From an uncultured archaeon (GTDB lineage: Archaea; Thermoplasmatota; Penumbrarchaeia; JASLWR01): a stretch of 64,000 nt of DNA. The stretch is taken from contig CAYFHS010000004.1 in the NCBI GenBank assembly GCA_964342815.1, positions 17,238 through 81,237 on the forward strand, read 5' to 3'. The notes under the pieces were generated by a model that saw only the letters and a program-made list of their open reading frames with translations, did no database searches and was not told the origin of the DNA. A program made the position numbers and the translations under genes. Below are positions 1 to 64,000 of this stretch, piece by piece (the stretch's first letter is position 1; each line of letters opens with the position of its first letter).

Positions 1-2
1 CC

Positions 3-1316
3 AATGCCGAACGAATAATACGGATATGCGGTATAATCGAGGCGAATCTATCACGAAGACCGGCAATAGTTCTCTCGGCCATAGAGAATACCACCGACGA
101 GCTATTAGCGGCAGGGCGTGCCGCTTTGATGGGAAAAGTTGACCTTGAAGCCATACGTAGGATACACGAAAAGATCGCCGTGGAGCTTGGTATCGATCCG
201 GATGAAATTCGCGAATTCGCAAAACTATTCGATGAGCTGGAGCATATTCTCATCGGGATTTCACTGTTACGCGAATTGACCCCGAAGACCAATGATTATC
301 TTGTATCCTTCGGCGAGCGCCTGGCTGTCAGGCTGATGGTATCGTATTTTGATAAAAAGATCGCTCCGGCCGCCTTTTATGATTCCTGGGATGTCGGATT
401 TGTTACGGATTCACGATTCACCAATGCAGAACTACTGAGCGAAACCTATGGAAATGTCGCCGCTTTTTTCAATGGACCGGAAATGGATCGTGCACAGACG
501 CCTTTCGTAACCGGTTTCATAGCGAAGGACAAGGATGGAAATATAACCACACTCGGCCGTGGCGGAAGCGATATGACCGCCACTGTCATCGGTGCCTCAT
601 TGCAGGTTCGTGAGATCCAGTTCTGGAAAGACGTGAACGGCATCATGACCACCGATCCGAGGCTTGTGAAGAATGCCCGTCCCATTAGATACGTCTCCTT
701 CGATGAGGCTGCGGAACTGGCATATTCCGGCTCGGATATCATGCATCCGCGTTCCATAAATCCCGTTAAGGAAACCGGGATTCCAGTACGAATAAAAAAT
801 TCACATGAGCCGGACCACCCCGGTACGATCATCGTAAGGGAACTACCGGACGATCGAAATCTCATTCGCTCGATATCGTGCAAGAGAGGAATCATTTTGG
901 TAGATATAATCTCACCGAGAATGAGGGGGCAGTACGGCTTCATGGCAAAGATATTCGATATATTCGGCAGGTACGGAATATCCATCGACCTGGTGGCCAC
1001 CAGCGAGATCAGCGTGTCGCTGACATTGGATCACAAGGATGAGATCGAAGGTCTCAGGAAGGATCTGGAGAAGATCGCTACTGTGAAAATTCTCCGCAAT
1101 AAAACAATTATCAGCCTCATTGGTGATGTGAAACATTCATCGATTATTCTCGAGCGCGTTTTTCAGGTTTTGAAAGATAATGAAATAAATGTACAGATGA
1201 TATCGCAGGGTGCCTCGAAGGTAAATATCAGCTTCATCGTGGATGATGATGAGGCCGAAGATTCACTGCATGCCATCCACGAGATACTGCTTGAAAGAGA
1301 GGGTGGTTTGAAATGA
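3..1316 (+). CDS. lysC: Aspartate kinase (5' end runs off the window)
   Basis: The frame is open from position 3 (NAERIIRICGIIEANLSRRPAIVLSAIENTTDELL). Motifs SFGERL, TTLGRGGSDMTA and WKDVNGIMTTDPR, plus C-terminal ACT domains (ISQGASKVNISF). Confidence 0.95.
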   Translation, partial: NAERIIRICGIIEANLSRRPAIVLSAIENTTDELLAAGRAALMGKVDLEAIRRIHEKIAVELGIDPDEIREFAKLFDELEHILIGISLLRELTPKTNDYLVSFGERLAVRLMVSYFDKKIAPAAFYDSWDVGFVTDSRFTNAELLSETYGNVAAFFNGPEMDRAQTPFVTGFIAKDKDGNITTLGRGGSDMTATVIGASLQVREIQFWKDVNGIMTTDPRLVKNARPIRYVSFDEAAELAYSGSDIMHPRSINPVKETGIPVRIKNSHEPDHPGTIIVRELPDDRNLIRSISCKRGIILVDIISPRMRGQYGFMAKIFDIFGRYGISIDLVATSEISVSLTLDHKDEIEGLRKDLEKIATVKILRNKTIISLIGDVKHSSIILERVFQVLKDNEINVQMISQGASKVNISFIVDDDEAEDSLHAIHEILLEREGGLK

Positions 1317-2062
1317 AATTGGCTATAATCGGGTACGGCAATATGGGACTCATTATCGAGAGATTGGCAAAATCAGCTGGAATGGAGATCGGCGCCATAG
1401 TCGATCCGGTCAATCCAAATGCCACCCATGAACAAATGGATGAGGAAACTCTTCTCGATATCGACGTTTGTATCGATTTCACCCATCCGGATGTGATAAT
1501 GGACAATATTGAAAAATATGCAATGTTGGGGAAGAACGCAGTCATCGGTACAACAGGGTGGTATGACCATATCCAGGATGTACGAATGATGACCGAGAAC
1601 AGCGGGATCGGCTTATTGTACTCGTCGAACTTCTCAATAGGGATCAATATATTCAACAGGGTCGTGGAGCGTGCGGCGGAGTTATTCGATAAGTTCGATA
1701 TCTATGATGTGGCAGGGATAGAATATCACCACAACAGAAAGGCGGACAGCCCTTCCGGGACTGCAATTACCCTGGCAAACAGAATAAAGGACCGCATTGA
1801 AAGAAAAGAAAAAGTGGTCTATGATATGCTCAAGCGCAGGATAGAGGCCAATGAGCTGCATTTTGCCAGTGTCAGGTGCGGCTCAATTACCGGAAAACAT
1901 GAGATAATATTCGACTCACCGGCGGATTTTATTACATTGACCCATTCTGCTAAGAACAGGGAAGGATTTGCCGCCGGAGCTCTGGAGGCTGCCAAATGGA
2001 TCCACGGCAGAGCCGGTTTCTTCGATATCGATGATCTTGTACGGGAAATAATGAATGAATAA
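1313..2062 (+). CDS. dapB: 4-hydroxy-tetrahydrodipicolinate reductase
   Basis: GYGNMG Rossmann motif, DFTHP, VIGTTGW, SSNFSIG, EYHHNRKADSPSGTA. ATGA overlap with lysC. Confidence 0.96.
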   Translation: MKLAIIGYGNMGLIIERLAKSAGMEIGAIVDPVNPNATHEQMDEETLLDIDVCIDFTHPDVIMDNIEKYAMLGKNAVIGTTGWYDHIQDVRMMTENSGIGLLYSSNFSIGINIFNRVVERAAELFDKFDIYDVAGIEYHHNRKADSPSGTAITLANRIKDRIERKEKVVYDMLKRRIEANELHFASVRCGSITGKHEIIFDSPADFITLTHSAKNREGFAAGALEAAKWIHGRAGFFDIDDLVREIMNE

Positions 2063-2083
2063 TTGGTATAAAAAGGTGAAATT

Positions 2084-2971
2084 ATGGAACTCAATGGAAC
2101 GTATACGGCGATGATCACGCCTTTCCTACACGGGGAAGTGGATTACGAAGGGCTAAGAAAAAACATAGATTTTCAGATCGATGGAGGCGTCACGGGCATT
2201 CTTGCACTTGGCACAACTGCGGAAACTCCCACACTCACCGATTCTGAAAAGGAACAAATAGTAAAGATAGTGGTGGAACTAGCCAAGGGAAAGGTGAATA
2301 TAATGGTGGGAACGGGATCGAATTCCACCGCCAGCACCATTCGTGCAACGGAAAGGGCGAAGGAGATGGGCGCCGATATGGCATTGGTCGTTACCCCGTA
2401 CTACAACAAACCCACCCAGGAAGGTATTTTTCTGCATTTCAAGGCGGTGACGGATGCGGTGGACATACCCGTTGTCGTGTATAACATCAAGGGAAGGACC
2501 GGAACCAACATCGAGACCCGAACGCTGAGCCGAATTGCGGGATTCCGCAATATTATCGGCGTCAAGGAAGCATCGGGAGATGTCGCTCAGATGACGGATG
2601 TTATCAATCAAATACAAAATCATCGCGAGAATTTCTCGGTTATGAGCGGCGACGATGCATTGGTCCTGCCTCTGATGTCCCTTGGCGGAAGAGGCGTAAT
2701 TTCAGTAGTCAGCAATCTGGTGCCGAAAATGGTGGTGGAGCTGGTAGATGCTGCGTCAAAGGGTAACTTTTCCCGTGCCCGGGACCTTGCCTTCAAGCAG
2801 CTTCCTCTAATACGGGCCGCATTTGTCGAGACCAATCCCATTCCCATAAAGGAATCGATGAATATGCAAAATATGGCGGCAGGAGAGTGCCGTTTACCCC
2901 TTTCACCAATCACGCCTGGAACCAGGGAGCTTCTTTCTGGGGTCCTGAAGGACCTGGGATTACAGAGCTGA
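2084..2971 (+). CDS. dapA: 4-hydroxy-tetrahydrodipicolinate synthase
   Basis: TAMITPF, LGTTAE, GTGSNST, VTPYYNKP, YNIKGRTG, GVKEASG (Schiff-base Lys), ETNPIPIK. Confidence 0.97.
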   Translation: MELNGTYTAMITPFLHGEVDYEGLRKNIDFQIDGGVTGILALGTTAETPTLTDSEKEQIVKIVVELAKGKVNIMVGTGSNSTASTIRATERAKEMGADMALVVTPYYNKPTQEGIFLHFKAVTDAVDIPVVVYNIKGRTGTNIETRTLSRIAGFRNIIGVKEASGDVAQMTDVINQIQNHRENFSVMSGDDALVLPLMSLGGRGVISVVSNLVPKMVVELVDAASKGNFSRARDLAFKQLPLIRAAFVETNPIPIKESMNMQNMAAGECRLPLSPITPGTRELLSGVLKDLGLQS

Positions 2972-3032
2972 AACTGTATTTGGAATTATCAAGCGGTAGA
3001 ACGAAAAAATCGAATTAAAAGGAGAGGAGAAG

Positions 3033-4109
3033 ATGCAGGATAAAATAAACGTTGGAGTGCTGGGCGCTACCGGGATGGTGGGACAGAACTATATTTCACT
3101 TCTCGCGGACCATCCCTGGTTCAAGGTTAACCATTTGGCAGCCTCTCCACGCTCAGCCGGCAAATCCTACGGTGAAGCGGTCACGGGCAGGTGGCAAATG
3201 GTTGCAGACGTTCCCGTGCCCATAAAGAACCTTACTGTATCCACTCTCAATGAGATAGACCTTGTTCAAGAAAATTGCCGCTTCGTTTTTTCGGCTCTCG
3301 GGACCGACGTAGCCAGGGAATACGAAGAGAGGTATGCCGCTGCCGGTATTCCTGTAGTTTCCAACGCATCCGCACATAGGCAGACCCCCGACGTGCCAAT
3401 GGTAATACCTGAAATAAATCACCATCATCTGGAGATCATACCTATCCAACAAAGGTCCCGGGGCTGGGATCGCGGATTTATCGTCGTCAAGCCAAACTGT
3501 TCACTGCAGTCCTACATGACCCCGTTGTACACCCTTTTCGAGAAATTCGGACTGAAACGCGCCATCATAACAACCATGCAGGCCGTAAGCGGTGCCGGAC
3601 ACCCGGGTGTTTCTTCTCTGGATATCACTGACAACGTCGTTCCATTCATAGCCGGAGAGGAAGAAAAATCCGAGAATGAACCGCCCAAGATACTGGGCAC
3701 CATACAGGGAAGCGTCATTAAGAACTTTAATGAATTGAAGATATCGGTCCACTGCAACAGGGTTCCAGTATTGCACGGCCACACGGCCTGCGTTTCCGTG
3801 GAGTTCGAGCGTAAACCGACCCGGGAGGAGATTATGCGTGCCTGGAACGATTTCAGCGGTATTTCCTCGAAATACGACCTGCCTTCGTCTCCCGAGCGTG
3901 CAATTATATACCGGGAGGAGCCGAATCGCCCGCAGCCCCGTCTCGATCGGGACGCAGGGGACGGAATGACAGTGGTTGTGGGTCGTCTCCGGGAATGTAA
4001 TGTTCTCCATTACCGTTTCGTGGGATTATCCCATAATACGGTCCGGGGAGCAGCCGGCGGCGGAATATTGAACGGAGAACTCCTGGTAGCTATGGGTTAT
4101 CTGGATTGA
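3033..4109 (+). CDS. asd: Aspartate-semialdehyde dehydrogenase
   Basis: LGATGMVGQ, VSNASAHR, PEIN, KPNCS (catalytic Cys), QAVSGAG, CNRVPVLHGH, SHNTVRGAAGG. Confidence 0.97.
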   Translation: MQDKINVGVLGATGMVGQNYISLLADHPWFKVNHLAASPRSAGKSYGEAVTGRWQMVADVPVPIKNLTVSTLNEIDLVQENCRFVFSALGTDVAREYEERYAAAGIPVVSNASAHRQTPDVPMVIPEINHHHLEIIPIQQRSRGWDRGFIVVKPNCSLQSYMTPLYTLFEKFGLKRAIITTMQAVSGAGHPGVSSLDITDNVVPFIAGEEEKSENEPPKILGTIQGSVIKNFNELKISVHCNRVPVLHGHTACVSVEFERKPTREEIMRAWNDFSGISSKYDLPSSPERAIIYREEPNRPQPRLDRDAGDGMTVVVGRLRECNVLHYRFVGLSHNTVRGAAGGGILNGELLVAMGYLD

Positions 4110-4131
4110 TGGATGAAATGAATATGACCCG

Positions 4132-5358
4132 GTGAGTGAAGTGCATCTCGACAATGAACTTATAATCGGACTGGCCGAAAAATACGGAACGCCTCTGTAC
4201 GTATATAACGGCGACCTAATCGTTAAGAGATACGGAGAACTCCACGATTTCATCGATTTCCCCGGTCTTAAGATACTCTATGCCATGAAGGCGAATTACA
4301 ATTATCACATTTTAAGATTACTTGAACAGAAAAATGCCTCTCTCGACACCGTAAGCCCGGCGGAAGTGCTGCTTGCATTAAAGGCGGGATACACGGCGGA
4401 TCGAATTCTTTATACCGCCAATAACATGACCGACGAAGAAATGTTTTTCGTGAAAGAATCTGAAGTCATGTTCAATATAGATTCCTGCACGCGTCTCGAA
4501 AAGTACGGTAGGGCGTTTCCCGGCGACGAGGTTTGCCTGCGCTTCAATCCCGACGTCATGGCCGGTTTTCATGAAAACGTCATGACCGGGGGGGCAATAA
4601 CGAAGTTCGGTATTCTCCCTGGAGACGTTGAGCGGGTTCTTGACATCGTGAAAAAGTATGATCTGACCGTGGTGGGACTACACGAACATACCGGTTCGGG
4701 CCTTTATGACGAGAATAAGGTGTACGAGAGTATGAAGAACCTGCTCTCCATCGCATCGCCGGAAAATTTTCCTCACCTCCGATTCATAGATTTCGGAGGA
4801 GGATTTGCCGTACCGTACAAACCTGATGATACGAAAATTAATTACGAGAAATTCGGAAATAATATGAATATTATTTATACAACGTTCTGCAGCGAATACG
4901 GGAGAGACCTTGAGCTGTACTTCGAACCGGGAAAATACATCGTTGCGGAATCCGGATACCTGCTTATGGAGGCAAATACCGTCAAGAACAACCGGGGTAG
5001 GCTGATAGTGGGTACGAACTCAGGGTTTCCCCAGCTCATCAGGCCGACCTATTACGGAGCTTACCATCAGGTCGTGAATCTGACGAATCCTCACGGCGAG
5101 CCTAAAAAATATGACGTATGCGGCAACATCTGCGAGACCGGAGATGTTTTCGCGAAACAAAGGGAACTTTCTGAGGTAAGAGAAGGTGATATTCTGGCCA
5201 TAAGGAACGCCGGAGCCTACTGTTATTCCATGGGAGGGGTATATAATTTACGTTCCATGCCGGCGGAGGTTTTCTGCATCGAGGGCAAGGCGGCATTGTC
5301 CAGGAGACGTCTTTCGAGCAGCGAACTGGTCGAGAATATACTTGGGGAATGCGTATGA
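4132..5358 (+). CDS. lysA: Diaminopimelate decarboxylase
   Basis: YGTPLYVY, YAMKAN (PLP Lys), HTGSG, DFGGGF, FEPGKY, GNICETGD, AGAYCYSM. GTG start. Confidence 0.96.
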   Translation: MSEVHLDNELIIGLAEKYGTPLYVYNGDLIVKRYGELHDFIDFPGLKILYAMKANYNYHILRLLEQKNASLDTVSPAEVLLALKAGYTADRILYTANNMTDEEMFFVKESEVMFNIDSCTRLEKYGRAFPGDEVCLRFNPDVMAGFHENVMTGGAITKFGILPGDVERVLDIVKKYDLTVVGLHEHTGSGLYDENKVYESMKNLLSIASPENFPHLRFIDFGGGFAVPYKPDDTKINYEKFGNNMNIIYTTFCSEYGRDLELYFEPGKYIVAESGYLLMEANTVKNNRGRLIVGTNSGFPQLIRPTYYGAYHQVVNLTNPHGEPKKYDVCGNICETGDVFAKQRELSEVREGDILAIRNAGAYCYSMGGVYNLRSMPAEVFCIEGKAALSRRRLSSSELVENILGECV

Positions 5359-6176
5359 ATTTTACCAAGATGCACGGGACGGGTAACGATTTCGTTGTCA
5401 TCGATGGTACCGAAAATTTTTTACCGGAACCTTTTTCTGATTATGCAAGAAAAATTGCGGACCGCCATTTCGGTATAGGGTGCGATCAGGTCCTGGTAAT
5501 CGAAAAAAGCGATGTGGCTGATTTTGGAATGTCCATCTATAACAATGACGGCGGCAAGGTGGAGATGTGCGGTAACGGAATAAGGTGTTTGGCGAGGTAT
5601 GTCTACGAGCGGTGTATGACGGAAAAAGTACAGATAAAAGTGGAAACGCTGGGTGGGATCATTGTTCCCGAGATCATGGGCGACCGCATACGCGTGGATA
5701 TGGGCGCTCCCTCTCTCGACACGAATGATTGGTTGTACGAAGATGAAAGGGTGGTAAATAAAAAGATCGAAGTGAATGAGCGGTATGTAAATATTACTCT
5801 TGTTTCAATGGGAAATCCTCACTGTATCGTTTTCGTTGATGACCTGGATGAACTGGACCTGTCTTCAATAGGACCCCACTTCGAGAACCATGTGATGTTC
5901 CCGAACCGGATAAACACGGAATTCGTGAAATTATTGAACGAAAGAGAGGTGGTTGCGAGAGTGTGGGAGCGCGGCTCGGGTGAGACATTGGCCTGCGGGA
6001 CCGGTGCATCGGCAATCGTTGTTGCTTCTGTCTTGAGTGGGAAGACCGCCCGCAAAATAACCGTTCATCTAAAAGGGGGGGACCTTGAAGTGGAATGGGC
6101 GGATGATAATCATGTCTATATGACAGGTTCCGCGGATTTCGTGTTCCAGGGAAATATCGATCTTTCATTATTATAA
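5355..6176 (+). CDS. dapF: Diaminopimelate epimerase
   Basis: FTKMHGTGNDF, EMCGNGIRC, SMGNPHC, NTEF, WERGSGETLACGTGA. ATG at 5355 overlaps the lysA stop. Confidence 0.97.
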   Translation: MNFTKMHGTGNDFVVIDGTENFLPEPFSDYARKIADRHFGIGCDQVLVIEKSDVADFGMSIYNNDGGKVEMCGNGIRCLARYVYERCMTEKVQIKVETLGGIIVPEIMGDRIRVDMGAPSLDTNDWLYEDERVVNKKIEVNERYVNITLVSMGNPHCIVFVDDLDELDLSSIGPHFENHVMFPNRINTEFVKLLNEREVVARVWERGSGETLACGTGASAIVVASVLSGKTARKITVHLKGGDLEVEWADDNHVYMTGSADFVFQGNIDLSLL

Positions 6177-6224
6177 AAAATTCAGACGAAAAAATAATAA
6201 TCGGAGAATGCCGGAGACGCGAGC

Positions 6225-7442
6225 ATGGTACGGAGAAACCCCAACATGGCAAAGCTGCCAACAGCCTATCTTTTTCGGGAGATCAACCGGAGAAAAAGGG
6301 CTTTCATGGAGGAGAATCCCACGGCGAAGGTAATCAGTCTGGGTATCGGGGACACCACGGAGCCACTTCCGCAGCATGTGATGGAAGGGCTTGTGAGCGG
6401 TGCGCGAAAGTTGGGAACGCGTGAAGGTTTCTTAGGATATGGTGAAGAGCCGGGATTTTACGAATTGAGAGAGAAGATTGCCAAAAAGATGTACGGTGGC
6501 TTGGTGGATGCGGAAGAGATATTCATATCCGACGGCGCAAAACCGGACATCGGGCGTTTCCAGGTACTTTTTGGAAACCAGCTCACGGTTGCAGTACAGG
6601 ACCCGGCGTACCCGGTTTACGTGGACAGCTCTGTCATAATGGGCCAGACCGGCGATTTCCACGACAGCAGCGGGCAGTTTGGTAATTTGGTATATATGCC
6701 GTGCACACCGGAGAATGATTTTTTTCCTGATCTTGAGCACACGCCCAGAACCGATCTGATCTTTTTCTGCTCCCCGAACAATCCCACCGGTGCGGTAGCA
6801 ACCCGCCATCAACTTCAGAGCTTGGTGGATTTTGCAAGGAAAAATCGTTCCATCATCGTCTTTGACGCAGCTTACCGGGAGTTCATTCAAAACCACGATC
6901 TTCCCAAGACCATATTCGAGATCGAGGGAGCCCGGGAGGTGGCCATAGAGCTAAATTCGTTTTCGAAGCTTGTGGGTTTTACGGGAGTCCGACTGGGCTG
7001 GTCAATAGTGCCCCGCCAGTTGAAATATGATGACGGAAGCCAGGTCAAATACGACTGGAACCGTGTGGTAACTACCATTTTTAACGGGGCCTCGAACATA
7101 GTGCAGTACGGTGGACTTGCAGCCATGGACGACGAGGGCGTAAAAGAAATGGAACGGCTGGTCTCCTACTATGCTGAGAATGCCCGGATCATCAAGGAGG
7201 CCCTGGGGATCATAGGACTGAAGACCTATGGGGGATCCAATTCGCCCTACATATGGGTCCGCTTCGAGGGTGAGAGCTCGTGGGATGCCTTTTCGAGAAT
7301 ACTTGAGGAAACCTGTATTGTTACAACACCGGGTAGTGGATTCGGCATGTCTGCCGAAGGGTATATCAGATTCAGCGCTTTCGGTCATCGGGCCGATATA
7401 TTGGAAGCTGTGGGGCGTTTCGACAAACTTCTACCTTCATAA
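6225..7442 (+). CDS. dapL: LL-diaminopimelate aminotransferase
   Basis: YLF, ISLGIGDTTEP, SDGAKPD, DPAYPVYVD, CSPNNPTG, SFSKLVGFTGVRLGW, TPGSGFG, RFSAFG. Confidence 0.95.
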   Translation: MVRRNPNMAKLPTAYLFREINRRKRAFMEENPTAKVISLGIGDTTEPLPQHVMEGLVSGARKLGTREGFLGYGEEPGFYELREKIAKKMYGGLVDAEEIFISDGAKPDIGRFQVLFGNQLTVAVQDPAYPVYVDSSVIMGQTGDFHDSSGQFGNLVYMPCTPENDFFPDLEHTPRTDLIFFCSPNNPTGAVATRHQLQSLVDFARKNRSIIVFDAAYREFIQNHDLPKTIFEIEGAREVAIELNSFSKLVGFTGVRLGWSIVPRQLKYDDGSQVKYDWNRVVTTIFNGASNIVQYGGLAAMDDEGVKEMERLVSYYAENARIIKEALGIIGLKTYGGSNSPYIWVRFEGESSWDAFSRILEETCIVTTPGSGFGMSAEGYIRFSAFGHRADILEAVGRFDKLLPS

Positions 7443-7443
7443 A

Positions 7444-8532
7444 ATGATTTCACTTTCGGGGGTATCATCGACGATATATGACGCTGTAATAATTGGGGCG
7501 GGACCGGCCGGATCGTCTGCAGCGAAAGTGCTCGAAGACAGTGGATTATCTTATGTACTGGTGGACAAGAAAAAATTTCCACGGAACAAGCCGTGCGCAG
7601 GAGTTCTTTCCCCCAAGATACTGTCGTTATTGGATATTCCTCACGACGTGATCGAAAGACCTCTCGTGGGTTACCGGGTATTTTCCCCCGCAGGAAGAAT
7701 TGTGGAATCATCCTTCCCGGAGCATGGTTTTATTGTTCAGAGGACCGAATTCGATACGTTTCTGGTACGCTCCCTGGCAGCAGAACCGGTCCGGCAAAAG
7801 GTAACTCAAATCAAAGACAACGGTGACCATATCGAGATACGAAATGACCAATGGAGCTGCACGGCAAGATTCGTAATCGGCGCCGATGGGGCCAATTCGG
7901 TTGTGAGACGATACTGCGGCATTCACGCAAAACAGGTTGCAGCGGCCGCCCAATGCGTTGTTCGACTACCTGCAAACGCCATCGATGAACGAGTGGGGGA
8001 CTGGTTCGAAGTTTATTATACGCTGCACCACGGTTACGGGTGGATCAGCCCCATGAAGGATTTATTACGGATCGGAGTTGGTATTGTTACCGGACATCTC
8101 ATAGGGAATATCAAAGGAGTACTTGAAAAATTTATGGCAAGTTCGCCGGTACGGGAGAAATGGGAGGGTGGAGAAATTGTTGGAAGAGAAGCGGCTTCCA
8201 TCCCCATGTCCGGGCCGTTGGATCGTGTGACACGACCGCGAATACTTCTCTGCGGGGATGCCGGCGGTTTTGTCTATCCGGGGACTGGTGAAGGTATATT
8301 CTATGCTGTCAAGACCGGTAGGATCGCGGCCGAGTTAATAAGCCGGCTCTGTCAGGAAGAAGGTATCGATACGGACCTGCTGGAGAAAACCTACTCGAAT
8401 GAGCTTGAAAAAAACGGATTATTTGCACTGCGTGACGTGGATTTCACCGAGAAAAATTTATCCAGCACCGAAAATGCCGAAAAATACGTTCGGCGCCTAG
8501 CTCACATCGTCCGGGCTCGCTCCGTCCCTTGA
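7444..8532 (+). CDS. Geranylgeranyl-reductase-family FAD oxidoreductase (DGGR-like or LipT-like)
   Basis: YDAVIIGAGPAG, KPCAG, GADGANS, GYGWISP, GDAGGFVYPGTGEGI. Real start is probably the ATG at 7444, 1 bp after the dapL stop; the ORF-track extension to 7228 overlaps dapL. Confidence 0.85.
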   Translation: MISLSGVSSTIYDAVIIGAGPAGSSAAKVLEDSGLSYVLVDKKKFPRNKPCAGVLSPKILSLLDIPHDVIERPLVGYRVFSPAGRIVESSFPEHGFIVQRTEFDTFLVRSLAAEPVRQKVTQIKDNGDHIEIRNDQWSCTARFVIGADGANSVVRRYCGIHAKQVAAAAQCVVRLPANAIDERVGDWFEVYYTLHHGYGWISPMKDLLRIGVGIVTGHLIGNIKGVLEKFMASSPVREKWEGGEIVGREAASIPMSGPLDRVTRPRILLCGDAGGFVYPGTGEGIFYAVKTGRIAAELISRLCQEEGIDTDLLEKTYSNELEKNGLFALRDVDFTEKNLSSTENAEKYVRRLAHIVRARSVP

Positions 8533-10107
8533 TCTTATTATTCCAATTACTTGGGTCAATAATTCAGTATTCAGGTGTGTCTGTCCCTCGAAATCACCCA
8601 ATTTTGCCTCTTTTGATTTGCCCAGGTCATAGCAGGTCTCGCTGTCGATATCCACTATCACCCCGGGCACCCCCGCTTCTTCGAAATCCTCTATGTGTTT
8701 TACATAGAACGCCTCGCAGCAGCACCCTACAAACGAGCTTACACCTTCGTCCTTCATGTGGCGAAGAGTGCTTATCAGGTCTTCAAAATTCAATATGGTT
8801 ATAGGGCTCATATCGTTTACGCCTGCGAGTTCGTAGCCTTCACCTATACTGCATCCCCCGCATGGGTCGCAATCCTTCCGGATCCTGTAATCACATCCCA
8901 CAAGCTTGGAGCAGTAGGGAAGTAGCAGTACCGAAGGCTCGGCAATCTCGGCGAATGGGTACAGTACCGTAAAAATCCTGTTGACGTTCTCTTGGGAGAT
9001 TCCCAGCTCAAGATAATCGATCTTTTCGATAGCCTTGTCCAAAGCCTTGAAAAAATCCAGTGGTTTGACGCCAGGTATCTGGATTTCTCTATTAGCGAAA
9101 AAATCATTTATTAAAATTTCTAAATCCCCCTTGACGAGAGACGCGTCCTTCAGCAGTCCCTCAAGGTCGAAGATTGTTCGTTTGGGATATGCAAAGAAAT
9201 CTCCGGTGATAAGAGCGGCCTGGATCCGACGGTTTGGGATATCCGCAACCAATGATACACGTATTAGCCCCCCGGGCGCCTTGTGGACCGATCTCAGCAC
9301 CTGTCGGTGTTTCATGGGCCTGCGAATACCGTAGACCCACTTGTCCGATTCATAATATTTTAACTTCTCGTTGAGCATTTCTTTTTCCGGCAGACTCAAT
9401 TCTCTTTTCGTGAATTCAACGTCGAAAACTTCCGAAAACCCTTCCGCGAGAGCCGACTTAATGTTCTCCATCTCCGGCAGGTAACCCAGTTCCCATTTCA
9501 GGCAGGTCACTCTTTCTCGTACGGATTCCAGTTCCTTGTCCTTCAGTTTCTCGATGGGTATCCTCAGCGATCGCAGCATGGTGTCAACATCGAAATCCGT
9601 TAAAAGAGTTCCCTGGAAAAGAAATGCACCACCCTCGAAGGCCCCGCCGGTTCCGGATATCTTTCTTCCATTCACCTCGATATCGTTCTTGGGACGAAAT
9701 TCGGCTTTTACGCCGAGTTTTTGGAGTCCCTTCACGGTGCCTCGACACAGTTTCTCGTAAAGCTCGTCCACCTTTTTCGGAATGCTCGGCTGAGCTCTGG
9801 AAGCGATCAGTTCCCAACCGAGCTGCGGTCCGTCCAGGTAAATGGCCCCGCCGCCGGTGATCCTCCTGTTGATATCGATTTTATTCTCCTTACAGTAATC
9901 GATCCGCACCTCCTGCTCGGTGCTCTGATGAAATCCCACGAGGACCGCATTTGGAGAAAATTGAAGAAATCTCAAGGTATTCGGGATAATATCCCTGTTC
10001 CTGCACTTCAGCAGAACGTCATCCAACGCGGAATTTTCGGCAGCGCTTCTCACCCCGGTATCAAGCAGCGTCCAGGTTTCCATGACATCACTGTTCTCGA
10101 CCTTCAA
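8497..10107 (-). CDS. lplA: Lipoate-protein ligase (LplA catalytic plus C-terminal domain) fused to Cys-rich DUF116 domain
   Basis: RRITGGGAIYLD, KNDIEVNGRKISGTG, FQGTLL, ITGDFF. C-terminal LLLPYC..C..CDPCGGC..GCCCE..TCY matches my recollection of DUF116. Confidence 0.85.
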   Translation of the reverse strand: MKVENSDVMETWTLLDTGVRSAAENSALDDVLLKCRNRDIIPNTLRFLQFSPNAVLVGFHQSTEQEVRIDYCKENKIDINRRITGGGAIYLDGPQLGWELIASRAQPSIPKKVDELYEKLCRGTVKGLQKLGVKAEFRPKNDIEVNGRKISGTGGAFEGGAFLFQGTLLTDFDVDTMLRSLRIPIEKLKDKELESVRERVTCLKWELGYLPEMENIKSALAEGFSEVFDVEFTKRELSLPEKEMLNEKLKYYESDKWVYGIRRPMKHRQVLRSVHKAPGGLIRVSLVADIPNRRIQAALITGDFFAYPKRTIFDLEGLLKDASLVKGDLEILINDFFANREIQIPGVKPLDFFKALDKAIEKIDYLELGISQENVNRIFTVLYPFAEIAEPSVLLLPYCSKLVGCDYRIRKDCDPCGGCSIGEGYELAGVNDMSPITILNFEDLISTLRHMKDEGVSSFVGCCCEAFYVKHIEDFEEAGVPGVIVDIDSETCYDLGKSKEAKLGDFEGQTHLNTELLTQVIGIIRSRDGASPDDVS

Positions 10108-11150
10108 AGGCTCCGCTCGAAGTCGCCTGAATAATCAAATAATTGCTGTCTGATGGTGTCGATATCGGATTTTTCCGGAAAAAAGGCAAAGTTCCTTATG
10201 GGGCGTGACGGGCGCTCGTTGCCGTAAGGCCTGTTACAGGCCACCACCCCGTCATGTCCGGCGCAACCCGATGTCATGAACGCTTCTCCAGATTGGATCA
10301 CACTCTCTACTTCACCGGCAAATTCCAATAGTTCACCCTTATCGCTGAACTTCATATCTTCTGCCCGCTGAATTCCGGAGTTTATAAGGTATCGGGCCAG
10401 CTGAACGCGTCGGTACTGGCCGTAGGAAGGCTGTTTCCAGTTCGACATGGAACTCCCCCCTTCGGGATAGAATGAGAAAAGGTGGGTTTTCGCTCCCCGG
10501 TCCTCTCCTTTCTGAATAATATAAATCATCTCTTTTTCAGTCTCCCCAAGGCCCACGATGAGATGTATTCCCGCCTTTCCTTTTCCGAAACATTCAGCGG
10601 ACCATTCCACCACCTTCCAGTAATGATCCCATTTGTGCGGGCCGTTAACCCCCTCACCCCTGAACTTGCGGAAAAGCTCCCGGGTAGCGGCGTCCACTGC
10701 GATCCCAACCATATCCGCTCCCGCCTCCTTTATCTTCATGACCTTTTCTCTGGAACGTATCAGCGTGGGTGCGATCAAACCGCTTATCAGGAGATCCGTC
10801 TGGTCGCGAAATTTCTTCATGATAGTGCACATGTCCTCATATGCCCTTGGGTGGGTGATCATGGATATGCAAACCCTTCCCAGGTGTTTGCCGTACTTTT
10901 TCGTTCTAGCGAGGATGTCCTCCATGGAAACGATGGGCCAGTCCACTCGAATGAAAGTATTCTCATCCGGATCCCTGGATTGCGAAAGGCCGCAGTAACC
11001 GCAATTTCCCCTGCAGCTGTCATCGTACACCACCAGGAGATTCAATGCATTGAGGCGCTCACCTCGATTGAAACGCCCGGGGAATATTTTCAATGTCATG
11101 GCGGCGGCGGTACTGATCTGCACGTAATCCGGACTTTCTTTGCTACTCAT
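10104..11150 (-). CDS. lipS2: Radical SAM protein, LipS2-type lipoyl synthase subunit
   Basis: CRGNCGYC radical-SAM motif. C-terminal TSGCAG..ACNRPYGNERP resembles the LipS2 TxGCPxCNRP motif. Flanked by lipoate ligases and an H-protein-like gene. Confidence 0.8.
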   Translation of the reverse strand: MSSKESPDYVQISTAAAMTLKIFPGRFNRGERLNALNLLVVYDDSCRGNCGYCGLSQSRDPDENTFIRVDWPIVSMEDILARTKKYGKHLGRVCISMITHPRAYEDMCTIMKKFRDQTDLLISGLIAPTLIRSREKVMKIKEAGADMVGIAVDAATRELFRKFRGEGVNGPHKWDHYWKVVEWSAECFGKGKAGIHLIVGLGETEKEMIYIIQKGEDRGAKTHLFSFYPEGGSSMSNWKQPSYGQYRRVQLARYLINSGIQRAEDMKFSDKGELLEFAGEVESVIQSGEAFMTSGCAGHDGVVACNRPYGNERPSRPIRNFAFFPEKSDIDTIRQQLFDYSGDFERSL

Positions 11151-11586
11151 CCTCTTCCACCTTTTTTATTTCTTCGGAGATCCATTTCAGTATCTTCTCC
11201 TCATTATCAAGAATATATTCGGATTCGTCATCAAGTATTGACGAATCGGGTTTAACAGCAAATATCCATGAATCATAGGGATCTTCATTGATCTTTCGGG
11301 GATTTTTTATTACTTCTTCGTTTACGGCAACGATCTCACCGTCCGTGGGGGAATATATTCTGCTCACGAATTTCGCCGACTCGAAGCTGCCAACAGATTC
11401 ACCCACTTTTACCCGGCTTTCGTTCACCGTGAGAAAGGTCAGATAACCTGCGTACTCCACTAGAAAGGCATCCATCCCGATCTTTATAAGCTCATCCTCT
11501 TGTTTCAACCATATGTGGGCTCCGTCCCTGGTATAATATACTCGATCCAATGGAAAATTCATTCCGTTTATCTCTACCACACTCAT
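11143..11586 (-). CDS. Glycine-cleavage H-like lipoyl carrier protein
   Basis: HIW, KIGMD, ESAKFVSRIYSPTDGEIVAVN, INEDPYDSW with the lipoyl Lys conserved. GGAGGT RBS before the ATG at 11586. Confidence 0.88.
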   Translation of the reverse strand: MSVVEINGMNFPLDRVYYTRDGAHIWLKQEDELIKIGMDAFLVEYAGYLTFLTVNESRVKVGESVGSFESAKFVSRIYSPTDGEIVAVNEEVIKNPRKINEDPYDSWIFAVKPDSSILDDESEYILDNEEKILKWISEEIKKVEEDE

Positions 11587-11670
11587 ACCTCCTTCCGCAG
11601 GAATCCTTTTCAGGTTATTTTCATCCATTTTTCTTTCCCGATAGTATATTGGGCATTTATTATTTTCAGT

Positions 11671-12660
11671 TCAAATATTTTTATTATTCATCATATCGGT
11701 AACGATCTCGATGATCTTTCGGCAGTCATATTCGAGGCCGATCAGTTCATTTTCCAGCTCGTTTCGGTTAACGGTAACGTGTTTACAGGAATTATCTATC
11801 AATATCTTTTCAACTTTGTCACCCGATATTTCGAAAGTAATTCCCAGATCACCCCGATCGCCTGGAAAAATATGATGAAACAGGTACTCTCCTTCCCTAA
11901 CCTTGATCTCCCGGCCAAGCTGCTTTACACCCCTTTGGTACATCCACCGTTCAGATGAATAGTGTTGATCCAGTTCCTTCATCTTTTCGCTGACCGCAGC
12001 GTCCATTGTCCCTTCGGCCATGTGGCCCAATAACTTGGAAAATTTTTCAATCAGTAATGAATAGATTTTTTCCTTCGGTGGAATGTATCCAAGTTCTTCC
12101 CGAACGGTTGTAAGATTTATTTTCATCTGCTCGATATACATTTGTTTTAACTTTCCGCCGCATTTCAATGCCCTTGCCATGGTTTCACGATCGAAATCAA
12201 GCATTATACCCCCTGCCAGCACCCTGCAGTTCCCGATCTCCCCTCCGCCGTTGCCCGATATCTTTTTTGTACCCACCACAAGATCGCATATAGGGCGGTA
12301 AACTGCTTCAATTCCTATCTCTCTCATTGTCTCGGTTACAGGCTGGAGGAATTTTCTGAAAAAATTCTCGGGTATCTTCGGAACACCTTCCCGGTCTCGC
12401 TTCAGAATCAGATTGAAGAATATCTGTCTCGAGTCCAGCAGCACCGTACCGCCGCCGATCTCCCTTCTGAATATACCAATATCGTTATCCTTGCAGTATT
12501 CAAAGTCGATCTCATCCCGGGGGTCCTGGTGAAGACCAAGTGATACGTATCTGCCACCCGGGGAATCCAGCACCAGCCCCTCCATGTCCAACAGGGCCAT
12601 GGCGTGGTATATCAGCTGGGTCTCTTTCCAGTTGGTTTCACCGAGATTATAATATTTCAT
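11671..12660 (-). CDS. Lipoate-protein ligase family protein (resembles sLpl(AB)-type ligases)
   Basis: YNLGETNWKETQLIYHA, RREIGGGTVLLD, DLVVGTKKISGNG, GGIMLDFD. Confidence 0.85.
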   Translation of the reverse strand: MKYYNLGETNWKETQLIYHAMALLDMEGLVLDSPGGRYVSLGLHQDPRDEIDFEYCKDNDIGIFRREIGGGTVLLDSRQIFFNLILKRDREGVPKIPENFFRKFLQPVTETMREIGIEAVYRPICDLVVGTKKISGNGGGEIGNCRVLAGGIMLDFDRETMARALKCGGKLKQMYIEQMKINLTTVREELGYIPPKEKIYSLLIEKFSKLLGHMAEGTMDAAVSEKMKELDQHYSSERWMYQRGVKQLGREIKVREGEYLFHHIFPGDRGDLGITFEISGDKVEKILIDNSCKHVTVNRNELENELIGLEYDCRKIIEIVTDMMNNKNI

Positions 12661-12684
12661 TCATTGACCCCGTAATAAAGAAAT

Positions 12685-12810
12685 TTATTTTTTTTTCTTA
12701 GCACCAAACAATTTTCTTTTGATCCTGCGGTAATTCATTACTATCAAACATATGAGGCAGTAATAACCGCCCATGCAATCTCGGCCGCATCGATAAGGCC
12801 TGTAGCTCAT
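12685..12810 (-). CDS. Small Cys-rich protein, 41 aa (not in ORF track)
   Basis: Manual translation MSYRPYRCGRDCMGGYYCLICLIVMNYRRIKRKLFGAKKKK. GGAGA RBS-like sequence upstream (alternative ATG at 12816). Co-oriented, with its stop 24 bp before the ligase start. Confidence 0.5.
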   Translation of the reverse strand: MSYRPYRCGRDCMGGYYCLICLIVMNYRRIKRKLFGAKKKK

Positions 12811-12984
12811 TTTCATATCTCCATGATGTTTTCGGCGGATATTTCAGTATTACCTATTCATATTAGAAATTCATGTCTGGTAACTATGTCTGTCGATCCG
12901 GATGCTCTATGAATTTTCTGCGTGTGCTTATCCCGCTAAATCCCTTTTCAAAATAATCCACTTGTTATTAAAGTTCGAATTATC

Positions 12985-13866
12985 TTAAAAGTAAGTCTGA
13001 ATTATAGTATGTGCAATGAATCCCAGGTTTATCAGGAACATGGCCAGCATCACCATACCCAGCGAACGGCCGCATTTCATGGGAGCTATGTCATTTTTTA
13101 TGGATAACTGGCTGAACAATAAGGTTGCTCCACCAAGTATTGCAAAGACCAGGAAAACAATGCTCATCTCAAGCAAAACGAACAACCAACCCAGCGCCCC
13201 GATGGTGAGGAGCGCGAAAATGAAGCCGATGCTTGCCAGACGTTCCCTACCCATGAGCACCCCGAAGGTATTTGGTGAATACAGTTTATCCCCCTCATAA
13301 TGCAGTATATTTTCCGGAACATCCAGGCACATTTCCCAGAAGAACACGAAGGCAAATAATCCAACCATGATCCAGTCGAAGGGAGCCAGAGCGATCCATA
13401 CTCCCACCGGTATGAGAGCCGCGGCAAGACTCAGCAGGAAATTATGTTTGTACCATGCTGCATATATTATCATGATCAATATACATGCGCCCTGTATCGA
13501 CGTGCTCAACGGGTCCTGAAATGCTATCCACCATAGTGCAATACCTATAACGATCATCACGATGGAGAAGACGTATGCGGACCTGGGTGACACTCTTCTC
13601 GAGGGCAGAGGTCGGGCCGCATTCACAATTGAATCTTCACGGATACCTATCCAGTCATTCAGTACGTAGATCCCGGTGACCGAAGCCCAGTATCCCACAG
13701 CCCAGATGACGGTATTGAACCGTAAGAATTCTTTCATTGATCCGTCATCCCTAGTGAATATTGCCAATAGACCAGGTACCAGACCGATAAAGAAACATGC
13801 CAGCCACCAACCGGGCCTCAGGAGCTCAATGTATGCGACAAAACCTTTTTTCCCTTCTTCTGCCAT
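12985..13866 (-). CDS. UbiA-family prenyltransferase with degenerate Asp-rich motifs
   Basis: ELLRP, LNDWIGIRED..N..RPLPS, EMCLDVPENILHYEGD, TFGVLMG; multiple hydrophobic helices. Confidence 0.82.
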   Translation of the reverse strand: MAEEGKKGFVAYIELLRPGWWLACFFIGLVPGLLAIFTRDDGSMKEFLRFNTVIWAVGYWASVTGIYVLNDWIGIREDSIVNAARPLPSRRVSPRSAYVFSIVMIVIGIALWWIAFQDPLSTSIQGACILIMIIYAAWYKHNFLLSLAAALIPVGVWIALAPFDWIMVGLFAFVFFWEMCLDVPENILHYEGDKLYSPNTFGVLMGRERLASIGFIFALLTIGALGWLFVLLEMSIVFLVFAILGGATLLFSQLSIKNDIAPMKCGRSLGMVMLAMFLINLGFIAHTIIQTYF

Positions 13867-14027
13867 ATTATCCCTTTTCAATCAAATTTATATGTTTGTG
13901 TAATATGAAATCAAACCCTACTTCGACCATTGGGCATGAGTTTACAGTAAATAACCTTTTCGAATATTTCGTAAAAAAATGATTATTCATCATAGTTTTT
14001 ATGTTGTATTCTATTATGGTTGGATAA

Positions 14028-14947
14028 CTACAACGCGAGAATTCCTGCATTATAAAACAGCAGCGAACCATTCCCTATAAACAAAAAGATCGATAAAACC
14101 AGAATTGCAAAATAACCTCCCTTGAAATCCAATCGGCGTAAGAAATATATGTAACTTACGATCTGGGCAATTGCTATGGGTACGGCCAATGGCAGGAACT
14201 TCATGTCCACGATATAATCCATAAAACACATTAGAAGGACCAGCGACGAAGCGATGGTGATACATGCCACGCCCATATAATAGACCTTTTTTTCCCGAAA
14301 CGGACCGCTATTGTGCTAATGTTCTCGCTGATGTCGGGTTCATAATCGATAATGGTGGTTGGCATGTATATCGCCCCCACCCCAAAAAAACTTATGAAGG
14401 CCCACAAAACTGGAAATTCGTTAATGGGTTTGATGATGGTCCACCCTGCGAGAGTACATATCACCCCGGCACCGATGGCATTTGTGAGAAAGTCCAATAC
14501 GGGTCTCTCCTTCAATCTGAAAGGGGGGGCTGAATAAAGGAACGAAAGGATTATACAGCTGAGAATGAAGAGGAGAAATAACATGGAGATGAAAATGGCT
14601 ACCAAGCATGCGATAAAAAAGAAGAAAAGGGATACATACAATATCGATCTCGGTTTCAGAAGACCCCTTATCAACGGCAGTCCCACCTTTCTTCGATTAC
14701 CGGTATCATAACGGGCGTCCCAGTAATCGTTAAGAAGTATTGTGGCATCGCCCAGAAAAGGCCCGATGGCAATGATACTGGAAATAAACAACCATAATCC
14801 GGAGTATGCCGGAAGAATCCTCTTTGAGGCTAGTGACCAGCCAATATAGAATGGCATTATGGAAACACCCCAGAAGAGAGGTGCCATTTGCCTGGTATAC
14901 CGTCGTATAATCTGAATTGGACTGAGTAAGGTATTTATCAAAGTCAT
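14028..14947 (-). CDS. UbiA-family prenyltransferase, frameshifted at an A7 tract (14287-14293)
   Basis: LLNDYWDARYD, YSAPPFRLKERP, IIDYEPD..TIAVRFG. One extra A joins ORF 14231..14992 to ORF 14028..14276 (FGKKKVYYMGVACITI...). Confidence 0.78.
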
Positions 14948-14972
14948 AATTATCCGATTGTATTTTTGTTGA

Positions 14973-15194
14973 TTAGATGGATTTGGCAACAATATCGGTG
15001 ACGTCCATTATGTTCATTCTGAACTTTTCACCTTTCTTTTTCATCTTTTCCTTCTTCAACTCCACCGCAATTCCCATCTGGGCTTTACAATTCGGGCAGC
15101 TTGATACAAAGGTTTTTGCTCCGAGTTCTATCGCCTCTTCGATCTTGCGCGCAGAGATATCGGTACTCAGATCATAATTTACCGCCTTGCGCCC
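14973..15194 (-). pseudogene. C-terminal fragment of a CCG-domain (HdrD/GlcF-like) protein (not in ORF track)
   Basis: Manual translation GRKAVNYDLSTDISARKIEEAIELGAKTFVSSCPNCKAQM...IMDVTDIVAKSI*, the typical end of a CCG domain. In-frame TAG upstream at 15195-15197 and no start codon. Confidence 0.8.
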
Positions 15195-15289
15195 CTATAC
15201 TCCCGAATACCCCCCAGGTCAGACTGCACCTTGCTGATTATTTCGTCCTCGTCTCTGTATATTTCTATGGATACCAGCGATTCTTCCAT
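15179..15289 (-). pseudogene. Short, probably truncated hypothetical ORF (36 aa)
   Basis: GGAGG RBS, then MEESLVSIEIYRDEDEIISKVQSDLGGIREYRGARR*. Runs into the CCG fragment in another frame. Confidence 0.45.
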
Positions 15290-15439
15290 GTAAGCCCTCC
15301 TTTACAGCTTTCAAGCATTGGTCATATGTTTATTGGTCATATGTTTGTAAATTTTTTATTATACTAATGTAGTATTTTCATTTTTTGGTTATATTCAAGA
15401 TTTTCCAACCAATGTATTGTTATTTTCGGGGCTGGCATT

Positions 15440-15633
15440 TTCACCTACTTTCTTGTGAACGGGTATGGATTCTCCGGTCACCATGGATTCGTCCACATAG
15501 CTCTCGCCAGATATAATCTCCCCGTCAGTGGCGTATCGCTCCCTGGTTTCACCATCACCACACCCCCCACCTCGATGTTCTCCATTAGAATTTTCATTTC
15601 CGCCTCGTTCCTGATGACGATGGCTGTGAAAGC
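15440..15633 (-). pseudogene. Remnant of a P1B-type heavy-metal ATPase actuator domain (CopA/ZntA-like)
   Basis: TAIVIRNEAEMKILMENIEVGGVVMVKPG, then a frameshift, then ERYATDGEIISGESYVDESMVTGESIPVHKKVGE. No transmembrane or catalytic domains. Confidence 0.8.
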
Positions 15634-15654
15634 AAGAACAATGTATGGACCCTC

Positions 15655-18600
15655 TCAAGAATATCGGCCCTTCTCTTTCATGACCTCATATAGCAATAAC
15701 TTTTGAAGTTTCGGATCATCTTTCGAATCATACCTGATATTGCAGTTCGGGCAGGAAGGATCGTCCTCATATATCACCGCATCACATATGAAACAATGAT
15801 ATTCGATTTCACATTTTTTCTCCAATATCTCGAAGTCATAATACGGCTTGACGTAACGACCAGTACCCTTGGGAATTTCCCCGGTTGGTGAATCCGAATT
15901 CTCCTCCCTTTCATCAGATTCAAATCTCATACCACAGTTGGGACAAAAATCCATTCGTTCTTCAACCCCACTATCACAATAAGCACAAAAGTATTCCAAT
16001 TCAACACCGTCATCTGTCCCGGTGGCATCCTCATGCTCCTCCTTTATTCCCACAGCGACATCATCTTGTTCATGCTCTTGCGGTGCCTCCTGCTCCTGGT
16101 CCTGCGTCGGTGCTTCCTCTATTGCCCCGGCATCGGGTGCAACAACCACAGCATATTCCCCGCTCTCCACAACGGTCCCATCAGGTCCAACCACAGAAGG
16201 CGATCTCTCTTTCATCTCGGCTTCCAACTCTTCGAGATCCAAGACCATCAGGTCCAACTCCCGGACAACCTCCGAATAATTACCTTCCTCAAGTGACATC
16301 TTGCTCGAGAGTAGCCTTTCCCGAAGTCGAACGGCACGGGAGTCCTTTTCATCAGCAAACCGTTCAAGTCGTTCCTCAACACCACCTATCTTTCCAGTAT
16401 AGGGGGTCTTTTTCCATTTTTTCCTTTTCGCATCAAGTGACATCTCAATACCTTTCAGGGTACCCACTGCTTCCAGGTACTTCTTTTCATTCATAAGTCC
16501 CTCAATCATGGACAGGAATTCTTGTTCCACCTGGACATCTTCATTCAACCGGACTGCCTCATTTATGGCTTCAAGGACCTTTTCGATACCATCCTCCAAA
16601 ACCTCCCGGAGTTTATCTTTCACTCTGTCCTTCAACTTATCACTTTTCAGCGTTTCCAGAACAATGACCGGTTCTCTTTCTCCCACATCCCCGGGTCCCA
16701 CGTCAACAATGTCAATATCCCCTTCCTCCACATCTTCGAGAACTGCCTCTCCGATGGCTTCAACATTAGTCCTCTCCAAAGACCTTGACCTTTTCCGGGG
16801 CCTGAAAATAATCAGCATAACGAGTAATGCCAGAACCAGCATAACCACTATAATGATCACATAATCGTTTCCGGTATCCCCTGAGCGTACATCAGTTGAA
16901 ACATCTATCTCATGGAATTCCACAACGGGATTTCCATTCTCATCCTCTCCATTGTAGACCACCAGCACATCAACTTTCCCGTCTCCATCTGTGTCTATGG
17001 TGACCATCTGACCCAGCCTGACCTCTACGCTCTTTGCCTGGTCAATATCAATGGTCACACGATAAGGGGTTGATGTGGTCACCAGCACCTCCATCACATC
17101 CCCCCCGACCTGAACATCCCGGGGAACATCTTCAAGGAAGGTCATTTCTGTTGTTTCCTGGGGTTCATCGGGTTCAGAAACCCCTATATCATGAAGCTCA
17201 TCAAGTTCCCTTTCGGTATATGGCGACATCAGAAGGGCCGATTCCTCCTCGGGCCACCAGGTGACATTCATAGGAGTCTCGATATCTATGGCAATGACTC
17301 CCTCTCCAATTGTATATGCTATCCCCTCCAGCCTTCTTTCCAAAGTCCATACATAGTTCCCCGTCTCCACGGGCATCTCGAAAGTCGCCACCCCTGTATT
17401 ATCCGTCATGGCAGAATAGGTTCTAAAGGTTCGGGTCGATGTCTCAAGTTCCAGAACAGCACCAATGATGGAGGTCCCATCAGCCCACATGAATGGCCCA
17501 AGGGAAAGGCCCGTCACCTTCATACCAATGACGGTCACCTGGAGATGATCGCATCCCCACATGCCCGCCTCGTCCCACACGGTGAGGGTGATGTTATATA
17601 TTCCGCAAATGTTGAAGGTGAAGAATGCTTTCATGCCGTGAAGGACCACCGGACTGTTGTTGTATTCAAAGGTCCAGACATAGGAAACTATTCCCACATC
17701 ATCTTCACATCCCCCTCCATCAAGGATAATCACACTTCCCACCTCAACCTCCATATCCAGGCCGGCCATCGCCGTTGGAAAGACAATGTCATTCACAGTG
17801 ACCATGAGCCAGTCAACATGCCCATTCCCCGAACTATCCTCAACATACAATAGAATATTGTACACCCCTGGAATATTGAAGGTATAATTCACCGATTCAC
17901 CCTGGAGTGTTATAATATTATCATCATAGATGAATGTCCAGGTGAAATTCACTATTCCCACATTGTCCAGGCTTCCCCGGGCACTGAGAGCCACCGTTTC
18001 GAACTGGTTCACCTCCACATCCTCACCTGCATCTGCAAAAGGGATGGTTATATCCAGCACGTTGACGGATAGGGTCCCCGATGAACGGTGGCTTGCCATG
18101 TCCTGGATCTGAAGGGTGACCCGGTATACTCCAGGTATGTCAAATCTGTAATCCCAACATTCGCCGTAAAGTGTGATCTCTTCATCATTGTATTCAAAGG
18201 TCCAGGTGTGATTGGCAATGATTCCTGGCTGGGGGTCTGAACATCTACTCCCATTCAACAGGACAAGGGTTCCTTCATCCACAGTGATATTGTCTAGAAC
18301 CACCATGGGAGATGCCGTATCCACCGCCACCGATGCCTGTCCCCACATGGGTCCACCCTCCACATTGCCCGAATGGTCCCTGCTCCTTGAACAGAACTCG
18401 TAGATACCATCGCCATCGGGAACACTGAAGTTCCATTCATACGGTGGCAAAGCATCTGGTCCGCCAAAAGGCATCCAGGGTTCCCACGTAATATTGTCAA
18501 GAGAATGGCGGTAAAGGAGCTCAACCTCAAAAATACCCGTTCCCACATCACCTCCATTCACAGAAATGTTGAAATGACCTGACTGCCAGTATGGTGACAA

Positions 18601-19992
18601 GGAGAGCACACTGGAAACGGGTGGTGCAAACTCGTTCCAGGGATGGAAATTGACATAGTCGCAAACATTATCGCCCTGACCCTTGGCATTGTATATCGAA
18701 TGAAAGGGTCCTGTATCATCACCCCACCAGTTGTTCGTGCCATTCAATATCCCCGTCCCCTCGTTCCTCATACCAAAAAGAGTATTGTTGTCAAGAGTAT
18801 TGTTCTCTATTAATATTCCATCACACCCGGTGATTCCACCCTCCTCCTGGGACCGCTTGCAAATATGAATGCCAATATCATTGTCGGTTATTTCATTGTT
18901 TGAAATATAAATATTGCAGTTCCCACCCCCACCTGTTCCATTCACACCCGAGGTGTCATCGAATTGTATTCCTGCCGTACCTTTGGATAGAACATTTTCC
19001 ATCACGGAAATATCCCTCATCAATGGCATTCCCGACATACCCTGATGTTTTCGGAGCTTCAATCCCCTCTCGGCACCGGTGACGACATTTGATGTGATGG
19101 ATATATTACCAAGGATCGGGGCGCCCACAGGCTCACCGTGTCCAGTGCAGTTCAGATTGATGGCCCACAAATAGATGGCGCCCCAGCTGAAAGGACCTGT
19201 GATATCATTATCCGATATGCTCACACCGTCCACCACGGCAGCCAGAGACGTGGAGGTGTGGGCCTGGAGAAGAATTCCCATATACGGATGAGTATGTGAC
19301 GCGGTGGCGATGACGTTATTTGATATGGTAGAATTGCAGACATTGGTGAGTTCCAGACCTGCCCAAATGCCATCGGTGTGATCAACAACATTGTTCCTGA
19401 CAGTCCAGTTATTAAAGATAGTCCCTGCGCAGTTCCCCACGAGTATCCCATTGTAACTGAGGTTGTGCATGTAGTTATCCTTTACTACGATGTTGTGATT
19501 TGGTGCATCATTCCATGCACATATGGCACACCCCCTGTCACCACCATAATTTTGAAACTCGAACCCTTCCACAGTGATATTGGAAACCCCTCCCTCGAAC
19601 ATGATCGCCTTTCCCTCGGCCCCACCACCATCAAGGACCGGGGCAGAGGGTCCTGGACCCGGGGTGATATCACCAGGGTCGCCCCGTAGTGTCAATTCCC
19701 GGTCTATTGTGATAAATTCATCGTATATACCCGACTTTACAACAATAGTGTCCCCGTTGCTTGCGTTATCAATGGCATCCTGAATGTTGTTGAAATCAGC
19801 AGGACCATCATCATCAACAGTGATGGTAGCCCGGGTAAGACCTGTGGGGCCTTCCGGACCTGGGACGGGTGATGATTTTCCATTATGAAGGGCAACACTG
19901 ACATCGTCGGTGGATAATTCCAACTGGACCATCCCAAAAAATGTGTTTGCCAGCAGGGATGCAACCAATATCATCATGAATATTCTTGCCAT
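15655..19992 (-). CDS. Large surface protein: beta-helix (NosD/CASH) plus 3 PKD domains, single TM and cytoplasmic tail with two Zn ribbons
   Basis: Signal peptide; VDDDGPADFNNIQDAIDNA; N-rich beta-helix repeats; AGxD..S.DNVGI..YTWTF PKD repeats; TM YVIIIVVMLVLALLVMLII; CAYC..CPNC and CFIC..CPNC. Confidence 0.82.
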   Translation of the reverse strand: MARIFMMILVASLLANTFFGMVQLELSTDDVSVALHNGKSSPVPGPEGPTGLTRATITVDDDGPADFNNIQDAIDNASNGDTIVVKSGIYDEFITIDRELTLRGDPGDITPGPGPSAPVLDGGGAEGKAIMFEGGVSNITVEGFEFQNYGGDRGCAICAWNDAPNHNIVVKDNYMHNLSYNGILVGNCAGTIFNNWTVRNNVVDHTDGIWAGLELTNVCNSTISNNVIATASHTHPYMGILLQAHTSTSLAAVVDGVSISDNDITGPFSWGAIYLWAINLNCTGHGEPVGAPILGNISITSNVVTGAERGLKLRKHQGMSGMPLMRDISVMENVLSKGTAGIQFDDTSGVNGTGGGGNCNIYISNNEITDNDIGIHICKRSQEEGGITGCDGILIENNTLDNNTLFGMRNEGTGILNGTNNWWGDDTGPFHSIYNAKGQGDNVCDYVNFHPWNEFAPPVSSVLSLSPYWQSGHFNISVNGGDVGTGIFEVELLYRHSLDNITWEPWMPFGGPDALPPYEWNFSVPDGDGIYEFCSRSRDHSGNVEGGPMWGQASVAVDTASPMVVLDNITVDEGTLVLLNGSRCSDPQPGIIANHTWTFEYNDEEITLYGECWDYRFDIPGVYRVTLQIQDMASHRSSGTLSVNVLDITIPFADAGEDVEVNQFETVALSARGSLDNVGIVNFTWTFIYDDNIITLQGESVNYTFNIPGVYNILLYVEDSSGNGHVDWLMVTVNDIVFPTAMAGLDMEVEVGSVIILDGGGCEDDVGIVSYVWTFEYNNSPVVLHGMKAFFTFNICGIYNITLTVWDEAGMWGCDHLQVTVIGMKVTGLSLGPFMWADGTSIIGAVLELETSTRTFRTYSAMTDNTGVATFEMPVETGNYVWTLERRLEGIAYTIGEGVIAIDIETPMNVTWWPEEESALLMSPYTERELDELHDIGVSEPDEPQETTEMTFLEDVPRDVQVGGDVMEVLVTTSTPYRVTIDIDQAKSVEVRLGQMVTIDTDGDGKVDVLVVYNGEDENGNPVVEFHEIDVSTDVRSGDTGNDYVIIIVVMLVLALLVMLIIFRPRKRSRSLERTNVEAIGEAVLEDVEEGDIDIVDVGPGDVGEREPVIVLETLKSDKLKDRVKDKLREVLEDGIEKVLEAINEAVRLNEDVQVEQEFLSMIEGLMNEKKYLEAVGTLKGIEMSLDAKRKKWKKTPYTGKIGGVEERLERFADEKDSRAVRLRERLLSSKMSLEEGNYSEVVRELDLMVLDLEELEAEMKERSPSVVGPDGTVVESGEYAVVVAPDAGAIEEAPTQDQEQEAPQEHEQDDVAVGIKEEHEDATGTDDGVELEYFCAYCDSGVEERMDFCPNCGMRFESDEREENSDSPTGEIPKGTGRYVKPYYDFEILEKKCEIEYHCFICDAVIYEDDPSCPNCNIRYDSKDDPKLQKLLLYEVMKEKGRYS

Positions 19993-20025
19993 TTCATCAC
20001 CAAATATTAACCTTGAAAAATATCA

Positions 20026-20100
20026 GAAAATACCTTGATATTAAACCCGGAAAATACCTTGTAAAATAATTTATGGAAGTGGTAATATATTAAAATACCT
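20026..20100. promoter_or_regulatory. Direct repeats GAAAATACCTTG upstream of the 1445-aa gene
   Basis: Perfect 12-mer at 20026-20037 and 20050-20061, with a partial AAAATACCT at 20092-20100. Confidence 0.45.
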
Positions 20101-20189
20101 AAATTATTTAAAAAGTATTTACCATTGACCCACAATTTCACATCTACCTGATAACTTGCCAATGTACCATCAAGGGTGTACTTCATTAG

Positions 20190-20600
20190 AATATACTTGT
20201 ACATATTAATGGTATTTTCAGGAGGATCAATTCCGTTTTCAACCATCCATTTACGTATCTCTTCCCAGTATTCATGGAAAGGAATATCAACGTGACAAAT
20301 AGTCTCACATCGGCTGCAAAGTGTGCAGGTAAATATCTTCGTCATTGCCTCTTCAAGAGAAATTTTCCCTTTCCCGGTGAGGATATCGGCTATCTTTTTT
20401 CCCAGTATTTTATCGAGGAAACTGTTCTTGCTGATGAGATGTTTTAAAAGATACACCTTTCCCCGGGGGGTGAATGATTCCCAACCGGTTTCGCGGTATA
20501 TTGGACAAACAGCCTTGCAGTATCCGCATTGCAGACATGCATAGATGTCATCAAGATGAGGGGGCTTATTTCGAACGAGATCTATTTTCTCCTTTCCCAT
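20190..20600 (-). pseudogene. N-terminal 2x[4Fe-4S] part of an HdrD/GlcF-like protein, truncated
   Basis: CLQCGYCKAVCP, TPRGKV, CTLCSRCETICH. After PPENTINMYKYI the frame reads through AT-rich promoter DNA to a stop at 20007. CCG domains are missing here. Confidence 0.8.
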
Positions 20601-20611
20601 AGAGAGTCTCC

Positions 20612-22165
20612 TTACTTTTTTCCCGATTTTTTCGCTTTGGTTCCAACCTTATCTGCCAGCATCAACCTTTTCGCTATCGCCATAACATCCATTCCTATAT
20701 TCAGGGCGAAGCCGGGAACCGGTATGCCAAAACGGGTTGAATTTTCAATGAACTTTCCGGGATTCATTATGTAATGGGGATCTATTGCGGATTTAAGGTC
20801 ATCCATTAAGTAAACTCCTTTCCCCTGGATCTTCTTGAGGTTGCCGCTGAACAGCATACCGAATCCTGCAGGCCGGCCCCCCATTTTGAATGCTGCATCG
20901 GTTAATTTCTTGACCAATGCCATAGATACCATCCCCTTGATGAGTTTGTGCTCGTTGGGAATTGCATAGGTCATAAATAAAGCCGTATTCGGATCAACCA
21001 CAGTGCCAACCACCGCTCCATTCATCTTCAGTTTTTTCAGAACACGCGCTGAGCGTTTTGCCATTTCGCCGAATTTTGAGATCGGACAGAAACTTTCGCC
21101 AAGGATGAAACCGGGACCAAGACGCCGAGATCTAGCTTCGAAGTATCGCTCACTCCATTCATGGTCGGCAAACTTTTTCTTCTGTTTTACCCCACCATTC
21201 TCTTTTATGATCTTGTCTGCGATCTTTTCCTCGATATCGATTATCTTGGTGTTGCCGCTATAAACGACACTGATGACGGCCCCCACTTTCGGTGCATCTT
21301 TTTCCAGCTTCCGCATCAAGTCGAAATGCGGTCCGTCAAGGAAAGCTATGTGATATGGAGTAATGTCGCTTCTCGTCAGAGCGTTTATCGCATCATTTGC
21401 CTTTTCTAGGCTGGGAAATACAAAAGCAGTAGGTCTAATCTCTTCCGGGGCAGGGAAGATTTTCAGAGTTATCTTGGTCAGGACCGCAAGGGTTCCCTCC
21501 GAACCAACGAGCAACCGGGGAAGGTCGTATCCCGAGGAGTTGCTCATAATGTTCTTGCACCCGGAGGAAACAATGGTACCATCGGGCAACACGAATTCCA
21601 GAGATCGGATGAGGCTGTCTATCCCGCCGTATTTATATGACCCGATTCCCACGCCGCCTGTATTCACCCACCCACCAATGCTCGCACCGGGAGCGCTGCT
21701 TGGATGGGCCGCCACCAATAAGCCCTTGACCAAAAACTTATCGTAAAGGGATTTCCAGTTAACCCCCGGTTCCACCGTAACGAAGAGATCTTCCTTGTTG
21801 ATTTCCAATATCTCCTGCATGCCGTCCATATCCAGAACAATCCCGCCAAATGCCGGAACTGCGCCTCCAAACGCCCAGGAAGCCCCTCCTCGAGGAGTCA
21901 CCGGAATATTTTCCTTCGTGGCAAGCTTCATAATACGGGATACATCCTTGACGTTGCGGGGCTTAACCACCACGTCGGGAACAGTTTTAAACATCAAGGA
22001 CATTTCTTTAGGCAATGGGGCAAGATCATGACTGTAGAGAATGCGGTCAAGGTTAGTTTCACTAACGTTCTTCTCACTCACAATTGATGCTAATTTTTTA
22101 TATAATTTGGAGTTTGATCCCGTTTTTTTGGAATTGTCCGATTCAATCTTCGTTTCATCTGACAT
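20612..22165 (-). CDS. FAD-binding oxidoreductase, VAO/PCMH (GlcD/D-LDH-like) family
   Basis: PDVVVKP, PVTPRGGAS, VEPGV, SIGGWV, LVGSEGTLAVLTKITLK, IDPHYIMNPGK. Confidence 0.88.
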   Translation of the reverse strand: MSDETKIESDNSKKTGSNSKLYKKLASIVSEKNVSETNLDRILYSHDLAPLPKEMSLMFKTVPDVVVKPRNVKDVSRIMKLATKENIPVTPRGGASWAFGGAVPAFGGIVLDMDGMQEILEINKEDLFVTVEPGVNWKSLYDKFLVKGLLVAAHPSSAPGASIGGWVNTGGVGIGSYKYGGIDSLIRSLEFVLPDGTIVSSGCKNIMSNSSGYDLPRLLVGSEGTLAVLTKITLKIFPAPEEIRPTAFVFPSLEKANDAINALTRSDITPYHIAFLDGPHFDLMRKLEKDAPKVGAVISVVYSGNTKIIDIEEKIADKIIKENGGVKQKKKFADHEWSERYFEARSRRLGPGFILGESFCPISKFGEMAKRSARVLKKLKMNGAVVGTVVDPNTALFMTYAIPNEHKLIKGMVSMALVKKLTDAAFKMGGRPAGFGMLFSGNLKKIQGKGVYLMDDLKSAIDPHYIMNPGKFIENSTRFGIPVPGFALNIGMDVMAIAKRLMLADKVGTKAKKSGKK

Positions 22166-22235
22166 AATAACTCATTCTCCCGCTAACGATAGAAAATAGA
22201 TAAAATCCAAGGTTATTTTTGGAAAATAACTGACT

Positions 22236-22664
22236 TTATAATAGCGCTTTCTTTTCCGCGATTTCTTTCTTCATCCAGCTTTCGAATCCAGGTCCGGTTT
22301 TCATTAGATTGCCCAGTTCGTCATCGAGGTCTTCGGGGCTGATCTTCAAAATCCATCCTTCTCCATAGGTGTCTTCGTTTATCAAACTCGGTTCGTCTTC
22401 CACATCCTCGTTAACCTCATCGATCTCTCCACTTATCGGTGAGTAGATCTTTCCGGTCCATTTTCCGCTGCTGATGGTTCCCAATGGTTTGTTCTGGGAA
22501 ACTTCATCCTCTTCCTCCAGCGTGATGACACGCTTGATGGTTCCGGCCATTTTCTGGGCAAAATCAGTAACGCCTACCACAACAAGGCCATCTTCGACAC
22601 GAGCCCAGCAATGTTCCTTATGGTAATACAAGTCGTCAGGGAAATTATATTCGTCGATTTTCAT
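22236..22664 (-). CDS. Glycine-cleavage H-like / LbpA-like lipoyl carrier protein
   Basis: YHKEHCW, VGVTDFAQKMAG, ISSGKWTGKIYSPISGEI, INEDTYGEGW with the lipoyl Lys conserved. Confidence 0.9.
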   Translation of the reverse strand: MKIDEYNFPDDLYYHKEHCWARVEDGLVVVGVTDFAQKMAGTIKRVITLEEEDEVSQNKPLGTISSGKWTGKIYSPISGEIDEVNEDVEDEPSLINEDTYGEGWILKISPEDLDDELGNLMKTGPGFESWMKKEIAEKKALL

Positions 22665-22700
22665 GTAATCTATCCTCCGATTTTCGGTATTATATGATAT

Positions 22701-22739
22701 TAATTTATAACTTTCGGTTATATTGTTAACGAGCGTTAA
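22701..22739 (-). promoter_or_regulatory. TATA box and two palindromes upstream of the lipoate operon
   Basis: Minus-strand TTATAAAT about 40 bp upstream of the ATG. TATAAC-N5-GTTATA at 22706-22722 and TTAACG-N2-CGTTAA at 22726-22739. Confidence 0.45.
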
Positions 22740-23003
22740 GGTTTATGGAGACACGCATGGCACGGTTAATTATTTACGGCTGATATTTGTTTTTCAATCC
22801 TTGTGGAAATCTTGTCAGATTTGGAGCTAATCTGTTTTTTCGAATGATTGAAGTAACTGGTAAATGGAACTTTTGAGGGCCGTACGAAAATTCAAATGGT
22901 AAGCTTGGCAAACCTAATTTCATTATAGCACTATTACAGAGACCCTCGTAGACGAAACTGTAAAATATATTCAGCTTATTTACTCCTTGTGGGAAGTGAG
23001 ACA

Positions 23004-24109
23004 ATGGAATGTCCTCAAACAAAGAAAGGCATCAAGATAATTCCCGTGGTACTGGTGCTGGAAATAATTGCCACTATAATATTAATGCTCGTTGTGAATT
23101 CGATCTGGTCTGATTACGCCCAGGAAATAGCCGGATACGGATTTGATATTCAGGATGACGAGGATGGGCTGGAGGTTTCCCAGGAAATAGTGGATGATAC
23201 TTTCGATCGGGTCGATAAGACCCAGACCGCAAGCATGATCTATTTTTTGGTGGAGATTGCACTAGCACTGATATTAATATACGGTTCCTATCTGATATAT
23301 GAGGAAAGCAAAAAATTTGGTTCCCAGCACAGTGAAAAAACAAAATGGGGATTGGCCATGGTCGGATTTTTTGGTGTTACTGTGCTCATACAGCTCGTGG
23401 CCGGGGGAGCTGTGGATCGGCGATTTTGGGTTATATGGGCCTGTCATCCTTGGCTGTGGGTTTGGTGTTCTTGATATACCACCTGGCTTCCGAAAGCGAT
23501 CTACTGAAATTGAAGATAGCTGCCGGAATATTGTGTGTCATGGCCTTCCTGAACCTCTTTCTTTCCCCCTTATTCGGCTTGGGGACATTTGTGCTGCTTA
23601 CGTTCCTTTGCGGTTATATTTTGATGATCGTCGGTTATGCATTAACCTTAAAGAAACTCGAGGAGGAATATCCTGATGCAGCAAAGCCCGAGAAGCCTGC
23701 GGAAGAGAAAAAACCAGAGGCCGAAGTGTCAGCTGGAATTGCTCCGGAAAAGAGTGAAATTATCGAAAAAGAGAAGCCCGCAATCCCTGATAAGGAGAAA
23801 GGACTGGACCTCGCGGCATATGATATCCCTGATCTAAAGTTGAAAGAGAAAGGACTGATACCTCTAGGTGAAAAGGTGGAAAAGATTCTTGACGAGAAGG
23901 TGGATGGAAAGTTGGGACTGGTTGATGAATTTTGTGCAAAGTTCGGCATATCGAATTACCATGCCCGGCTGCTTCGTGATGCTGATTACGGAAAGGTGGA
24001 AGACCTGGAGGACGCCATCATTGAGGACCTGATAATGATCGAAGGAATTAATCCTACTGTTGCAAGGAAGATAGTCAGTTATTTCAAGAAAGATTCATTC
24101 GAGTTTTGA
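23004..24109 (+). CDS. Multi-pass membrane protein with C-terminal helix-hairpin-helix domain, frameshifted at G5 (23403-23407)
   Basis: One extra G joins ORF 22989..23474 to ORF 23345..24109 (QLVAGGSCGSAILGY). C-terminus GISNYHARLL..EDL..IEGINPTVARKI is HhH-like. Confidence 0.7.
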
Positions 24110-24131
24110 TAAGAATAAATTTCAGCAGTGA

Positions 24132-24659
24132 TCACATTCCTAAAATTACTGCAATATCCTCGATGGTCAATCTCCCATTGTTCATCTTCTTAAGGTGTCT
24201 GAGAACTTGATTCCGCTTATAATACAGCGATAAAAACCACATGGGTCCTATACACAGAAGGGCCAGAAAAATTATTATGCTGATGGTTTTTCCCTGGTAA
24301 TGCAGATTGATAGGAAAGGAAATGAGATCCCCAATCAAGATTGATATACCGTACAGCCTTATGGCCCGGTGGATTTCCGATGTCTTGAGAACGACATATG
24401 GGTACAATCCCACGAGAATAACCGCCAAAATGGCTAAAATTATCGCCAGAACGAGGTAAATAAGATCATCCAGGCTCTTATCATATTTAAAATTCATAAC
24501 TGCGAGAATTATGAAAATGATGACAATGGGGGATAGAAAACTCATTAAAAACTGAGTTTCTTTTTCCTCATTTTTCAATGCAGTCTGAATGATCGCTTTA
24601 TCGATCAATGCATCGATTACTTCCGGAGCAAGCTGTTGTTCTATTTTACTATTTTCCAT
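24132..24659 (-). CDS. Hypothetical membrane protein (about 4 TM)
   Basis: Four hydrophobic segments in an AT-rich ORF; start uncertain. Confidence 0.6.
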   Translation of the reverse strand: MENSKIEQQLAPEVIDALIDKAIIQTALKNEEKETQFLMSFLSPIVIIFIILAVMNFKYDKSLDDLIYLVLAIILAILAVILVGLYPYVVLKTSEIHRAIRLYGISILIGDLISFPINLHYQGKTISIIIFLALLCIGPMWFLSLYYKRNQVLRHLKKMNNGRLTIEDIAVILGM

Positions 24660-24901
24660 GTATAAGATCCCGTAATAATTATGCAAATCCAGGATGCTGG
24701 AATTATCCTTACTTTTAACTTCGGTTCCGCCCGATAGATCTTCATTCTCACTCGATTCCCGATAATTTAATTGAGGTACTAAATACTTCGTATTATTATT
24801 AAAGCTCTTGCCTGGGGTGGCTGAAAAAATGAAATACTGGTGACAACTTTGTCTACTTCATGCAGTATAATGGAATATTATTCCAACACAAATTGGTCCC
24901 C

Positions 24902-25192
24902 TTAAATTTTTTTCGAACCCGAGCTATTTTGAAATTTTCCCTCACTTGATAGCATAACTTCAAACCAACCCTTGGCGCCAGGAGCTGGTGGACAGATTTC
25001 TCTTCATTCTAAGTATTTGTCCTCATCAATACAATCCATTATTAAGATGAATTCATCTTTGCCTTTTGGAAAGTAAATATCATTGAAGACTACACCGTCC
25101 ACTTTTAATGGGGTTTCTCTCAGATGGACCAGGAGATTTTCCAATTCACTTGAATCCTTTATATTGTATTCGAAGTGTTTTAAAATAATCAT
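24902..25192 (-). pseudogene. Small hypothetical protein interrupted by in-frame TGA (25004-25006)
   Basis: GAGGTG RBS. The frame continues past the TGA as REICPPAPGAKGWFEVMLSSEGKFQNSSGSKKI to a TAA at 24902. Confidence 0.5.
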
Positions 25193-25216
25193 TCACCTCA
25201 CTCCAAATTGGACGGT

Positions 25217-27067
25217 TTAAAATTCCCGACATTCATTCTTCAATGTTGATTGAACTATACAGCATAATTCGTTCTTATTTTTTGCTTTGATCCATCTTTT
25301 CTCGAAATCGATTTTTTCCAGGATTTGGACCATCCACATAAGCGAATGAAGATAAAAACTCTGCTCATCAGGTGAAGAAACGACGATAAATGCAGCATGT
25401 ACTGGTGGAGACTTTTCAGAAAAAACCGCTCCCTTCTTGGTCCTGACTATTACGATCTCAAATTTATTGCGGCCTTTGATATGAAAAGAAATGAGCGCAC
25501 CGCCGGGTCTTACTATGATATTGGAATCCTTTTCTCGTTTCATTAAAAGTCCATATAGCTTTTTTTCGCTCATTTTGAGCCGTTTTGCAAGACGCTTTGA
25601 TACGTTTCTCGCGAAATCCGCAGGCGCCACGAAGTAATCGAGGTCAAGTATCTCGCAATTCTTAATTTTTTCTTCAAATCTGGCTTCCGTGACATTATCT
25701 CTCTCGATCAGTATTTCTCTCAACTCTTCATCCAGGACGTGATCTCTTTTAGCCCTGATAACCCTTTCAAGAACGTGCAAAAGGGCATATTCCCGCTTGA
25801 TCTTCCCGCGGGAGTAAATAAAATACCAGGTTAGTGCGCATACGATGAAAATACCGGTTATCATGAGTGGAATACGCCCCATCTCGAAAACCAGAAAACC
25901 CATGCCTAGAATCCCTATTATTTGGGCCCAGGGATAGAATGGTGCTTTGAACTTGGGTTTGTAATGCTTTCTGTTGCTTTCACGCATGAAGATCAGTGAC
26001 AGGTTTGCCAGTATGAAAAGGAGAAGTTTTAGGGTGGATGCTGTTTTTACGAAATTCTCGAGGTCCAGAAAAAGGATTACCGAGATCATGAATCCAGTTG
26101 TAAAAATAATCGAGAACCACGGGGTACCGCGTCGGGATACCTTTGTAAAAACACGGGGCAGCAGCTCATCCTTTCCCATTGCCATGGGATCGCGTGATGC
26201 TGCCAATATCCCGGCATTTCCCGTGGAAACGAAGGCCAGGAATGCCGCGATACTCATTATAAGAAGACCGAAAAGACCCATTGAAGCCTCTCCGCCCAAG
26301 GATATTGGCATGAAGGAAGACCGAAGGTCTCCTGCATCGACAAGACCAATCGTTATGAAAATAACCGAAATATATAGCAGGGATACAATACCCCAGGAAA
26401 GGAACATTCCCAACGGGAGATTCCGACCTGGGTTCTTCACCTCTCCCGCAACCGCAGCAATCTTCGTTGTTCCTGCAAACGCCACAAACACCAGTCCCGC
26501 CGTTGCAAAAATAGAATCGATACCTTCTGGAGCAAAATGAGTAAATCTTGAAAGCTCAACCGAAAAGGCACCAATTATGATGTAAAGTCCGAGTAATGTG
26601 ATGAGAGAAATAACTAAATACGTCTGGATCTTTCCCGCAAGTTTGACCCCGATAATATTTATCACGGCAAATATCAAACAACAAGCCACTGCAATGAGCT
26701 TAATCTGAAACATAGTAAAACCGGGATTGAACAACACCACGAATAAACCGATTCCCAGCAGGGCGAATGCGGTTTTGAACGCCAGAGAAAGCCATGCCGC
26801 CAAACCACCTATGGTACCCATCATAGGGCCCATACTTCTATCGGTAAAGAAAAAGATACCGCCGGTCTTTGGCATAGCCGTGGTCAATTCAGCTTTCGAT
26901 AGAACGGTGGGTATGATCAGCATGCTGGCAATGGCATATGAGATGATGACCGAGGCTCCGGTTTTTGCAAATGCGATGGCGGGGAGTACAAATAAACCAG
27001 AGCTGATCATTGCGCCAGATGCGACACAAAAGACCTCCAGTAGCCCCAGTTCCTTTTTTAACCTCAT
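25217..27067 (-). CDS. APC-family amino acid permease with C-terminal PTS EIIA-like domain
   Basis: GAMISSGLFVLP, AELTTAMPKTGG, AFAGTTK..AGEVKNPGRNLP, about 12 TM; C-terminal RE..S..PG..F.I..R..G.F...PV pattern. Confidence 0.88.
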   Translation of the reverse strand: MRLKKELGLLEVFCVASGAMISSGLFVLPAIAFAKTGASVIISYAIASMLIIPTVLSKAELTTAMPKTGGIFFFTDRSMGPMMGTIGGLAAWLSLAFKTAFALLGIGLFVVLFNPGFTMFQIKLIAVACCLIFAVINIIGVKLAGKIQTYLVISLITLLGLYIIIGAFSVELSRFTHFAPEGIDSIFATAGLVFVAFAGTTKIAAVAGEVKNPGRNLPLGMFLSWGIVSLLYISVIFITIGLVDAGDLRSSFMPISLGGEASMGLFGLLIMSIAAFLAFVSTGNAGILAASRDPMAMGKDELLPRVFTKVSRRGTPWFSIIFTTGFMISVILFLDLENFVKTASTLKLLLFILANLSLIFMRESNRKHYKPKFKAPFYPWAQIIGILGMGFLVFEMGRIPLMITGIFIVCALTWYFIYSRGKIKREYALLHVLERVIRAKRDHVLDEELREILIERDNVTEARFEEKIKNCEILDLDYFVAPADFARNVSKRLAKRLKMSEKKLYGLLMKREKDSNIIVRPGGALISFHIKGRNKFEIVIVRTKKGAVFSEKSPPVHAAFIVVSSPDEQSFYLHSLMWMVQILEKIDFEKRWIKAKNKNELCCIVQSTLKNECREF

Positions 27068-27367
27068 GACACAACCGTTCCGGGTTTTGACACATCACTT
27101 GTACTTTATAATATTAATGTGTCTTTTGCCGTATTTCACTTCTCCGATTTGTCATACTGGAAGAATATAAGTTATTATTATGTATATAAAACATGGAAGC
27201 AATACAAGAATTTCGGATATAACTCCTTAATCGTTAACTTCTTTCCCATTCTCTATTGAGAGAATAACGTCAATCCTTCTTGTTGTTTGGAACACTGTTT
27301 TCCGTCTCTTCTTAATTTTTCATTATGATATTTATACGTATTATTTTTAAGCGAATAAATAATCAAC

Positions 27368-27560
27368 TTGCACTTCCGCTCATGCGAAAATGGGTCGTTA
27401 TAAATGCCATATCGCTAGTTGGGATACCAAGTGGGGAGTGCGGTAATCCCTTGACTAGATGAGACCCCATAGCCTATATTGACAAGTAAAGGTGACCCCT
27501 ACTGGCTCACCAAACTTGTCAAGTGGTGACTTTACAAGTATGGTGCGCTTGTTTTCAAGT
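27368..27560. other. Candidate structured RNA/DNA element
   Basis: Nested stems CTAGTT-GGGATACC/GGTAATCCC-TT-GACTAG (27415-27458) and TTGACAAGT-GGTGA/TCACC-ACTTGTCAA (27479-27522). Five CAAGT motifs. No long ORF. Confidence 0.4.
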
Positions 27561-27860
27561 CCCTAGATAAACCTTTGGTGTGAGAAAAAGGGCAATTATC
27601 ACACAAATCGTAAGTATTATTAAGAAGATGAAATCCAAATATTTATTTTTTCCATAAAGTAATACGAATACACCTCCTAACATAATTCCAACAATTCCAA
27701 TGTTTATTATTTTTGGATAATCCTCTCTTGAATTATTAACGGTACCCTCCCCATTTTCACCTATTCTCATTTTATACAGTGTATATGGGAGAACGAGAAC
27801 CATTATGGCTAGAATAAGATATAATATTCTAAATAACCAAGCTCTATTTCCTTCCTTCAT
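27555..27860 (-). CDS. Small hypothetical membrane protein (3 TM)
   Basis: Three hydrophobic helices; AT-rich. Confidence 0.6.
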   Translation of the reverse strand: MKEGNRAWLFRILYLILAIMVLVLPYTLYKMRIGENGEGTVNNSREDYPKIINIGIVGIMLGGVFVLLYGKNKYLDFIFLIILTICVIIALFLTPKVYLGT

Positions 27861-27920
27861 CCCTATCGCCTTTTTTTCATGATACAATGTAAACGTAGTC
27901 TCCCGTTGGTCAAATTCCCC

Positions 27921-30122
27921 TTATTCTTCTCCTTTCTGAAATTCTATCTTCATGATCTCCTTTAAAAGGTCCAAATCATTCGCTTTTATCATATTATCGG
28001 ACACTGTGTACAGCACGTCATCTATGTAGAACGATCGCTTTATGGAGCCGCCATAGTTTCCATACCATCTGTATTCATCCCGCATTTCGTCGTCATCATA
28101 GTGACTGATCCTGCCCTTCAACACAAACCCATCGTCAGCGGATACTTGTAACACGTATGCGCCTTCCCATACGAACTCTCCATGAGTATTGTCCGCGGCC
28201 CCATTGGGGTACTCCGAATGATCTATCTCGTAAAGACTTATTGGAATTACCAGCAGGTTCTTCGAGAGGCTGAACAGAAACGCGTGCGGATCGTTCTGGG
28301 CGGGAGAATACGTTCCCCTGTCGCCGATTATGTACTTCGATATCTCCTGGGGATTGTTGACATCGGTGACGTCGAACAATGAAAGCTTTACGCCCTGATA
28401 CCAGGAAAATGAACCGCTATCGGCCAAAACCGTATCCTTTCCCAGACCTATCACGTGATTTTCATCATAGGGATGTAGATAATCCGAGTAACCCGGTATC
28501 TTAAGCTCACCCAGGATGAACGGATTGTACGGATCTGTAAGATCCATGACAAAGAATGGATCCACCTTGTCGAAGGTGACGAGATAGGCTCTATTACCCA
28601 TGAATCGGGCCGAATAGATCCTCTCGCCGGGGGCGATATTCCTTATGCTCCCGGTTCTCCTGAGCTTCATGTCCAGTACGAAAAGATGGTTCTTCGCAGT
28701 TCCCAGACCGCTGCGGGAAACATGACCCGTGGTGGTGGCTATCCTGAAATAGCCATCATATTCCCCCATGGAGAACCTGTTCAATATGTAACCGGGAACA
28801 TCGCCCTTTGCCTGGAAAGATATGCTGCCCTTTTTTATGGATATCCGATAGATTACCGTCCGCTCCAATTCCTCTGCGATTTCGCCAGTGAACTTGTCTT
28901 CTTCTTCCTGCCATTCTTCATAGAATTTTTCTCTTTCGTTCTCTGTCAGATTTTCAATATATTCGCCCATCACCCCATCTATTCGGTCCAATTTCTCGAA
29001 TCTCGTGAGATCGGAATTTATAGTGTCGCTTATACGGGAAGAGGAGCGTTCCGGCAGAATGGGTGTGATGGCCCTTTCGATCTCCATCTCTTTTTTATCA
29101 ACCCAGCTTAACCTTTTACCGTATGTCAAATATATATTCTTCTGGGAAACATATATCTGGCCGGACGATCCCATAAGTATCGATCGGATATTCGGTTTCA
29201 TCGACCTTGTTTGTATGTCGATGGAATATATGTTGGTATATGAATAGCTGTTATCGTAACCATCGACATAATGAATATCAGACGGTGCTGCCGCTAGTTC
29301 TTTCTCGTTATTGATTTCCCATGTGGACTGTCGTCCTATAAGGTAGAAGTGATTCCCGATCATCCTCGAGCTTACGTAAGTGCCGTTCATGCTGTCCGCT
29401 CTTGTCAATGACGGATCGTTCCTGTTATTTATGTTATAAACATGGACAAATGTTTCGGATGAAGACGGGCTGTAGTAAGACCTGCGACCGTAATAATAGT
29501 CTCCATAATAGCCTCCGTAATTACCTTTTCTTCCCAAGACTACCAGTTTGTCCCCCACGAGGTATATTTCGATGATACTTCCATCATCCACCTCGATCTC
29601 TGACGCGATCTCCGATTCATCGGCGGGATAAACGTCAACGATTATCACTTTTTTCCGGTCCTTCGATACGATGTATGCGTATCCTCCGTCGTTCTTCACG
29701 ATATCGCCTTCGTCGACCCCTTCTTCTTGCACGTTCGTCTTTGAGTAATCGCCGGATCCCGAGCCCCCGTCGTCCGCATCACTCTCGACATCCATCTTAA
29801 CATCTCTTCCTACATAACTAGCGGGTAATGGATAGTTAGTATTATTTACATTAAAATCGTATTTCCACCTGTACAATCCATTGCTGTCCAGGTTTCTGTA
29901 AGATCCGGAACTGCCGAGTCTGGTATTTGTATCCAAAAAGTTCTCTATATCGTTATATGATGAGAAGGTTCCCAGATCGGTCAGATCTTCGTATTCTCGG
30001 TCATAGTTGTTCTCTCCGGATTGATAGTCGTTATCCAGAGATGCAATACAAGCGTAGATGGCGCAAAAAACCGTCATCATTATGGTCAATGTAACTGCCA
30101 ATTTTTCCATTTTCGATATCAT
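27921..30122 (-). CDS. Secreted beta-propeller domain protein (Beta_propel / COG4880-like)
   Basis: YSKTNVQEEGVDEGDIVKNDG, NRFSMGEYDGYFRIATT, APGERIYSARF, LVTFDKVDPFF, LGELKIPGYSDYLHPYDENH. AGGTGA RBS before the ATG at 30122. Confidence 0.88.
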   Translation of the reverse strand: MISKMEKLAVTLTIMMTVFCAIYACIASLDNDYQSGENNYDREYEDLTDLGTFSSYNDIENFLDTNTRLGSSGSYRNLDSNGLYRWKYDFNVNNTNYPLPASYVGRDVKMDVESDADDGGSGSGDYSKTNVQEEGVDEGDIVKNDGGYAYIVSKDRKKVIIVDVYPADESEIASEIEVDDGSIIEIYLVGDKLVVLGRKGNYGGYYGDYYYGRRSYYSPSSSETFVHVYNINNRNDPSLTRADSMNGTYVSSRMIGNHFYLIGRQSTWEINNEKELAAAPSDIHYVDGYDNSYSYTNIYSIDIQTRSMKPNIRSILMGSSGQIYVSQKNIYLTYGKRLSWVDKKEMEIERAITPILPERSSSRISDTINSDLTRFEKLDRIDGVMGEYIENLTENEREKFYEEWQEEEDKFTGEIAEELERTVIYRISIKKGSISFQAKGDVPGYILNRFSMGEYDGYFRIATTTGHVSRSGLGTAKNHLFVLDMKLRRTGSIRNIAPGERIYSARFMGNRAYLVTFDKVDPFFVMDLTDPYNPFILGELKIPGYSDYLHPYDENHVIGLGKDTVLADSGSFSWYQGVKLSLFDVTDVNNPQEISKYIIGDRGTYSPAQNDPHAFLFSLSKNLLVIPISLYEIDHSEYPNGAADNTHGEFVWEGAYVLQVSADDGFVLKGRISHYDDDEMRDEYRWYGNYGGSIKRSFYIDDVLYTVSDNMIKANDLDLLKEIMKIEFQKGEE

Positions 30123-30323
30123 ATTCACCTCTCCATACCATCTGTTACACATTTGAGAATATAATACAATTTTGGTATAATCGTGAAAATGATATGAGGG
30201 ATTGTTTGCAAAACACCATGGGAAAAAATTTGTACTGGCAATGCTCCGCCAATCGTGTTGAACAAAGGTCCGACCTATCAACTCTGCCTCAGGCATCATT
30301 CGAATATGAATCCGTGAGCGGAC

Positions 30324-30851
30324 TTAGTGAAATTCTTTTTCACTCACGATTTCTGTGATCATTTTCATTCCAAGACGTACTATCCTGGGCTCAAGCCAGA
30401 ACTCATTGGGCTCGGAAGCAAATGATTCCAGGATTTTTATTGCCGAGGGGTAACTTAATTTATTTTCTTTTACCCCTGTGGCGATAATACCGATAGTTCC
30501 TTTTACTTGTACGCCTTCGATCTTCGCGACCTCTCGTCCGTCCCTTTCATTTATCAATAAAAGGGCAGATAACTCTTTTGCCAGAAGTATCGATGTAGCT
30601 TCCCCCATATGGATTGAATACCTTTTTACAAATTTTGAGACATCCCCATCCGGATCTCTGATTTCAATCCAGTCGCCAACCGCTTCCATTATTCGATTTG
30701 AATCTGCATGCCCATATTTTTGCCCTTCGATAACGGTTTCATTATAAACAATTTGGGTGAGGCAGCATTTTTCATATAACTTTTTTATTAAATTAAGCGA
30801 GTTAGCTTTTGACAAATGTATCAATGGAGTCGCGTCACTTACGACTATCAT
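30324..30851 (-). CDS. PIN-domain toxin (DUF3368/VapC-like)
   Basis: MIVVSDATPLIHL, V..E, IHMGEATSILLA, LLINERDGR, GTIGII. Confidence 0.85.
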   Translation of the reverse strand: MIVVSDATPLIHLSKANSLNLIKKLYEKCCLTQIVYNETVIEGQKYGHADSNRIMEAVGDWIEIRDPDGDVSKFVKRYSIHMGEATSILLAKELSALLLINERDGREVAKIEGVQVKGTIGIIATGVKENKLSYPSAIKILESFASEPNEFWLEPRIVRLGMKMITEIVSEKEFH

Positions 30852-31153
30852 TGAATATCCTCAGTTAGTTCTTTTTCACCATAGCGTATATATGATTTTT
30901 TCCCGGACAAAATCTTAAGAGTTTCACGCAATGGTAAATCCAATAGATCTGCGGCATCTCGAAGTGAAATCCTGCCTTCCTTGTATAAGTAAGTCACCGA
31001 TTCGATATCCTGTCTTTGTTTATATTCATTCACTAATTGTCGTATTCCATCACGAATTACTTCAGATAGATTACCATAATATTTTCCTACCAAATATATC
31101 TCGGCTTCTTTTGCCAATTCCTCGGGAATTGATATTGTGCGCTTGATATACAT
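30848..31153 (-). CDS. Ribbon-helix-helix / UPF0175 antitoxin
   Basis: RTISIPEEL..Y.NLSEVIRDGIR, then LYKEGRISLRDAADLLDL. ATGA overlap with the PIN gene. Confidence 0.82.
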   Translation of the reverse strand: MYIKRTISIPEELAKEAEIYLVGKYYGNLSEVIRDGIRQLVNEYKQRQDIESVTYLYKEGRISLRDAADLLDLPLRETLKILSGKKSYIRYGEKELTEDIQ

Positions 31154-31227
31154 GTTTCATACCTCATATGTACATATATTGAGTGCTTTATTTATAATTT
31201 GTCACACGAATATAAGAGAATAAATAA

Positions 31228-31725
31228 TCATTTTTTCCCAGCTTTCTTCATTTTTGAAGAACTTTCAGTTATAATAATCTCGTATTTTTTTCTGGCGGCT
31301 ACCTTTTTCTGACCCGCATCAGGGAGAATACGGTTCAGAAGAGAGCCCTTGACCTCCAGCCTTATCTCACGAGATAGATCCTCGGAGCTTGCTCTACCCT
31401 TTGCAGATTGTATCGTAATGGCCTGCTGCACCTGGGTCAGGGATTCGACGTCCGCCCCCAGCTCTCGAGCCTGCCTACGGTCCATTTCCAGCTCAAAGAC
31501 CTTCATCCGACCCACAATGTGCTCCTTGATGAAACATTGGTCCTTGAGGGTTTTCAGGTGATGGTACAAATTATATCTGGATTCGCGAAGCTCCTTTTCA
31601 AGCTCGACTGTGGTGCGGGGCCCTTTCTCCAGGCACTTTATTATGGCCTGGCGGGTGGGATGGGCCGCCGAAGAGATGTTCCTCGGGACCCATATTCTTT
31701 TCTTTTGACTATTTTTTTCCTCCAC
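31228..31725 (-). CDS. ArsR/SmtB-family winged-HTH regulator with C-terminal extension
   Basis: AAHPTRQAIIKCL..T..EL..L..SRYNLYHHLKTL. Confidence 0.8.
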   Translation of the reverse strand: MEEKNSQKKRIWVPRNISSAAHPTRQAIIKCLEKGPRTTVELEKELRESRYNLYHHLKTLKDQCFIKEHIVGRMKVFELEMDRRQARELGADVESLTQVQQAITIQSAKGRASSEDLSREIRLEVKGSLLNRILPDAGQKKVAARKKYEIIITESSSKMKKAGKK

Positions 31726-31735
31726 CAGATGCCCC

Positions 31736-32638
31736 CTATCCTTTCTTTTTCATGGACTTCTTCTTCTGCATGGCGATATTCTTCGATATGAATGACACTG
31801 AAGACTGGGCTGCCGTGTATTCGGACGCCGCCATTCCGCCCATTGCAGCCTGGATCTCACCCGGGGCCATGGCAAGCTCGGATTTTGATACCAGGGAGGA
31901 AGCCTTGGCCATGTCCTTCTTGTCCCTGGTCTCGGATCGCTGAAGATAGAAGTGGCTTATCATGTGGACCACCCGTCCTTCACCCCAGGAGAACTCGCAG
32001 ATCACAGGCGCCTCCCCGTATTTTTCCTCGAGCTCTTTCGACTCTACAAGGACGTTTACTTTTTTATTGTCCAGGACCACTATGGGGTATGAGCTTCCCT
32101 CCAGCCACCAAAGCGGATCCATACCGTCCTCCAGAAACCCATCCAGTATTGGATTGTCGGGATCGAGAACGTTTATCCTGACCACTTCGTCCTGGGTCGG
32201 CTTCTGATTGTACTTCATGGTCTTTGGGAACGCCCGTTCTATAATGTGTTTCAGGGCCCAATCGGTTGTGATCAGTAGCCCCCCTCCGTTGACGAAGGTC
32301 ACTATCTTCCTTATGGCCTTGTCGGACACCTGCCCCGGACAGTTGACGAACAGGGTCTGGTCAGGGCGGAGCTTTATCGTATCCATATTGCCAATATTGA
32401 TCCTGACGAAAGGAATCCCTGCAAGCTCCAGTACCAGGTGTGCATGGTCATATGTACCGTCCACTACCACTACGTCCGCCTCGGTAACCTCCTTTAGAGC
32501 TTCGGCTGACTCAGGATCCTTTTTCTCCATCTTGAGCCTGGTGAAGAACGCCCCTGCCTTGTATGACGCTTTCATCTTTGCCTGCCCAGGGGCTTCTCCG
32601 CTGTTGATATTCATATCCATTTTTTGCTGTTGACACAT
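31736..32638 (-). CDS. Conserved hypothetical protein, probable class I GATase-like fold
   Basis: VVVDGTYDH, LFVNCPG, FVNGGGLLITTDWAL, WWLEGSSYPI, GEGRVVHMISHF. GAGGTG RBS before the ATG at 32638. Confidence 0.6.
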   Translation of the reverse strand: MCQQQKMDMNINSGEAPGQAKMKASYKAGAFFTRLKMEKKDPESAEALKEVTEADVVVVDGTYDHAHLVLELAGIPFVRINIGNMDTIKLRPDQTLFVNCPGQVSDKAIRKIVTFVNGGGLLITTDWALKHIIERAFPKTMKYNQKPTQDEVVRINVLDPDNPILDGFLEDGMDPLWWLEGSSYPIVVLDNKKVNVLVESKELEEKYGEAPVICEFSWGEGRVVHMISHFYLQRSETRDKKDMAKASSLVSKSELAMAPGEIQAAMGGMAASEYTAAQSSVSFISKNIAMQKKKSMKKKG

Positions 32639-32819
32639 TTCCGGCACCTCGTTTTTTCAAGTAAGTAAGTATTTACTTACTAAGATTTAAAACTATGTGT
32701 CTCATCTATCGAAAATGTCACTCGGGAGAATCTTTTAATGAAGGATTTAGTAGTTATTTTTTAGTCGGATGGGGATAAGGGTGTTAAAAGGAATGGAATG
32801 CGACCTCATCCATTTCACA

Positions 32820-34940
32820 TCAATAGAAAGTGAAAAAGGTAATGAGAAAAATGAAAAAACTAATTGCTGGCCAAAATGATAACTTGACTATGAGGTTGTC
32901 TCGGTAGTTTACTATTTTACTTTTATAACTCGAAGCGAGCAAGATCGAATTAACGGACAACACGAGTATGGCAAAGTACAATTCGAAATAAAAGAACTCG
33001 AAATAAATAAATTCGTTTAGTGATAGGTTTTCTCTTAGGGAAATATGTGAGATCATCAGAACGAAGAAAAGGGAACCGCAAAATGCCAGGACCGGCAAGG
33101 ATCCGAATCCAAAGATGCCTACCTTTTTCTTCTTCACCGTTGTGATCATTAGCACCGCGAATAATAGAAGAACTATAATGATCAAGGGTATGGCATCGGA
33201 CATGAATACGCTGATTGCATTGGGCTCTATCTCGACGTTGAAATATAGCTCCGGGAACTCCGAACATCTGCTGGATTTGAGCCCCAGGTTTGTGTTGTAT
33301 TCGTTTATTCGATAACTGTAATAGCTTTCTTTCACACTCCATCCTTCAATAATAAAGTTCTTTTCGATACCCGGTAGTTCATGTGGTTTTATCGTGTTGT
33401 AACCTTCAAAATCAGGAACAAGAATAACATTATGTTGCAGATCGTTCGGCCAGAACCTAATCCAGACATTTTCTTTGTTGAAAGGGTAGAGTGAATAGTC
33501 GAACGGCTGCCTCAAGGCGGCATTGAAATACCAAATACTTACGTTATCATTTGAAAAACTCAGTGAAATCTCCGAACTTTCTGCCTCTGGTAAAATGAAT
33601 CCCATTGTTACCGATGTTTCGTTTATATGTTTTTGCCAAACGTATCCGGTGAGGATAACATTGTTTCCACTGCTGAACTCTATTGATTGAATGAAGACTC
33701 CCGTAGGGATCCTGATCAAAGAATCATCTTCTACCGATTCTGAATCGTAACAGTAGTTGGAAATAGTAGATTCTACCGCATTATTATCATATACCGATAT
33801 ATTTTCCGATCCGAGACCATATACGGATTCCAATGAGATTACCCAGTAAAGAAAGGTTCCACCGAATAGAAGTGCGGACAGGGTAAGCGTGACAAACCAT
33901 AGCCTCCTTGCCTCTGTTGATTTTTTCCTAGTAATAATCAGTATCAATGATATTATGAAAATGATTGAAACGATGATTATAAAAAAGAGGGTATGCCTTA
34001 ACGAAACCTCGATGTCCTGCAATATTTCATCTTCTATGAATACGGCTCCCAATGTCCACTTTCCATCACCGGTGTTAATCTCGTCCAAAGCGATCCATAG
34101 CGTCTGTCCCGTGTTTTGATTCTTGTAATTGATAAGATTTTCGTCTCTTTTCTCCTTGGCGATGTGGAGTTGATCATATTCATCCCCGGTCTCTATTATC
34201 TTTTTTCCCAGATATTCTTTGTTTGGATGCGAGGCGATAATGTTATCTTCCGTGAATATAAAACCGTACCCGGTTTGTCCGAACGTTATTTCGCTCACTT
34301 TGTCCCGAATGTCGTCCAAAGAGTACACCGTGGCAACAACTCCGGCGATCTCTTTTTTTCCTGGATTGTTATAGTTTTCATAGAATGGAACTCCATAGAC
34401 CGCAATGAGTGTGTCGCTTGCGGTTCCAAAATACGCTTCGGTCCAGCTGGGTCCGTTTTTCAATGGATTCTGATACCAGATGGTTCTGACCCCGTGATAT
34501 CCGTCAGGCTTTGTATAATTATACAATTGTTCGATCATTACCAGTTCATTTCCAGTTTCAGACCGCTTTACGTAAGGAGCAAAAAGATTTGTTTCTGGGT
34601 TTCTTTTGAAAGGTTCGAAGGCGACTACTACGCCGAATATCTCAGGATTTTCTTCCATCGTTCTATTCAATCGGTCTTCTATACCGTCATATTTCAGGTT
34701 TCCGTTATTGAGGTCGGAAGCAATGGATGTTGATAATGTCACAGGATTTTTGAGCCAATTCTCGATGCTTGTTGAGGCTTCCTTGACGTTATCGGTTGTT
34801 TTCACTTTATGTTCATCCAATAACTGAGATGGACTTATGGTATAAACCAGGCAAAGAACAAATAGAATAATTAGGCTCACGATGCATATAACTTTGTTGA
34901 GATCTGACATGAATTTCATATTCTTTGAAGATGCTTTCAT
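32820..34940 (-). CDS. Pentameric ligand-gated ion channel (Pro-loop) with N-terminal Cache domain
   Basis: dCache-like (FAPY..WY..P..WTEAYF..A.YGVPF..GYGFI) followed by two TMs, IPTGVFIQS, FDYSLYPF Pro-loop, GW, and four C-terminal TM helices. Confidence 0.8.
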   Translation of the reverse strand: MKASSKNMKFMSDLNKVICIVSLIILFVLCLVYTISPSQLLDEHKVKTTDNVKEASTSIENWLKNPVTLSTSIASDLNNGNLKYDGIEDRLNRTMEENPEIFGVVVAFEPFKRNPETNLFAPYVKRSETGNELVMIEQLYNYTKPDGYHGVRTIWYQNPLKNGPSWTEAYFGTASDTLIAVYGVPFYENYNNPGKKEIAGVVATVYSLDDIRDKVSEITFGQTGYGFIFTEDNIIASHPNKEYLGKKIIETGDEYDQLHIAKEKRDENLINYKNQNTGQTLWIALDEINTGDGKWTLGAVFIEDEILQDIEVSLRHTLFFIIIVSIIFIISLILIITRKKSTEARRLWFVTLTLSALLFGGTFLYWVISLESVYGLGSENISVYDNNAVESTISNYCYDSESVEDDSLIRIPTGVFIQSIEFSSGNNVILTGYVWQKHINETSVTMGFILPEAESSEISLSFSNDNVSIWYFNAALRQPFDYSLYPFNKENVWIRFWPNDLQHNVILVPDFEGYNTIKPHELPGIEKNFIIEGWSVKESYYSYRINEYNTNLGLKSSRCSEFPELYFNVEIEPNAISVFMSDAIPLIIIVLLLFAVLMITTVKKKKVGIFGFGSLPVLAFCGSLFFVLMISHISLRENLSLNEFIYFEFFYFELYFAILVLSVNSILLASSYKSKIVNYRDNLIVKLSFWPAISFFIFLITFFTFY

Positions 34941-35295
34941 CTTAACACTTGGGGGATCAATTGAGATAGTATCAATACAAATATATAAAACTATTTTAAG
35001 GTATCTGATTGAAATATTTAAGAAGCAACTCCTAGAGGAAATTATTTTGCACACTTTTTCATTTTGACCGAGTAAGCGAGGGTCGAGATTTTTCGGGGAG
35101 AGACCGTCCCATAACGAGGAGCGCTGTATTGCGAGTTTTGTCTGAATTATTGAAAGTCGGATGATATGCTGTGACAGATCGAGTTCAATTGTCAATATAA
35201 TCCTTGGCCGGCAATTGCCGACCATAGAGGCTTCGCCTCCTTCCTTTTTATTAATAATTTTGGTTCGGGCCGACGTTCGCCTGGGGGCCGCAGGA

Positions 35296-35317
35296 TTGCT
35301 TGGACACTTCCAAGCAA
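35296..35317. terminator. Hairpin downstream of the ABC permease
   Basis: TTGCTTGG-ACACTT-CCAAGCAA perfect 8-bp stem; function unproven. Confidence 0.3.
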
Positions 35318-35379
35318 GTCAGGTGTGCTATTCGTACACCGAGACCCTCTATAGTTGTTGACAAATTATTATGTCGACT

Positions 35380-36570
35380 CTATTTGTTCATGGCCCTCTT
35401 GAATACCGGGACTGCGATTATCAGCAGCACCGTACCGAACACAGCCATGAATATCACCTCGAAAGCTATGTTAGATATACCTCCGCCCAGAACTATGACC
35501 TTTCTCAAAGCTGTTGTGGAATAGGTCAGTGGAAGTATCTTCGATACGTACTGCATGAACCACGGCATCTGCTCCATGGGGAAGAATACTCCGCTCATGA
35601 TCATCATTGGGAACATAAGGCTCATCATTATCATGCTGGCCGTCTCTTCCGTATCGGCAAACGAGGTAATCAGGATTCCAAGACCAACGAAACCGTACAC
35701 TCCCAGTACCAGAAGGAAGAAGACCAGGAATAAACTCCCGTAGATCTTCACATCGAAGACCAGCATGGCCAGTACCAAAATAATGGTTCCCTGCAGCATT
35801 CCGCGAATGGTCTGGGCCATCACCTTGCCGAGAATGATGGACGAGCGGTTTATAGGCGCCACCAGCATTCCGTCGAGAGTACCCATGTCCTTTTCGTACG
35901 ATATGGCATGGGGAAGCCCGGTCATAAGCGACATCATAACCACCATGCCCATGATCCCAGGGGCAACGAATTGGAAATAGTTGGGGTCACCGGATATTAT
36001 TCCCTTTACCTTCACCCGATATGGTTTTATCAATGCTCCTGTGTCATTGGTATCCACTCCATAGGTCTCGTTCAATTTTTTTTCCGCCCTTATGGTTCCG
36101 ATCTGCTCAATGGTCAGCTTCAGTGCGGACTCCACCATTAACGACAGCTGGGGATTGGATTGATCAGTAATTATCGTGATATTTGCGGTCCTACCTGCCA
36201 GAAGCGACGCCGTGAAATCCTCAGCGAGCAGTATCCCTCCGCTGATTTCTCCGTTCCGGATCTCGCTTTTCAACTCTTCCATATCTCCCCCCGACGTGAT
36301 GTCGAATAACTCGGTACGGTTGTTGAACATATGGAAGTTTGTAAGAAAAGGATCCGCGAGCATGGTTCCATTCTCGCCAATATCTCTATTCGCGATGGCA
36401 ATTGGAACGTCGCTCATGGAATCCATGGTTGGAAAGATAAAACCCACCATTATCATCATGAAGAAAGGCATGACCACCAGCATCACAAGGGCCAGCCTGT
36501 TGCGGGCTATCTCGAGAACGTCCTTCCAGCACACCCAGAAACTGTGTCGAAATACTTTTATAATTTTCAT
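35380..36570 (-). CDS. ABC-2 type exporter permease (DrrB-like)
   Basis: FVAPGIMGM, SYEKDMGTLDGMLVAPI, IILGK, FFPMEQMPWFMQ..PLTY. Confidence 0.92.
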   Translation of the reverse strand: MKIIKVFRHSFWVCWKDVLEIARNRLALVMLVVMPFFMMIMVGFIFPTMDSMSDVPIAIANRDIGENGTMLADPFLTNFHMFNNRTELFDITSGGDMEELKSEIRNGEISGGILLAEDFTASLLAGRTANITIITDQSNPQLSLMVESALKLTIEQIGTIRAEKKLNETYGVDTNDTGALIKPYRVKVKGIISGDPNYFQFVAPGIMGMVVMMSLMTGLPHAISYEKDMGTLDGMLVAPINRSSIILGKVMAQTIRGMLQGTIILVLAMLVFDVKIYGSLFLVFFLLVLGVYGFVGLGILITSFADTEETASMIMMSLMFPMMIMSGVFFPMEQMPWFMQYVSKILPLTYSTTALRKVIVLGGGISNIAFEVIFMAVFGTVLLIIAVPVFKRAMNK

Positions 36571-37586
36571 TATCTCACCCTCTTTTTAGCTCTCCAGTGA
36601 CCATGTTGTCCAATACCCTTGACCTTTTCGGAGGTTTCGTCCCGTACCTCGTGCCCCGTGAGATGAAGGAACACATCCTCAAGGGTCGGTTCCAGATTCT
36701 TAATAAAAGCGATCTTTCCATTTTCACGCCGCACCGTGTCTATTATCTCGTCGAAAGCGTCTTCTCCCCGTGCCTGTATCTTGACGTGAGTGTCATCCTT
36801 GAACTTTGCCGTCCTTACACAGTCCAACGATCTGAGGCTTTCCATGATGCTGTTCGATAGATTGGGAATGTTCATCTCCATCACCGTGGTATCATCACCG
36901 GATATGAGTCGTTTGAGGTTCTCGGGGGTATCTATTGCCACTATCTTTCCCCTGTCTATTATGCCTATTCTGTCGCAGAGAAGGTCCGCCTCCACCATCA
37001 TATGCGTTGTAAGTATTATTGTGGTCTTATGCTCAAGATTTATCTTGCGTATGAACTCCCTTATCTCACTGGATGACTGGGGATCGAGACCCAGGGTAGG
37101 CTCGTCAAGGAACAGTATTTCCGGCTGGTTCAAAAGAGCCCGCACCACGTTTATTCGCTGTTTCATACCCGTGGAAAAGGTACCTATCTGGGAATTTGCC
37201 CATTTTTCCATCTTAACAAGTTTCAACAGCTCTTTGATCTTTTCGGCGAGCGCCGCTTTTGGTATATCGAAAAGCTTGCCGAACAGTTTCATGTTCTCAG
37301 CAGCGGTGAGTCGATCGTACATTATCATCTTTTCCGACACCAGACCAATGTGCTCCCGGACCTTACCGTCCTCTTTCCTTATGTCGTAACCTCCCACCTT
37401 CGCGGATCCCTCTGTGGGCCTGCTCAGAGTACACAGCATCCTGATGGTGGTTGTCTTGCCCGCACCGTTTGGCCCTAGAAAGCCGAATACCTCGCCTTTT
37501 CGCACCTTGAAAGATACATGGTCCACAGCTGCAAGCTCCCCGAATCTCTTCGTAAGCTCCATGGTCTCGATGGCGATCTCATGCAT
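36570..37586 (-). CDS. ABC exporter ATP-binding protein (DrrA-like)
   Basis: GPNGAGKTT, FSTGMKQR, LFLDEPTLGLDP, LTTHMM, PTLEDVF. Real start at 37586 overlaps the marR stop. Confidence 0.95.
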   Translation of the reverse strand: MHEIAIETMELTKRFGELAAVDHVSFKVRKGEVFGFLGPNGAGKTTTIRMLCTLSRPTEGSAKVGGYDIRKEDGKVREHIGLVSEKMIMYDRLTAAENMKLFGKLFDIPKAALAEKIKELLKLVKMEKWANSQIGTFSTGMKQRINVVRALLNQPEILFLDEPTLGLDPQSSSEIREFIRKINLEHKTTIILTTHMMVEADLLCDRIGIIDRGKIVAIDTPENLKRLISGDDTTVMEMNIPNLSNSIMESLRSLDCVRTAKFKDDTHVKIQARGEDAFDEIIDTVRRENGKIAFIKNLEPTLEDVFLHLTGHEVRDETSEKVKGIGQHGHWRAKKRVR

Positions 37587-38049
37587 GGATGCAGCCCCCG
37601 ACTTCATCATCCAGCACAGCATATTTGGAATCCAGTATATTCCGGTGCATTCTTTGTATGAGATCGAGGAACAGTTTAAATTCTTCATCGGTAAAGTCCG
37701 AGGTCAGTACCTCCGTTAACTCACGGAGTATCTCAATGACCAAATTCCCAATATGCTCCCCCTTTTCAGTGAGAAAGACCTGATAAGCCCTTCGGTCCTT
37801 TGGATTCCTTCTCCTTTCCACGTAACCCTCATCCAATAATTTCCGGATCGCCCGACCAACTGTAGCCTTGTCCACGTGAAAGAAACGGGATAGCTCTTCC
37901 TGGCTCTGCCCGTTCCTCTGTAGAAGCATGCGGAAATAGGGAAACTGCCCGCAGCCGATCTTGTATTCCTTCAGTCTGTTCGAGACAAACGCCCTGCCGT
38001 GCCGATGTATAATGGACATCGATTTACCGATGGACTCGTAATTTTCCAT
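37579..38049 (-). CDS. MarR-family transcriptional regulator
   Basis: SQEELS..VDKATVGRAIRKL..GYVERRRNPKDRR..VFLTEKG. Confidence 0.93.
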   Translation of the reverse strand: MENYESIGKSMSIIHRHGRAFVSNRLKEYKIGCGQFPYFRMLLQRNGQSQEELSRFFHVDKATVGRAIRKLLDEGYVERRRNPKDRRAYQVFLTEKGEHIGNLVIEILRELTEVLTSDFTDEEFKLFLDLIQRMHRNILDSKYAVLDDEVGGCIHA

Positions 38050-38117
38050 AGCGCTCAAGTTCCTGGCTCACCCAATAAGGGCGGTTCCTTTGTATCGGTG
38101 CTGAAATTAACTAATTA

Positions 38118-38140
38118 TATATAACGGTTGCTTACGCAAC
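38118..38140 (-). promoter_or_regulatory. Probable MarR operator next to the TATA box
   Basis: GTTGC-TTAC-GCAAC palindrome (38127-38140) lies immediately upstream, on the minus strand, of TTATATATAA. Confidence 0.55.
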
Positions 38141-38424
38141 TATTTGGCGTGATAATTGTATCCTCCAATGAGAAGTACTGGCTGAAGAACATCATTCACC
38201 CCGCGGACGACGTATAATACACACCCTCCTCACTTAAAATAACGGATTGTTGTAAATCGTGAAGAAAAGCACGGCCAAACGTTGACCTTGATTTTCATTG
38301 TTTTTTTATAGTGACCCAGAATAGGGATCGAGTCAAACTTAATTGACGCGGCCAAGAGGGAAGAGACTCTCGTTTCGGAAACGTAAAACCCCGGTTTTCT
38401 CGATTTTTTTGTACCCGTAAATTA

Positions 38425-38444
38425 GATATTTATCGTTAAATATC
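38425..38444. promoter_or_regulatory. Palindrome upstream of the 1699-aa gene
   Basis: GATATTTA-TCGT-TAAATATC perfect 8-bp inverted repeat about 60 bp upstream of the ATG. Confidence 0.4.
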
Positions 38445-38501
38445 GGGTTGCCCTGTAGGTTGTCAGTATTCCATCACGTATGATGCTAGCGGTGTAACGA
38501 C

Positions 38502-41500
38502 ATGAAACGATCTGTTCTTCAATCTCTCTTGACGCTATTTCTACTGCTCTCGGTCCCGGCCATGCAGTTCATCTGCAGCGTTTCTGAAGAAGAAGCCAGC
38601 GCGTTCTCTCGCCCCGGAAATGAGGGCAAACCGGCCGCCGAAACGTATACCGGGACCCGGGCTACCAGATATGTGGATGATTCCGGTGGACAAACGTACA
38701 CGACCATACAGTCGGCTGTGAACGCCGCAAGTCCGGGGGATACAATCTACGTCTATGCCGGCACCTACGCGGAGGATGTGGTTATCGGGAAGAGCGTCAT
38801 ACTCACCGGTCAGGATCGCGCCACCACCATCATCAGGGGCACAGGGGCAACGGATGCGGTTTACATATCAGCCAATGGTGTGCAGATGAGCGGATTCACC
38901 GTCACAGGTACGGGCACGGGAGATTCCGATGCGGCCATTAAGCTCGACGGCGTCACGAACTGCAGGATCGAGAACAACCTTTGCACTCCAAAGAATTTCC
39001 AGTACACCAGTGTCCCTTTCAGTGATAATTTCGATGACGGAAGCATTTCCCCGTGGACCCGGAGCAGTAACTACGCTTGGGTTAGCACCCAGACGTATAA
39101 TTCTTATCGTTACTCCATGTACCTGCACGGCGACTCCGTGACTACTACCTCACCTAACATCAACCTGCAAGGAGCCAGTTCTGCCACTCTGGAATGCTGG
39201 ATCAGACGGGGAGGCAGTTTCAGCGAGGATCCAGATAACGGGGAGGACCTACTTGTTCAATACTACGATAACGGACACGTGTACAAGACAATCAAGACAT
39301 TCGCTGGGAACGGGATAGAGGGGCAGATATATCGGGAGAATATCAATCTGCCCGCCGGTGCTCTCTGGAACTCTTTCAAGATACGTTTCTACCTAATTGC
39401 CGGGTCGGGAGATGGTTATGACTACTGGCATATCGACGATGTGAAAGTGACTAAGTACGTTAATATACACTCCGGGGTGAGATGGGGCATATGCCTCATT
39501 TCAAGCAACGGTAACGTCATCTCGGGAAACGACTGCACCGCCGCAGACGCGGGAGGCATCGTTCTAAACGGATCCCGCGGTAACGATGTGAAAAACAACA
39601 CGTGTCAGGATATGGGCAAGGGGATAAGTCTGCAAGGCTCTCACGGAAACCGACTGGAATACAACGATTGCGATAGAGATGATTCAGGAATGTATATATC
39701 CTCTTCCAATGGCAATCGGCTGGAAAATAACATCGTCAACAACAGTATCGTCGGTATCCAGATGGTCAATTCAATCGGTAACGATATAGATGGGAACGAC
39801 CTCGACCGAAACGATTATGGTATTCACGCGGTTAACCCGCAGGGAACGAACATCACCAACAATTCCTGCAGGAACTGCAGCAGCAAGGGGATAGAGATGA
39901 TAAGGGGCAGGGGGAACGTTCTTTGCGATAACAACGGTTCGGGGAGCCCCACGGGCATTGATATCAACAACAGTGAAGGGAATGTAATCTGCCGCAACAA
40001 TCTAACGGACAACCACTATGGCATCGATCTGTCTTCCTCCAACCGGAACGAAGTGCATAATAATACCATCACAGATCCCATCACCATAGGAATTCGGCTG
40101 GACCAGTGCAGCTTCAATAACATAACGTACAACCTGTGCCGAGGCGGTACAAAGGGGATCGAGGTGAACGGGGGCTCCGGCTGCCACCTCAAACGTAACA
40201 ACTGCACAGGCAGCGACCGCGGCATTGACGTCTTGACCTCCAACGGTACCCGGGTAATGCAAAATTACTGTTCAGGGAACAAGTACGGATTGAAGATAGA
40301 AGGAGGAGAATTAAATTTTGTTTCTGGGAATGAACTTGCAGGCAATCAATATGGAATGAACCTGAGCTACTCGGATAATTGCACCCTGGATCGTAATGAC
40401 TGCTCGAATAATGATATTGGCATTGCAGTCTTTGAGAGCAATGACAATCAGGTATGTAACAATATCGGGTCTAAGACGCGGGAAGTCATCAGCCTCAAAG
40501 GTTCGGACAATAATGATGTTCGGGGTAACAACTGTTCCGGAAGCGATTATGGAATGATCTTCGAAGAATCACACAATAACGAGATAATAAACAATACCTG
40601 CCACAATAACGGTATATATGGTCTCGGAATGGGATTTTCCTACAATAACACCATATCCGGCAACAGTTTCATTGACAATTCGGAAGATGGAATGAACATG
40701 CGATATTCAAACAACTTCACTATCACCGATAACACGTTCAGAGGTAATTTGGATGATGGACTCGACATTCAACATTCGGACAATAACACAATTTTCCATA
40801 ATGCAATTAATGTAATGGGAGCCAACGGGATCAAACTTCTATTTTCGGACAACAACCTAATCTCACGTAACACCTGTGTAAACAATTCCAACAGTGGGAT
40901 CAATATCAGCCATTCAAATTTGAACGAAATTACCGAAAACTTCTGCAATGAGAACAACCATTCTGGTATCGACCTTTACAGGGGTATCGGCATGGTCCTG
41001 GCGAACAATACCTGCCAATTAAACAAAGGATCGGGTTTTACCGGTATATACCTGGATCGCACAATCTTCTTTAATAATACACTTAATAACAACTCTGCCT
41101 GCGGCTTGGCCCTGATCGGTTCGGGAAATTGCGAGATCATCCAGAACATCCTTTACGGCAACGAGCTATCGGGTATCGATATTCGCGATAATTCCAGTTA
41201 TAACAAAATTCTATATAACTCCATCGCGTTCAATGGATTTTTCGGGATATCAGTAGGCTCCGGTAACAAGAAAAATAAAAATGAGATGAGGATGAATTCC
41301 ACCTCCAACAATACGCTGCATCATAATGATCTCATTGAGAACAATCATGGCGGCGTACAGGCCCGGGATGAGGGAGCCGATAATTCCTGGGATGACGGTG
41401 AGAGAAATGGAAATTTCTGGTATGATTTCCAAAACCGCTACCCGTCCGCATCAAATGACGGAAGTGTATGGAATATATCATACAAAATCAATGACCGTTT

Positions 41501-43601
41501 AAATGTATCGGACAGATTTCCATTGGTCTATGCAGGCCCCCGATCCGACGTGGTCCTGCCTGAATTATTGGTGGACAACACTTCTATAACAGCAAGCACC
41601 GGAGACCCCTTCATATTTTCGGCGGTATTCGATGACAATCTTGGCATCGTCCTGGCTAAAGTTTTCTACTCTTATGATGGATTTAACTACTTCGATGTTG
41701 TGATGAATCATATTGGCGAAGGGAGGAGGGAAAGCAGTATTGTCGTTCGCTCGAACGTAACTAAATTTTGTTACAAATTATATTGCAGGGACATCAGCAG
41801 GAATTCGATAAGCACGCCCGTTCAAAATGTATCCGTACTTGATAACGATGCCCCGGAATTGGAGGAAGACCTGACGAATACTAAAGCAAGTACGGGAGAT
41901 CCCCTGACAATAGTTATGAAGGCAAGGGATAACATTGGGATCAACGAAAGCAACGTATTCGTGCGGTATTCCTTCGATGATATTCATTACCATACCGAAA
42001 GAATGCCTCTGGTCGAAGGAAGTTTCAACAAGACGGTCAATGTATCTTCCGATGCGCTCTTCATTAAGTATTCTTTCAACTTCACGGATACTTCCGGAAA
42101 TTGGCTCAACATCAGCCGTCCAAGAATATACGTGTATGACAATGATCCCCCCACCTTCATCGGTGAAATGATTACCGAAAAAAATATGACAACGGGGGAT
42201 ACTTTTAACTTTTCCGTCAGTGTCTCTGATAATATGAAGGTATATTCTGTATATATCAGGCATTCCTTTTTTTATGGAGGTGATATTAATGAATCAATGG
42301 TTCCCTCGAATGAAAATATCTGGTACACCGTCGTCTCGATCCCACCCAACGCCACATCGGTGAATTATTCTTTTTTCATTATGGACCACTCGCTAAACAG
42401 CATGAATACGGAGATGTTTTCCCGTCATGTAACCGACAATGATCCTCCTCTCGCAAATGCCGGAGAAGACATTCGTATTCGCCAATATGAGAAAACAATG
42501 TTCAATGCCAGCAAGAGCAATGACAACATAGGTATTACGGAATATTACTGGTCATTTGAATACAACGGCACTCCTGTTGAATTATACGGGATGAACCCCC
42601 GTTTCACCTTTGAACATGCTGGAAATTACTCCATCACTCTTCACGCGACCGATGCAGCGAACAACACGGGTATGGATGTAGTAAACCTTACTGTGAACCC
42701 CTCTGGGGAAGACGATGACGATACTGTCGGTGACGACGATGATACCGTCGGTGATGACGACGATACTGTCGGAGACGATGATATGGCCGATGATGACTCC
42801 GGGCCGGAGAATGGCGGAGAGAAGGGCAGGGAAAATAAATTCGTCATTGGCTCAACGTTCCTTCTTATCATCATTGGTGTTCTGATTCTAGTGATTATAA
42901 TCATTGTAATATTATTCGCTTTCATTAATCGTAAAAGGAAGAATGCGGTGGAAAAGCGTGACCCTGTGGAAAAAAGCACACCCGAGCCGATGACTGCAAA
43001 ACCCATGGCGGATGAGAACGAGAATACATGTGGTGACTGTGGGTCAGGGCTTCGATTTGTGGATCAATACCAGAAATGGTGGTGCGACAGCTGCGAAAAA
43101 TACGAAGGAGAACCCCCGGAAGCGGGATATGCAGAAAAAGCATCGGAATTTGGCCCCATGAGATATTCTGGTGGTCGTTATACGAGGAAGCCCGCCGAAA
43201 ATTCCTCGAGAGATGCCGGGCCAAAAGATCCTGCGGCAGAAGTATCCCGGGGATATTCTTACCCTCCGCCTCCGGAACAACTGTATTTCCCTCCGCCTCA
43301 GAATGAGACAATTAGAGCGGAAAACTACTCTCTTGGAATTATCAATGATACGCCGACTGCACCCCCGCTGCAGCTTTACTTGCCGGAAGGACCCGGTGAA
43401 GTAATGAACGACGAACCTGATGCAACAGCATCCATTGAAGAGATGCCGCCCCCGGAACAAGTTCCCTCACCACCTCCCGCCAGCGGTGTGCAGGCTGTCC
43501 CCTCAGAGCCCGCATTTCCGATACCGGCTTCACCGGGAGTAATTCAGACAAAGCCCCTGCCTACGGGTATGATGCTGGATGCTATTCTGGGCAACAAATA
43601 G
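38502..43601 (+). CDS. Very large surface protein: NosD/CASH beta-helix, inserted jelly-roll domain, Ig-like/PKD domains, TM, Zn ribbon and Pro-rich tail
   Basis: Signal peptide; TIQSAVNAASPGD; dozens of GIxLxxSxNNxIxxN repeats; GNFW..F..RYP; PKD; TM; CGDCGSGLRFVDQYQKWWCDSC. Confidence 0.85.
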   Translation: MKRSVLQSLLTLFLLLSVPAMQFICSVSEEEASAFSRPGNEGKPAAETYTGTRATRYVDDSGGQTYTTIQSAVNAASPGDTIYVYAGTYAEDVVIGKSVILTGQDRATTIIRGTGATDAVYISANGVQMSGFTVTGTGTGDSDAAIKLDGVTNCRIENNLCTPKNFQYTSVPFSDNFDDGSISPWTRSSNYAWVSTQTYNSYRYSMYLHGDSVTTTSPNINLQGASSATLECWIRRGGSFSEDPDNGEDLLVQYYDNGHVYKTIKTFAGNGIEGQIYRENINLPAGALWNSFKIRFYLIAGSGDGYDYWHIDDVKVTKYVNIHSGVRWGICLISSNGNVISGNDCTAADAGGIVLNGSRGNDVKNNTCQDMGKGISLQGSHGNRLEYNDCDRDDSGMYISSSNGNRLENNIVNNSIVGIQMVNSIGNDIDGNDLDRNDYGIHAVNPQGTNITNNSCRNCSSKGIEMIRGRGNVLCDNNGSGSPTGIDINNSEGNVICRNNLTDNHYGIDLSSSNRNEVHNNTITDPITIGIRLDQCSFNNITYNLCRGGTKGIEVNGGSGCHLKRNNCTGSDRGIDVLTSNGTRVMQNYCSGNKYGLKIEGGELNFVSGNELAGNQYGMNLSYSDNCTLDRNDCSNNDIGIAVFESNDNQVCNNIGSKTREVISLKGSDNNDVRGNNCSGSDYGMIFEESHNNEIINNTCHNNGIYGLGMGFSYNNTISGNSFIDNSEDGMNMRYSNNFTITDNTFRGNLDDGLDIQHSDNNTIFHNAINVMGANGIKLLFSDNNLISRNTCVNNSNSGINISHSNLNEITENFCNENNHSGIDLYRGIGMVLANNTCQLNKGSGFTGIYLDRTIFFNNTLNNNSACGLALIGSGNCEIIQNILYGNELSGIDIRDNSSYNKILYNSIAFNGFFGISVGSGNKKNKNEMRMNSTSNNTLHHNDLIENNHGGVQARDEGADNSWDDGERNGNFWYDFQNRYPSASNDGSVWNISYKINDRLNVSDRFPLVYAGPRSDVVLPELLVDNTSITASTGDPFIFSAVFDDNLGIVLAKVFYSYDGFNYFDVVMNHIGEGRRESSIVVRSNVTKFCYKLYCRDISRNSISTPVQNVSVLDNDAPELEEDLTNTKASTGDPLTIVMKARDNIGINESNVFVRYSFDDIHYHTERMPLVEGSFNKTVNVSSDALFIKYSFNFTDTSGNWLNISRPRIYVYDNDPPTFIGEMITEKNMTTGDTFNFSVSVSDNMKVYSVYIRHSFFYGGDINESMVPSNENIWYTVVSIPPNATSVNYSFFIMDHSLNSMNTEMFSRHVTDNDPPLANAGEDIRIRQYEKTMFNASKSNDNIGITEYYWSFEYNGTPVELYGMNPRFTFEHAGNYSITLHATDAANNTGMDVVNLTVNPSGEDDDDTVGDDDDTVGDDDDTVGDDDMADDDSGPENGGEKGRENKFVIGSTFLLIIIGVLILVIIIIVILFAFINRKRKNAVEKRDPVEKSTPEPMTAKPMADENENTCGDCGSGLRFVDQYQKWWCDSCEKYEGEPPEAGYAEKASEFGPMRYSGGRYTRKPAENSSRDAGPKDPAAEVSRGYSYPPPPEQLYFPPPQNETIRAENYSLGIINDTPTAPPLQLYLPEGPGEVMNDEPDATASIEEMPPPEQVPSPPPASGVQAVPSEPAFPIPASPGVIQTKPLPTGMMLDAILGNK
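42711..42782 (+). repeat. 21-bp tandem repeat x3 encoding DDDDTVG
   Basis: Units at 42711, 42732 and 42753 with synonymous variation; acidic linker before the TM helix. Confidence 0.9.
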
Positions 43602-43644
43602 TAAGGAAAATGGCCCGATGCCCATGAAAGGAGAGACGATTGTC

Positions 43645-44124
43645 ATGACGCCGGAAAGGAATTTATCAGACCGTTTCACGCATTCGGGGGTAAATGCTGA
43701 AGATGTGAGAAACGTCATGGAACTCTACAAAACCTCCATCGTACCGCTGTGGGATGAGACCGGGCGAGCCTATGACCTTGACCGCGTGGAGAAAAACATA
43801 GTAGAGAACCTTGAAAATCCGCTTTATTTCTTGCGATTATTTCACGATCGGGAACAAAAGAATACCATTGGATATCTGGCATGGGAAAAGCATCTTGATC
43901 ATACGTCGAATCATATCGTTGCACATCTTCGCATGATACTGGTCCATCCGGATTACCGGCGTCAAGGGATCGCAAGCTATCTTATGGAAATTTTCGAAGA
44001 TACGGCTGGACAGAACGGCTGTACGAAGATACTTTTCGACGTACTTTACGGCTCACCTGCAAATCATTTCTACCAAAAGCTTGGTTATCGTCACTGGAGC
44101 AACTACATGGAGAAGTATCTTTGA
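43645..44124 (+). CDS. GNAT-family acetyltransferase
   Basis: LVHPDYRRQGIASYLM motif A, NHFYQKLGY. GGAGAG RBS. Confidence 0.88.
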   Translation: MTPERNLSDRFTHSGVNAEDVRNVMELYKTSIVPLWDETGRAYDLDRVEKNIVENLENPLYFLRLFHDREQKNTIGYLAWEKHLDHTSNHIVAHLRMILVHPDYRRQGIASYLMEIFEDTAGQNGCTKILFDVLYGSPANHFYQKLGYRHWSNYMEKYL

Positions 44125-44185
44125 ATTTATGATACGCGATAATTCTTGCAGTTTTCTCGATCTATCCGGGAGAACCGAAAAAAAC

Positions 44186-47100
44186 TCATTCAGCTCTATC
44201 TCCATCCCGTTCATCGTAATATTCCTCTTCCTCGAATCCATCCTCATAAGCCCCTTCGCCGTCTTCCTCATCGCCCATGAAAGAGACCTCTCCGTCATCG
44301 TCATATGCAGGCAGATCCCCTACCTTATTTTCCCGCTCCCTCGCCCTATCCTCCTCGATCCCGAATTGTCTTGACTTCCACACCTTTTCGAGGGCCTCCT
44401 CCATTTTCTTCTTTTTCTTCCTCGCCATGATAATTACTGCGAGTACGACGATGAGACCGATCAGCATCAGCCCCCCCAGACCGTAAAGAACATATTGAAT
44501 TGTGGAGGATTCGTCGGTTGTTTCTTCCGTTGGATCCTTGGGGTCCAAAACCGTTACAGTATAGGTCTGTGTAGCATCGCTCTTTCCATCATCGAGGGTC
44601 ACCTGGAACTTGAAGTCCTTTCGTTCCGTACCCCCCATTAGCGCTTTCATCACTTTGAAAGTCACCATCCCCTCATCATCAATGGACACGTAGTCTTCAG
44701 TGATCGAGAAAGTAAGTTCGTCATCCCAGGCAGGGTCAACTTCATAGCTGACCTTGAATTTGTATATCTCGTTCACCCTTGCAGTGTGCTTCGTTTCGCC
44801 GGTTAACTGCGGTGGAAAATATTTCTTTTCCACTGTTATCGTAAAACTAATATTGGTGCTCTGGCCCCAGGGATCTGTGGCGGTGATGATAACGGTATGG
44901 GTGCCTATATCGGATACGATGGGTATATATTCGATGGTTCCTGCCGAACTGTGAATGTCGAACAGATCCGTATCATCCGAATAGCTCACCCCGGAGATAT
45001 TGTTGGTCAACGTAACAACCAGATCGAGCTGTTCGCCGATCTCCACCACCTGGGCCGGTATGAGCGCCATCATTGGCGGTTCGGTGGCCCTTGGACGGCT
45101 CACGTTCATAATCTGCCTTGTTTCCCCGCGGCCGTCCTTCACCGTAATTGTTAGTTTTAGGGTTCCCTCGAACTCATCCTCGAAACTGAGTTTTATCTCC
45201 CACGGGGCAAAGAAATCCACCGTTACATCGTCCGCATCCTCATGATCCACCTTCACCACCAGTTCATCCTTCTTGGTATCCGGATCGGAGATATTTTCCT
45301 CGAGGTCGATTGTATGCTCTTTCACATGTGCTCCAAGCGCGATATCCTCCAATTGAACTGTCGGTGGTTGGTTGCCAAACATCTCGAAGGAGACGAAATT
45401 ATTCGTCTCGTTGGTCTCCGGGATGATGTTGTACGGGTCGGCTGCGATAATATACTGGCCCCATCCGGGTTTTGGAGTGATAAGGATGTTCAGATTTGTC
45501 TCGTCGCCCTGTTCCATATAACCCACATCGTAGTACGCCCCTACCTTGTTTTCCGCCAATACTGATTCCCAGTAAACGTTGAACGTTATATCGTCAGCCC
45601 GAAGCGCACCGTCGTTGTGGGCGAATATGGATATCTTGGTACTGGCAGTGGTGGACACGTTATAGCCCAGAGAGGATTGAACTGTGACTGCCTCAAGCCA
45701 CAGGTCGGCTGCGATCACAGAAACCGGCTTCACTGCAATGTTGTTCTCCTCATCGGCCTCCGGCACCACGTTTTCGGGATCGGCAACTACAACTATCTTG
45801 TCCACCCCCTCCTTCGCCACCCAGTTCCCGGACACTTCCTTGCTGCTTCCGATATCAATTGTACCGGCGATCACAAGATTTCCAATAATATTCCCGGCTT
45901 CGAAAGACCCCTCGTAGAATCCCACCTTGACTGAGTTCGCTGCAATTTCGCCGGTATTATGGACCGTGGCTGTGATCGTTACATCCGTACCCACACCGGG
46001 CGTGGGATCTGACAGGGATATACTGCCCGCCACCCACAGATCAGCGGGACTCGTGGTAACGCTTGCCGTTGCGGTCCGGGGTTTGAGGCCGTTTGCATGG
46101 AACGTAACCGAAGGGCTGCTGCCAAGGTTCATCTGGTAGGGAACCGATACCCGTCCCTGGGCATCGGCGGTGGCCGAGGAGTATTTGCCGCCGAGCTCGA
46201 TGGTGACCCTTGCACCCGGCACCGCTTGCGAATTCGTATCTTCCACCGTCATATTCAACCAATGGCTTCCTTCGAAAAGCGTTATTGGGTTGTTCTTGAA
46301 GTTCCGGGGAAACGAGGTCCATATGTCCAGAGCCGGATCCCCGAGGAAATTGTAGCCGTAGAGGTTGCATTTGGCGCCATGGGCCGCGGGCGTTGGCGCA
46401 GGGGTCATAAGACTCGGAATGATCTCGCTCCCATACTGGTCCATGGTCTCGTAAAAGGCATCGGCGGGTCGTCCGTCCATCTGGAAAAAATGATTCCAGA
46501 ACCTGTCTGTGATCCACCAGTTGCCCCTGGAAACGTTGTTGGGGAACTCGCCGCGCCAGGACCTGCCCGAGTTACCGATCTGGCCTATGACTCCCCCTGT
46601 AGGTTTCGTATTCCACCGCTCGAGGTTTGTATCGTCCGCCTCGGAAAAGTTCAGGGTATCGCAGGTCGTCGAGAAAACAAAGGGCATTTTTCCGTTGTTG
46701 TTCGCAGCGTCCGCATCATCGTAATTGTAAGCTATGGCCCATGTGTTGCTGATGCCGTCCACCCCGTTATAGCTGGCCAGGGCATTGTCCCACGGGGCGG
46801 CGCTCTCATCGTAAAAGGCCTGTCCGCCGAACGACATGATCCCGGCACCGGCGTCGAACTGCTGTTTTGCATTAGGCCTGGTGAAGTTATCATCTGAGTA
46901 TTGATAATTGCCCCCTTCCGTCTCGGTATAGTCCGCGAGATAAACTCGGTCAATTCTCGGAGGCAGCCGGTAGTCCAGGTACTTGTGTATCTCGAATGCG
47001 TTGTCCTTGTAGGATTGATAGGTATCGCCGTTGGGGGGCACCATGACCGAGGTCCACACCATTAACCTCTCTATCCAATCACCGGGTGGCGGGTTTTCGC

Positions 47101-47755
47101 GGTAATCGATGATCTTGTCAACCATACCGGCAACCTCTCCGCTGTTGTCGATTGGTATCCGTCCGACGAACACGTCGGAGGTCCAGTCCTCTTCTCCCCA
47201 TTCCCCGTATGTCCCGTTCCCGTTGGAATCCCAGCTTCCTCCCAGGGCGGAATAGTAGCGGTCGGAAATATAGGAATAATCCAGGTCCCACGTGTGTGCT
47301 CCGGCATACATGTATCTCCCGGGGATCAATTCGTGGTCGCCCACCAGGAGAACGTACTTCAGGGAAGAGCTGGTGTCGTTGAGATCTACGAGAAAATTGC
47401 GTATCTGTTCGGCGAAATCGTCACCGGGAAAACCCAGGATTGGCGTTAAGGAATAAACCTTGGTCCGTATCCCCAATTTGCTGTGCCAGGCAGCCAGCCG
47501 CCCCAGGTCCGCGGTGAAGGTCTGCGGTGCGAGGATGGCGTATTCCACGTTGGAGTCCGTAATACTAACAAGAGGCGTATTTCTGGTTTCCGCAGGATCC
47601 TGGTCTCCCGCAGCGACGGAGGATTCTCCCGCTGCACTCCCGTGGAGCCGTTTGACCGGTCCGATTATGAAAGTAGCTTGTGCGAATAAAAGAAGAATGA
47701 TTGAAAGTGTTACAAATAACTGGACTGACTTGATTTTAAAAGCTCCATTTCGCAT
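44186..47755 (-). CDS. Peptidase C25 (gingipain-like) domain plus CARDB/Ig domains and C-terminal TM
   Basis: YVLLVGD, SDRYY..L...WD, DVFVGRIP, FSTTCD, YNFLGDPAL, DLWV..VVADPENVVPEADEENN (CARDB x2). Confidence 0.85.
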   Translation of the reverse strand: MRNGAFKIKSVQLFVTLSIILLLFAQATFIIGPVKRLHGSAAGESSVAAGDQDPAETRNTPLVSITDSNVEYAILAPQTFTADLGRLAAWHSKLGIRTKVYSLTPILGFPGDDFAEQIRNFLVDLNDTSSSLKYVLLVGDHELIPGRYMYAGAHTWDLDYSYISDRYYSALGGSWDSNGNGTYGEWGEEDWTSDVFVGRIPIDNSGEVAGMVDKIIDYRENPPPGDWIERLMVWTSVMVPPNGDTYQSYKDNAFEIHKYLDYRLPPRIDRVYLADYTETEGGNYQYSDDNFTRPNAKQQFDAGAGIMSFGGQAFYDESAAPWDNALASYNGVDGISNTWAIAYNYDDADAANNNGKMPFVFSTTCDTLNFSEADDTNLERWNTKPTGGVIGQIGNSGRSWRGEFPNNVSRGNWWITDRFWNHFFQMDGRPADAFYETMDQYGSEIIPSLMTPAPTPAAHGAKCNLYGYNFLGDPALDIWTSFPRNFKNNPITLFEGSHWLNMTVEDTNSQAVPGARVTIELGGKYSSATADAQGRVSVPYQMNLGSSPSVTFHANGLKPRTATASVTTSPADLWVAGSISLSDPTPGVGTDVTITATVHNTGEIAANSVKVGFYEGSFEAGNIIGNLVIAGTIDIGSSKEVSGNWVAKEGVDKIVVVADPENVVPEADEENNIAVKPVSVIAADLWLEAVTVQSSLGYNVSTTASTKISIFAHNDGALRADDITFNVYWESVLAENKVGAYYDVGYMEQGDETNLNILITPKPGWGQYIIAADPYNIIPETNETNNFVSFEMFGNQPPTVQLEDIALGAHVKEHTIDLEENISDPDTKKDELVVKVDHEDADDVTVDFFAPWEIKLSFEDEFEGTLKLTITVKDGRGETRQIMNVSRPRATEPPMMALIPAQVVEIGEQLDLVVTLTNNISGVSYSDDTDLFDIHSSAGTIEYIPIVSDIGTHTVIITATDPWGQSTNISFTITVEKKYFPPQLTGETKHTARVNEIYKFKVSYEVDPAWDDELTFSITEDYVSIDDEGMVTFKVMKALMGGTERKDFKFQVTLDDGKSDATQTYTVTVLDPKDPTEETTDESSTIQYVLYGLGGLMLIGLIVVLAVIIMARKKKKKMEEALEKVWKSRQFGIEEDRARERENKVGDLPAYDDDGEVSFMGDEEDGEGAYEDGFEEEEYYDERDGDRAE

Positions 47756-47908
47756 AATTATTCCCACCTTTCCGCAGTTGTAAATAGGGCGATGATGATA
47801 TTTAATCCTAATCTCATTATTTCTTATCATTGATATTGGGGATTAACGTGTGTTATCCAGATTGATCACATTCACTTTGATTTATGATCACCTTTTCTTT
47901 CTAAAAGA

Positions 47909-47938
47909 GGACCTGCGAGCTCCAGCAAACGCAGGTCC
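47909..47938. terminator. GC-rich hairpin in a divergent intergenic region
   Basis: GGACCTGCG-N12-CGCAGGTCC perfect 9-bp stem; role unknown. Confidence 0.3.
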
Positions 47939-48198
47939 GCCAGAAAAAATAGTTCGGTAAAATTGTTAAATTCTATGACTTCGAGCAGGTGAGCGGGGGT
48001 GAGGCGCGAGCCGGCGCAGAAGTCAGGGTGGGGGCTTGGGATGGCGATTCAACAACTTTCAAAATTGTTCATATCTGGAAGTCCGATCCTTTTGGATCGC
48101 TGTGCATCCAATCAGTAAACAATCTACACTTTTAGATCACACCAAATCTTTATATGCTCAAATCATGATAATCATGATATATGAGAAGGTGACTTTTC

Positions 48199-50118
48199 AT
48201 GACACCGCAAGGCCCAAGGAGAATTGCATTCTTCATTTTAATAGTCTTAATTCTCCTTCTTATTCCCTTGCAAGTCTCTCCAGCGTCATGGTCAACGGAG
48301 AATCCGGGAACTAGATCACCACGAACCATTATTGTCAATGCATCCGGTGGTGGAGATTATACTCATATACAGTGGGCGATAGATAATGCTAGTGATGGGG
48401 ATATTATTAATGTGCAAGAGGGAGTATTCAATGAAAATTTAGTTCTGAACAAATCAATCACTCTCCTAGGTAAAGGCCCAAACAAAACCATAATCAACGG
48501 GATTGGAAACTGGTATGCAATTTGTATTAAAACTAATGGGGTTGTTTTAAAAGGATTTAAAATCAACACTGATGAAGGAAATGGCGTTCGTATCTCGAAG
48601 GTTAGTAATTGTTATCTGAGTAATAATTTTTTATTTGCATATAATGGGCGGGGAATATCTATCGGGAGAAGTGACAATATCCAAATATTAAATAATTCTC
48701 TTACTTCTGACAATGAGAGTATATACATTAGTTATTCCAATAGTGTTCATATTATCAACAATACCTTGGAACCGAATAATAATGTGTCTATTTCAATTTA
48801 CAAATCAATTGGAACGATTATTGTTAACAATAAAATGATTGATGGCGGGATTTCCATTTGGGGTGATTTAATTACCCATTGGAATACTCATGAAATTGAG
48901 GTTTCAAACACTGTAAATGGAAAAATCATCTATTATTGGAAGAATGTTACCAATTCGATGGTACCCAGCGATTCAGGTCAGGTAATTCTTGTAAATTGTA
49001 CTGGAATTCTGGTAAATAATTTAGATTCACAATATGGAATCGATTTAATAGCATCGAGTAACAATGAAATTCGTAACAACGTTTGTACTGGAGGCCACGG
49101 AACTGGGATTTTGCTTTCTAAATCCAATAATAATAGTCTAATAAATAACACAAGTAATTACAATAACATTGGGATCAATATTCTCGAATCAAACGATAAT
49201 CAGATAATCTCAAACATATGCAATAGAAATATTTGGGGAATCGTTCTTTCGGATGGAATAGGCAATACCTTCTCTAAAAATATCTGTAATATCAATAAAG
49301 GCTTCGGAATTTCAATATCTCAATCTAACGATAATTTACTTGAAAAAAACAAATTTGGATGGAACTATTACGATGGAATCTCTTTAGGAGGTCGTTCTGA
49401 AGGTAATGTTATTTCAAATAATGTGTGTAATAATAATGGAAGAAATGGTATCTCGATCGGTTATTCTGAATCAACTAGGAATATGCATGTTGAAAGGAAT
49501 CAGGTAAAAAGTAATACATGTAATAATAATGGGGAATATGGAATTTATATAAATCGATATACTGAAGATATTGAATATTCAAATAATGATGCAAATTCTA
49601 ACGGAATTGGTGATATATATTATCCGTCCGATTCCAAAGACATTTCGACTTTTTTAGGACTATTAATTCTCCTTTTTTCCCTAATCATCATCATAATTGC
49701 GTTGATATTTCTTCTGATTTATATAATAAAGTCAAAAGGGAATAAAGATAAAAATAGTATATTCATGGAAGTTAAAACTGACATGACTCTAAAAGATATT
49801 GAGGACTTTCTTACAGCAAAATTCCCTGAAGAAAGGAAAAGTTATCGAAATAATAGAATATTTGTAGGAGGCAGGGGGAGGCCTGCTTTTTCGTTACTTG
49901 GTATTTATGATTATAAAACCTATCGTCTTGTTTCGGGATGGGAGAAAGGAAAGGATGTAGTTATGATTATTTTGATTTGGGCTCCATTATTTTTACTAAT
50001 ATTTCCTATGATTCTTTTCATAATTTGGATTATGTTGAAGCGTAAAACTATTAGAAAGATGCTGGTTGCAATAAAGGAAGAGGATGCTCGTATTAAAAGG
50101 GAGAAGATGTCATCTTAG
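48199..50118 (+). CDS. NosD/CASH beta-helix surface protein with C-terminal TMs (AT-rich)
   Basis: YTHIQWAIDNASDGD, NTVNGKIIYYW, GQVILVNC, GIxLxxSxNN repeats. Confidence 0.82.
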   Translation: MTPQGPRRIAFFILIVLILLLIPLQVSPASWSTENPGTRSPRTIIVNASGGGDYTHIQWAIDNASDGDIINVQEGVFNENLVLNKSITLLGKGPNKTIINGIGNWYAICIKTNGVVLKGFKINTDEGNGVRISKVSNCYLSNNFLFAYNGRGISIGRSDNIQILNNSLTSDNESIYISYSNSVHIINNTLEPNNNVSISIYKSIGTIIVNNKMIDGGISIWGDLITHWNTHEIEVSNTVNGKIIYYWKNVTNSMVPSDSGQVILVNCTGILVNNLDSQYGIDLIASSNNEIRNNVCTGGHGTGILLSKSNNNSLINNTSNYNNIGINILESNDNQIISNICNRNIWGIVLSDGIGNTFSKNICNINKGFGISISQSNDNLLEKNKFGWNYYDGISLGGRSEGNVISNNVCNNNGRNGISIGYSESTRNMHVERNQVKSNTCNNNGEYGIYINRYTEDIEYSNNDANSNGIGDIYYPSDSKDISTFLGLLILLFSLIIIIIALIFLLIYIIKSKGNKDKNSIFMEVKTDMTLKDIEDFLTAKFPEERKSYRNNRIFVGGRGRPAFSLLGIYDYKTYRLVSGWEKGKDVVMIILIWAPLFLLIFPMILFIIWIMLKRKTIRKMLVAIKEEDARIKREKMSS

Positions 50119-50313
50119 ATTACATTCACTCATTTAAATCAGTGAACCGATATTTTCAATCCTGCGAGGTCCAGCGGTAAGCCACCTGAAAATTTTAATT
50201 ATTTTTCCATGAAGCAGAGATACAATGGATTCCATTTGTGAAAAAGCGACTTGAGAGGAATAGAATCGTAATGTTTGTGGCAAGAGAGACTACATTAATC
50301 GATTGAGGGCTAC

Positions 50314-50418
50314 AGGGGGCACCTGCCCCTTGGTCGGCAGGATGCCGACCTTGAATGATATTTATTTTATTCTTTTTGTATCGTAGACGAGGCCTGCGTT
50401 TCTTACGTCGCGGGCCTC
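50314..50418. repeat. Cluster of three GC-rich hairpins (REP/MITE-like)
   Basis: AGGGGGC-ACCT-GCCCCTT (imperfect); GGTCGGC-AGGAT-GCCGACC (50332-50350); GAGGCCTGCG-N10-CGCGGGCCTC (50389-50418). Confidence 0.45.
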
Positions 50419-50589
50419 TTTTCCAGAATTATTCGATGGGGAATAAATGATGAATATCTGACCTGTAATACGCAAATCAAAATTCATAATGAAAAGAAAA
50501 ATAATTGATCTACGATATGTTGAATTTTCTCAGGTATCTTTGGATTCCACAGATAAAGTATAAATAAATGGAAAATCTTTGCTTATAAT

Positions 50590-51321
50590 ATGACGGAAAA
50601 GAGCTTGAATCCAAGCAGGAACGCCTTGATTATGCTCTCTATTACTATGGTCATATTAATCGGGATCCTTGGATATAATCTGATAGGAAACACCCGAGCA
50701 TATCTTCTGCTCCGTGACAAAAGTGATGATGACGTGGAGTACGACCAATGGGGAGAACCATTAGACAGCGATGTTACCGAAGCCAATGATATCCTTGACG
50801 ACACATGCATGTACAGTCTGCTTGCAGGTGTTGTCATCACCATCCTCGCATTGATATCCTTTACCCTGCTTTTCGGAGCCCGTTATAACTATGGAAAAAA
50901 ACACTCGTTTAAAATGATCGCAGCCCTCATCTTGGTAATTCTGACCCCGATAGTCATGGGAATGGATGAATATTATTATGAGATGATGACTCTGTCGGAA
51001 GTGCGAAACGGAGTTTTACCCGCAATATCCATTCTACTTTTTATCGCAGCGTTATATCTGTCGATTTCCGAGATAGGTGGTAAAAGATTTGGATTCATGG
51101 GTTTGCTTGTAGGAACTCTCGCGACCGTCCCACTATTTCCGGTAAAGTATGATCTTTATGATTTCTCATTTACCGATCTCGATGTAATATCAAGAAACGG
51201 TATGATTGCCGATATTGGATTGATAATCGCTATGATACTCTTTTTAATCGCCATCAAAAAGGCTTTGAGCTACACACAACAACTCTCAATGCCCCGAAAA
51301 AATGCCGGTGACGAAAAGTAA
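50590..51321 (+). CDS. Hypothetical multi-pass membrane protein
   Basis: About 6 TM; paralogous to the N-terminus of 51544..53937. Confidence 0.75.
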   Translation: MTEKSLNPSRNALIMLSITMVILIGILGYNLIGNTRAYLLLRDKSDDDVEYDQWGEPLDSDVTEANDILDDTCMYSLLAGVVITILALISFTLLFGARYNYGKKHSFKMIAALILVILTPIVMGMDEYYYEMMTLSEVRNGVLPAISILLFIAALYLSISEIGGKRFGFMGLLVGTLATVPLFPVKYDLYDFSFTDLDVISRNGMIADIGLIIAMILFLIAIKKALSYTQQLSMPRKNAGDEK

Positions 51322-51426
51322 AAAGAAAGCAAGAGGGAGAGTTGAAAAAATCCGAAAAGGAAATGAAGCGGCATCTGCGTTTCACGCGCCCGCTCTGCTA
51401 CGGTGTACCGTTCGGCACACCTGCGC

Positions 51427-51521
51427 CTGCGGGGGCATAACCCCGCAGACAATACCGCGCACATTGTCAAGCTGAAAACCCCGATGTGTCTGCGACAAAT
51501 CGGGCTTTTCACCATTGACAA
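51427..51521. repeat. Two long palindromic elements
   Basis: CTGCGGGG-GCATAA-CCCCGCAG (51427-51448) and a 58-nt imperfect hairpin TTGTCAA..TGAAAA.CCCGAT.TGTC/GACA.ATCGGG.TTTTCA..TTGACAA (51464-51521). Confidence 0.6.
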
Positions 51522-51543
51522 AATTATACTGGAAGGTGTGGAT

Positions 51544-53937
51544 ATGGTAGAGAAGACTCATAATAATACAAGAACCGGTCTGATACTTCTTGTTGTAATA
51601 ATCGGTATCATCATGGGCATTTTGGCTGCTGATTTTGCCATGCGGACGAAGGCTTACGAGAAGGTGCACGATAGGGACGAATGGCGTTATTCCTACAAGA
51701 CCGAGAATTATTTTTTTGATGATGAAATATACGAGCGTAATGAAGATGCCTATTTTATCGTCGCCGATCTTTGTGATCTGGCAATGACGGTATCTTTCCC
51801 TCTAATCTTATTTTTAATAGTGTCCATGACTCTCCTATTCTCTTCCAGGAAGGCATATGGTCCGAAACACGCCAAAAACATTGCATTTGCTCTGGCCTTT
51901 TTCATATTGGCTCCGCTAATGGTGATCGTTTTGGATTTTTCCTATGGAGGGGATACCATGGGTGATATAGTAGGATTGTTCCCCGCGTTGGGAATCGCCC
52001 TTTTCCTCATTTCTCTTTTCTTCGTTACCTACGAATTGACCGGAAGGCGATACTCGATAATCGGACTGCTGCTGGGAATCGTTGCCCTGATTCCACTGTC
52101 TCGTTTCAGTTATTTCGAGGATCTGGATTACGATGGAGCAAAGCTCAGATTGTACTGTATCTACTTCATGATCGCAGACGCGGGACTGTTCATCGCCCTT
52201 TCCCTTTATATCGCCTCCATCAAGAGAGCCTTGGATTTCACGAAGAAGCACCCGGCATCACCAGAGAAACCTCACATCCCTCCGGAGAAACCAAGACAAT
52301 CGTTATCAAAAAGGCTTAAAGGAATCTTCGGGAACAAGAAACTCACGACCGCGATAATAGTAGTGATCGTGATCTTGTCGGCGGTCGGTATCTACTGGTT
52401 CGTCATCAGGGTGCCGGATCTTGAGGAATTCCTGCAGGATTCATATTCGGAAGGGGAAACTGCAAGATTCAGCGACGAGGTCATGAAAATAAAGATAGTT
52501 GAAACCTCGTATGGTACGGCAACCCTCGTTTGGTTCAAGGATTATTATTATCCATTTTGCTTCATGGGTGATCATAGCGAAAAATACATGGTCGGGAAAA
52601 CAGTGGTCGTTGAGGTCGTTTTTCATGAGTACGATATCGATGGAATAAACGTAATACTACCCGAAGAGTTGTTACTTGGTTACCATCTATTTACCACCGA
52701 ATCCATAGATCAATTCTCCTCGCCCTACAACTACTTATCTCTCCGAGCCCAAAAGACAGGAAATGAAGCGAGGGGAATAAAGCTAAATGTATCCTTGGTT
52801 CAAAACGGTGAAAAGACCTTTTCCCTCAATCATTATGAGATGGCATTGAGTCAATTTAATCCACTTGATGAAAGTTACAAGGCAATCAAGGAATCCGCCG
52901 AGGATGGGTATTCTTTATGGTCCCTTGAAGACATCGAATCCGACACCTTGATATACGATTTTCATGAAATGAACGAAATGAGAGAGCATCTTTACTATGA
53001 GCTGTGGGGATATTGGAATTGCACTGACCAGAAATCGCATGATTCGTACCTCCCTGGCTCGTACGAATATAATGATTACGACAATGACGGGAATGTCAGT
53101 GACAATGATTCGATCTCAATAAACATCCAACCCACCGTTGATAGATATACTATCGATCACTACCTCTTTCGTATAGCAGGTATAACAATCGGAGATAAAT
53201 TTCTCATGAACTGGTACGATGGCCCGTTCTATTTGGTCAATGATGTAAATTATATTAAGGAAAGGATAGAGGAAACGAAAGACGAGAATAAATATTCCTA
53301 CAAGATCATTATCGACGACATCAGCATTCCAATTGAATTGAAAGAAATAGAAATCGCAATTTATTCGATTTTCGGATATATGCCATCTTTCAAAATCTTC
53401 GATGGTATGGAAATACATTATGATGGGAGTCTTATCCGATTCTCCGATACTAACAAGAACGGCCTTCTGGATAATGGCGATTATTTCAATCTCGAAAATC
53501 TCGATGGGGATATCCAATATTCGTTCAATATTCGTAAAGAATGGGTTATTTTAGATTTCACAACAATTCCAAGGTACGGAAGAATAATTGGAAATTATCC
53601 AATTCCAACCATCCAAGAACCGGAAAGAACGGATGGTAACATAACATTCAGTGTGGCTGGAATGGATGGTAAATACCCTAGGATAACGAGCCTTGGTTTT
53701 GAGATATACGCTTCAGGAAAGCGTATGCCGATATTAATCGAAAATGATGAAGAAGATCAATATTCATATCCCGGCATTGAAACGATTAACATAACCATTG
53801 TCGATACGGATAATAACACATACCTCGCGCCGGATGATGAGATAATTATTAAAGGATTGGAGCCAAACACTGAAATCGATTTAAAAATATGGTGGAACCG
53901 GGAATTAGTTATCTATAAATGGAACGGGACCATATAG
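51544..53937 (+). CDS. Membrane protein: about 7 TM plus large extracellular region with repeated DxDxNG-type Ca-binding-like motifs
   Basis: N-terminus paralogous to the 50590 ORF; DYDNDGNVSDND, DTNKNGLLDNGD, DTDNNTYLAPDD. Confidence 0.72.
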   Translation: MVEKTHNNTRTGLILLVVIIGIIMGILAADFAMRTKAYEKVHDRDEWRYSYKTENYFFDDEIYERNEDAYFIVADLCDLAMTVSFPLILFLIVSMTLLFSSRKAYGPKHAKNIAFALAFFILAPLMVIVLDFSYGGDTMGDIVGLFPALGIALFLISLFFVTYELTGRRYSIIGLLLGIVALIPLSRFSYFEDLDYDGAKLRLYCIYFMIADAGLFIALSLYIASIKRALDFTKKHPASPEKPHIPPEKPRQSLSKRLKGIFGNKKLTTAIIVVIVILSAVGIYWFVIRVPDLEEFLQDSYSEGETARFSDEVMKIKIVETSYGTATLVWFKDYYYPFCFMGDHSEKYMVGKTVVVEVVFHEYDIDGINVILPEELLLGYHLFTTESIDQFSSPYNYLSLRAQKTGNEARGIKLNVSLVQNGEKTFSLNHYEMALSQFNPLDESYKAIKESAEDGYSLWSLEDIESDTLIYDFHEMNEMREHLYYELWGYWNCTDQKSHDSYLPGSYEYNDYDNDGNVSDNDSISINIQPTVDRYTIDHYLFRIAGITIGDKFLMNWYDGPFYLVNDVNYIKERIEETKDENKYSYKIIIDDISIPIELKEIEIAIYSIFGYMPSFKIFDGMEIHYDGSLIRFSDTNKNGLLDNGDYFNLENLDGDIQYSFNIRKEWVILDFTTIPRYGRIIGNYPIPTIQEPERTDGNITFSVAGMDGKYPRITSLGFEIYASGKRMPILIENDEEDQYSYPGIETINITIVDTDNNTYLAPDDEIIIKGLEPNTEIDLKIWWNRELVIYKWNGTI

Positions 53938-54116
53938 ACAAGTCTCATCTTTCGGTCAAGAGCCGATTCCAGGGCCGCAATCACCCTTATGTTTCTAGCC
54001 AGTCCATTTCATTAATCATCCTCCGAAGAACGACTCTTCAAGCGACGATTGGTTGATTCCCTCCCCGTAATAGACAAAGCAAAATTCATAAAACAGGAAT
54101 CCGTTTGCTGCGGATA

Positions 54117-54914
54117 ATGGAGACCGCAACGAACGTAATCGAGGTGATACTGAACCGATCACCCTTCTACATCGTGACCGTTTTTCTGATCTGCATACTA
54201 CTCGGCATGTTTGCTGTTTCCAAGAAAATACTTGATCGAAGAGGGGCCATAGGCGCTAGCATCATTGGTGGCGTCATCGCCATTACCGCCGATTTTGTCT
54301 GGTTGATCCTGCTTATCCTGTTTCTGGCCCTGAACCATTTCGTGACAATTACCAAATACAGTTACAAGGAGCAAATGGGACTGGCCGAGGGGAAACGGGG
54401 GATGAGAAGCCTTGACAACGTTCTCGCAAACGGGCTTATCCCCAGCGTCATAGCCTTCTCTGCCGTTTATCTCGAAGAGGGTGTTGCTCCCGTTCTGTAT
54501 CTCACGGCCATATGTGCCGTTTCCGCCGATACCTTTGCAAGCGAGATCGGAGTTCTGTCGAACAAAGTGTACCTGATAACCACCTTCAAAAAGGTCAAGC
54601 CGGGAGTGGACGGGGGTGTCTCGGGACTTGGGGAAATGTCATCCATGGTGGGTTCCGTCATATGCGCCTTTTTCGGTTTTTTCATGATCGGCCATCTTTC
54701 GTCGTATTTCTCGTCGTCCTTTCTGTCCTTCCCCCTCACGCCACTCTATCTGTTCCTTCCCTTTGCTGCCGGGGTATTGTCGTGCCAGCTTGACTCCATA
54801 CTTGGGGCTACGCTGCAGCGCTGGGGATACCTCAGCAACAGCGGAGTGAACTTTCTTTCGGTAATAACCACCACCATGGGCGTCTGGGCGCTTTTCGTTT
54901 TCGATATAGTGTGA
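54117..54914 (+). CDS. DUF92 (TMEM19/VTE6-like) membrane protein
   Basis: R...NVLANG, SADTFASEIG, GVDGGVSGLG, DSILGATLQ, LSNSGVNF. Confidence 0.9.
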   Translation: METATNVIEVILNRSPFYIVTVFLICILLGMFAVSKKILDRRGAIGASIIGGVIAITADFVWLILLILFLALNHFVTITKYSYKEQMGLAEGKRGMRSLDNVLANGLIPSVIAFSAVYLEEGVAPVLYLTAICAVSADTFASEIGVLSNKVYLITTFKKVKPGVDGGVSGLGEMSSMVGSVICAFFGFFMIGHLSSYFSSSFLSFPLTPLYLFLPFAAGVLSCQLDSILGATLQRWGYLSNSGVNFLSVITTTMGVWALFVFDIV

Positions 54915-54920
54915 CCGGGA

Positions 54921-57900
54921 CTATTCATTCTCGGGTGGAGGGGGATTCAGGGGTTCGGTGACAGTTTCTCTGCTTTGTTCCGTTCCGCTATCCGGGGGCA
55001 TTGTGACCGTAATGTCGGAAAACGTCCTTTCCCCACTGGGCGGCCCATCTGTGGGGACGGATTCGTCCTTCTTGTTTATCGTTTCGATAAGGGATTTCAG
55101 CTTTGAGATCACTTCCTCTTTTCCGAGAAGCGCATCGTCAGCATCAGCTCCCTTCATAGAATCGGTTTCAGATAATACCGGCGAATCCATTGGTGGTACC
55201 GGATCCAATGTGACGTTTATACCGCCAAAATTTTTCTTTTCTTCCTCTGGGGGAATTATCCTGGGAGGAGGCGGTATTTTTTGGAGCTGGCCTTCCTCCG
55301 CTGAAGTGCCGCCCGTAGGTATATTTTTAAACTGGAATATTTCATCTAGACTCCCTTCAGGGAAAGGACCCTGATCCAGGGGTTCGGAAACTGCGTTGGG
55401 ATCCGTCATTTCGTGAGTGGCCGTACCATCACCGGTGTACATTGGCAGGGCTGGCCTATCGAGAACACGGCCGTAGGGATACATGGTGGCTGGAGCCATT
55501 GAAGTTCCGGCCTGGATTGATGGATCAACGGGAACGAATCCATCGGGTACTCCCGGCGGCACAGTTGCCAGCGGGGCAGTTGCCGGTTGCACCGCTGCCG
55601 GTGGAAAAGATGGCGGCCTGGGCGGCGAAGGCGGGGGCATCAATGTGGTTGGACCCACATATCTGACAACCTTTATTCTGGACTTGTGTTTATTTCTACG
55701 CCTTATAAATATCACGACCAAAAGCAGAAGCAGTATCAGCATGGCCGCTACGATAAAGATGAACCAGGGCGGCATTCCCATAATTGTGTCACTTTTTACG
55801 GTGTACCCTTCATCCAATATTTCATTATCTTTCTTTACTACACCGTCATCTGTCTCATCGTCGTCTTCATCCTCTACGATTACCGGGATCCCGGTCATTT
55901 CCAGTACCAATCTCGTAAGGTTCTCGTGTGTGATATTGAAAATTGTAGAATTATCGGTATAGTTTTCAATGGACGCCGATATTAAATATTTGCCTCCGTA
56001 AAGCTGGAATATCATTGGTTCGTCATTTGTCGTTCCGTTCCAGGTCCACCCGCGCAGGTCTCTTAATTCCACGAGAACCCCCTCGAGCATCATGCCGCTA
56101 TCAGAATCCGCAACGATGAGCATCAATGTTCCCTTCGGCCTCCCGGTGGTAATATTCAGTCTCATGCCGGCGGGTGAAGTGTTGTTGGCCTCGTCGAAAG
56201 CAATTACGTAAAAGGTAAAATTCATCTCGAAATCCAATTCCTCAATAAATGTGGAATTGGTATGATTGTCATACTCGCCCACAAGTTTATAATTCCCATC
56301 GTTTCCCTGTTTTCCCATGTATAATCGATAGCCCAATGTATCCCCGGATTCGCTTTTGTTCCACCATATGGTCACGTTATTTGCTCCGGGAGTATTATTA
56401 AAGAGCGAACTCGGAGATTCCGGTGGGATATTATCCCTGTGGATCACGTCTCTTATGGTGCTGGGGTCTGATTCGAAGCCGGCCCGGTCCACTGCTATGA
56501 TATTGACGTGATAGCTTTCGTTGTGTATAAGCTCGTAATCCGTTGCATTGAGTATTATTTTATGTACGTCCCCGGGAATCTCTATCATTCTGGGGGTTCC
56601 GTCTCGGTCACCCCACAAGAACAACTTGAATAGAGAAATCTCGTCTTGAAACTCATTGCTCTCGTTCCAGCTCACTTGCAGTGCATCCTTCCCTGCTATA
56701 GGATATAACTCTGTAATTTCCACACCCGGGGGTCTTCGTATATCCGAGGTAACGAGATAGATAAGAGAGTTATTATCAAAATAGTGGACGGTGGCATTGT
56801 CCCATTCCTGCTCCCCCCTGAAATAGGCATATACTTCCACGGGTTCTAGGGCTCCGGGCGAATTATTTCCCGTAAATTTCCGCGACAGGAACCATACCGG
56901 TGGGATATGACCCCAAATATCCGTTTTCGGGTCATTCCCATTATACATTATGGTGTTGTAAATGTCCTTTGAATCCGATCGTATCAATATGTCCGCTCCC
57001 ATGACCGGTGTGGAATTGTCCGAATATCTTACAATTAAGGACAGCTCCCAATATTCACTCAGGACTGCCCCACCGTCGGATTCCACATCCAGCGAGTCGT
57101 AGGTGGAATTGTACATGTCCAAGGCTGAGCTTCCACGGCCTACAACGGCTGTTTTTCCGGTTGAAGCGGAAAAACGGGAATCAAAGGCCGAGATGCTGGA
57201 ACCGTTGATCCGGAGATTGCCCGGACGATCCGCATCACAGCTTATAACTGTATTTTCCACAGACAGCTCCTGACTCCGGATCACCTTCAATCCGTACCTG
57301 GTGCGGTTCAACCGGCAATGGGAGATGACTGTCCCTGAGGAATACGCCACAAGTATACCATCGTTACCCGAAAGATCGGAATTTTCGATGATACAATCCA
57401 CAGTGTCAGCAAGTATTAACATTCCCGCTTCGGGGTGTGTGAACCTCTGACCGCTCACCGATGTATAGTAATAAACGGGATTTCCGTTGGTGCTGCAGCT
57501 GGTTCCCACGGAATGTATGAAATTTTCTTTATCTTTCCCCGTGAAATCGAAACCCAATTCTGCGGAATTCACCTTCACTTCCGACAGCTGCGCATTGACG
57601 CACCCGTCCAGGGCCACTCCACGGTCCAGATTGCCCGACAGGCTGCAATTGATCAATATGATATCGGTGGAATTCACAAGCTGCAATCCGTCACCACCAC
57701 CGGAAAACATATCGACTGATGAAATTTTGATATTTTGGGAGTTCCGGATCTGGCACAGCCCGTCGCCACCGGTGATGTTAACATTTTCCAACTCGATCCC
57801 GTCCGTCCCGGTAATGGTAACTGTCCCTTTGGACGCAAAGAGGTCTCCGGAGATTCTTGAATCAATGATGCGAACCCCGGTGGAATTCTCAACGCGGATC

Positions 57901-59021
57901 GCGGCAGTCGTGGTGTTTATGACGAAATTAAAAAGCGAGACTGCGCCACCTCCCAGTATTCCTAAAGCGGGAGTGATGCCAGTATGGTCAATAATGTTAT
58001 TCTCCATGGTCAGTTTCGCATTCCCGGATACTTCGAAGGCCATGGCGCTGAAACCATGGCACGATACAACGTTATTACGAACTGAGATATCATCAGTCAC
58101 ATAACCAATGATGCCGTTGGTAACATCCGACAGTTCGTTATCGCTTATGGTATTTTTCAAAACTCCGTATATCGCAAATTCACCCATGGACGTGAATGAA
58201 TTTTCTATTATCCTAGGGGAGCCATCTTCGATCAGGATCCCGTAATTACAATCCTGGTATCTGTTATTGGAAACGGTATTTTCGGCAGGTTGCTTCGTAA
58301 ACGCGCAGCCGTTCTCGCAGTTGAGAAAATCATTATCGTTTATTGTGTTTCCCGAAGAGTTCCACGCCACCATCACCCCGTCGCCGCAATCCGTGAAACT
58401 GTTATTTTCAACCAGGCATCCGGTGGTACCCTGCAGGTATACGCCGTGACCGGCCACATTTTCGAAATTGTTTTGTTTGATGACGATATTTTCAACCTGC
58501 ATGTCCGAATCGTTGTTGGCAGAATGCACCCAAACACCCTGTTTGCAGTTCCGAAGAACGCAGTTCTTTATAACATGTCCGTTACCATTCTGTATCTTCA
58601 CCGCATAATCGTCCCATCCCGTTCCCCCATCCTCGATTGTCAGCCCTTCGGTGGTTGTCGGTGTTGGTGAAGTGATGAGTATTCGCGGTCCCCTGTTTTC
58701 CGATCTCATTTGCGGGGGATACAGTATGACCTCGCTGCTGTTCAATCCCCTGATATCGAGACTCTTAGTGATATGCAGATTTTCATAATAACGGCCAGGA
58801 TGAACCAGTATCAGAGAATTTGCTGGAGCGGCATCGATAGCCCCCTGTATTTCCTGGTATTCTCGGCCTTCTCCCACCTCGAAAACGGTGATTTCCGGGT
58901 TTTCCCCGTCCAAACCGGAGTGGTAGGTGACGATATTATCATGGGTAACAGCAGAGAAAAGTATGGCCAACAGAATGACTATGATGCATAACTTGGGAAA
59001 TCTGCGGTACAAAATCCTCAT
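54921..59021 (-). CDS. Large surface protein: beta-helix, 2 FN3, carboxypeptidase-regulatory-like domain, TM and Pro-rich tail
   Basis: EIQGAIDAAP, beta-helix repeats, NGNPVYYY, VSW..A.D..G.ES (FN3), TM WFIFIVAAMLILLLLLVVIFI-RRR. Confidence 0.82.
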   Translation of the reverse strand: MRILYRRFPKLCIIVILLAILFSAVTHDNIVTYHSGLDGENPEITVFEVGEGREYQEIQGAIDAAPANSLILVHPGRYYENLHITKSLDIRGLNSSEVILYPPQMRSENRGPRILITSPTPTTTEGLTIEDGGTGWDDYAVKIQNGNGHVIKNCVLRNCKQGVWVHSANNDSDMQVENIVIKQNNFENVAGHGVYLQGTTGCLVENNSFTDCGDGVMVAWNSSGNTINDNDFLNCENGCAFTKQPAENTVSNNRYQDCNYGILIEDGSPRIIENSFTSMGEFAIYGVLKNTISDNELSDVTNGIIGYVTDDISVRNNVVSCHGFSAMAFEVSGNAKLTMENNIIDHTGITPALGILGGGAVSLFNFVINTTTAAIRVENSTGVRIIDSRISGDLFASKGTVTITGTDGIELENVNITGGDGLCQIRNSQNIKISSVDMFSGGGDGLQLVNSTDIILINCSLSGNLDRGVALDGCVNAQLSEVKVNSAELGFDFTGKDKENFIHSVGTSCSTNGNPVYYYTSVSGQRFTHPEAGMLILADTVDCIIENSDLSGNDGILVAYSSGTVISHCRLNRTRYGLKVIRSQELSVENTVISCDADRPGNLRINGSSISAFDSRFSASTGKTAVVGRGSSALDMYNSTYDSLDVESDGGAVLSEYWELSLIVRYSDNSTPVMGADILIRSDSKDIYNTIMYNGNDPKTDIWGHIPPVWFLSRKFTGNNSPGALEPVEVYAYFRGEQEWDNATVHYFDNNSLIYLVTSDIRRPPGVEITELYPIAGKDALQVSWNESNEFQDEISLFKLFLWGDRDGTPRMIEIPGDVHKIILNATDYELIHNESYHVNIIAVDRAGFESDPSTIRDVIHRDNIPPESPSSLFNNTPGANNVTIWWNKSESGDTLGYRLYMGKQGNDGNYKLVGEYDNHTNSTFIEELDFEMNFTFYVIAFDEANNTSPAGMRLNITTGRPKGTLMLIVADSDSGMMLEGVLVELRDLRGWTWNGTTNDEPMIFQLYGGKYLISASIENYTDNSTIFNITHENLTRLVLEMTGIPVIVEDEDDDETDDGVVKKDNEILDEGYTVKSDTIMGMPPWFIFIVAAMLILLLLLVVIFIRRRNKHKSRIKVVRYVGPTTLMPPPSPPRPPSFPPAAVQPATAPLATVPPGVPDGFVPVDPSIQAGTSMAPATMYPYGRVLDRPALPMYTGDGTATHEMTDPNAVSEPLDQGPFPEGSLDEIFQFKNIPTGGTSAEEGQLQKIPPPPRIIPPEEEKKNFGGINVTLDPVPPMDSPVLSETDSMKGADADDALLGKEEVISKLKSLIETINKKDESVPTDGPPSGERTFSDITVTMPPDSGTEQSRETVTEPLNPPPPENE

Positions 59022-59113
59022 GACGTCACCGGGAGAAATAATAACGGCAAATAGCTACTTCACGGTATATATATTATCGCCATAAATGCATTTTTCAATT
59101 AGAGGTGTAATAA

Positions 59114-62100
59114 TTAAATACCTTCGAGAATGTCCTCGAGTTTGACGTCGTCATCATCGAAGATCATCTCTTCTGGGTAACGCCTGGGCGGCTCCGAATC
59201 GTCGTCAGACTCCTCCCGATCGGTTGGATCGAGCCCCCTCATCCCTCCACCTTTGCTCAGATCGTCTCTCCCCTCTCTCTCGGCGCAATGGGGACAGGTT
59301 TTCTCGTCCTGTTCGAAATACCCGTCGCACTTTGGACAATGTTCCAATTCCTCCCCCGTTTCTGTCGAAATGGCCACCTTTTTTACAGGGATGGAGGCGA
59401 GAGCAGTTGCGCTTTCATCCTTTTCCATCATATCATTTCCAGGATCATCCCCAATTGCCGGTTCATCCAACAGAACATCACCCGATCTTTCCATCTCGTC
59501 ATCATTTTCAATTTCACCGACATTTCCCCCATCCTCATCCCAACCTATCTCGATTTTCCGCACGTCATCTGCTCCGCTCACCGGACCATCTAGTTTTATT
59601 TCGCTGGCAGCGTCCACTTGTGCCTCTTGGACCTTGGGAATCCTTTCGACAAGGTCGTCAAGAGCTATCTTTATCGAGGGCATGTTTGCACTTTCATTGA
59701 CCATCGTTTCCTGTTCCGGAAGAGGGGGAATGTAGGTCTGTCTTGCGGTATTCTGAGGCACCGGCTGCGTTCCGTTTTCAACATTTACCGGTACCCCCTG
59801 AGGAAGCGCTTTCATACCTTCGCGGGGCCCCATTAATTTTTCCACGGACGGTAACGCAATTCCTCCCATTTCGGGGAAGGGAATTTTTTCTTTTTCCTCA
59901 ATGGATGGTATTGTCACCCTCCTCATCACTGGTTCTTCTTTCTTTTTAACCTCTTTATAATATATGGTCGGACTCTGATTCATATATACTTTAGTTATAA
60001 CAGGCGGCTCTCGAATTATGTCCCGCCCGGGAGGCAAGGTCCTTTCGGTTCTGCCGTAAAGGTCCATTTCAGTTGTTTCACTTTTCTGTTTCTTTCGCCG
60101 CCTGAATAATGCGATCAAAACTGCCTGTAGAATAAAAAGAAGGATCAATCCAATCACGATCCAGAGAACAATTGAATCTTCTCCCGCTTCTTTTTCGTCT
60201 CCCTTCGGATTCTCAACATCATTTTCCGTTGCAGTGATATGCAGCAGCAGTACTCTGGTGCTGTTACCATGACTGACATATATATATAGTTCATAAGGTC
60301 CCGGTTCCAGATAATCCGGTAAAGTGATTATACCCGAAACACTGTTCATTCCCGGGTCCGCCATGAAGGTATTGGCCATATCCAGTGCTTCGTCAGGGAG
60401 TCCCGTATTACGAAAATTGATCTCTGTGGGATGCTTCCCTTTATTGTTTATCGTAATATTGAACGTAGTTGTGGTGTTGATACTGACATTAATATTATCC
60501 TCATTCAGGAAAATTTCAAGCTGGGAGCTGAATTCACGGCTGAGGTTGACGTGGAATTTCCAGATTCCGTTCACACACAGTCCTTGGATGGAATCCAAAA
60601 ATGGGATCACCGTCCAATAATAGGTAGTATCATTTAGGAGCCCTGAAAACAGAAATTCAATCTCTTGCGTGCTCCCGGTCTTCTCCAAATCATCCTGTGC
60701 AGTACCTATATAGATGTTATAAGTGGGAAGTGAATCAGTGACGTTAACCCTATCCCACGATGCTCGGACCTCCGTTTTTTCAACCACCGTTCCGTTTGCC
60801 GGTTCCTTGAGAATTACCTCCGGGATAATTGTAGGATTTATGGTAAAACTCCACGTACCGCTCACGCAGACACCTCTGCTGATCCCGTCCGAGGCTGAAA
60901 GGTACCAGTGATATGTTTCTCCCTTTTCGAGACCGTCTATGGAAAGACTTTCGCCGATAAGATCCCGAGTGTGGAGCGTTGGGGGTTCGGCCTTCCCGAA
61001 ATAGAGATCGAAACTAAGCTCGGATTTGGCGTTATCGATGTCGAATCCTTTCCAGGTGAGTGTAATCGCCGTCTCTTCCAGGTTCGAGCCATCCAGGGGT
61101 GAAAAGAGTTTCACAAGCGGTGGATCATTCAATTTTTTCACGGTCAGATAGAATGGTGAGCTCCGGGTGGAGATGCCGAATACATTCGTGCAGCTTACTT
61201 CAAGTTCCACGGAACCGGTCCAGTTTCCGGCAATGCTGTCCACGCAGAGATAAGAGCCGTTCAAAGAAAAATTCAAATTTGCGGGCTCTGACATATTTGC
61301 CATAGTGTAGACAGACGGGGAAAAGACCGCATAAATGTCGTTGAAGTAATTTGCAAGGTCCAGGACGTTCTGTTCAGGCGTATCCTCGAATATATCAATA
61401 CGTGGGATTTCTGTCGTTTGTTCCGGCGCTTGCGGCGAGCTGTAATTCACACTCCACTGAAAAAGACACGGTGTGCTTCCACCACGGCCTTGAAAATTCG
61501 CTTCCAGGTAGACCGAACCAACTTCCAGCGGGTTAAGCTCCGAAATATCGATCTCGCTCATGTTTGATAGCGAACTGTCCTGGAATAATCTCTCACCGGT
61601 TGTGCTATGGTGCAGGGATATATTCAGATAGGTGTTACTGGGAACCGATCTGTTAAAAGAAAAGGTATCCCATACCATCTTCGGCGGTATCTCGATGTCT
61701 ACCGATTTAAGGGACCCGCGGCTGCGAAAGGCTTGAGAGTGTTCGATCATCTCCCGGGGCGTCAGGGCTTTATCGAAAATCCTAACTTCGTCGATCTTCC
61801 CCTGGAAGGAGGGAGCGATAAAGAGTTTTTCAGTGCTGTTCGGGGAGAGACCGGGAAGAGCTATCGATGACGCCGGCTCGCCGTTTACGTACAGCAAAAG
61901 ATCTTTTCCGTCATAGGTCTCTGCGATGTGGTTCCATCCGGGGGATATTGCCGCAGAGATGGTACTGTTGTCCAATGACGCGAAGGCGAAAGAGGTGTTT
62001 GCATTTATGCCGTAGCTGTTTCCCTTTCGAATCCCGGCACCCATTCGGTCCCCGATTTTCAAAAATTTATCCGGTTCGTTCTGATTCTCAAAAGCGGTCT

Positions 62101-63544
62101 CGATCCAGCTTGCGTTTCTCGCAGTATCCGATATCCTAACTTCGTCGATCAACCCGTTAAAGAAATTTTGGTTATTTGTCTTGGCGCCTATCCTCACAAC
62201 CGACTCTCCCATCTGCAGCTCACCGCCCTTGTTCATCGTCCTTACCAGCTCGCCATCTATGTAAATTTTAACTTCTCTTCCTTCCATGGTTATTGCCACT
62301 TGGTACCATCGGTCATTGCTGTATATCGATCCATAGGGGCTGTCAACAGTATCCCATTTCCATCCCGCTTTCATGAAATAGTAGGAGACGGTGCGCCACG
62401 ACATCAGCATCGCGTAGAAATCGTTACCCCGGCTGATAACGTATGTATGGGCATCAATGCTGTGGGGATATATCCATGCTTCAAGCGTTATCTCATCTTC
62501 CCACAGGTCAAGGCTGGCAGCGTGTTGGATCTCAATATAGTCATCGGTCCCGTCGAACTCATCGCAGCCCGCGATCTTTCCAATGGAATCACCCACCACA
62601 CCGTGAAAGCTCGTTCCATTGTTACCGTTCACAGTGGAATCCTTGTGTATTCCTTCCTTCTCGTCCAGGTGATGCACCATTTTGTGATTTCGGTCCCACA
62701 CATTTGCCGGGTCCTGCTGATCGGAGCAAACTGAATTCCCGAAACGCAGATACAACGTGGTATCTGATGTGGATGAAAGCAGGGGCAGTTTTACCCAGGC
62801 CACCAGCTTTCCGTTGGAACCATCGTATTCCTCCACTTCGTGGGACAGCTTCGTGCCATTTTCGGCAATGAACAGAAGATCGCCCCCACCCGACTGCACA
62901 TGGCCGCCGTTCTCGGCGTCCCGCAGGTCCGGATCGGTTACGGATACGAGGAGAGGAAAATTCAATAGTGTACCGTGCACCTTCCTGCGGTCTATTACTA
63001 TGGATTTTGAGAAGTTCCAACCGCTCCAGAGATCCATTTCCGGTTTCATCCATGCCTCAACGGTGAAATTGGCACCTGGATCCAGGCGGGCATCGTCTCC
63101 GAAGTCGATAAAATCGTTAATACCATCGAATTCAAGACAGCCCCCCATAATTCCTTTGCTTCGCTCCGCCCCTTGTATTGTCCCCCGGTTATCATGACCG
63201 CTTGAATCAAGAACTGTGAGTACATCCATCCCATCGAAATGCCAAAGACCTGAGGTGTGTTCGTCGGGAAGCAAGGTCCGATGGAGAAGTTTAATCGTCC
63301 CCTCACCTATGCTCATATTCTCGTTCATGGCCACTCCCGTGCCGTCATCGAAAGTGTCCGACCACCCATATATCGGGAGATCGTTTCTTCGGGGTGGGTC
63401 GCTGGGTATTGAACTAGAGGGTGAAAAATTACCATATACAGGCTCATGTCCTCCGATTTCATTCCAACTCGAGAACAGACTGCAAATATCAAAAGCACCC
63501 GTTAAAATGATAGTTATTGCAATAATGGATACAAGACGTTTCAC
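59114..63544 (-). CDS. Large surface protein: LamG domains, DUF2341, FN3/Ig domains, TM, cytoplasmic tail with Zn ribbon
   Basis: GLWHFD, EFDG.DD, W..VA.T, F.G.IDEVRI; DUF2341-like NFPLLV..HEVE..AWVK; CPKC..CPHC. Confidence 0.83.
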   Translation of the reverse strand: MKRLVSIIAITIILTGAFDICSLFSSWNEIGGHEPVYGNFSPSSSIPSDPPRRNDLPIYGWSDTFDDGTGVAMNENMSIGEGTIKLLHRTLLPDEHTSGLWHFDGMDVLTVLDSSGHDNRGTIQGAERSKGIMGGCLEFDGINDFIDFGDDARLDPGANFTVEAWMKPEMDLWSGWNFSKSIVIDRRKVHGTLLNFPLLVSVTDPDLRDAENGGHVQSGGGDLLFIAENGTKLSHEVEEYDGSNGKLVAWVKLPLLSSTSDTTLYLRFGNSVCSDQQDPANVWDRNHKMVHHLDEKEGIHKDSTVNGNNGTSFHGVVGDSIGKIAGCDEFDGTDDYIEIQHAASLDLWEDEITLEAWIYPHSIDAHTYVISRGNDFYAMLMSWRTVSYYFMKAGWKWDTVDSPYGSIYSNDRWYQVAITMEGREVKIYIDGELVRTMNKGGELQMGESVVRIGAKTNNQNFFNGLIDEVRISDTARNASWIETAFENQNEPDKFLKIGDRMGAGIRKGNSYGINANTSFAFASLDNSTISAAISPGWNHIAETYDGKDLLLYVNGEPASSIALPGLSPNSTEKLFIAPSFQGKIDEVRIFDKALTPREMIEHSQAFRSRGSLKSVDIEIPPKMVWDTFSFNRSVPSNTYLNISLHHSTTGERLFQDSSLSNMSEIDISELNPLEVGSVYLEANFQGRGGSTPCLFQWSVNYSSPQAPEQTTEIPRIDIFEDTPEQNVLDLANYFNDIYAVFSPSVYTMANMSEPANLNFSLNGSYLCVDSIAGNWTGSVELEVSCTNVFGISTRSSPFYLTVKKLNDPPLVKLFSPLDGSNLEETAITLTWKGFDIDNAKSELSFDLYFGKAEPPTLHTRDLIGESLSIDGLEKGETYHWYLSASDGISRGVCVSGTWSFTINPTIIPEVILKEPANGTVVEKTEVRASWDRVNVTDSLPTYNIYIGTAQDDLEKTGSTQEIEFLFSGLLNDTTYYWTVIPFLDSIQGLCVNGIWKFHVNLSREFSSQLEIFLNEDNINVSINTTTTFNITINNKGKHPTEINFRNTGLPDEALDMANTFMADPGMNSVSGIITLPDYLEPGPYELYIYVSHGNSTRVLLLHITATENDVENPKGDEKEAGEDSIVLWIVIGLILLFILQAVLIALFRRRKKQKSETTEMDLYGRTERTLPPGRDIIREPPVITKVYMNQSPTIYYKEVKKKEEPVMRRVTIPSIEEKEKIPFPEMGGIALPSVEKLMGPREGMKALPQGVPVNVENGTQPVPQNTARQTYIPPLPEQETMVNESANMPSIKIALDDLVERIPKVQEAQVDAASEIKLDGPVSGADDVRKIEIGWDEDGGNVGEIENDDEMERSGDVLLDEPAIGDDPGNDMMEKDESATALASIPVKKVAISTETGEELEHCPKCDGYFEQDEKTCPHCAEREGRDDLSKGGGMRGLDPTDREESDDDSEPPRRYPEEMIFDDDDVKLEDILEGI

Positions 63545-63620
63545 CGTATCCCCCCCGTTCCCGTTTTATTCGTGAGTCCGATATTAATAATTGTCGGTTT
63601 CTTTACTTTTTCTCAGCGTC

Positions 63621-64000
63621 CTATTCCTCCCCTTTCTCTCCCGAACCACCCTCTACCGCAGCATCATCACTATTTTCAATGATGTCATCACCTACCTCTT
63701 CATCATCCAGCGTTTCTACGGGAGCACCTTCTCCCGAATCATCATCGGCCATTTCCAATTTATCATCTTCCTCCGCGTCTTCATCTGCCAGCTCCACTAT
63801 ATCATCTTTCTCCACGTCGTCATCAGTTAGCTCCACTTTATCATCTTTCTCCACGTCGTCATCAGCTAGCTCCACTTTATCATCTTCCTCCGCGTCTTCA
63901 TCTACCAGCTCTACTTTATCATCTTCCTCCGCGTCTTCATCTGCCAGCTCCACTATATCATCTTCCTCCGCGTCTTCATCTGCCAGCTCCACTATATCAT
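63621..64000 (-). CDS. 3' end of an acidic repeat protein (continues beyond the window)
   Basis: Open frame of EEDDIVELADEDA-type repeats ending in TAG at 63621. Confidence 0.7.
   Translation of the reverse strand, partial: DIVELADEDAEEDDIVELADEDAEEDDKVELVDEDAEEDDKVELADDDVEKDDKVELTDDDVEKDDIVELADEDAEEDDKLEMADDDSGEGAPVETLDDEEVGDDIIENSDDAAVEGGSGEKGEE
63763..64000. repeat. 39-bp coding tandem repeat, at least 6 units
   Basis: Unit starts (TCATCTT) at 63763, 63802, 63841, 63880, 63919, 63958 and 63997. Confidence 0.92.

Follow-up and report, generated by a model that had tools for sequence, protein, structure and literature searches.

The gene cluster described here consists of two modules, a lipoylation island (module A) and a redox/prenyl cassette (module B). 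Its redox system is non-functional at this locus, which is a decaying copy of a conserved Thermoplasmata cluster. The locus lies in a stretch of 64,000 nucleotides (hereafter the window) from an uncultured archaeon. As the preliminary description had proposed, ten co-oriented genes follow one another in the order H1-GlcD*-HdrD-UbiA-UbiA-small ORF-Lpl-H2-LipS2-Lpl/DUF116; each was confirmed with Pfam and NCBIfam, and all are on the minus strand. The reported lack of gcvT, gcvP, lpd and 2-oxoacid dehydrogenase genes was likewise borne out, as no gcvT, gcvP, E2 or Pyr_redox_dim gene was detected in the window. The features are as follows:

22236..22664 (-), H1, GCV_H lipoyl carrier of the GcvH family (PF01597, 120 bits)
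20612..22165 (-), GlcD*, FAD-linked oxidase with a D-lactate dehydrogenase fold, intact ORF (PF01565 + PF02913, FAD_binding_4/FAD-oxidase_C)
20190..20600 (-), HdrD/TfrB-like Fe-S protein, N-terminal remnant, aa 1-137 (Fer4_8 + Fer4_17 only)
15195..20189 (-), replacement DNA inside the HdrD-like gene, 4,995 bp (Pfam)
14976..15194 (-), HdrD-like gene, C-terminal remnant, aa 348-420 (comparison with L017)
14028..14992 (-), UbiAa prenyltransferase, in two frames (PF01040)
12985..13881 (-), UbiAb, second, divergent UbiA-family protein (PF01040)
12685..12816 (-), ORF of a 43-aa, four-cysteine peptide (position conserved in relatives)
11671..12660 (-), Lpl1, LplA-type lipoate-protein ligase, catalytic domain plus accessory domain (PF21948; TIGR00545 over residues 39-325)
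11143..11628 (-), H2, GCV_H carrier (PF01597, 87 bits)
10104..11150 (-), LipS2-like radical SAM protein (NF053743 LipS2, 230 bits)
8497..10107 (-), Lpl2, LplA+LplB+DUF116 fusion of the sLpl(AB) type (PF21948 + NF053749 + PF01976)
7228..8532 (+), geranylgeranyl-reductase-family (GGR) flavoprotein, LipT candidate (TIGR02032, 215 bits)

Module A comprises H1, the 43-aa Cys peptide, Lpl1, H2, the LipS2-like protein, the sLpl(AB)-DUF116 fusion and the convergent LipT-like gene, and is the known sLpl(AB)/LipS/LipT assembly pathway plus two non-canonical GcvH-family acceptors. Module B (GlcD*, the HdrD/TfrB-like protein, UbiAa and UbiAb) is inserted between H1 and the peptide gene. The LipS2-like gene shares 8 nt with H2 and 4 nt with Lpl2. 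The GGR gene, whose true start is probably near 7440-7480, is convergent to the cluster and overlaps the 3' end of Lpl2.

The CCG protein at this locus is a pseudogene. Comparison with the DNA of the intact L017 orthologue (421 aa) placed nt 1-411 at window positions 20600-20190 and nt 1042-1260 at 15194-14976. The boundaries of the insert originally described at 15195-20190 are thus exact, but DNA was exchanged, not just inserted: the HdrD-like gene is short of 630 nt (~210 aa), both CCG motif cores included, and in their place stand 4,995 bp of unrelated DNA. The N-terminal remnant carries two 4Fe-4S motifs and is 92% identical to residues 1-137 of the L017 protein; its ORF continues into unrelated sequence as far as 20007, while the DNA match stops at nt 411. 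The C-terminal remnant, with a stop codon just upstream, is 85% identical to L017 residues 348-420 and reads ...GRKAVNYDLS...SSCPNCKAQ..., in which nothing of the second CCG motif is left but the final CPNC. No CCG domain was detectable at this locus and, because both cores are lost, it cannot encode a complete system. The replacement DNA carries a 1445-aa PKD/zinc-ribbon ORF (15655-19992) and an 87-aa P-type ATPase fragment (15395-15658). It occurs once in the genome at the DNA level, is absent from every orthologous locus compared, and no terminal repeats or IS features were found in it. UbiAa is also disrupted: residues 1-222 and 217-306 of its L017 counterpart match here in two different frames, and a 1-nt deletion relative to L017 DNA lies at ~14286, after an A7 homopolymer run; either a true frameshift or an error in sequencing may explain it.

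A search of relatives found the same gene order intact in at least three other Thermoplasmata species. The identical ten genes and the convergent GGR gene are present in L024 and L025, and in L023 as far as the contig end; these intact clusters are flanked by cytochrome c/b genes and by this convergent, LipT-like reductase gene. Within the conserved order, GlcD*/HdrD, Lpl1/H2 (as in L024) and H2/LipS2 overlap in independent species. The 43-aa peptide (C-x3-C-x5-C-x2-C and a basic tail) has orthologues of 59-81% identity at the same position in L018, L022-L025, L039 and G001. In G001, which belongs to the same genus, GlcD*, HdrD, UbiAa and UbiAb are cleanly gone, both carriers and all lipoylation genes are intact, and the convergent GGR gene keeps the position that it has in L024 and L025. 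The joint absence of the four genes indicates that the cassette behaves as one unit, and the persistence of the others indicates that the carriers are independent of the enzyme pair. Across several species, H-like carriers are linked to HdrD-like or HdrB-like CCG proteins in at least four gene arrangements, among them GlcD-HdrD-H-HdrC-HdrB-HdrA plus Lpl (L035, L040), Lpl1-H2-74 aa ORF-HdrC-HdrB-HdrA (L019/L022), H1 divergent from HdrCBA (G012) and HdrABC divergent from GlcD* (L017). GlcD*/HdrD pairs adjoin cytochrome b or multihaem c genes at some loci, and often have no H-like gene within 10 kb (L032, L050, L055, L056, L058, L059), as is also the case for cytc-cytb-GlcD-HdrD-UbiA loci.

H1 and H2 share the fold and lipoyl lysine of canonical GcvH, and H1 passes one of the two NCBIfam GcvH cut-offs (PRK01202, 125 against 117) and falls below the other (TIGR00527, 106 against 115.9). 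They differ from it in not being located beside gcvT/gcvP and in the residues around the lysine, SSGKW and ESAKF instead of VEAVKAS. The lipoyl lysine and the SSGKW.GK motif of H1 are invariant in 15 orthologues, and H1 is 76% identical to a second copy, H3 (G000:C4:94395-94820). H2 is more divergent and below both cut-offs; its orthologues are 146-148 aa long and its true start is probably ~14 codons downstream of the ORF start. All three carriers retain the lysine, and no conserved cysteines were found in H1 and H2. Elsewhere the genome encodes gcvT-gcvH (contig C18), gcvPA/PB (C25) and three Pyr_redox_dim candidates and, given this separate, canonical gcvT-linked GcvH, H1-H3 are surplus paralogues.

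The lipoylation half of the cluster is the already published sLpl(AB)/LipS/LipT pathway, of which LipT has been described (PMC10332631). LplA+LplB+DUF116 fusions occur in more than 500 proteins of archaea and bacteria, elsewhere in radical SAM - Lpl/DUF116 - GGR-like - radical SAM clusters, with the GGR-like gene directly 3' of Lpl/DUF116 in bacteria and Bathyarchaeia. No LplA-type ligases other than Lpl1 and Lpl2 were found in the genome, which also encodes a classical glycine cleavage system at other loci, so the description of this machinery as dedicated to the redox system could not be upheld. Since H1, H2 and the lipoylation genes are intact in G001 as well, their presence can be explained without GlcD*/HdrD. 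On the other hand, the LipS2-like protein of the window is below the NF053743 cut-off (230 against 270 bits), and a second copy above it (C50, 284 bits) and two LipS1-like genes are present elsewhere, which makes the window set look like an extra one.

The best solved relative of GlcD* is mouse LDHD (8jdb, E 2e-49). Relative to LDHD, HvGDGNfH is replaced by TVVDPNTA and GEHGIG by AGFGMLF, and the whole GlcD* subfamily is without the His/His/Glu metal ligands and catalytic His of D-2-hydroxyacid dehydrogenases. GGRPAG and HEWxER vary little or not at all among 14-24 orthologues. This agrees with a flavoprotein that is no ordinary hydroxyacid dehydrogenase. It retains the W..R segment, which binds the substrate carboxylate in LDHD-type enzymes; a small anionic substrate fits this better than lipoyl-lysine at the flavin site. 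Intact HdrD-like orthologues contain two [4Fe-4S] and two CCG motifs, with all ten CCG cysteines invariant (n=23), and the family model that fits them best is TfrB (158 bits, against 92 for DsrK and 82 for GlcF). TfrB is the thiol-oxidising partner of a flavoprotein. Paralogues include single GlcD*::HdrD fusions of ~900 aa, one of them intact on contig C21. Such fusions imply direct wiring of the two proteins and speak against the original proposal that a lipoyl carrier acts between them; it more probably serves the pair as an external substrate.

By analogy with sHdr-LbpA or DsrC-DsrK, we consider it an even call that CCG enzymes use the lipoyl carriers as dithiol/disulfide substrates. The HdrD-like subunit would process the lipoyl arm of H1/H2, a protein-bound dithiol/disulfide, at its CCG (non-cubane Fe-S) site, and HdrB of HdrABC-like complexes might do the same, in parallel to CoM-S-S-CoB at HdrD/HdrB, thiols at TfrB, DsrC at DsrK and LbpA at sHdr. 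The [4Fe-4S] clusters would relay electrons, in one direction or the other, between the CCG site and the FAD of GlcD*, an enzyme that would turn over a second substrate other than a 2-hydroxy acid; at other loci the exchange would be with membrane cytochromes. The UbiA pair may supply a prenylated membrane component for the membrane link. In this organism the carriers and ligases are intact and presumably work with something else: the classical glycine cleavage system, an HdrABC/NuoEF-like operon at a distance of 60-70 kb on this contig, or the C21 fusion. At about -290 mV, the lipoamide couple is ill suited as a high-potential acceptor in NADH-driven bifurcation by HdrABC-like complexes, which counts against a lipoyl shuttle, as does the frequent lack of H-like genes near GlcD*/HdrD pairs.

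It is possible, if on balance unlikely, that the modules are unrelated neighbours. GlcD*/HdrD/UbiA would then work on its own as a substrate:quinone (or cytochrome) oxidoreductase in which the CCG protein does no more than hand electrons to a UbiA-made prenylated quinone, and the two modules would be adjacent through common regulation or an insertion by chance. The sole ligases of the genome and its classical glycine cleavage system are consistent with this, as are the free-standing Lpl/DUF116-LipT-LipS clusters of bacteria and Bathyarchaeia, the many loci with GlcD*/HdrD alone or with cytochromes and UbiA, the clean loss of the cassette from G001, and an Etf-multihaem-HdrD-like cluster of this organism (C46) that is analogous to CCG electron/quinone modules. 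CCG proteins of that kind (GlcF, GlpC, SdhE, LutA) are not known to carry out disulfide chemistry. However, chance hardly accounts for H-like genes beside both GlcD*/HdrD and HdrCBA in so many arrangements when genomes hold 2-5 GcvH-family genes; the seemingly extra lipoylation set and the missing hydroxyacid site of GlcD* also argue against it.

Improbable, but suggested by the mycobacterial pair of a UbiA-type phosphoribosyltransferase and DprE1, is a biosynthetic cassette in which the UbiA enzymes would synthesise a polyprenyl-linked intermediate, be it a lipid, a glycan carrier or a quinone precursor, for oxidation by the VAO-type flavoprotein, with the HdrD-like protein only an electron outlet and the carriers bystanders. 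UbiAa follows GlcD*/HdrD in almost all arrangements, the C21 fusion locus included, the four genes were lost together in G001, and GlcD*, which has no hydroxyacid site, weakly matches DprE1 (37 bits). Yet the matches to DprE1 and alkyl-DHAP synthase involve the FAD domain alone and the best full-length match is D-lactate dehydrogenase, and the links with multihaem cytochromes, CcsA and HdrABC-like complexes suggest a role in energy metabolism. UbiAb has a variant first Asp-rich motif, NDxxGxxED, conserved in 7 orthologues; no substrate could be assigned to the UbiA proteins, as all family scores were far below cut-offs and atlas names were generic. Sulfur oxidation or reduction, with the carriers as LbpA-type arms taking sulfane sulfur to Hdr-like enzymes, is very improbable: lipoate-binding proteins, an sLpl(AB)-type ligase, LipS and LipT beside Hdr-like genes are an sHdr hallmark (PMC6067878, PMC10332631), but Pfam detected no DsrE/TusA sulfurtransferase genes in L017, L019, L020 and L021, a single HdrC-HdrB pair with a giant GltD-like/NuoEF-linked HdrA replaces the shdrC1B1AHC2B2 layout, and H1 and H2 lack the conserved cysteines of LbpA.

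The favoured reading, lipoyl carriers as substrates of CCG enzymes, has precedents. The cluster was found to be undescribed within the library searched; the ideas behind it are not new, since use of lipoyl proteins by Hdr-type enzymes is established for sHdr-LbpA (PMC6067878) and GcvH has been proposed as a disulfide carrier for Hdr-type enzymes in Culexarchaeia (PMC9723716). Like sHdr-LbpA, the cluster combines extra GcvH-like proteins, their own ligases, LipS radical SAM proteins and a GGR-like LipT with Hdr-like CCG proteins; it differs in the partner (GlcD-like flavoprotein, HdrD-type protein and UbiA), in the ligase with DUF116 and in having no LipS1. The Culexarchaeia Ehe/HdrA2B2C2 cluster, from another phylum, also places a GcvH gene beside HdrB-type genes in a non-methanogenic archaeon, with the lipoyl group as a possible disulfide, but its partner is a [NiFe] hydrogenase and no lipoylation genes, GlcD-like or UbiA proteins were reported there. 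HdrDE, TfrAB and DsrMK(JOP)-DsrC share an HdrD-type thiol/disulfide subunit of the same motif content, whose partner is either a flavoprotein (TfrA) or a membrane cytochrome b together with periplasmic haem c (HdrE; DsrM/DsrJ), and DsrC is likewise a protein-bound disulfide substrate. In our case, the proposed substrate is a lipoyl-lysine arm instead of CoM/CoB or DsrC cysteines, and the flavoprotein has the VAO/GlcD fold rather than that of fumarate reductase. GlcDEF glycolate oxidase, LDHD and YdiJ have the same two-domain FAD fold, paired or fused with an Fe-S/CCG subunit, but keep the ligands and catalytic His that GlcD* has replaced (TVVDPNTA, GGRPAGFG). Taken together, the order conserved in relatives suggests that a protein-bound lipoyl group serves as a redox shuttle in these archaea, the central Fe-S gene being broken in this genome.

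Genes were identified from the ORF listing of the window together with Pfam and NCBIfam scans. The genome (G000) is a Thermoplasmata MAG of 4.35 Mb in 116 contigs, with a completeness of 88.9%, and the window spans C4:17238-81237 in it. All ten minus-strand genes named in the preliminary description were present, and the cluster they form is real; its interpretation was only partly supported. An eleventh gene, of the geranylgeranyl-reductase family (GGR), converges on the cluster from the opposite strand. The features are listed here, GlcD* being the GlcD-like flavoprotein.

Features of the cluster
22236-22664, minus strand: H1, GCV_H carrier
20612-22165, minus strand: GlcD*, FAD-linked oxidase
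20190-20600, minus strand: Fe-S fragment, N-terminal, two [4Fe-4S]
14028-14992, minus strand: UbiAa, UbiA prenyltransferase
12985-13881, minus strand: UbiAb, UbiA prenyltransferase
12685-12816, minus strand: small ORF, 43-aa four-Cys peptide
11671-12660, minus strand: Lpl1, lipoate ligase
11143-11628, minus strand: H2, GCV_H carrier
10104-11150, minus strand: LipS2-like radical SAM protein
8497-10107, minus strand: Lpl2, LplA+LplB+DUF116 fusion
7228-8532, plus strand: GGR, convergent on the cluster and overlapping the end of Lpl2

The closest relative (locus L017) encodes a GlcD* that is 88% identical and an intact HdrD-like protein (HdrD/TfrB-like CCG Fe-S protein) of 421 aa, of which only two parts align with the window, residues 1-137 at 20600-20190 (92% identity) and residues 348-420 at 15194-14976 (85%). 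At the DNA level, only nt 1-411 and nt 1042-1260 of the L017 gene found a match, hence 630 nt are missing from the window copy. The segment at 15195-20190, previously described as an insert, is a replacement, with 4,995 bp of unrelated sequence in place of the lost 630 nt. The N-terminal fragment retains Fer4_8 and Fer4_17 domains and the motifs of two [4Fe-4S] clusters (CxxCxxCxxxCP and CxxCxxCxxxC). The C-terminal remnant, with a stop codon immediately upstream, reads ...GRKAVNYDLS...SSCPNCKAQ...; of the two CCG motifs (C..CC..CxxC, twice) the last CPNC alone survives, and PF02754 had no match at the locus. A CCG-domain search of the whole genome returned twelve matches, none of them at this gene. 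The CCG protein of the window is a pseudogene, and the system is broken at this locus. UbiAa is split by a single-base deletion following an A7 run at ~14286 (DNA comparison with L017); the shift in frame could be genuine or an error in the homopolymer.

According to Pfam, the replacement DNA carries a 1445-aa PKD/zinc-ribbon ORF and an 87-aa P-type ATPase fragment (15395-19992, minus strand). In the former, PKD repeats are combined with a TM segment and an acidic coiled region, and two zinc ribbons lie at the C-terminus; the latter is dead. G000 encodes a very large number of PKD proteins. A mobile-element origin of the 5-kb replacement was unsupported, as no terminal direct or inverted repeats, second genome copy or plasmid match were found.

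Species-representative genomes were scanned with a GlcD* alignment, which yielded 48 loci from Thermoplasmata and Methanomassiliicoccales MAGs; these were mapped by tblastn using proteins of the window and of its relatives as queries. Two loci (L024 and L025) showed the order H1-GlcD*-HdrD(427-433 aa)-UbiAa-UbiAb-small ORF-Lpl1-H2-LipS2-like-Lpl2/DUF116, then a convergent GGR, preceded by divergent genes for CcsA, cytochrome b and a multihaem cytochrome c. L023 followed the same order as far as its contig end. The gene overlaps in L024 (GlcD*/HdrD, Lpl1/H2 and H2/LipS2-like) fit a single predicted operon. In a closed genome (CP070751.1, loci L019/L022) the order was GlcD*-HdrD-UbiAa-UbiAb-small ORF-Lpl1-H2-74 aa ORF-HdrC-HdrB-giant HdrA, and L017/L018 had this HdrABC set in divergent orientation upstream of GlcD*. 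Other arrangements were GGR-H1-GlcD*-HdrD-UbiAa with a second set, HdrD-GlcD-cytb-cytc, upstream (L030, L031 and L060), GlcD*-HdrD-H-HdrC-HdrB-HdrA plus an Lpl gene (L035 and L040), and cytc-cytb-GlcD*-HdrD-UbiAa (L049 and L051, with the same genes oriented differently in L039). Cytochromes and GlcD* extended as far as the contig end in L053 and L057, the latter also with HdrD. Carriers were also found divergent from HdrC-HdrB-HdrA (H1 in genome G012) and in the order H1-Lpl-H2-LipS2 (genome G040). The more distant GlcD*/HdrD pairs stand alone.

A same-genus genome (G001, completeness 93%) shares both flanks with the window, an HHH (helix-hairpin-helix) gene on one side and an aminotransferase and DapF on the other. 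It keeps H1 (93% identity), the small ORF, Lpl1, H2, the LipS2-like gene, Lpl2/DUF116 and GGR, and window positions 12880-22235 are reduced to only ~345 bp. A GlcD* query retrieved only a 29% paralogue from G001. The full cluster, as in L024/L025, is the ancestral state, so G001 has lost GlcD*, HdrD, UbiAa and UbiAb jointly, whereas in G000 the four are in decay. This joint loss shows that the four genes, hereafter the redox cassette, behave as one unit, and the retention of the carriers and lipoylation genes shows that these have a use independent of it. The window and its sister species catch the cassette mid-loss, which reveals which genes behave as one functional unit.

GlcD* has the D-2-hydroxyacid dehydrogenase fold (FAD_binding_4 and FAD-oxidase_C), aligning over its full length to mouse D-lactate dehydrogenase LDHD (8jdb, E 2e-49). 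By comparison with 8jdb it keeps the W..R segment and lacks the His/His/Glu metal site and the catalytic His (H..DGN.H, GEHG), with TVVDPNTA and AGFGMLF instead; against TIGR00387 it scored 208, far under the 568 cut-off. The metal-site replacement is kept across 14-24 orthologues and a paralogue on contig C21, in which GGRPAG and HEWxER are likewise conserved. In intact HdrD-like orthologues, two ferredoxin motifs are accompanied by both CCG motifs in full, whose ten cysteines are all invariant. Among the NCBIfam models they score highest against TfrB, which in thiol:fumarate reductase is the subunit that oxidises thiols, and lower against DsrK and GlcF. Natural GlcD*::HdrD fusions of ~900 aa exist, which shows that the pair acts as a single enzyme. 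The C21 paralogue (L072, C21:40906-45812) is an intact 903-aa fusion of this kind, in which the metal site of the hydroxyacid enzymes is likewise missing. Downstream of it lie a Cys-rich ORF of 88 aa, another ORF of 271 aa and a UbiAa-like gene, and upstream a CcsA-like gene. This fusion might take over the function of the broken copy in the window.

Among the partner proteins, the giant HdrA is a GltD-like/HdrA fusion; in G000 it is split and comes with parts that resemble NuoE and NuoF, indicative of a complex linked to NAD(P)H. The cytochrome c has an NrfH-like quinol-dehydrogenase N-terminus. A further locus (L073, C46:10029-19932) encodes EtfB-EtfA (ferredoxin domain), a regulator, a multihaem cytochrome, an HdrD-like CCG protein and OsmC, and adjoins a LipS1-like radical SAM gene, another link of a CCG protein, cytochromes and a lipoyl-synthase-like gene.

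The carriers H1, H2 and a third copy, H3, belong to the GcvH family (PF01597) and keep the lipoyl-lysine of the GCV_H fold. Against the GcvH equivalog TIGR00527, H1 scored 106 and H2 74.5 (cut-off 115.85). The lysine region reads SSGKW in H1/H3 and ESAKF in H2, as compared with VEAVKAS in canonical GcvH; H1-type proteins are acidic, like GcvH, and H2-type orthologues less so. A search for solved LbpA structures related to H1/H2 matched only GcvH entries. The gcvT and gcvP genes are not linked to H1/H2, lying on other contigs with their own GcvH (gcvT-gcvH on C18, gcvPA/PB on C25); three Pyr_redox_dim candidates were found in G000, and a search for an E2 gene found none. The canonical gcvT (L075, C18:53720-57835) lies within a 1232-aa ORF that matches the GCV_T domain twice, and gcvH comes immediately after it; the same long form (1240-1263 aa) also occurs in two closed relatives. 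Five closed relatives carry 2-5 GcvH-family genes each, with a full gcvT in four. H3 (C4:94395) is 76% identical to H1 and adjoins cytochrome c/b genes. At its locus (L071, C4:91654-109160, 10-28 kb past the window end) these encode an NrfH-like multihaem cytochrome c and a cytochrome b, the same surroundings as those of H1 in relatives, and at a distance of 3-14 kb there is a large operon on the minus strand, HdrC-HdrB-HdrA/NuoE-NuoF-Fer2/HdrA-MvhD-like-AsrA/B-like.

The lipoylation half of the cluster appears, from its gene content, to be an already known pathway, sLpl(AB)-LipS/LipT with the layout lipS1-slpl(AB)-lipT-lipS2 (Tanabe et al. 2023, PMC10332631). An Lpl(AB)-type ligase adjoins a LipS2-type radical SAM gene and a GGR-like LipT candidate, as in the sLpl(AB)-LipS1/S2-LipT layout. 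The LplA-LplB-DUF116 fusion occurs in >500 proteins (Thermoplasmatota, Bathyarchaeia, Chloroflexota, Syntrophaceae and others), and all three sampled loci (L076, L077 and L078, from bacteria and Bathyarchaeia) read radical SAM - Lpl/DUF116 - GGR-like - radical SAM. Their agreement with the published layout makes the convergent GGR a LipT candidate, and, given the many fusions in such clusters, DUF116 very probably belongs to lipoate assembly, a role on which no statement was found in the literature. In Lpl2, DUF116 is a Cys-rich domain (residues ~370-536). The window LipS2-like protein scored 230 against NF053743 (cut-off 270) and is not a certified equivalog; a paralogue on C50 scored 284. 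The cluster itself has no LipS1, and LipS1-like genes on C46 (224 bits) and C44 (200 bits) are both under the 230-bit cut-off. The description of this machinery as dedicated was not supported: Lpl1 and Lpl2 are the only LplA-type genes found in G000, and the glycine cleavage system needs ligases too. A ligase set exclusive to H1/H2 was rejected on the same ground.

The small ORF between UbiAb and Lpl1 encodes a 43-aa peptide (12685-12816, minus strand; M..YRPYRCGxDCRGGYYCLICL...) with four cysteines and a basic tail. Its position is kept in at least seven genomes, and it is still present in G001 despite the cassette loss.

Surplus lipoyl carriers lie repeatedly beside HdrD-like and HdrB-like proteins in rearranged orders, which suggests, by analogy with HdrD/HdrB, TfrB, DsrK-DsrC and sHdr-LbpA, the lipoyl dithiol/disulfide as a substrate of CCG enzymes; this rearranged co-location is the strongest evidence for the model, to which we give an even chance. 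A lipoyl redox link, as first proposed, is still favoured; the placement of the carrier between flavoprotein and CCG protein is less so, since GlcD* and HdrD are fused in paralogues, and the pair more probably acts on the carrier as a substrate from outside than passes electrons through it from one protein to the other.

Several observations count against a lipoyl substrate. Many GlcD*/HdrD pairs have no carrier nearby, the carriers outlast cassette loss, and the glycine cleavage system requires ligases in any case. CCG proteins can also act as plain electron modules, and the Etf-cytochrome-HdrD-like cluster of G000 is of this type. That GlcD*/HdrD/UbiA and the carrier/lipoylation genes are independent neighbouring modules is less likely, given the repeated co-location in rearranged orders. 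A cassette for the biosynthesis of a prenyl intermediate is improbable. Both UbiA proteins match PF01040, and UbiAa has the Asp-rich motifs NDYWDARYD and DYEPD; all subfamily scores were under cut-off. UbiA subfamily assignment was unsuccessful, as NCBIfam scores were all far under their cut-offs and the protein atlas gave generic UbiA clusters only. The first motif of UbiAb (12985-13881, minus strand) reads NDxxGxxED, with its second Asp replaced, as in every orthologue; UbiAb may partner UbiAa in a non-canonical or non-catalytic way. An sHdr-like sulfur system is very unlikely: sHdr-LbpA establishes the principle of a lipoyl protein working with Hdr-like enzymes (PMC6067878), but H1 and H2 lack the LbpA-type conserved cysteines, DsrE/TusA are absent from the Pfam-annotated neighbourhoods (L017, L019-L021), and the giant GltD-like HdrA is accompanied by only one HdrC/HdrB pair, unlike in the shdrC1B1AHC2B2 gene set.

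For Culexarchaeia, GcvH has already been proposed as the unknown disulfide of HdrB-type enzymes (PMC9723716). Building on the lipoyl-substrate model, we tentatively propose that in non-methanogenic Thermoplasmata (Methanomassiliicoccales relatives) lipoylated GcvH paralogues could be the long-sought 'heterodisulfide' of Hdr-type enzymes, cycled between HdrABC-like and GlcD*/HdrD sets. On one side would stand cytoplasmic, NAD(P)H/ferredoxin-linked HdrABC-like complexes, and on the other a GlcD*/HdrD enzyme linked to the membrane or to cytochromes, with prenylated carriers made by the UbiA proteins. Ligases and sulfur-insertion enzymes of its own would serve this cycle.

We found no description in the literature of the cluster, the metal-site-less GlcD subfamily or the ligase-DUF116 fusion, and two Thermoprofundales genome papers do not mention the cluster genes. 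Three smaller items are defined by this analysis, namely a GlcD-like flavoprotein subfamily without the hydroxyacid active site, the widespread ligase-DUF116 fusion and the conserved 43-aa Cys peptide. Anaerobic archaea and bacteria that synthesise neither CoM nor CoB are rich in Hdr-like (CCG) enzymes, whose thiol/disulfide substrate is to our knowledge mostly unknown. The conserved genomic linkage of surplus carriers, maturation enzymes and HdrD-like/HdrABC-like proteins provides a concrete, testable substrate candidate in a globally abundant sediment lineage.
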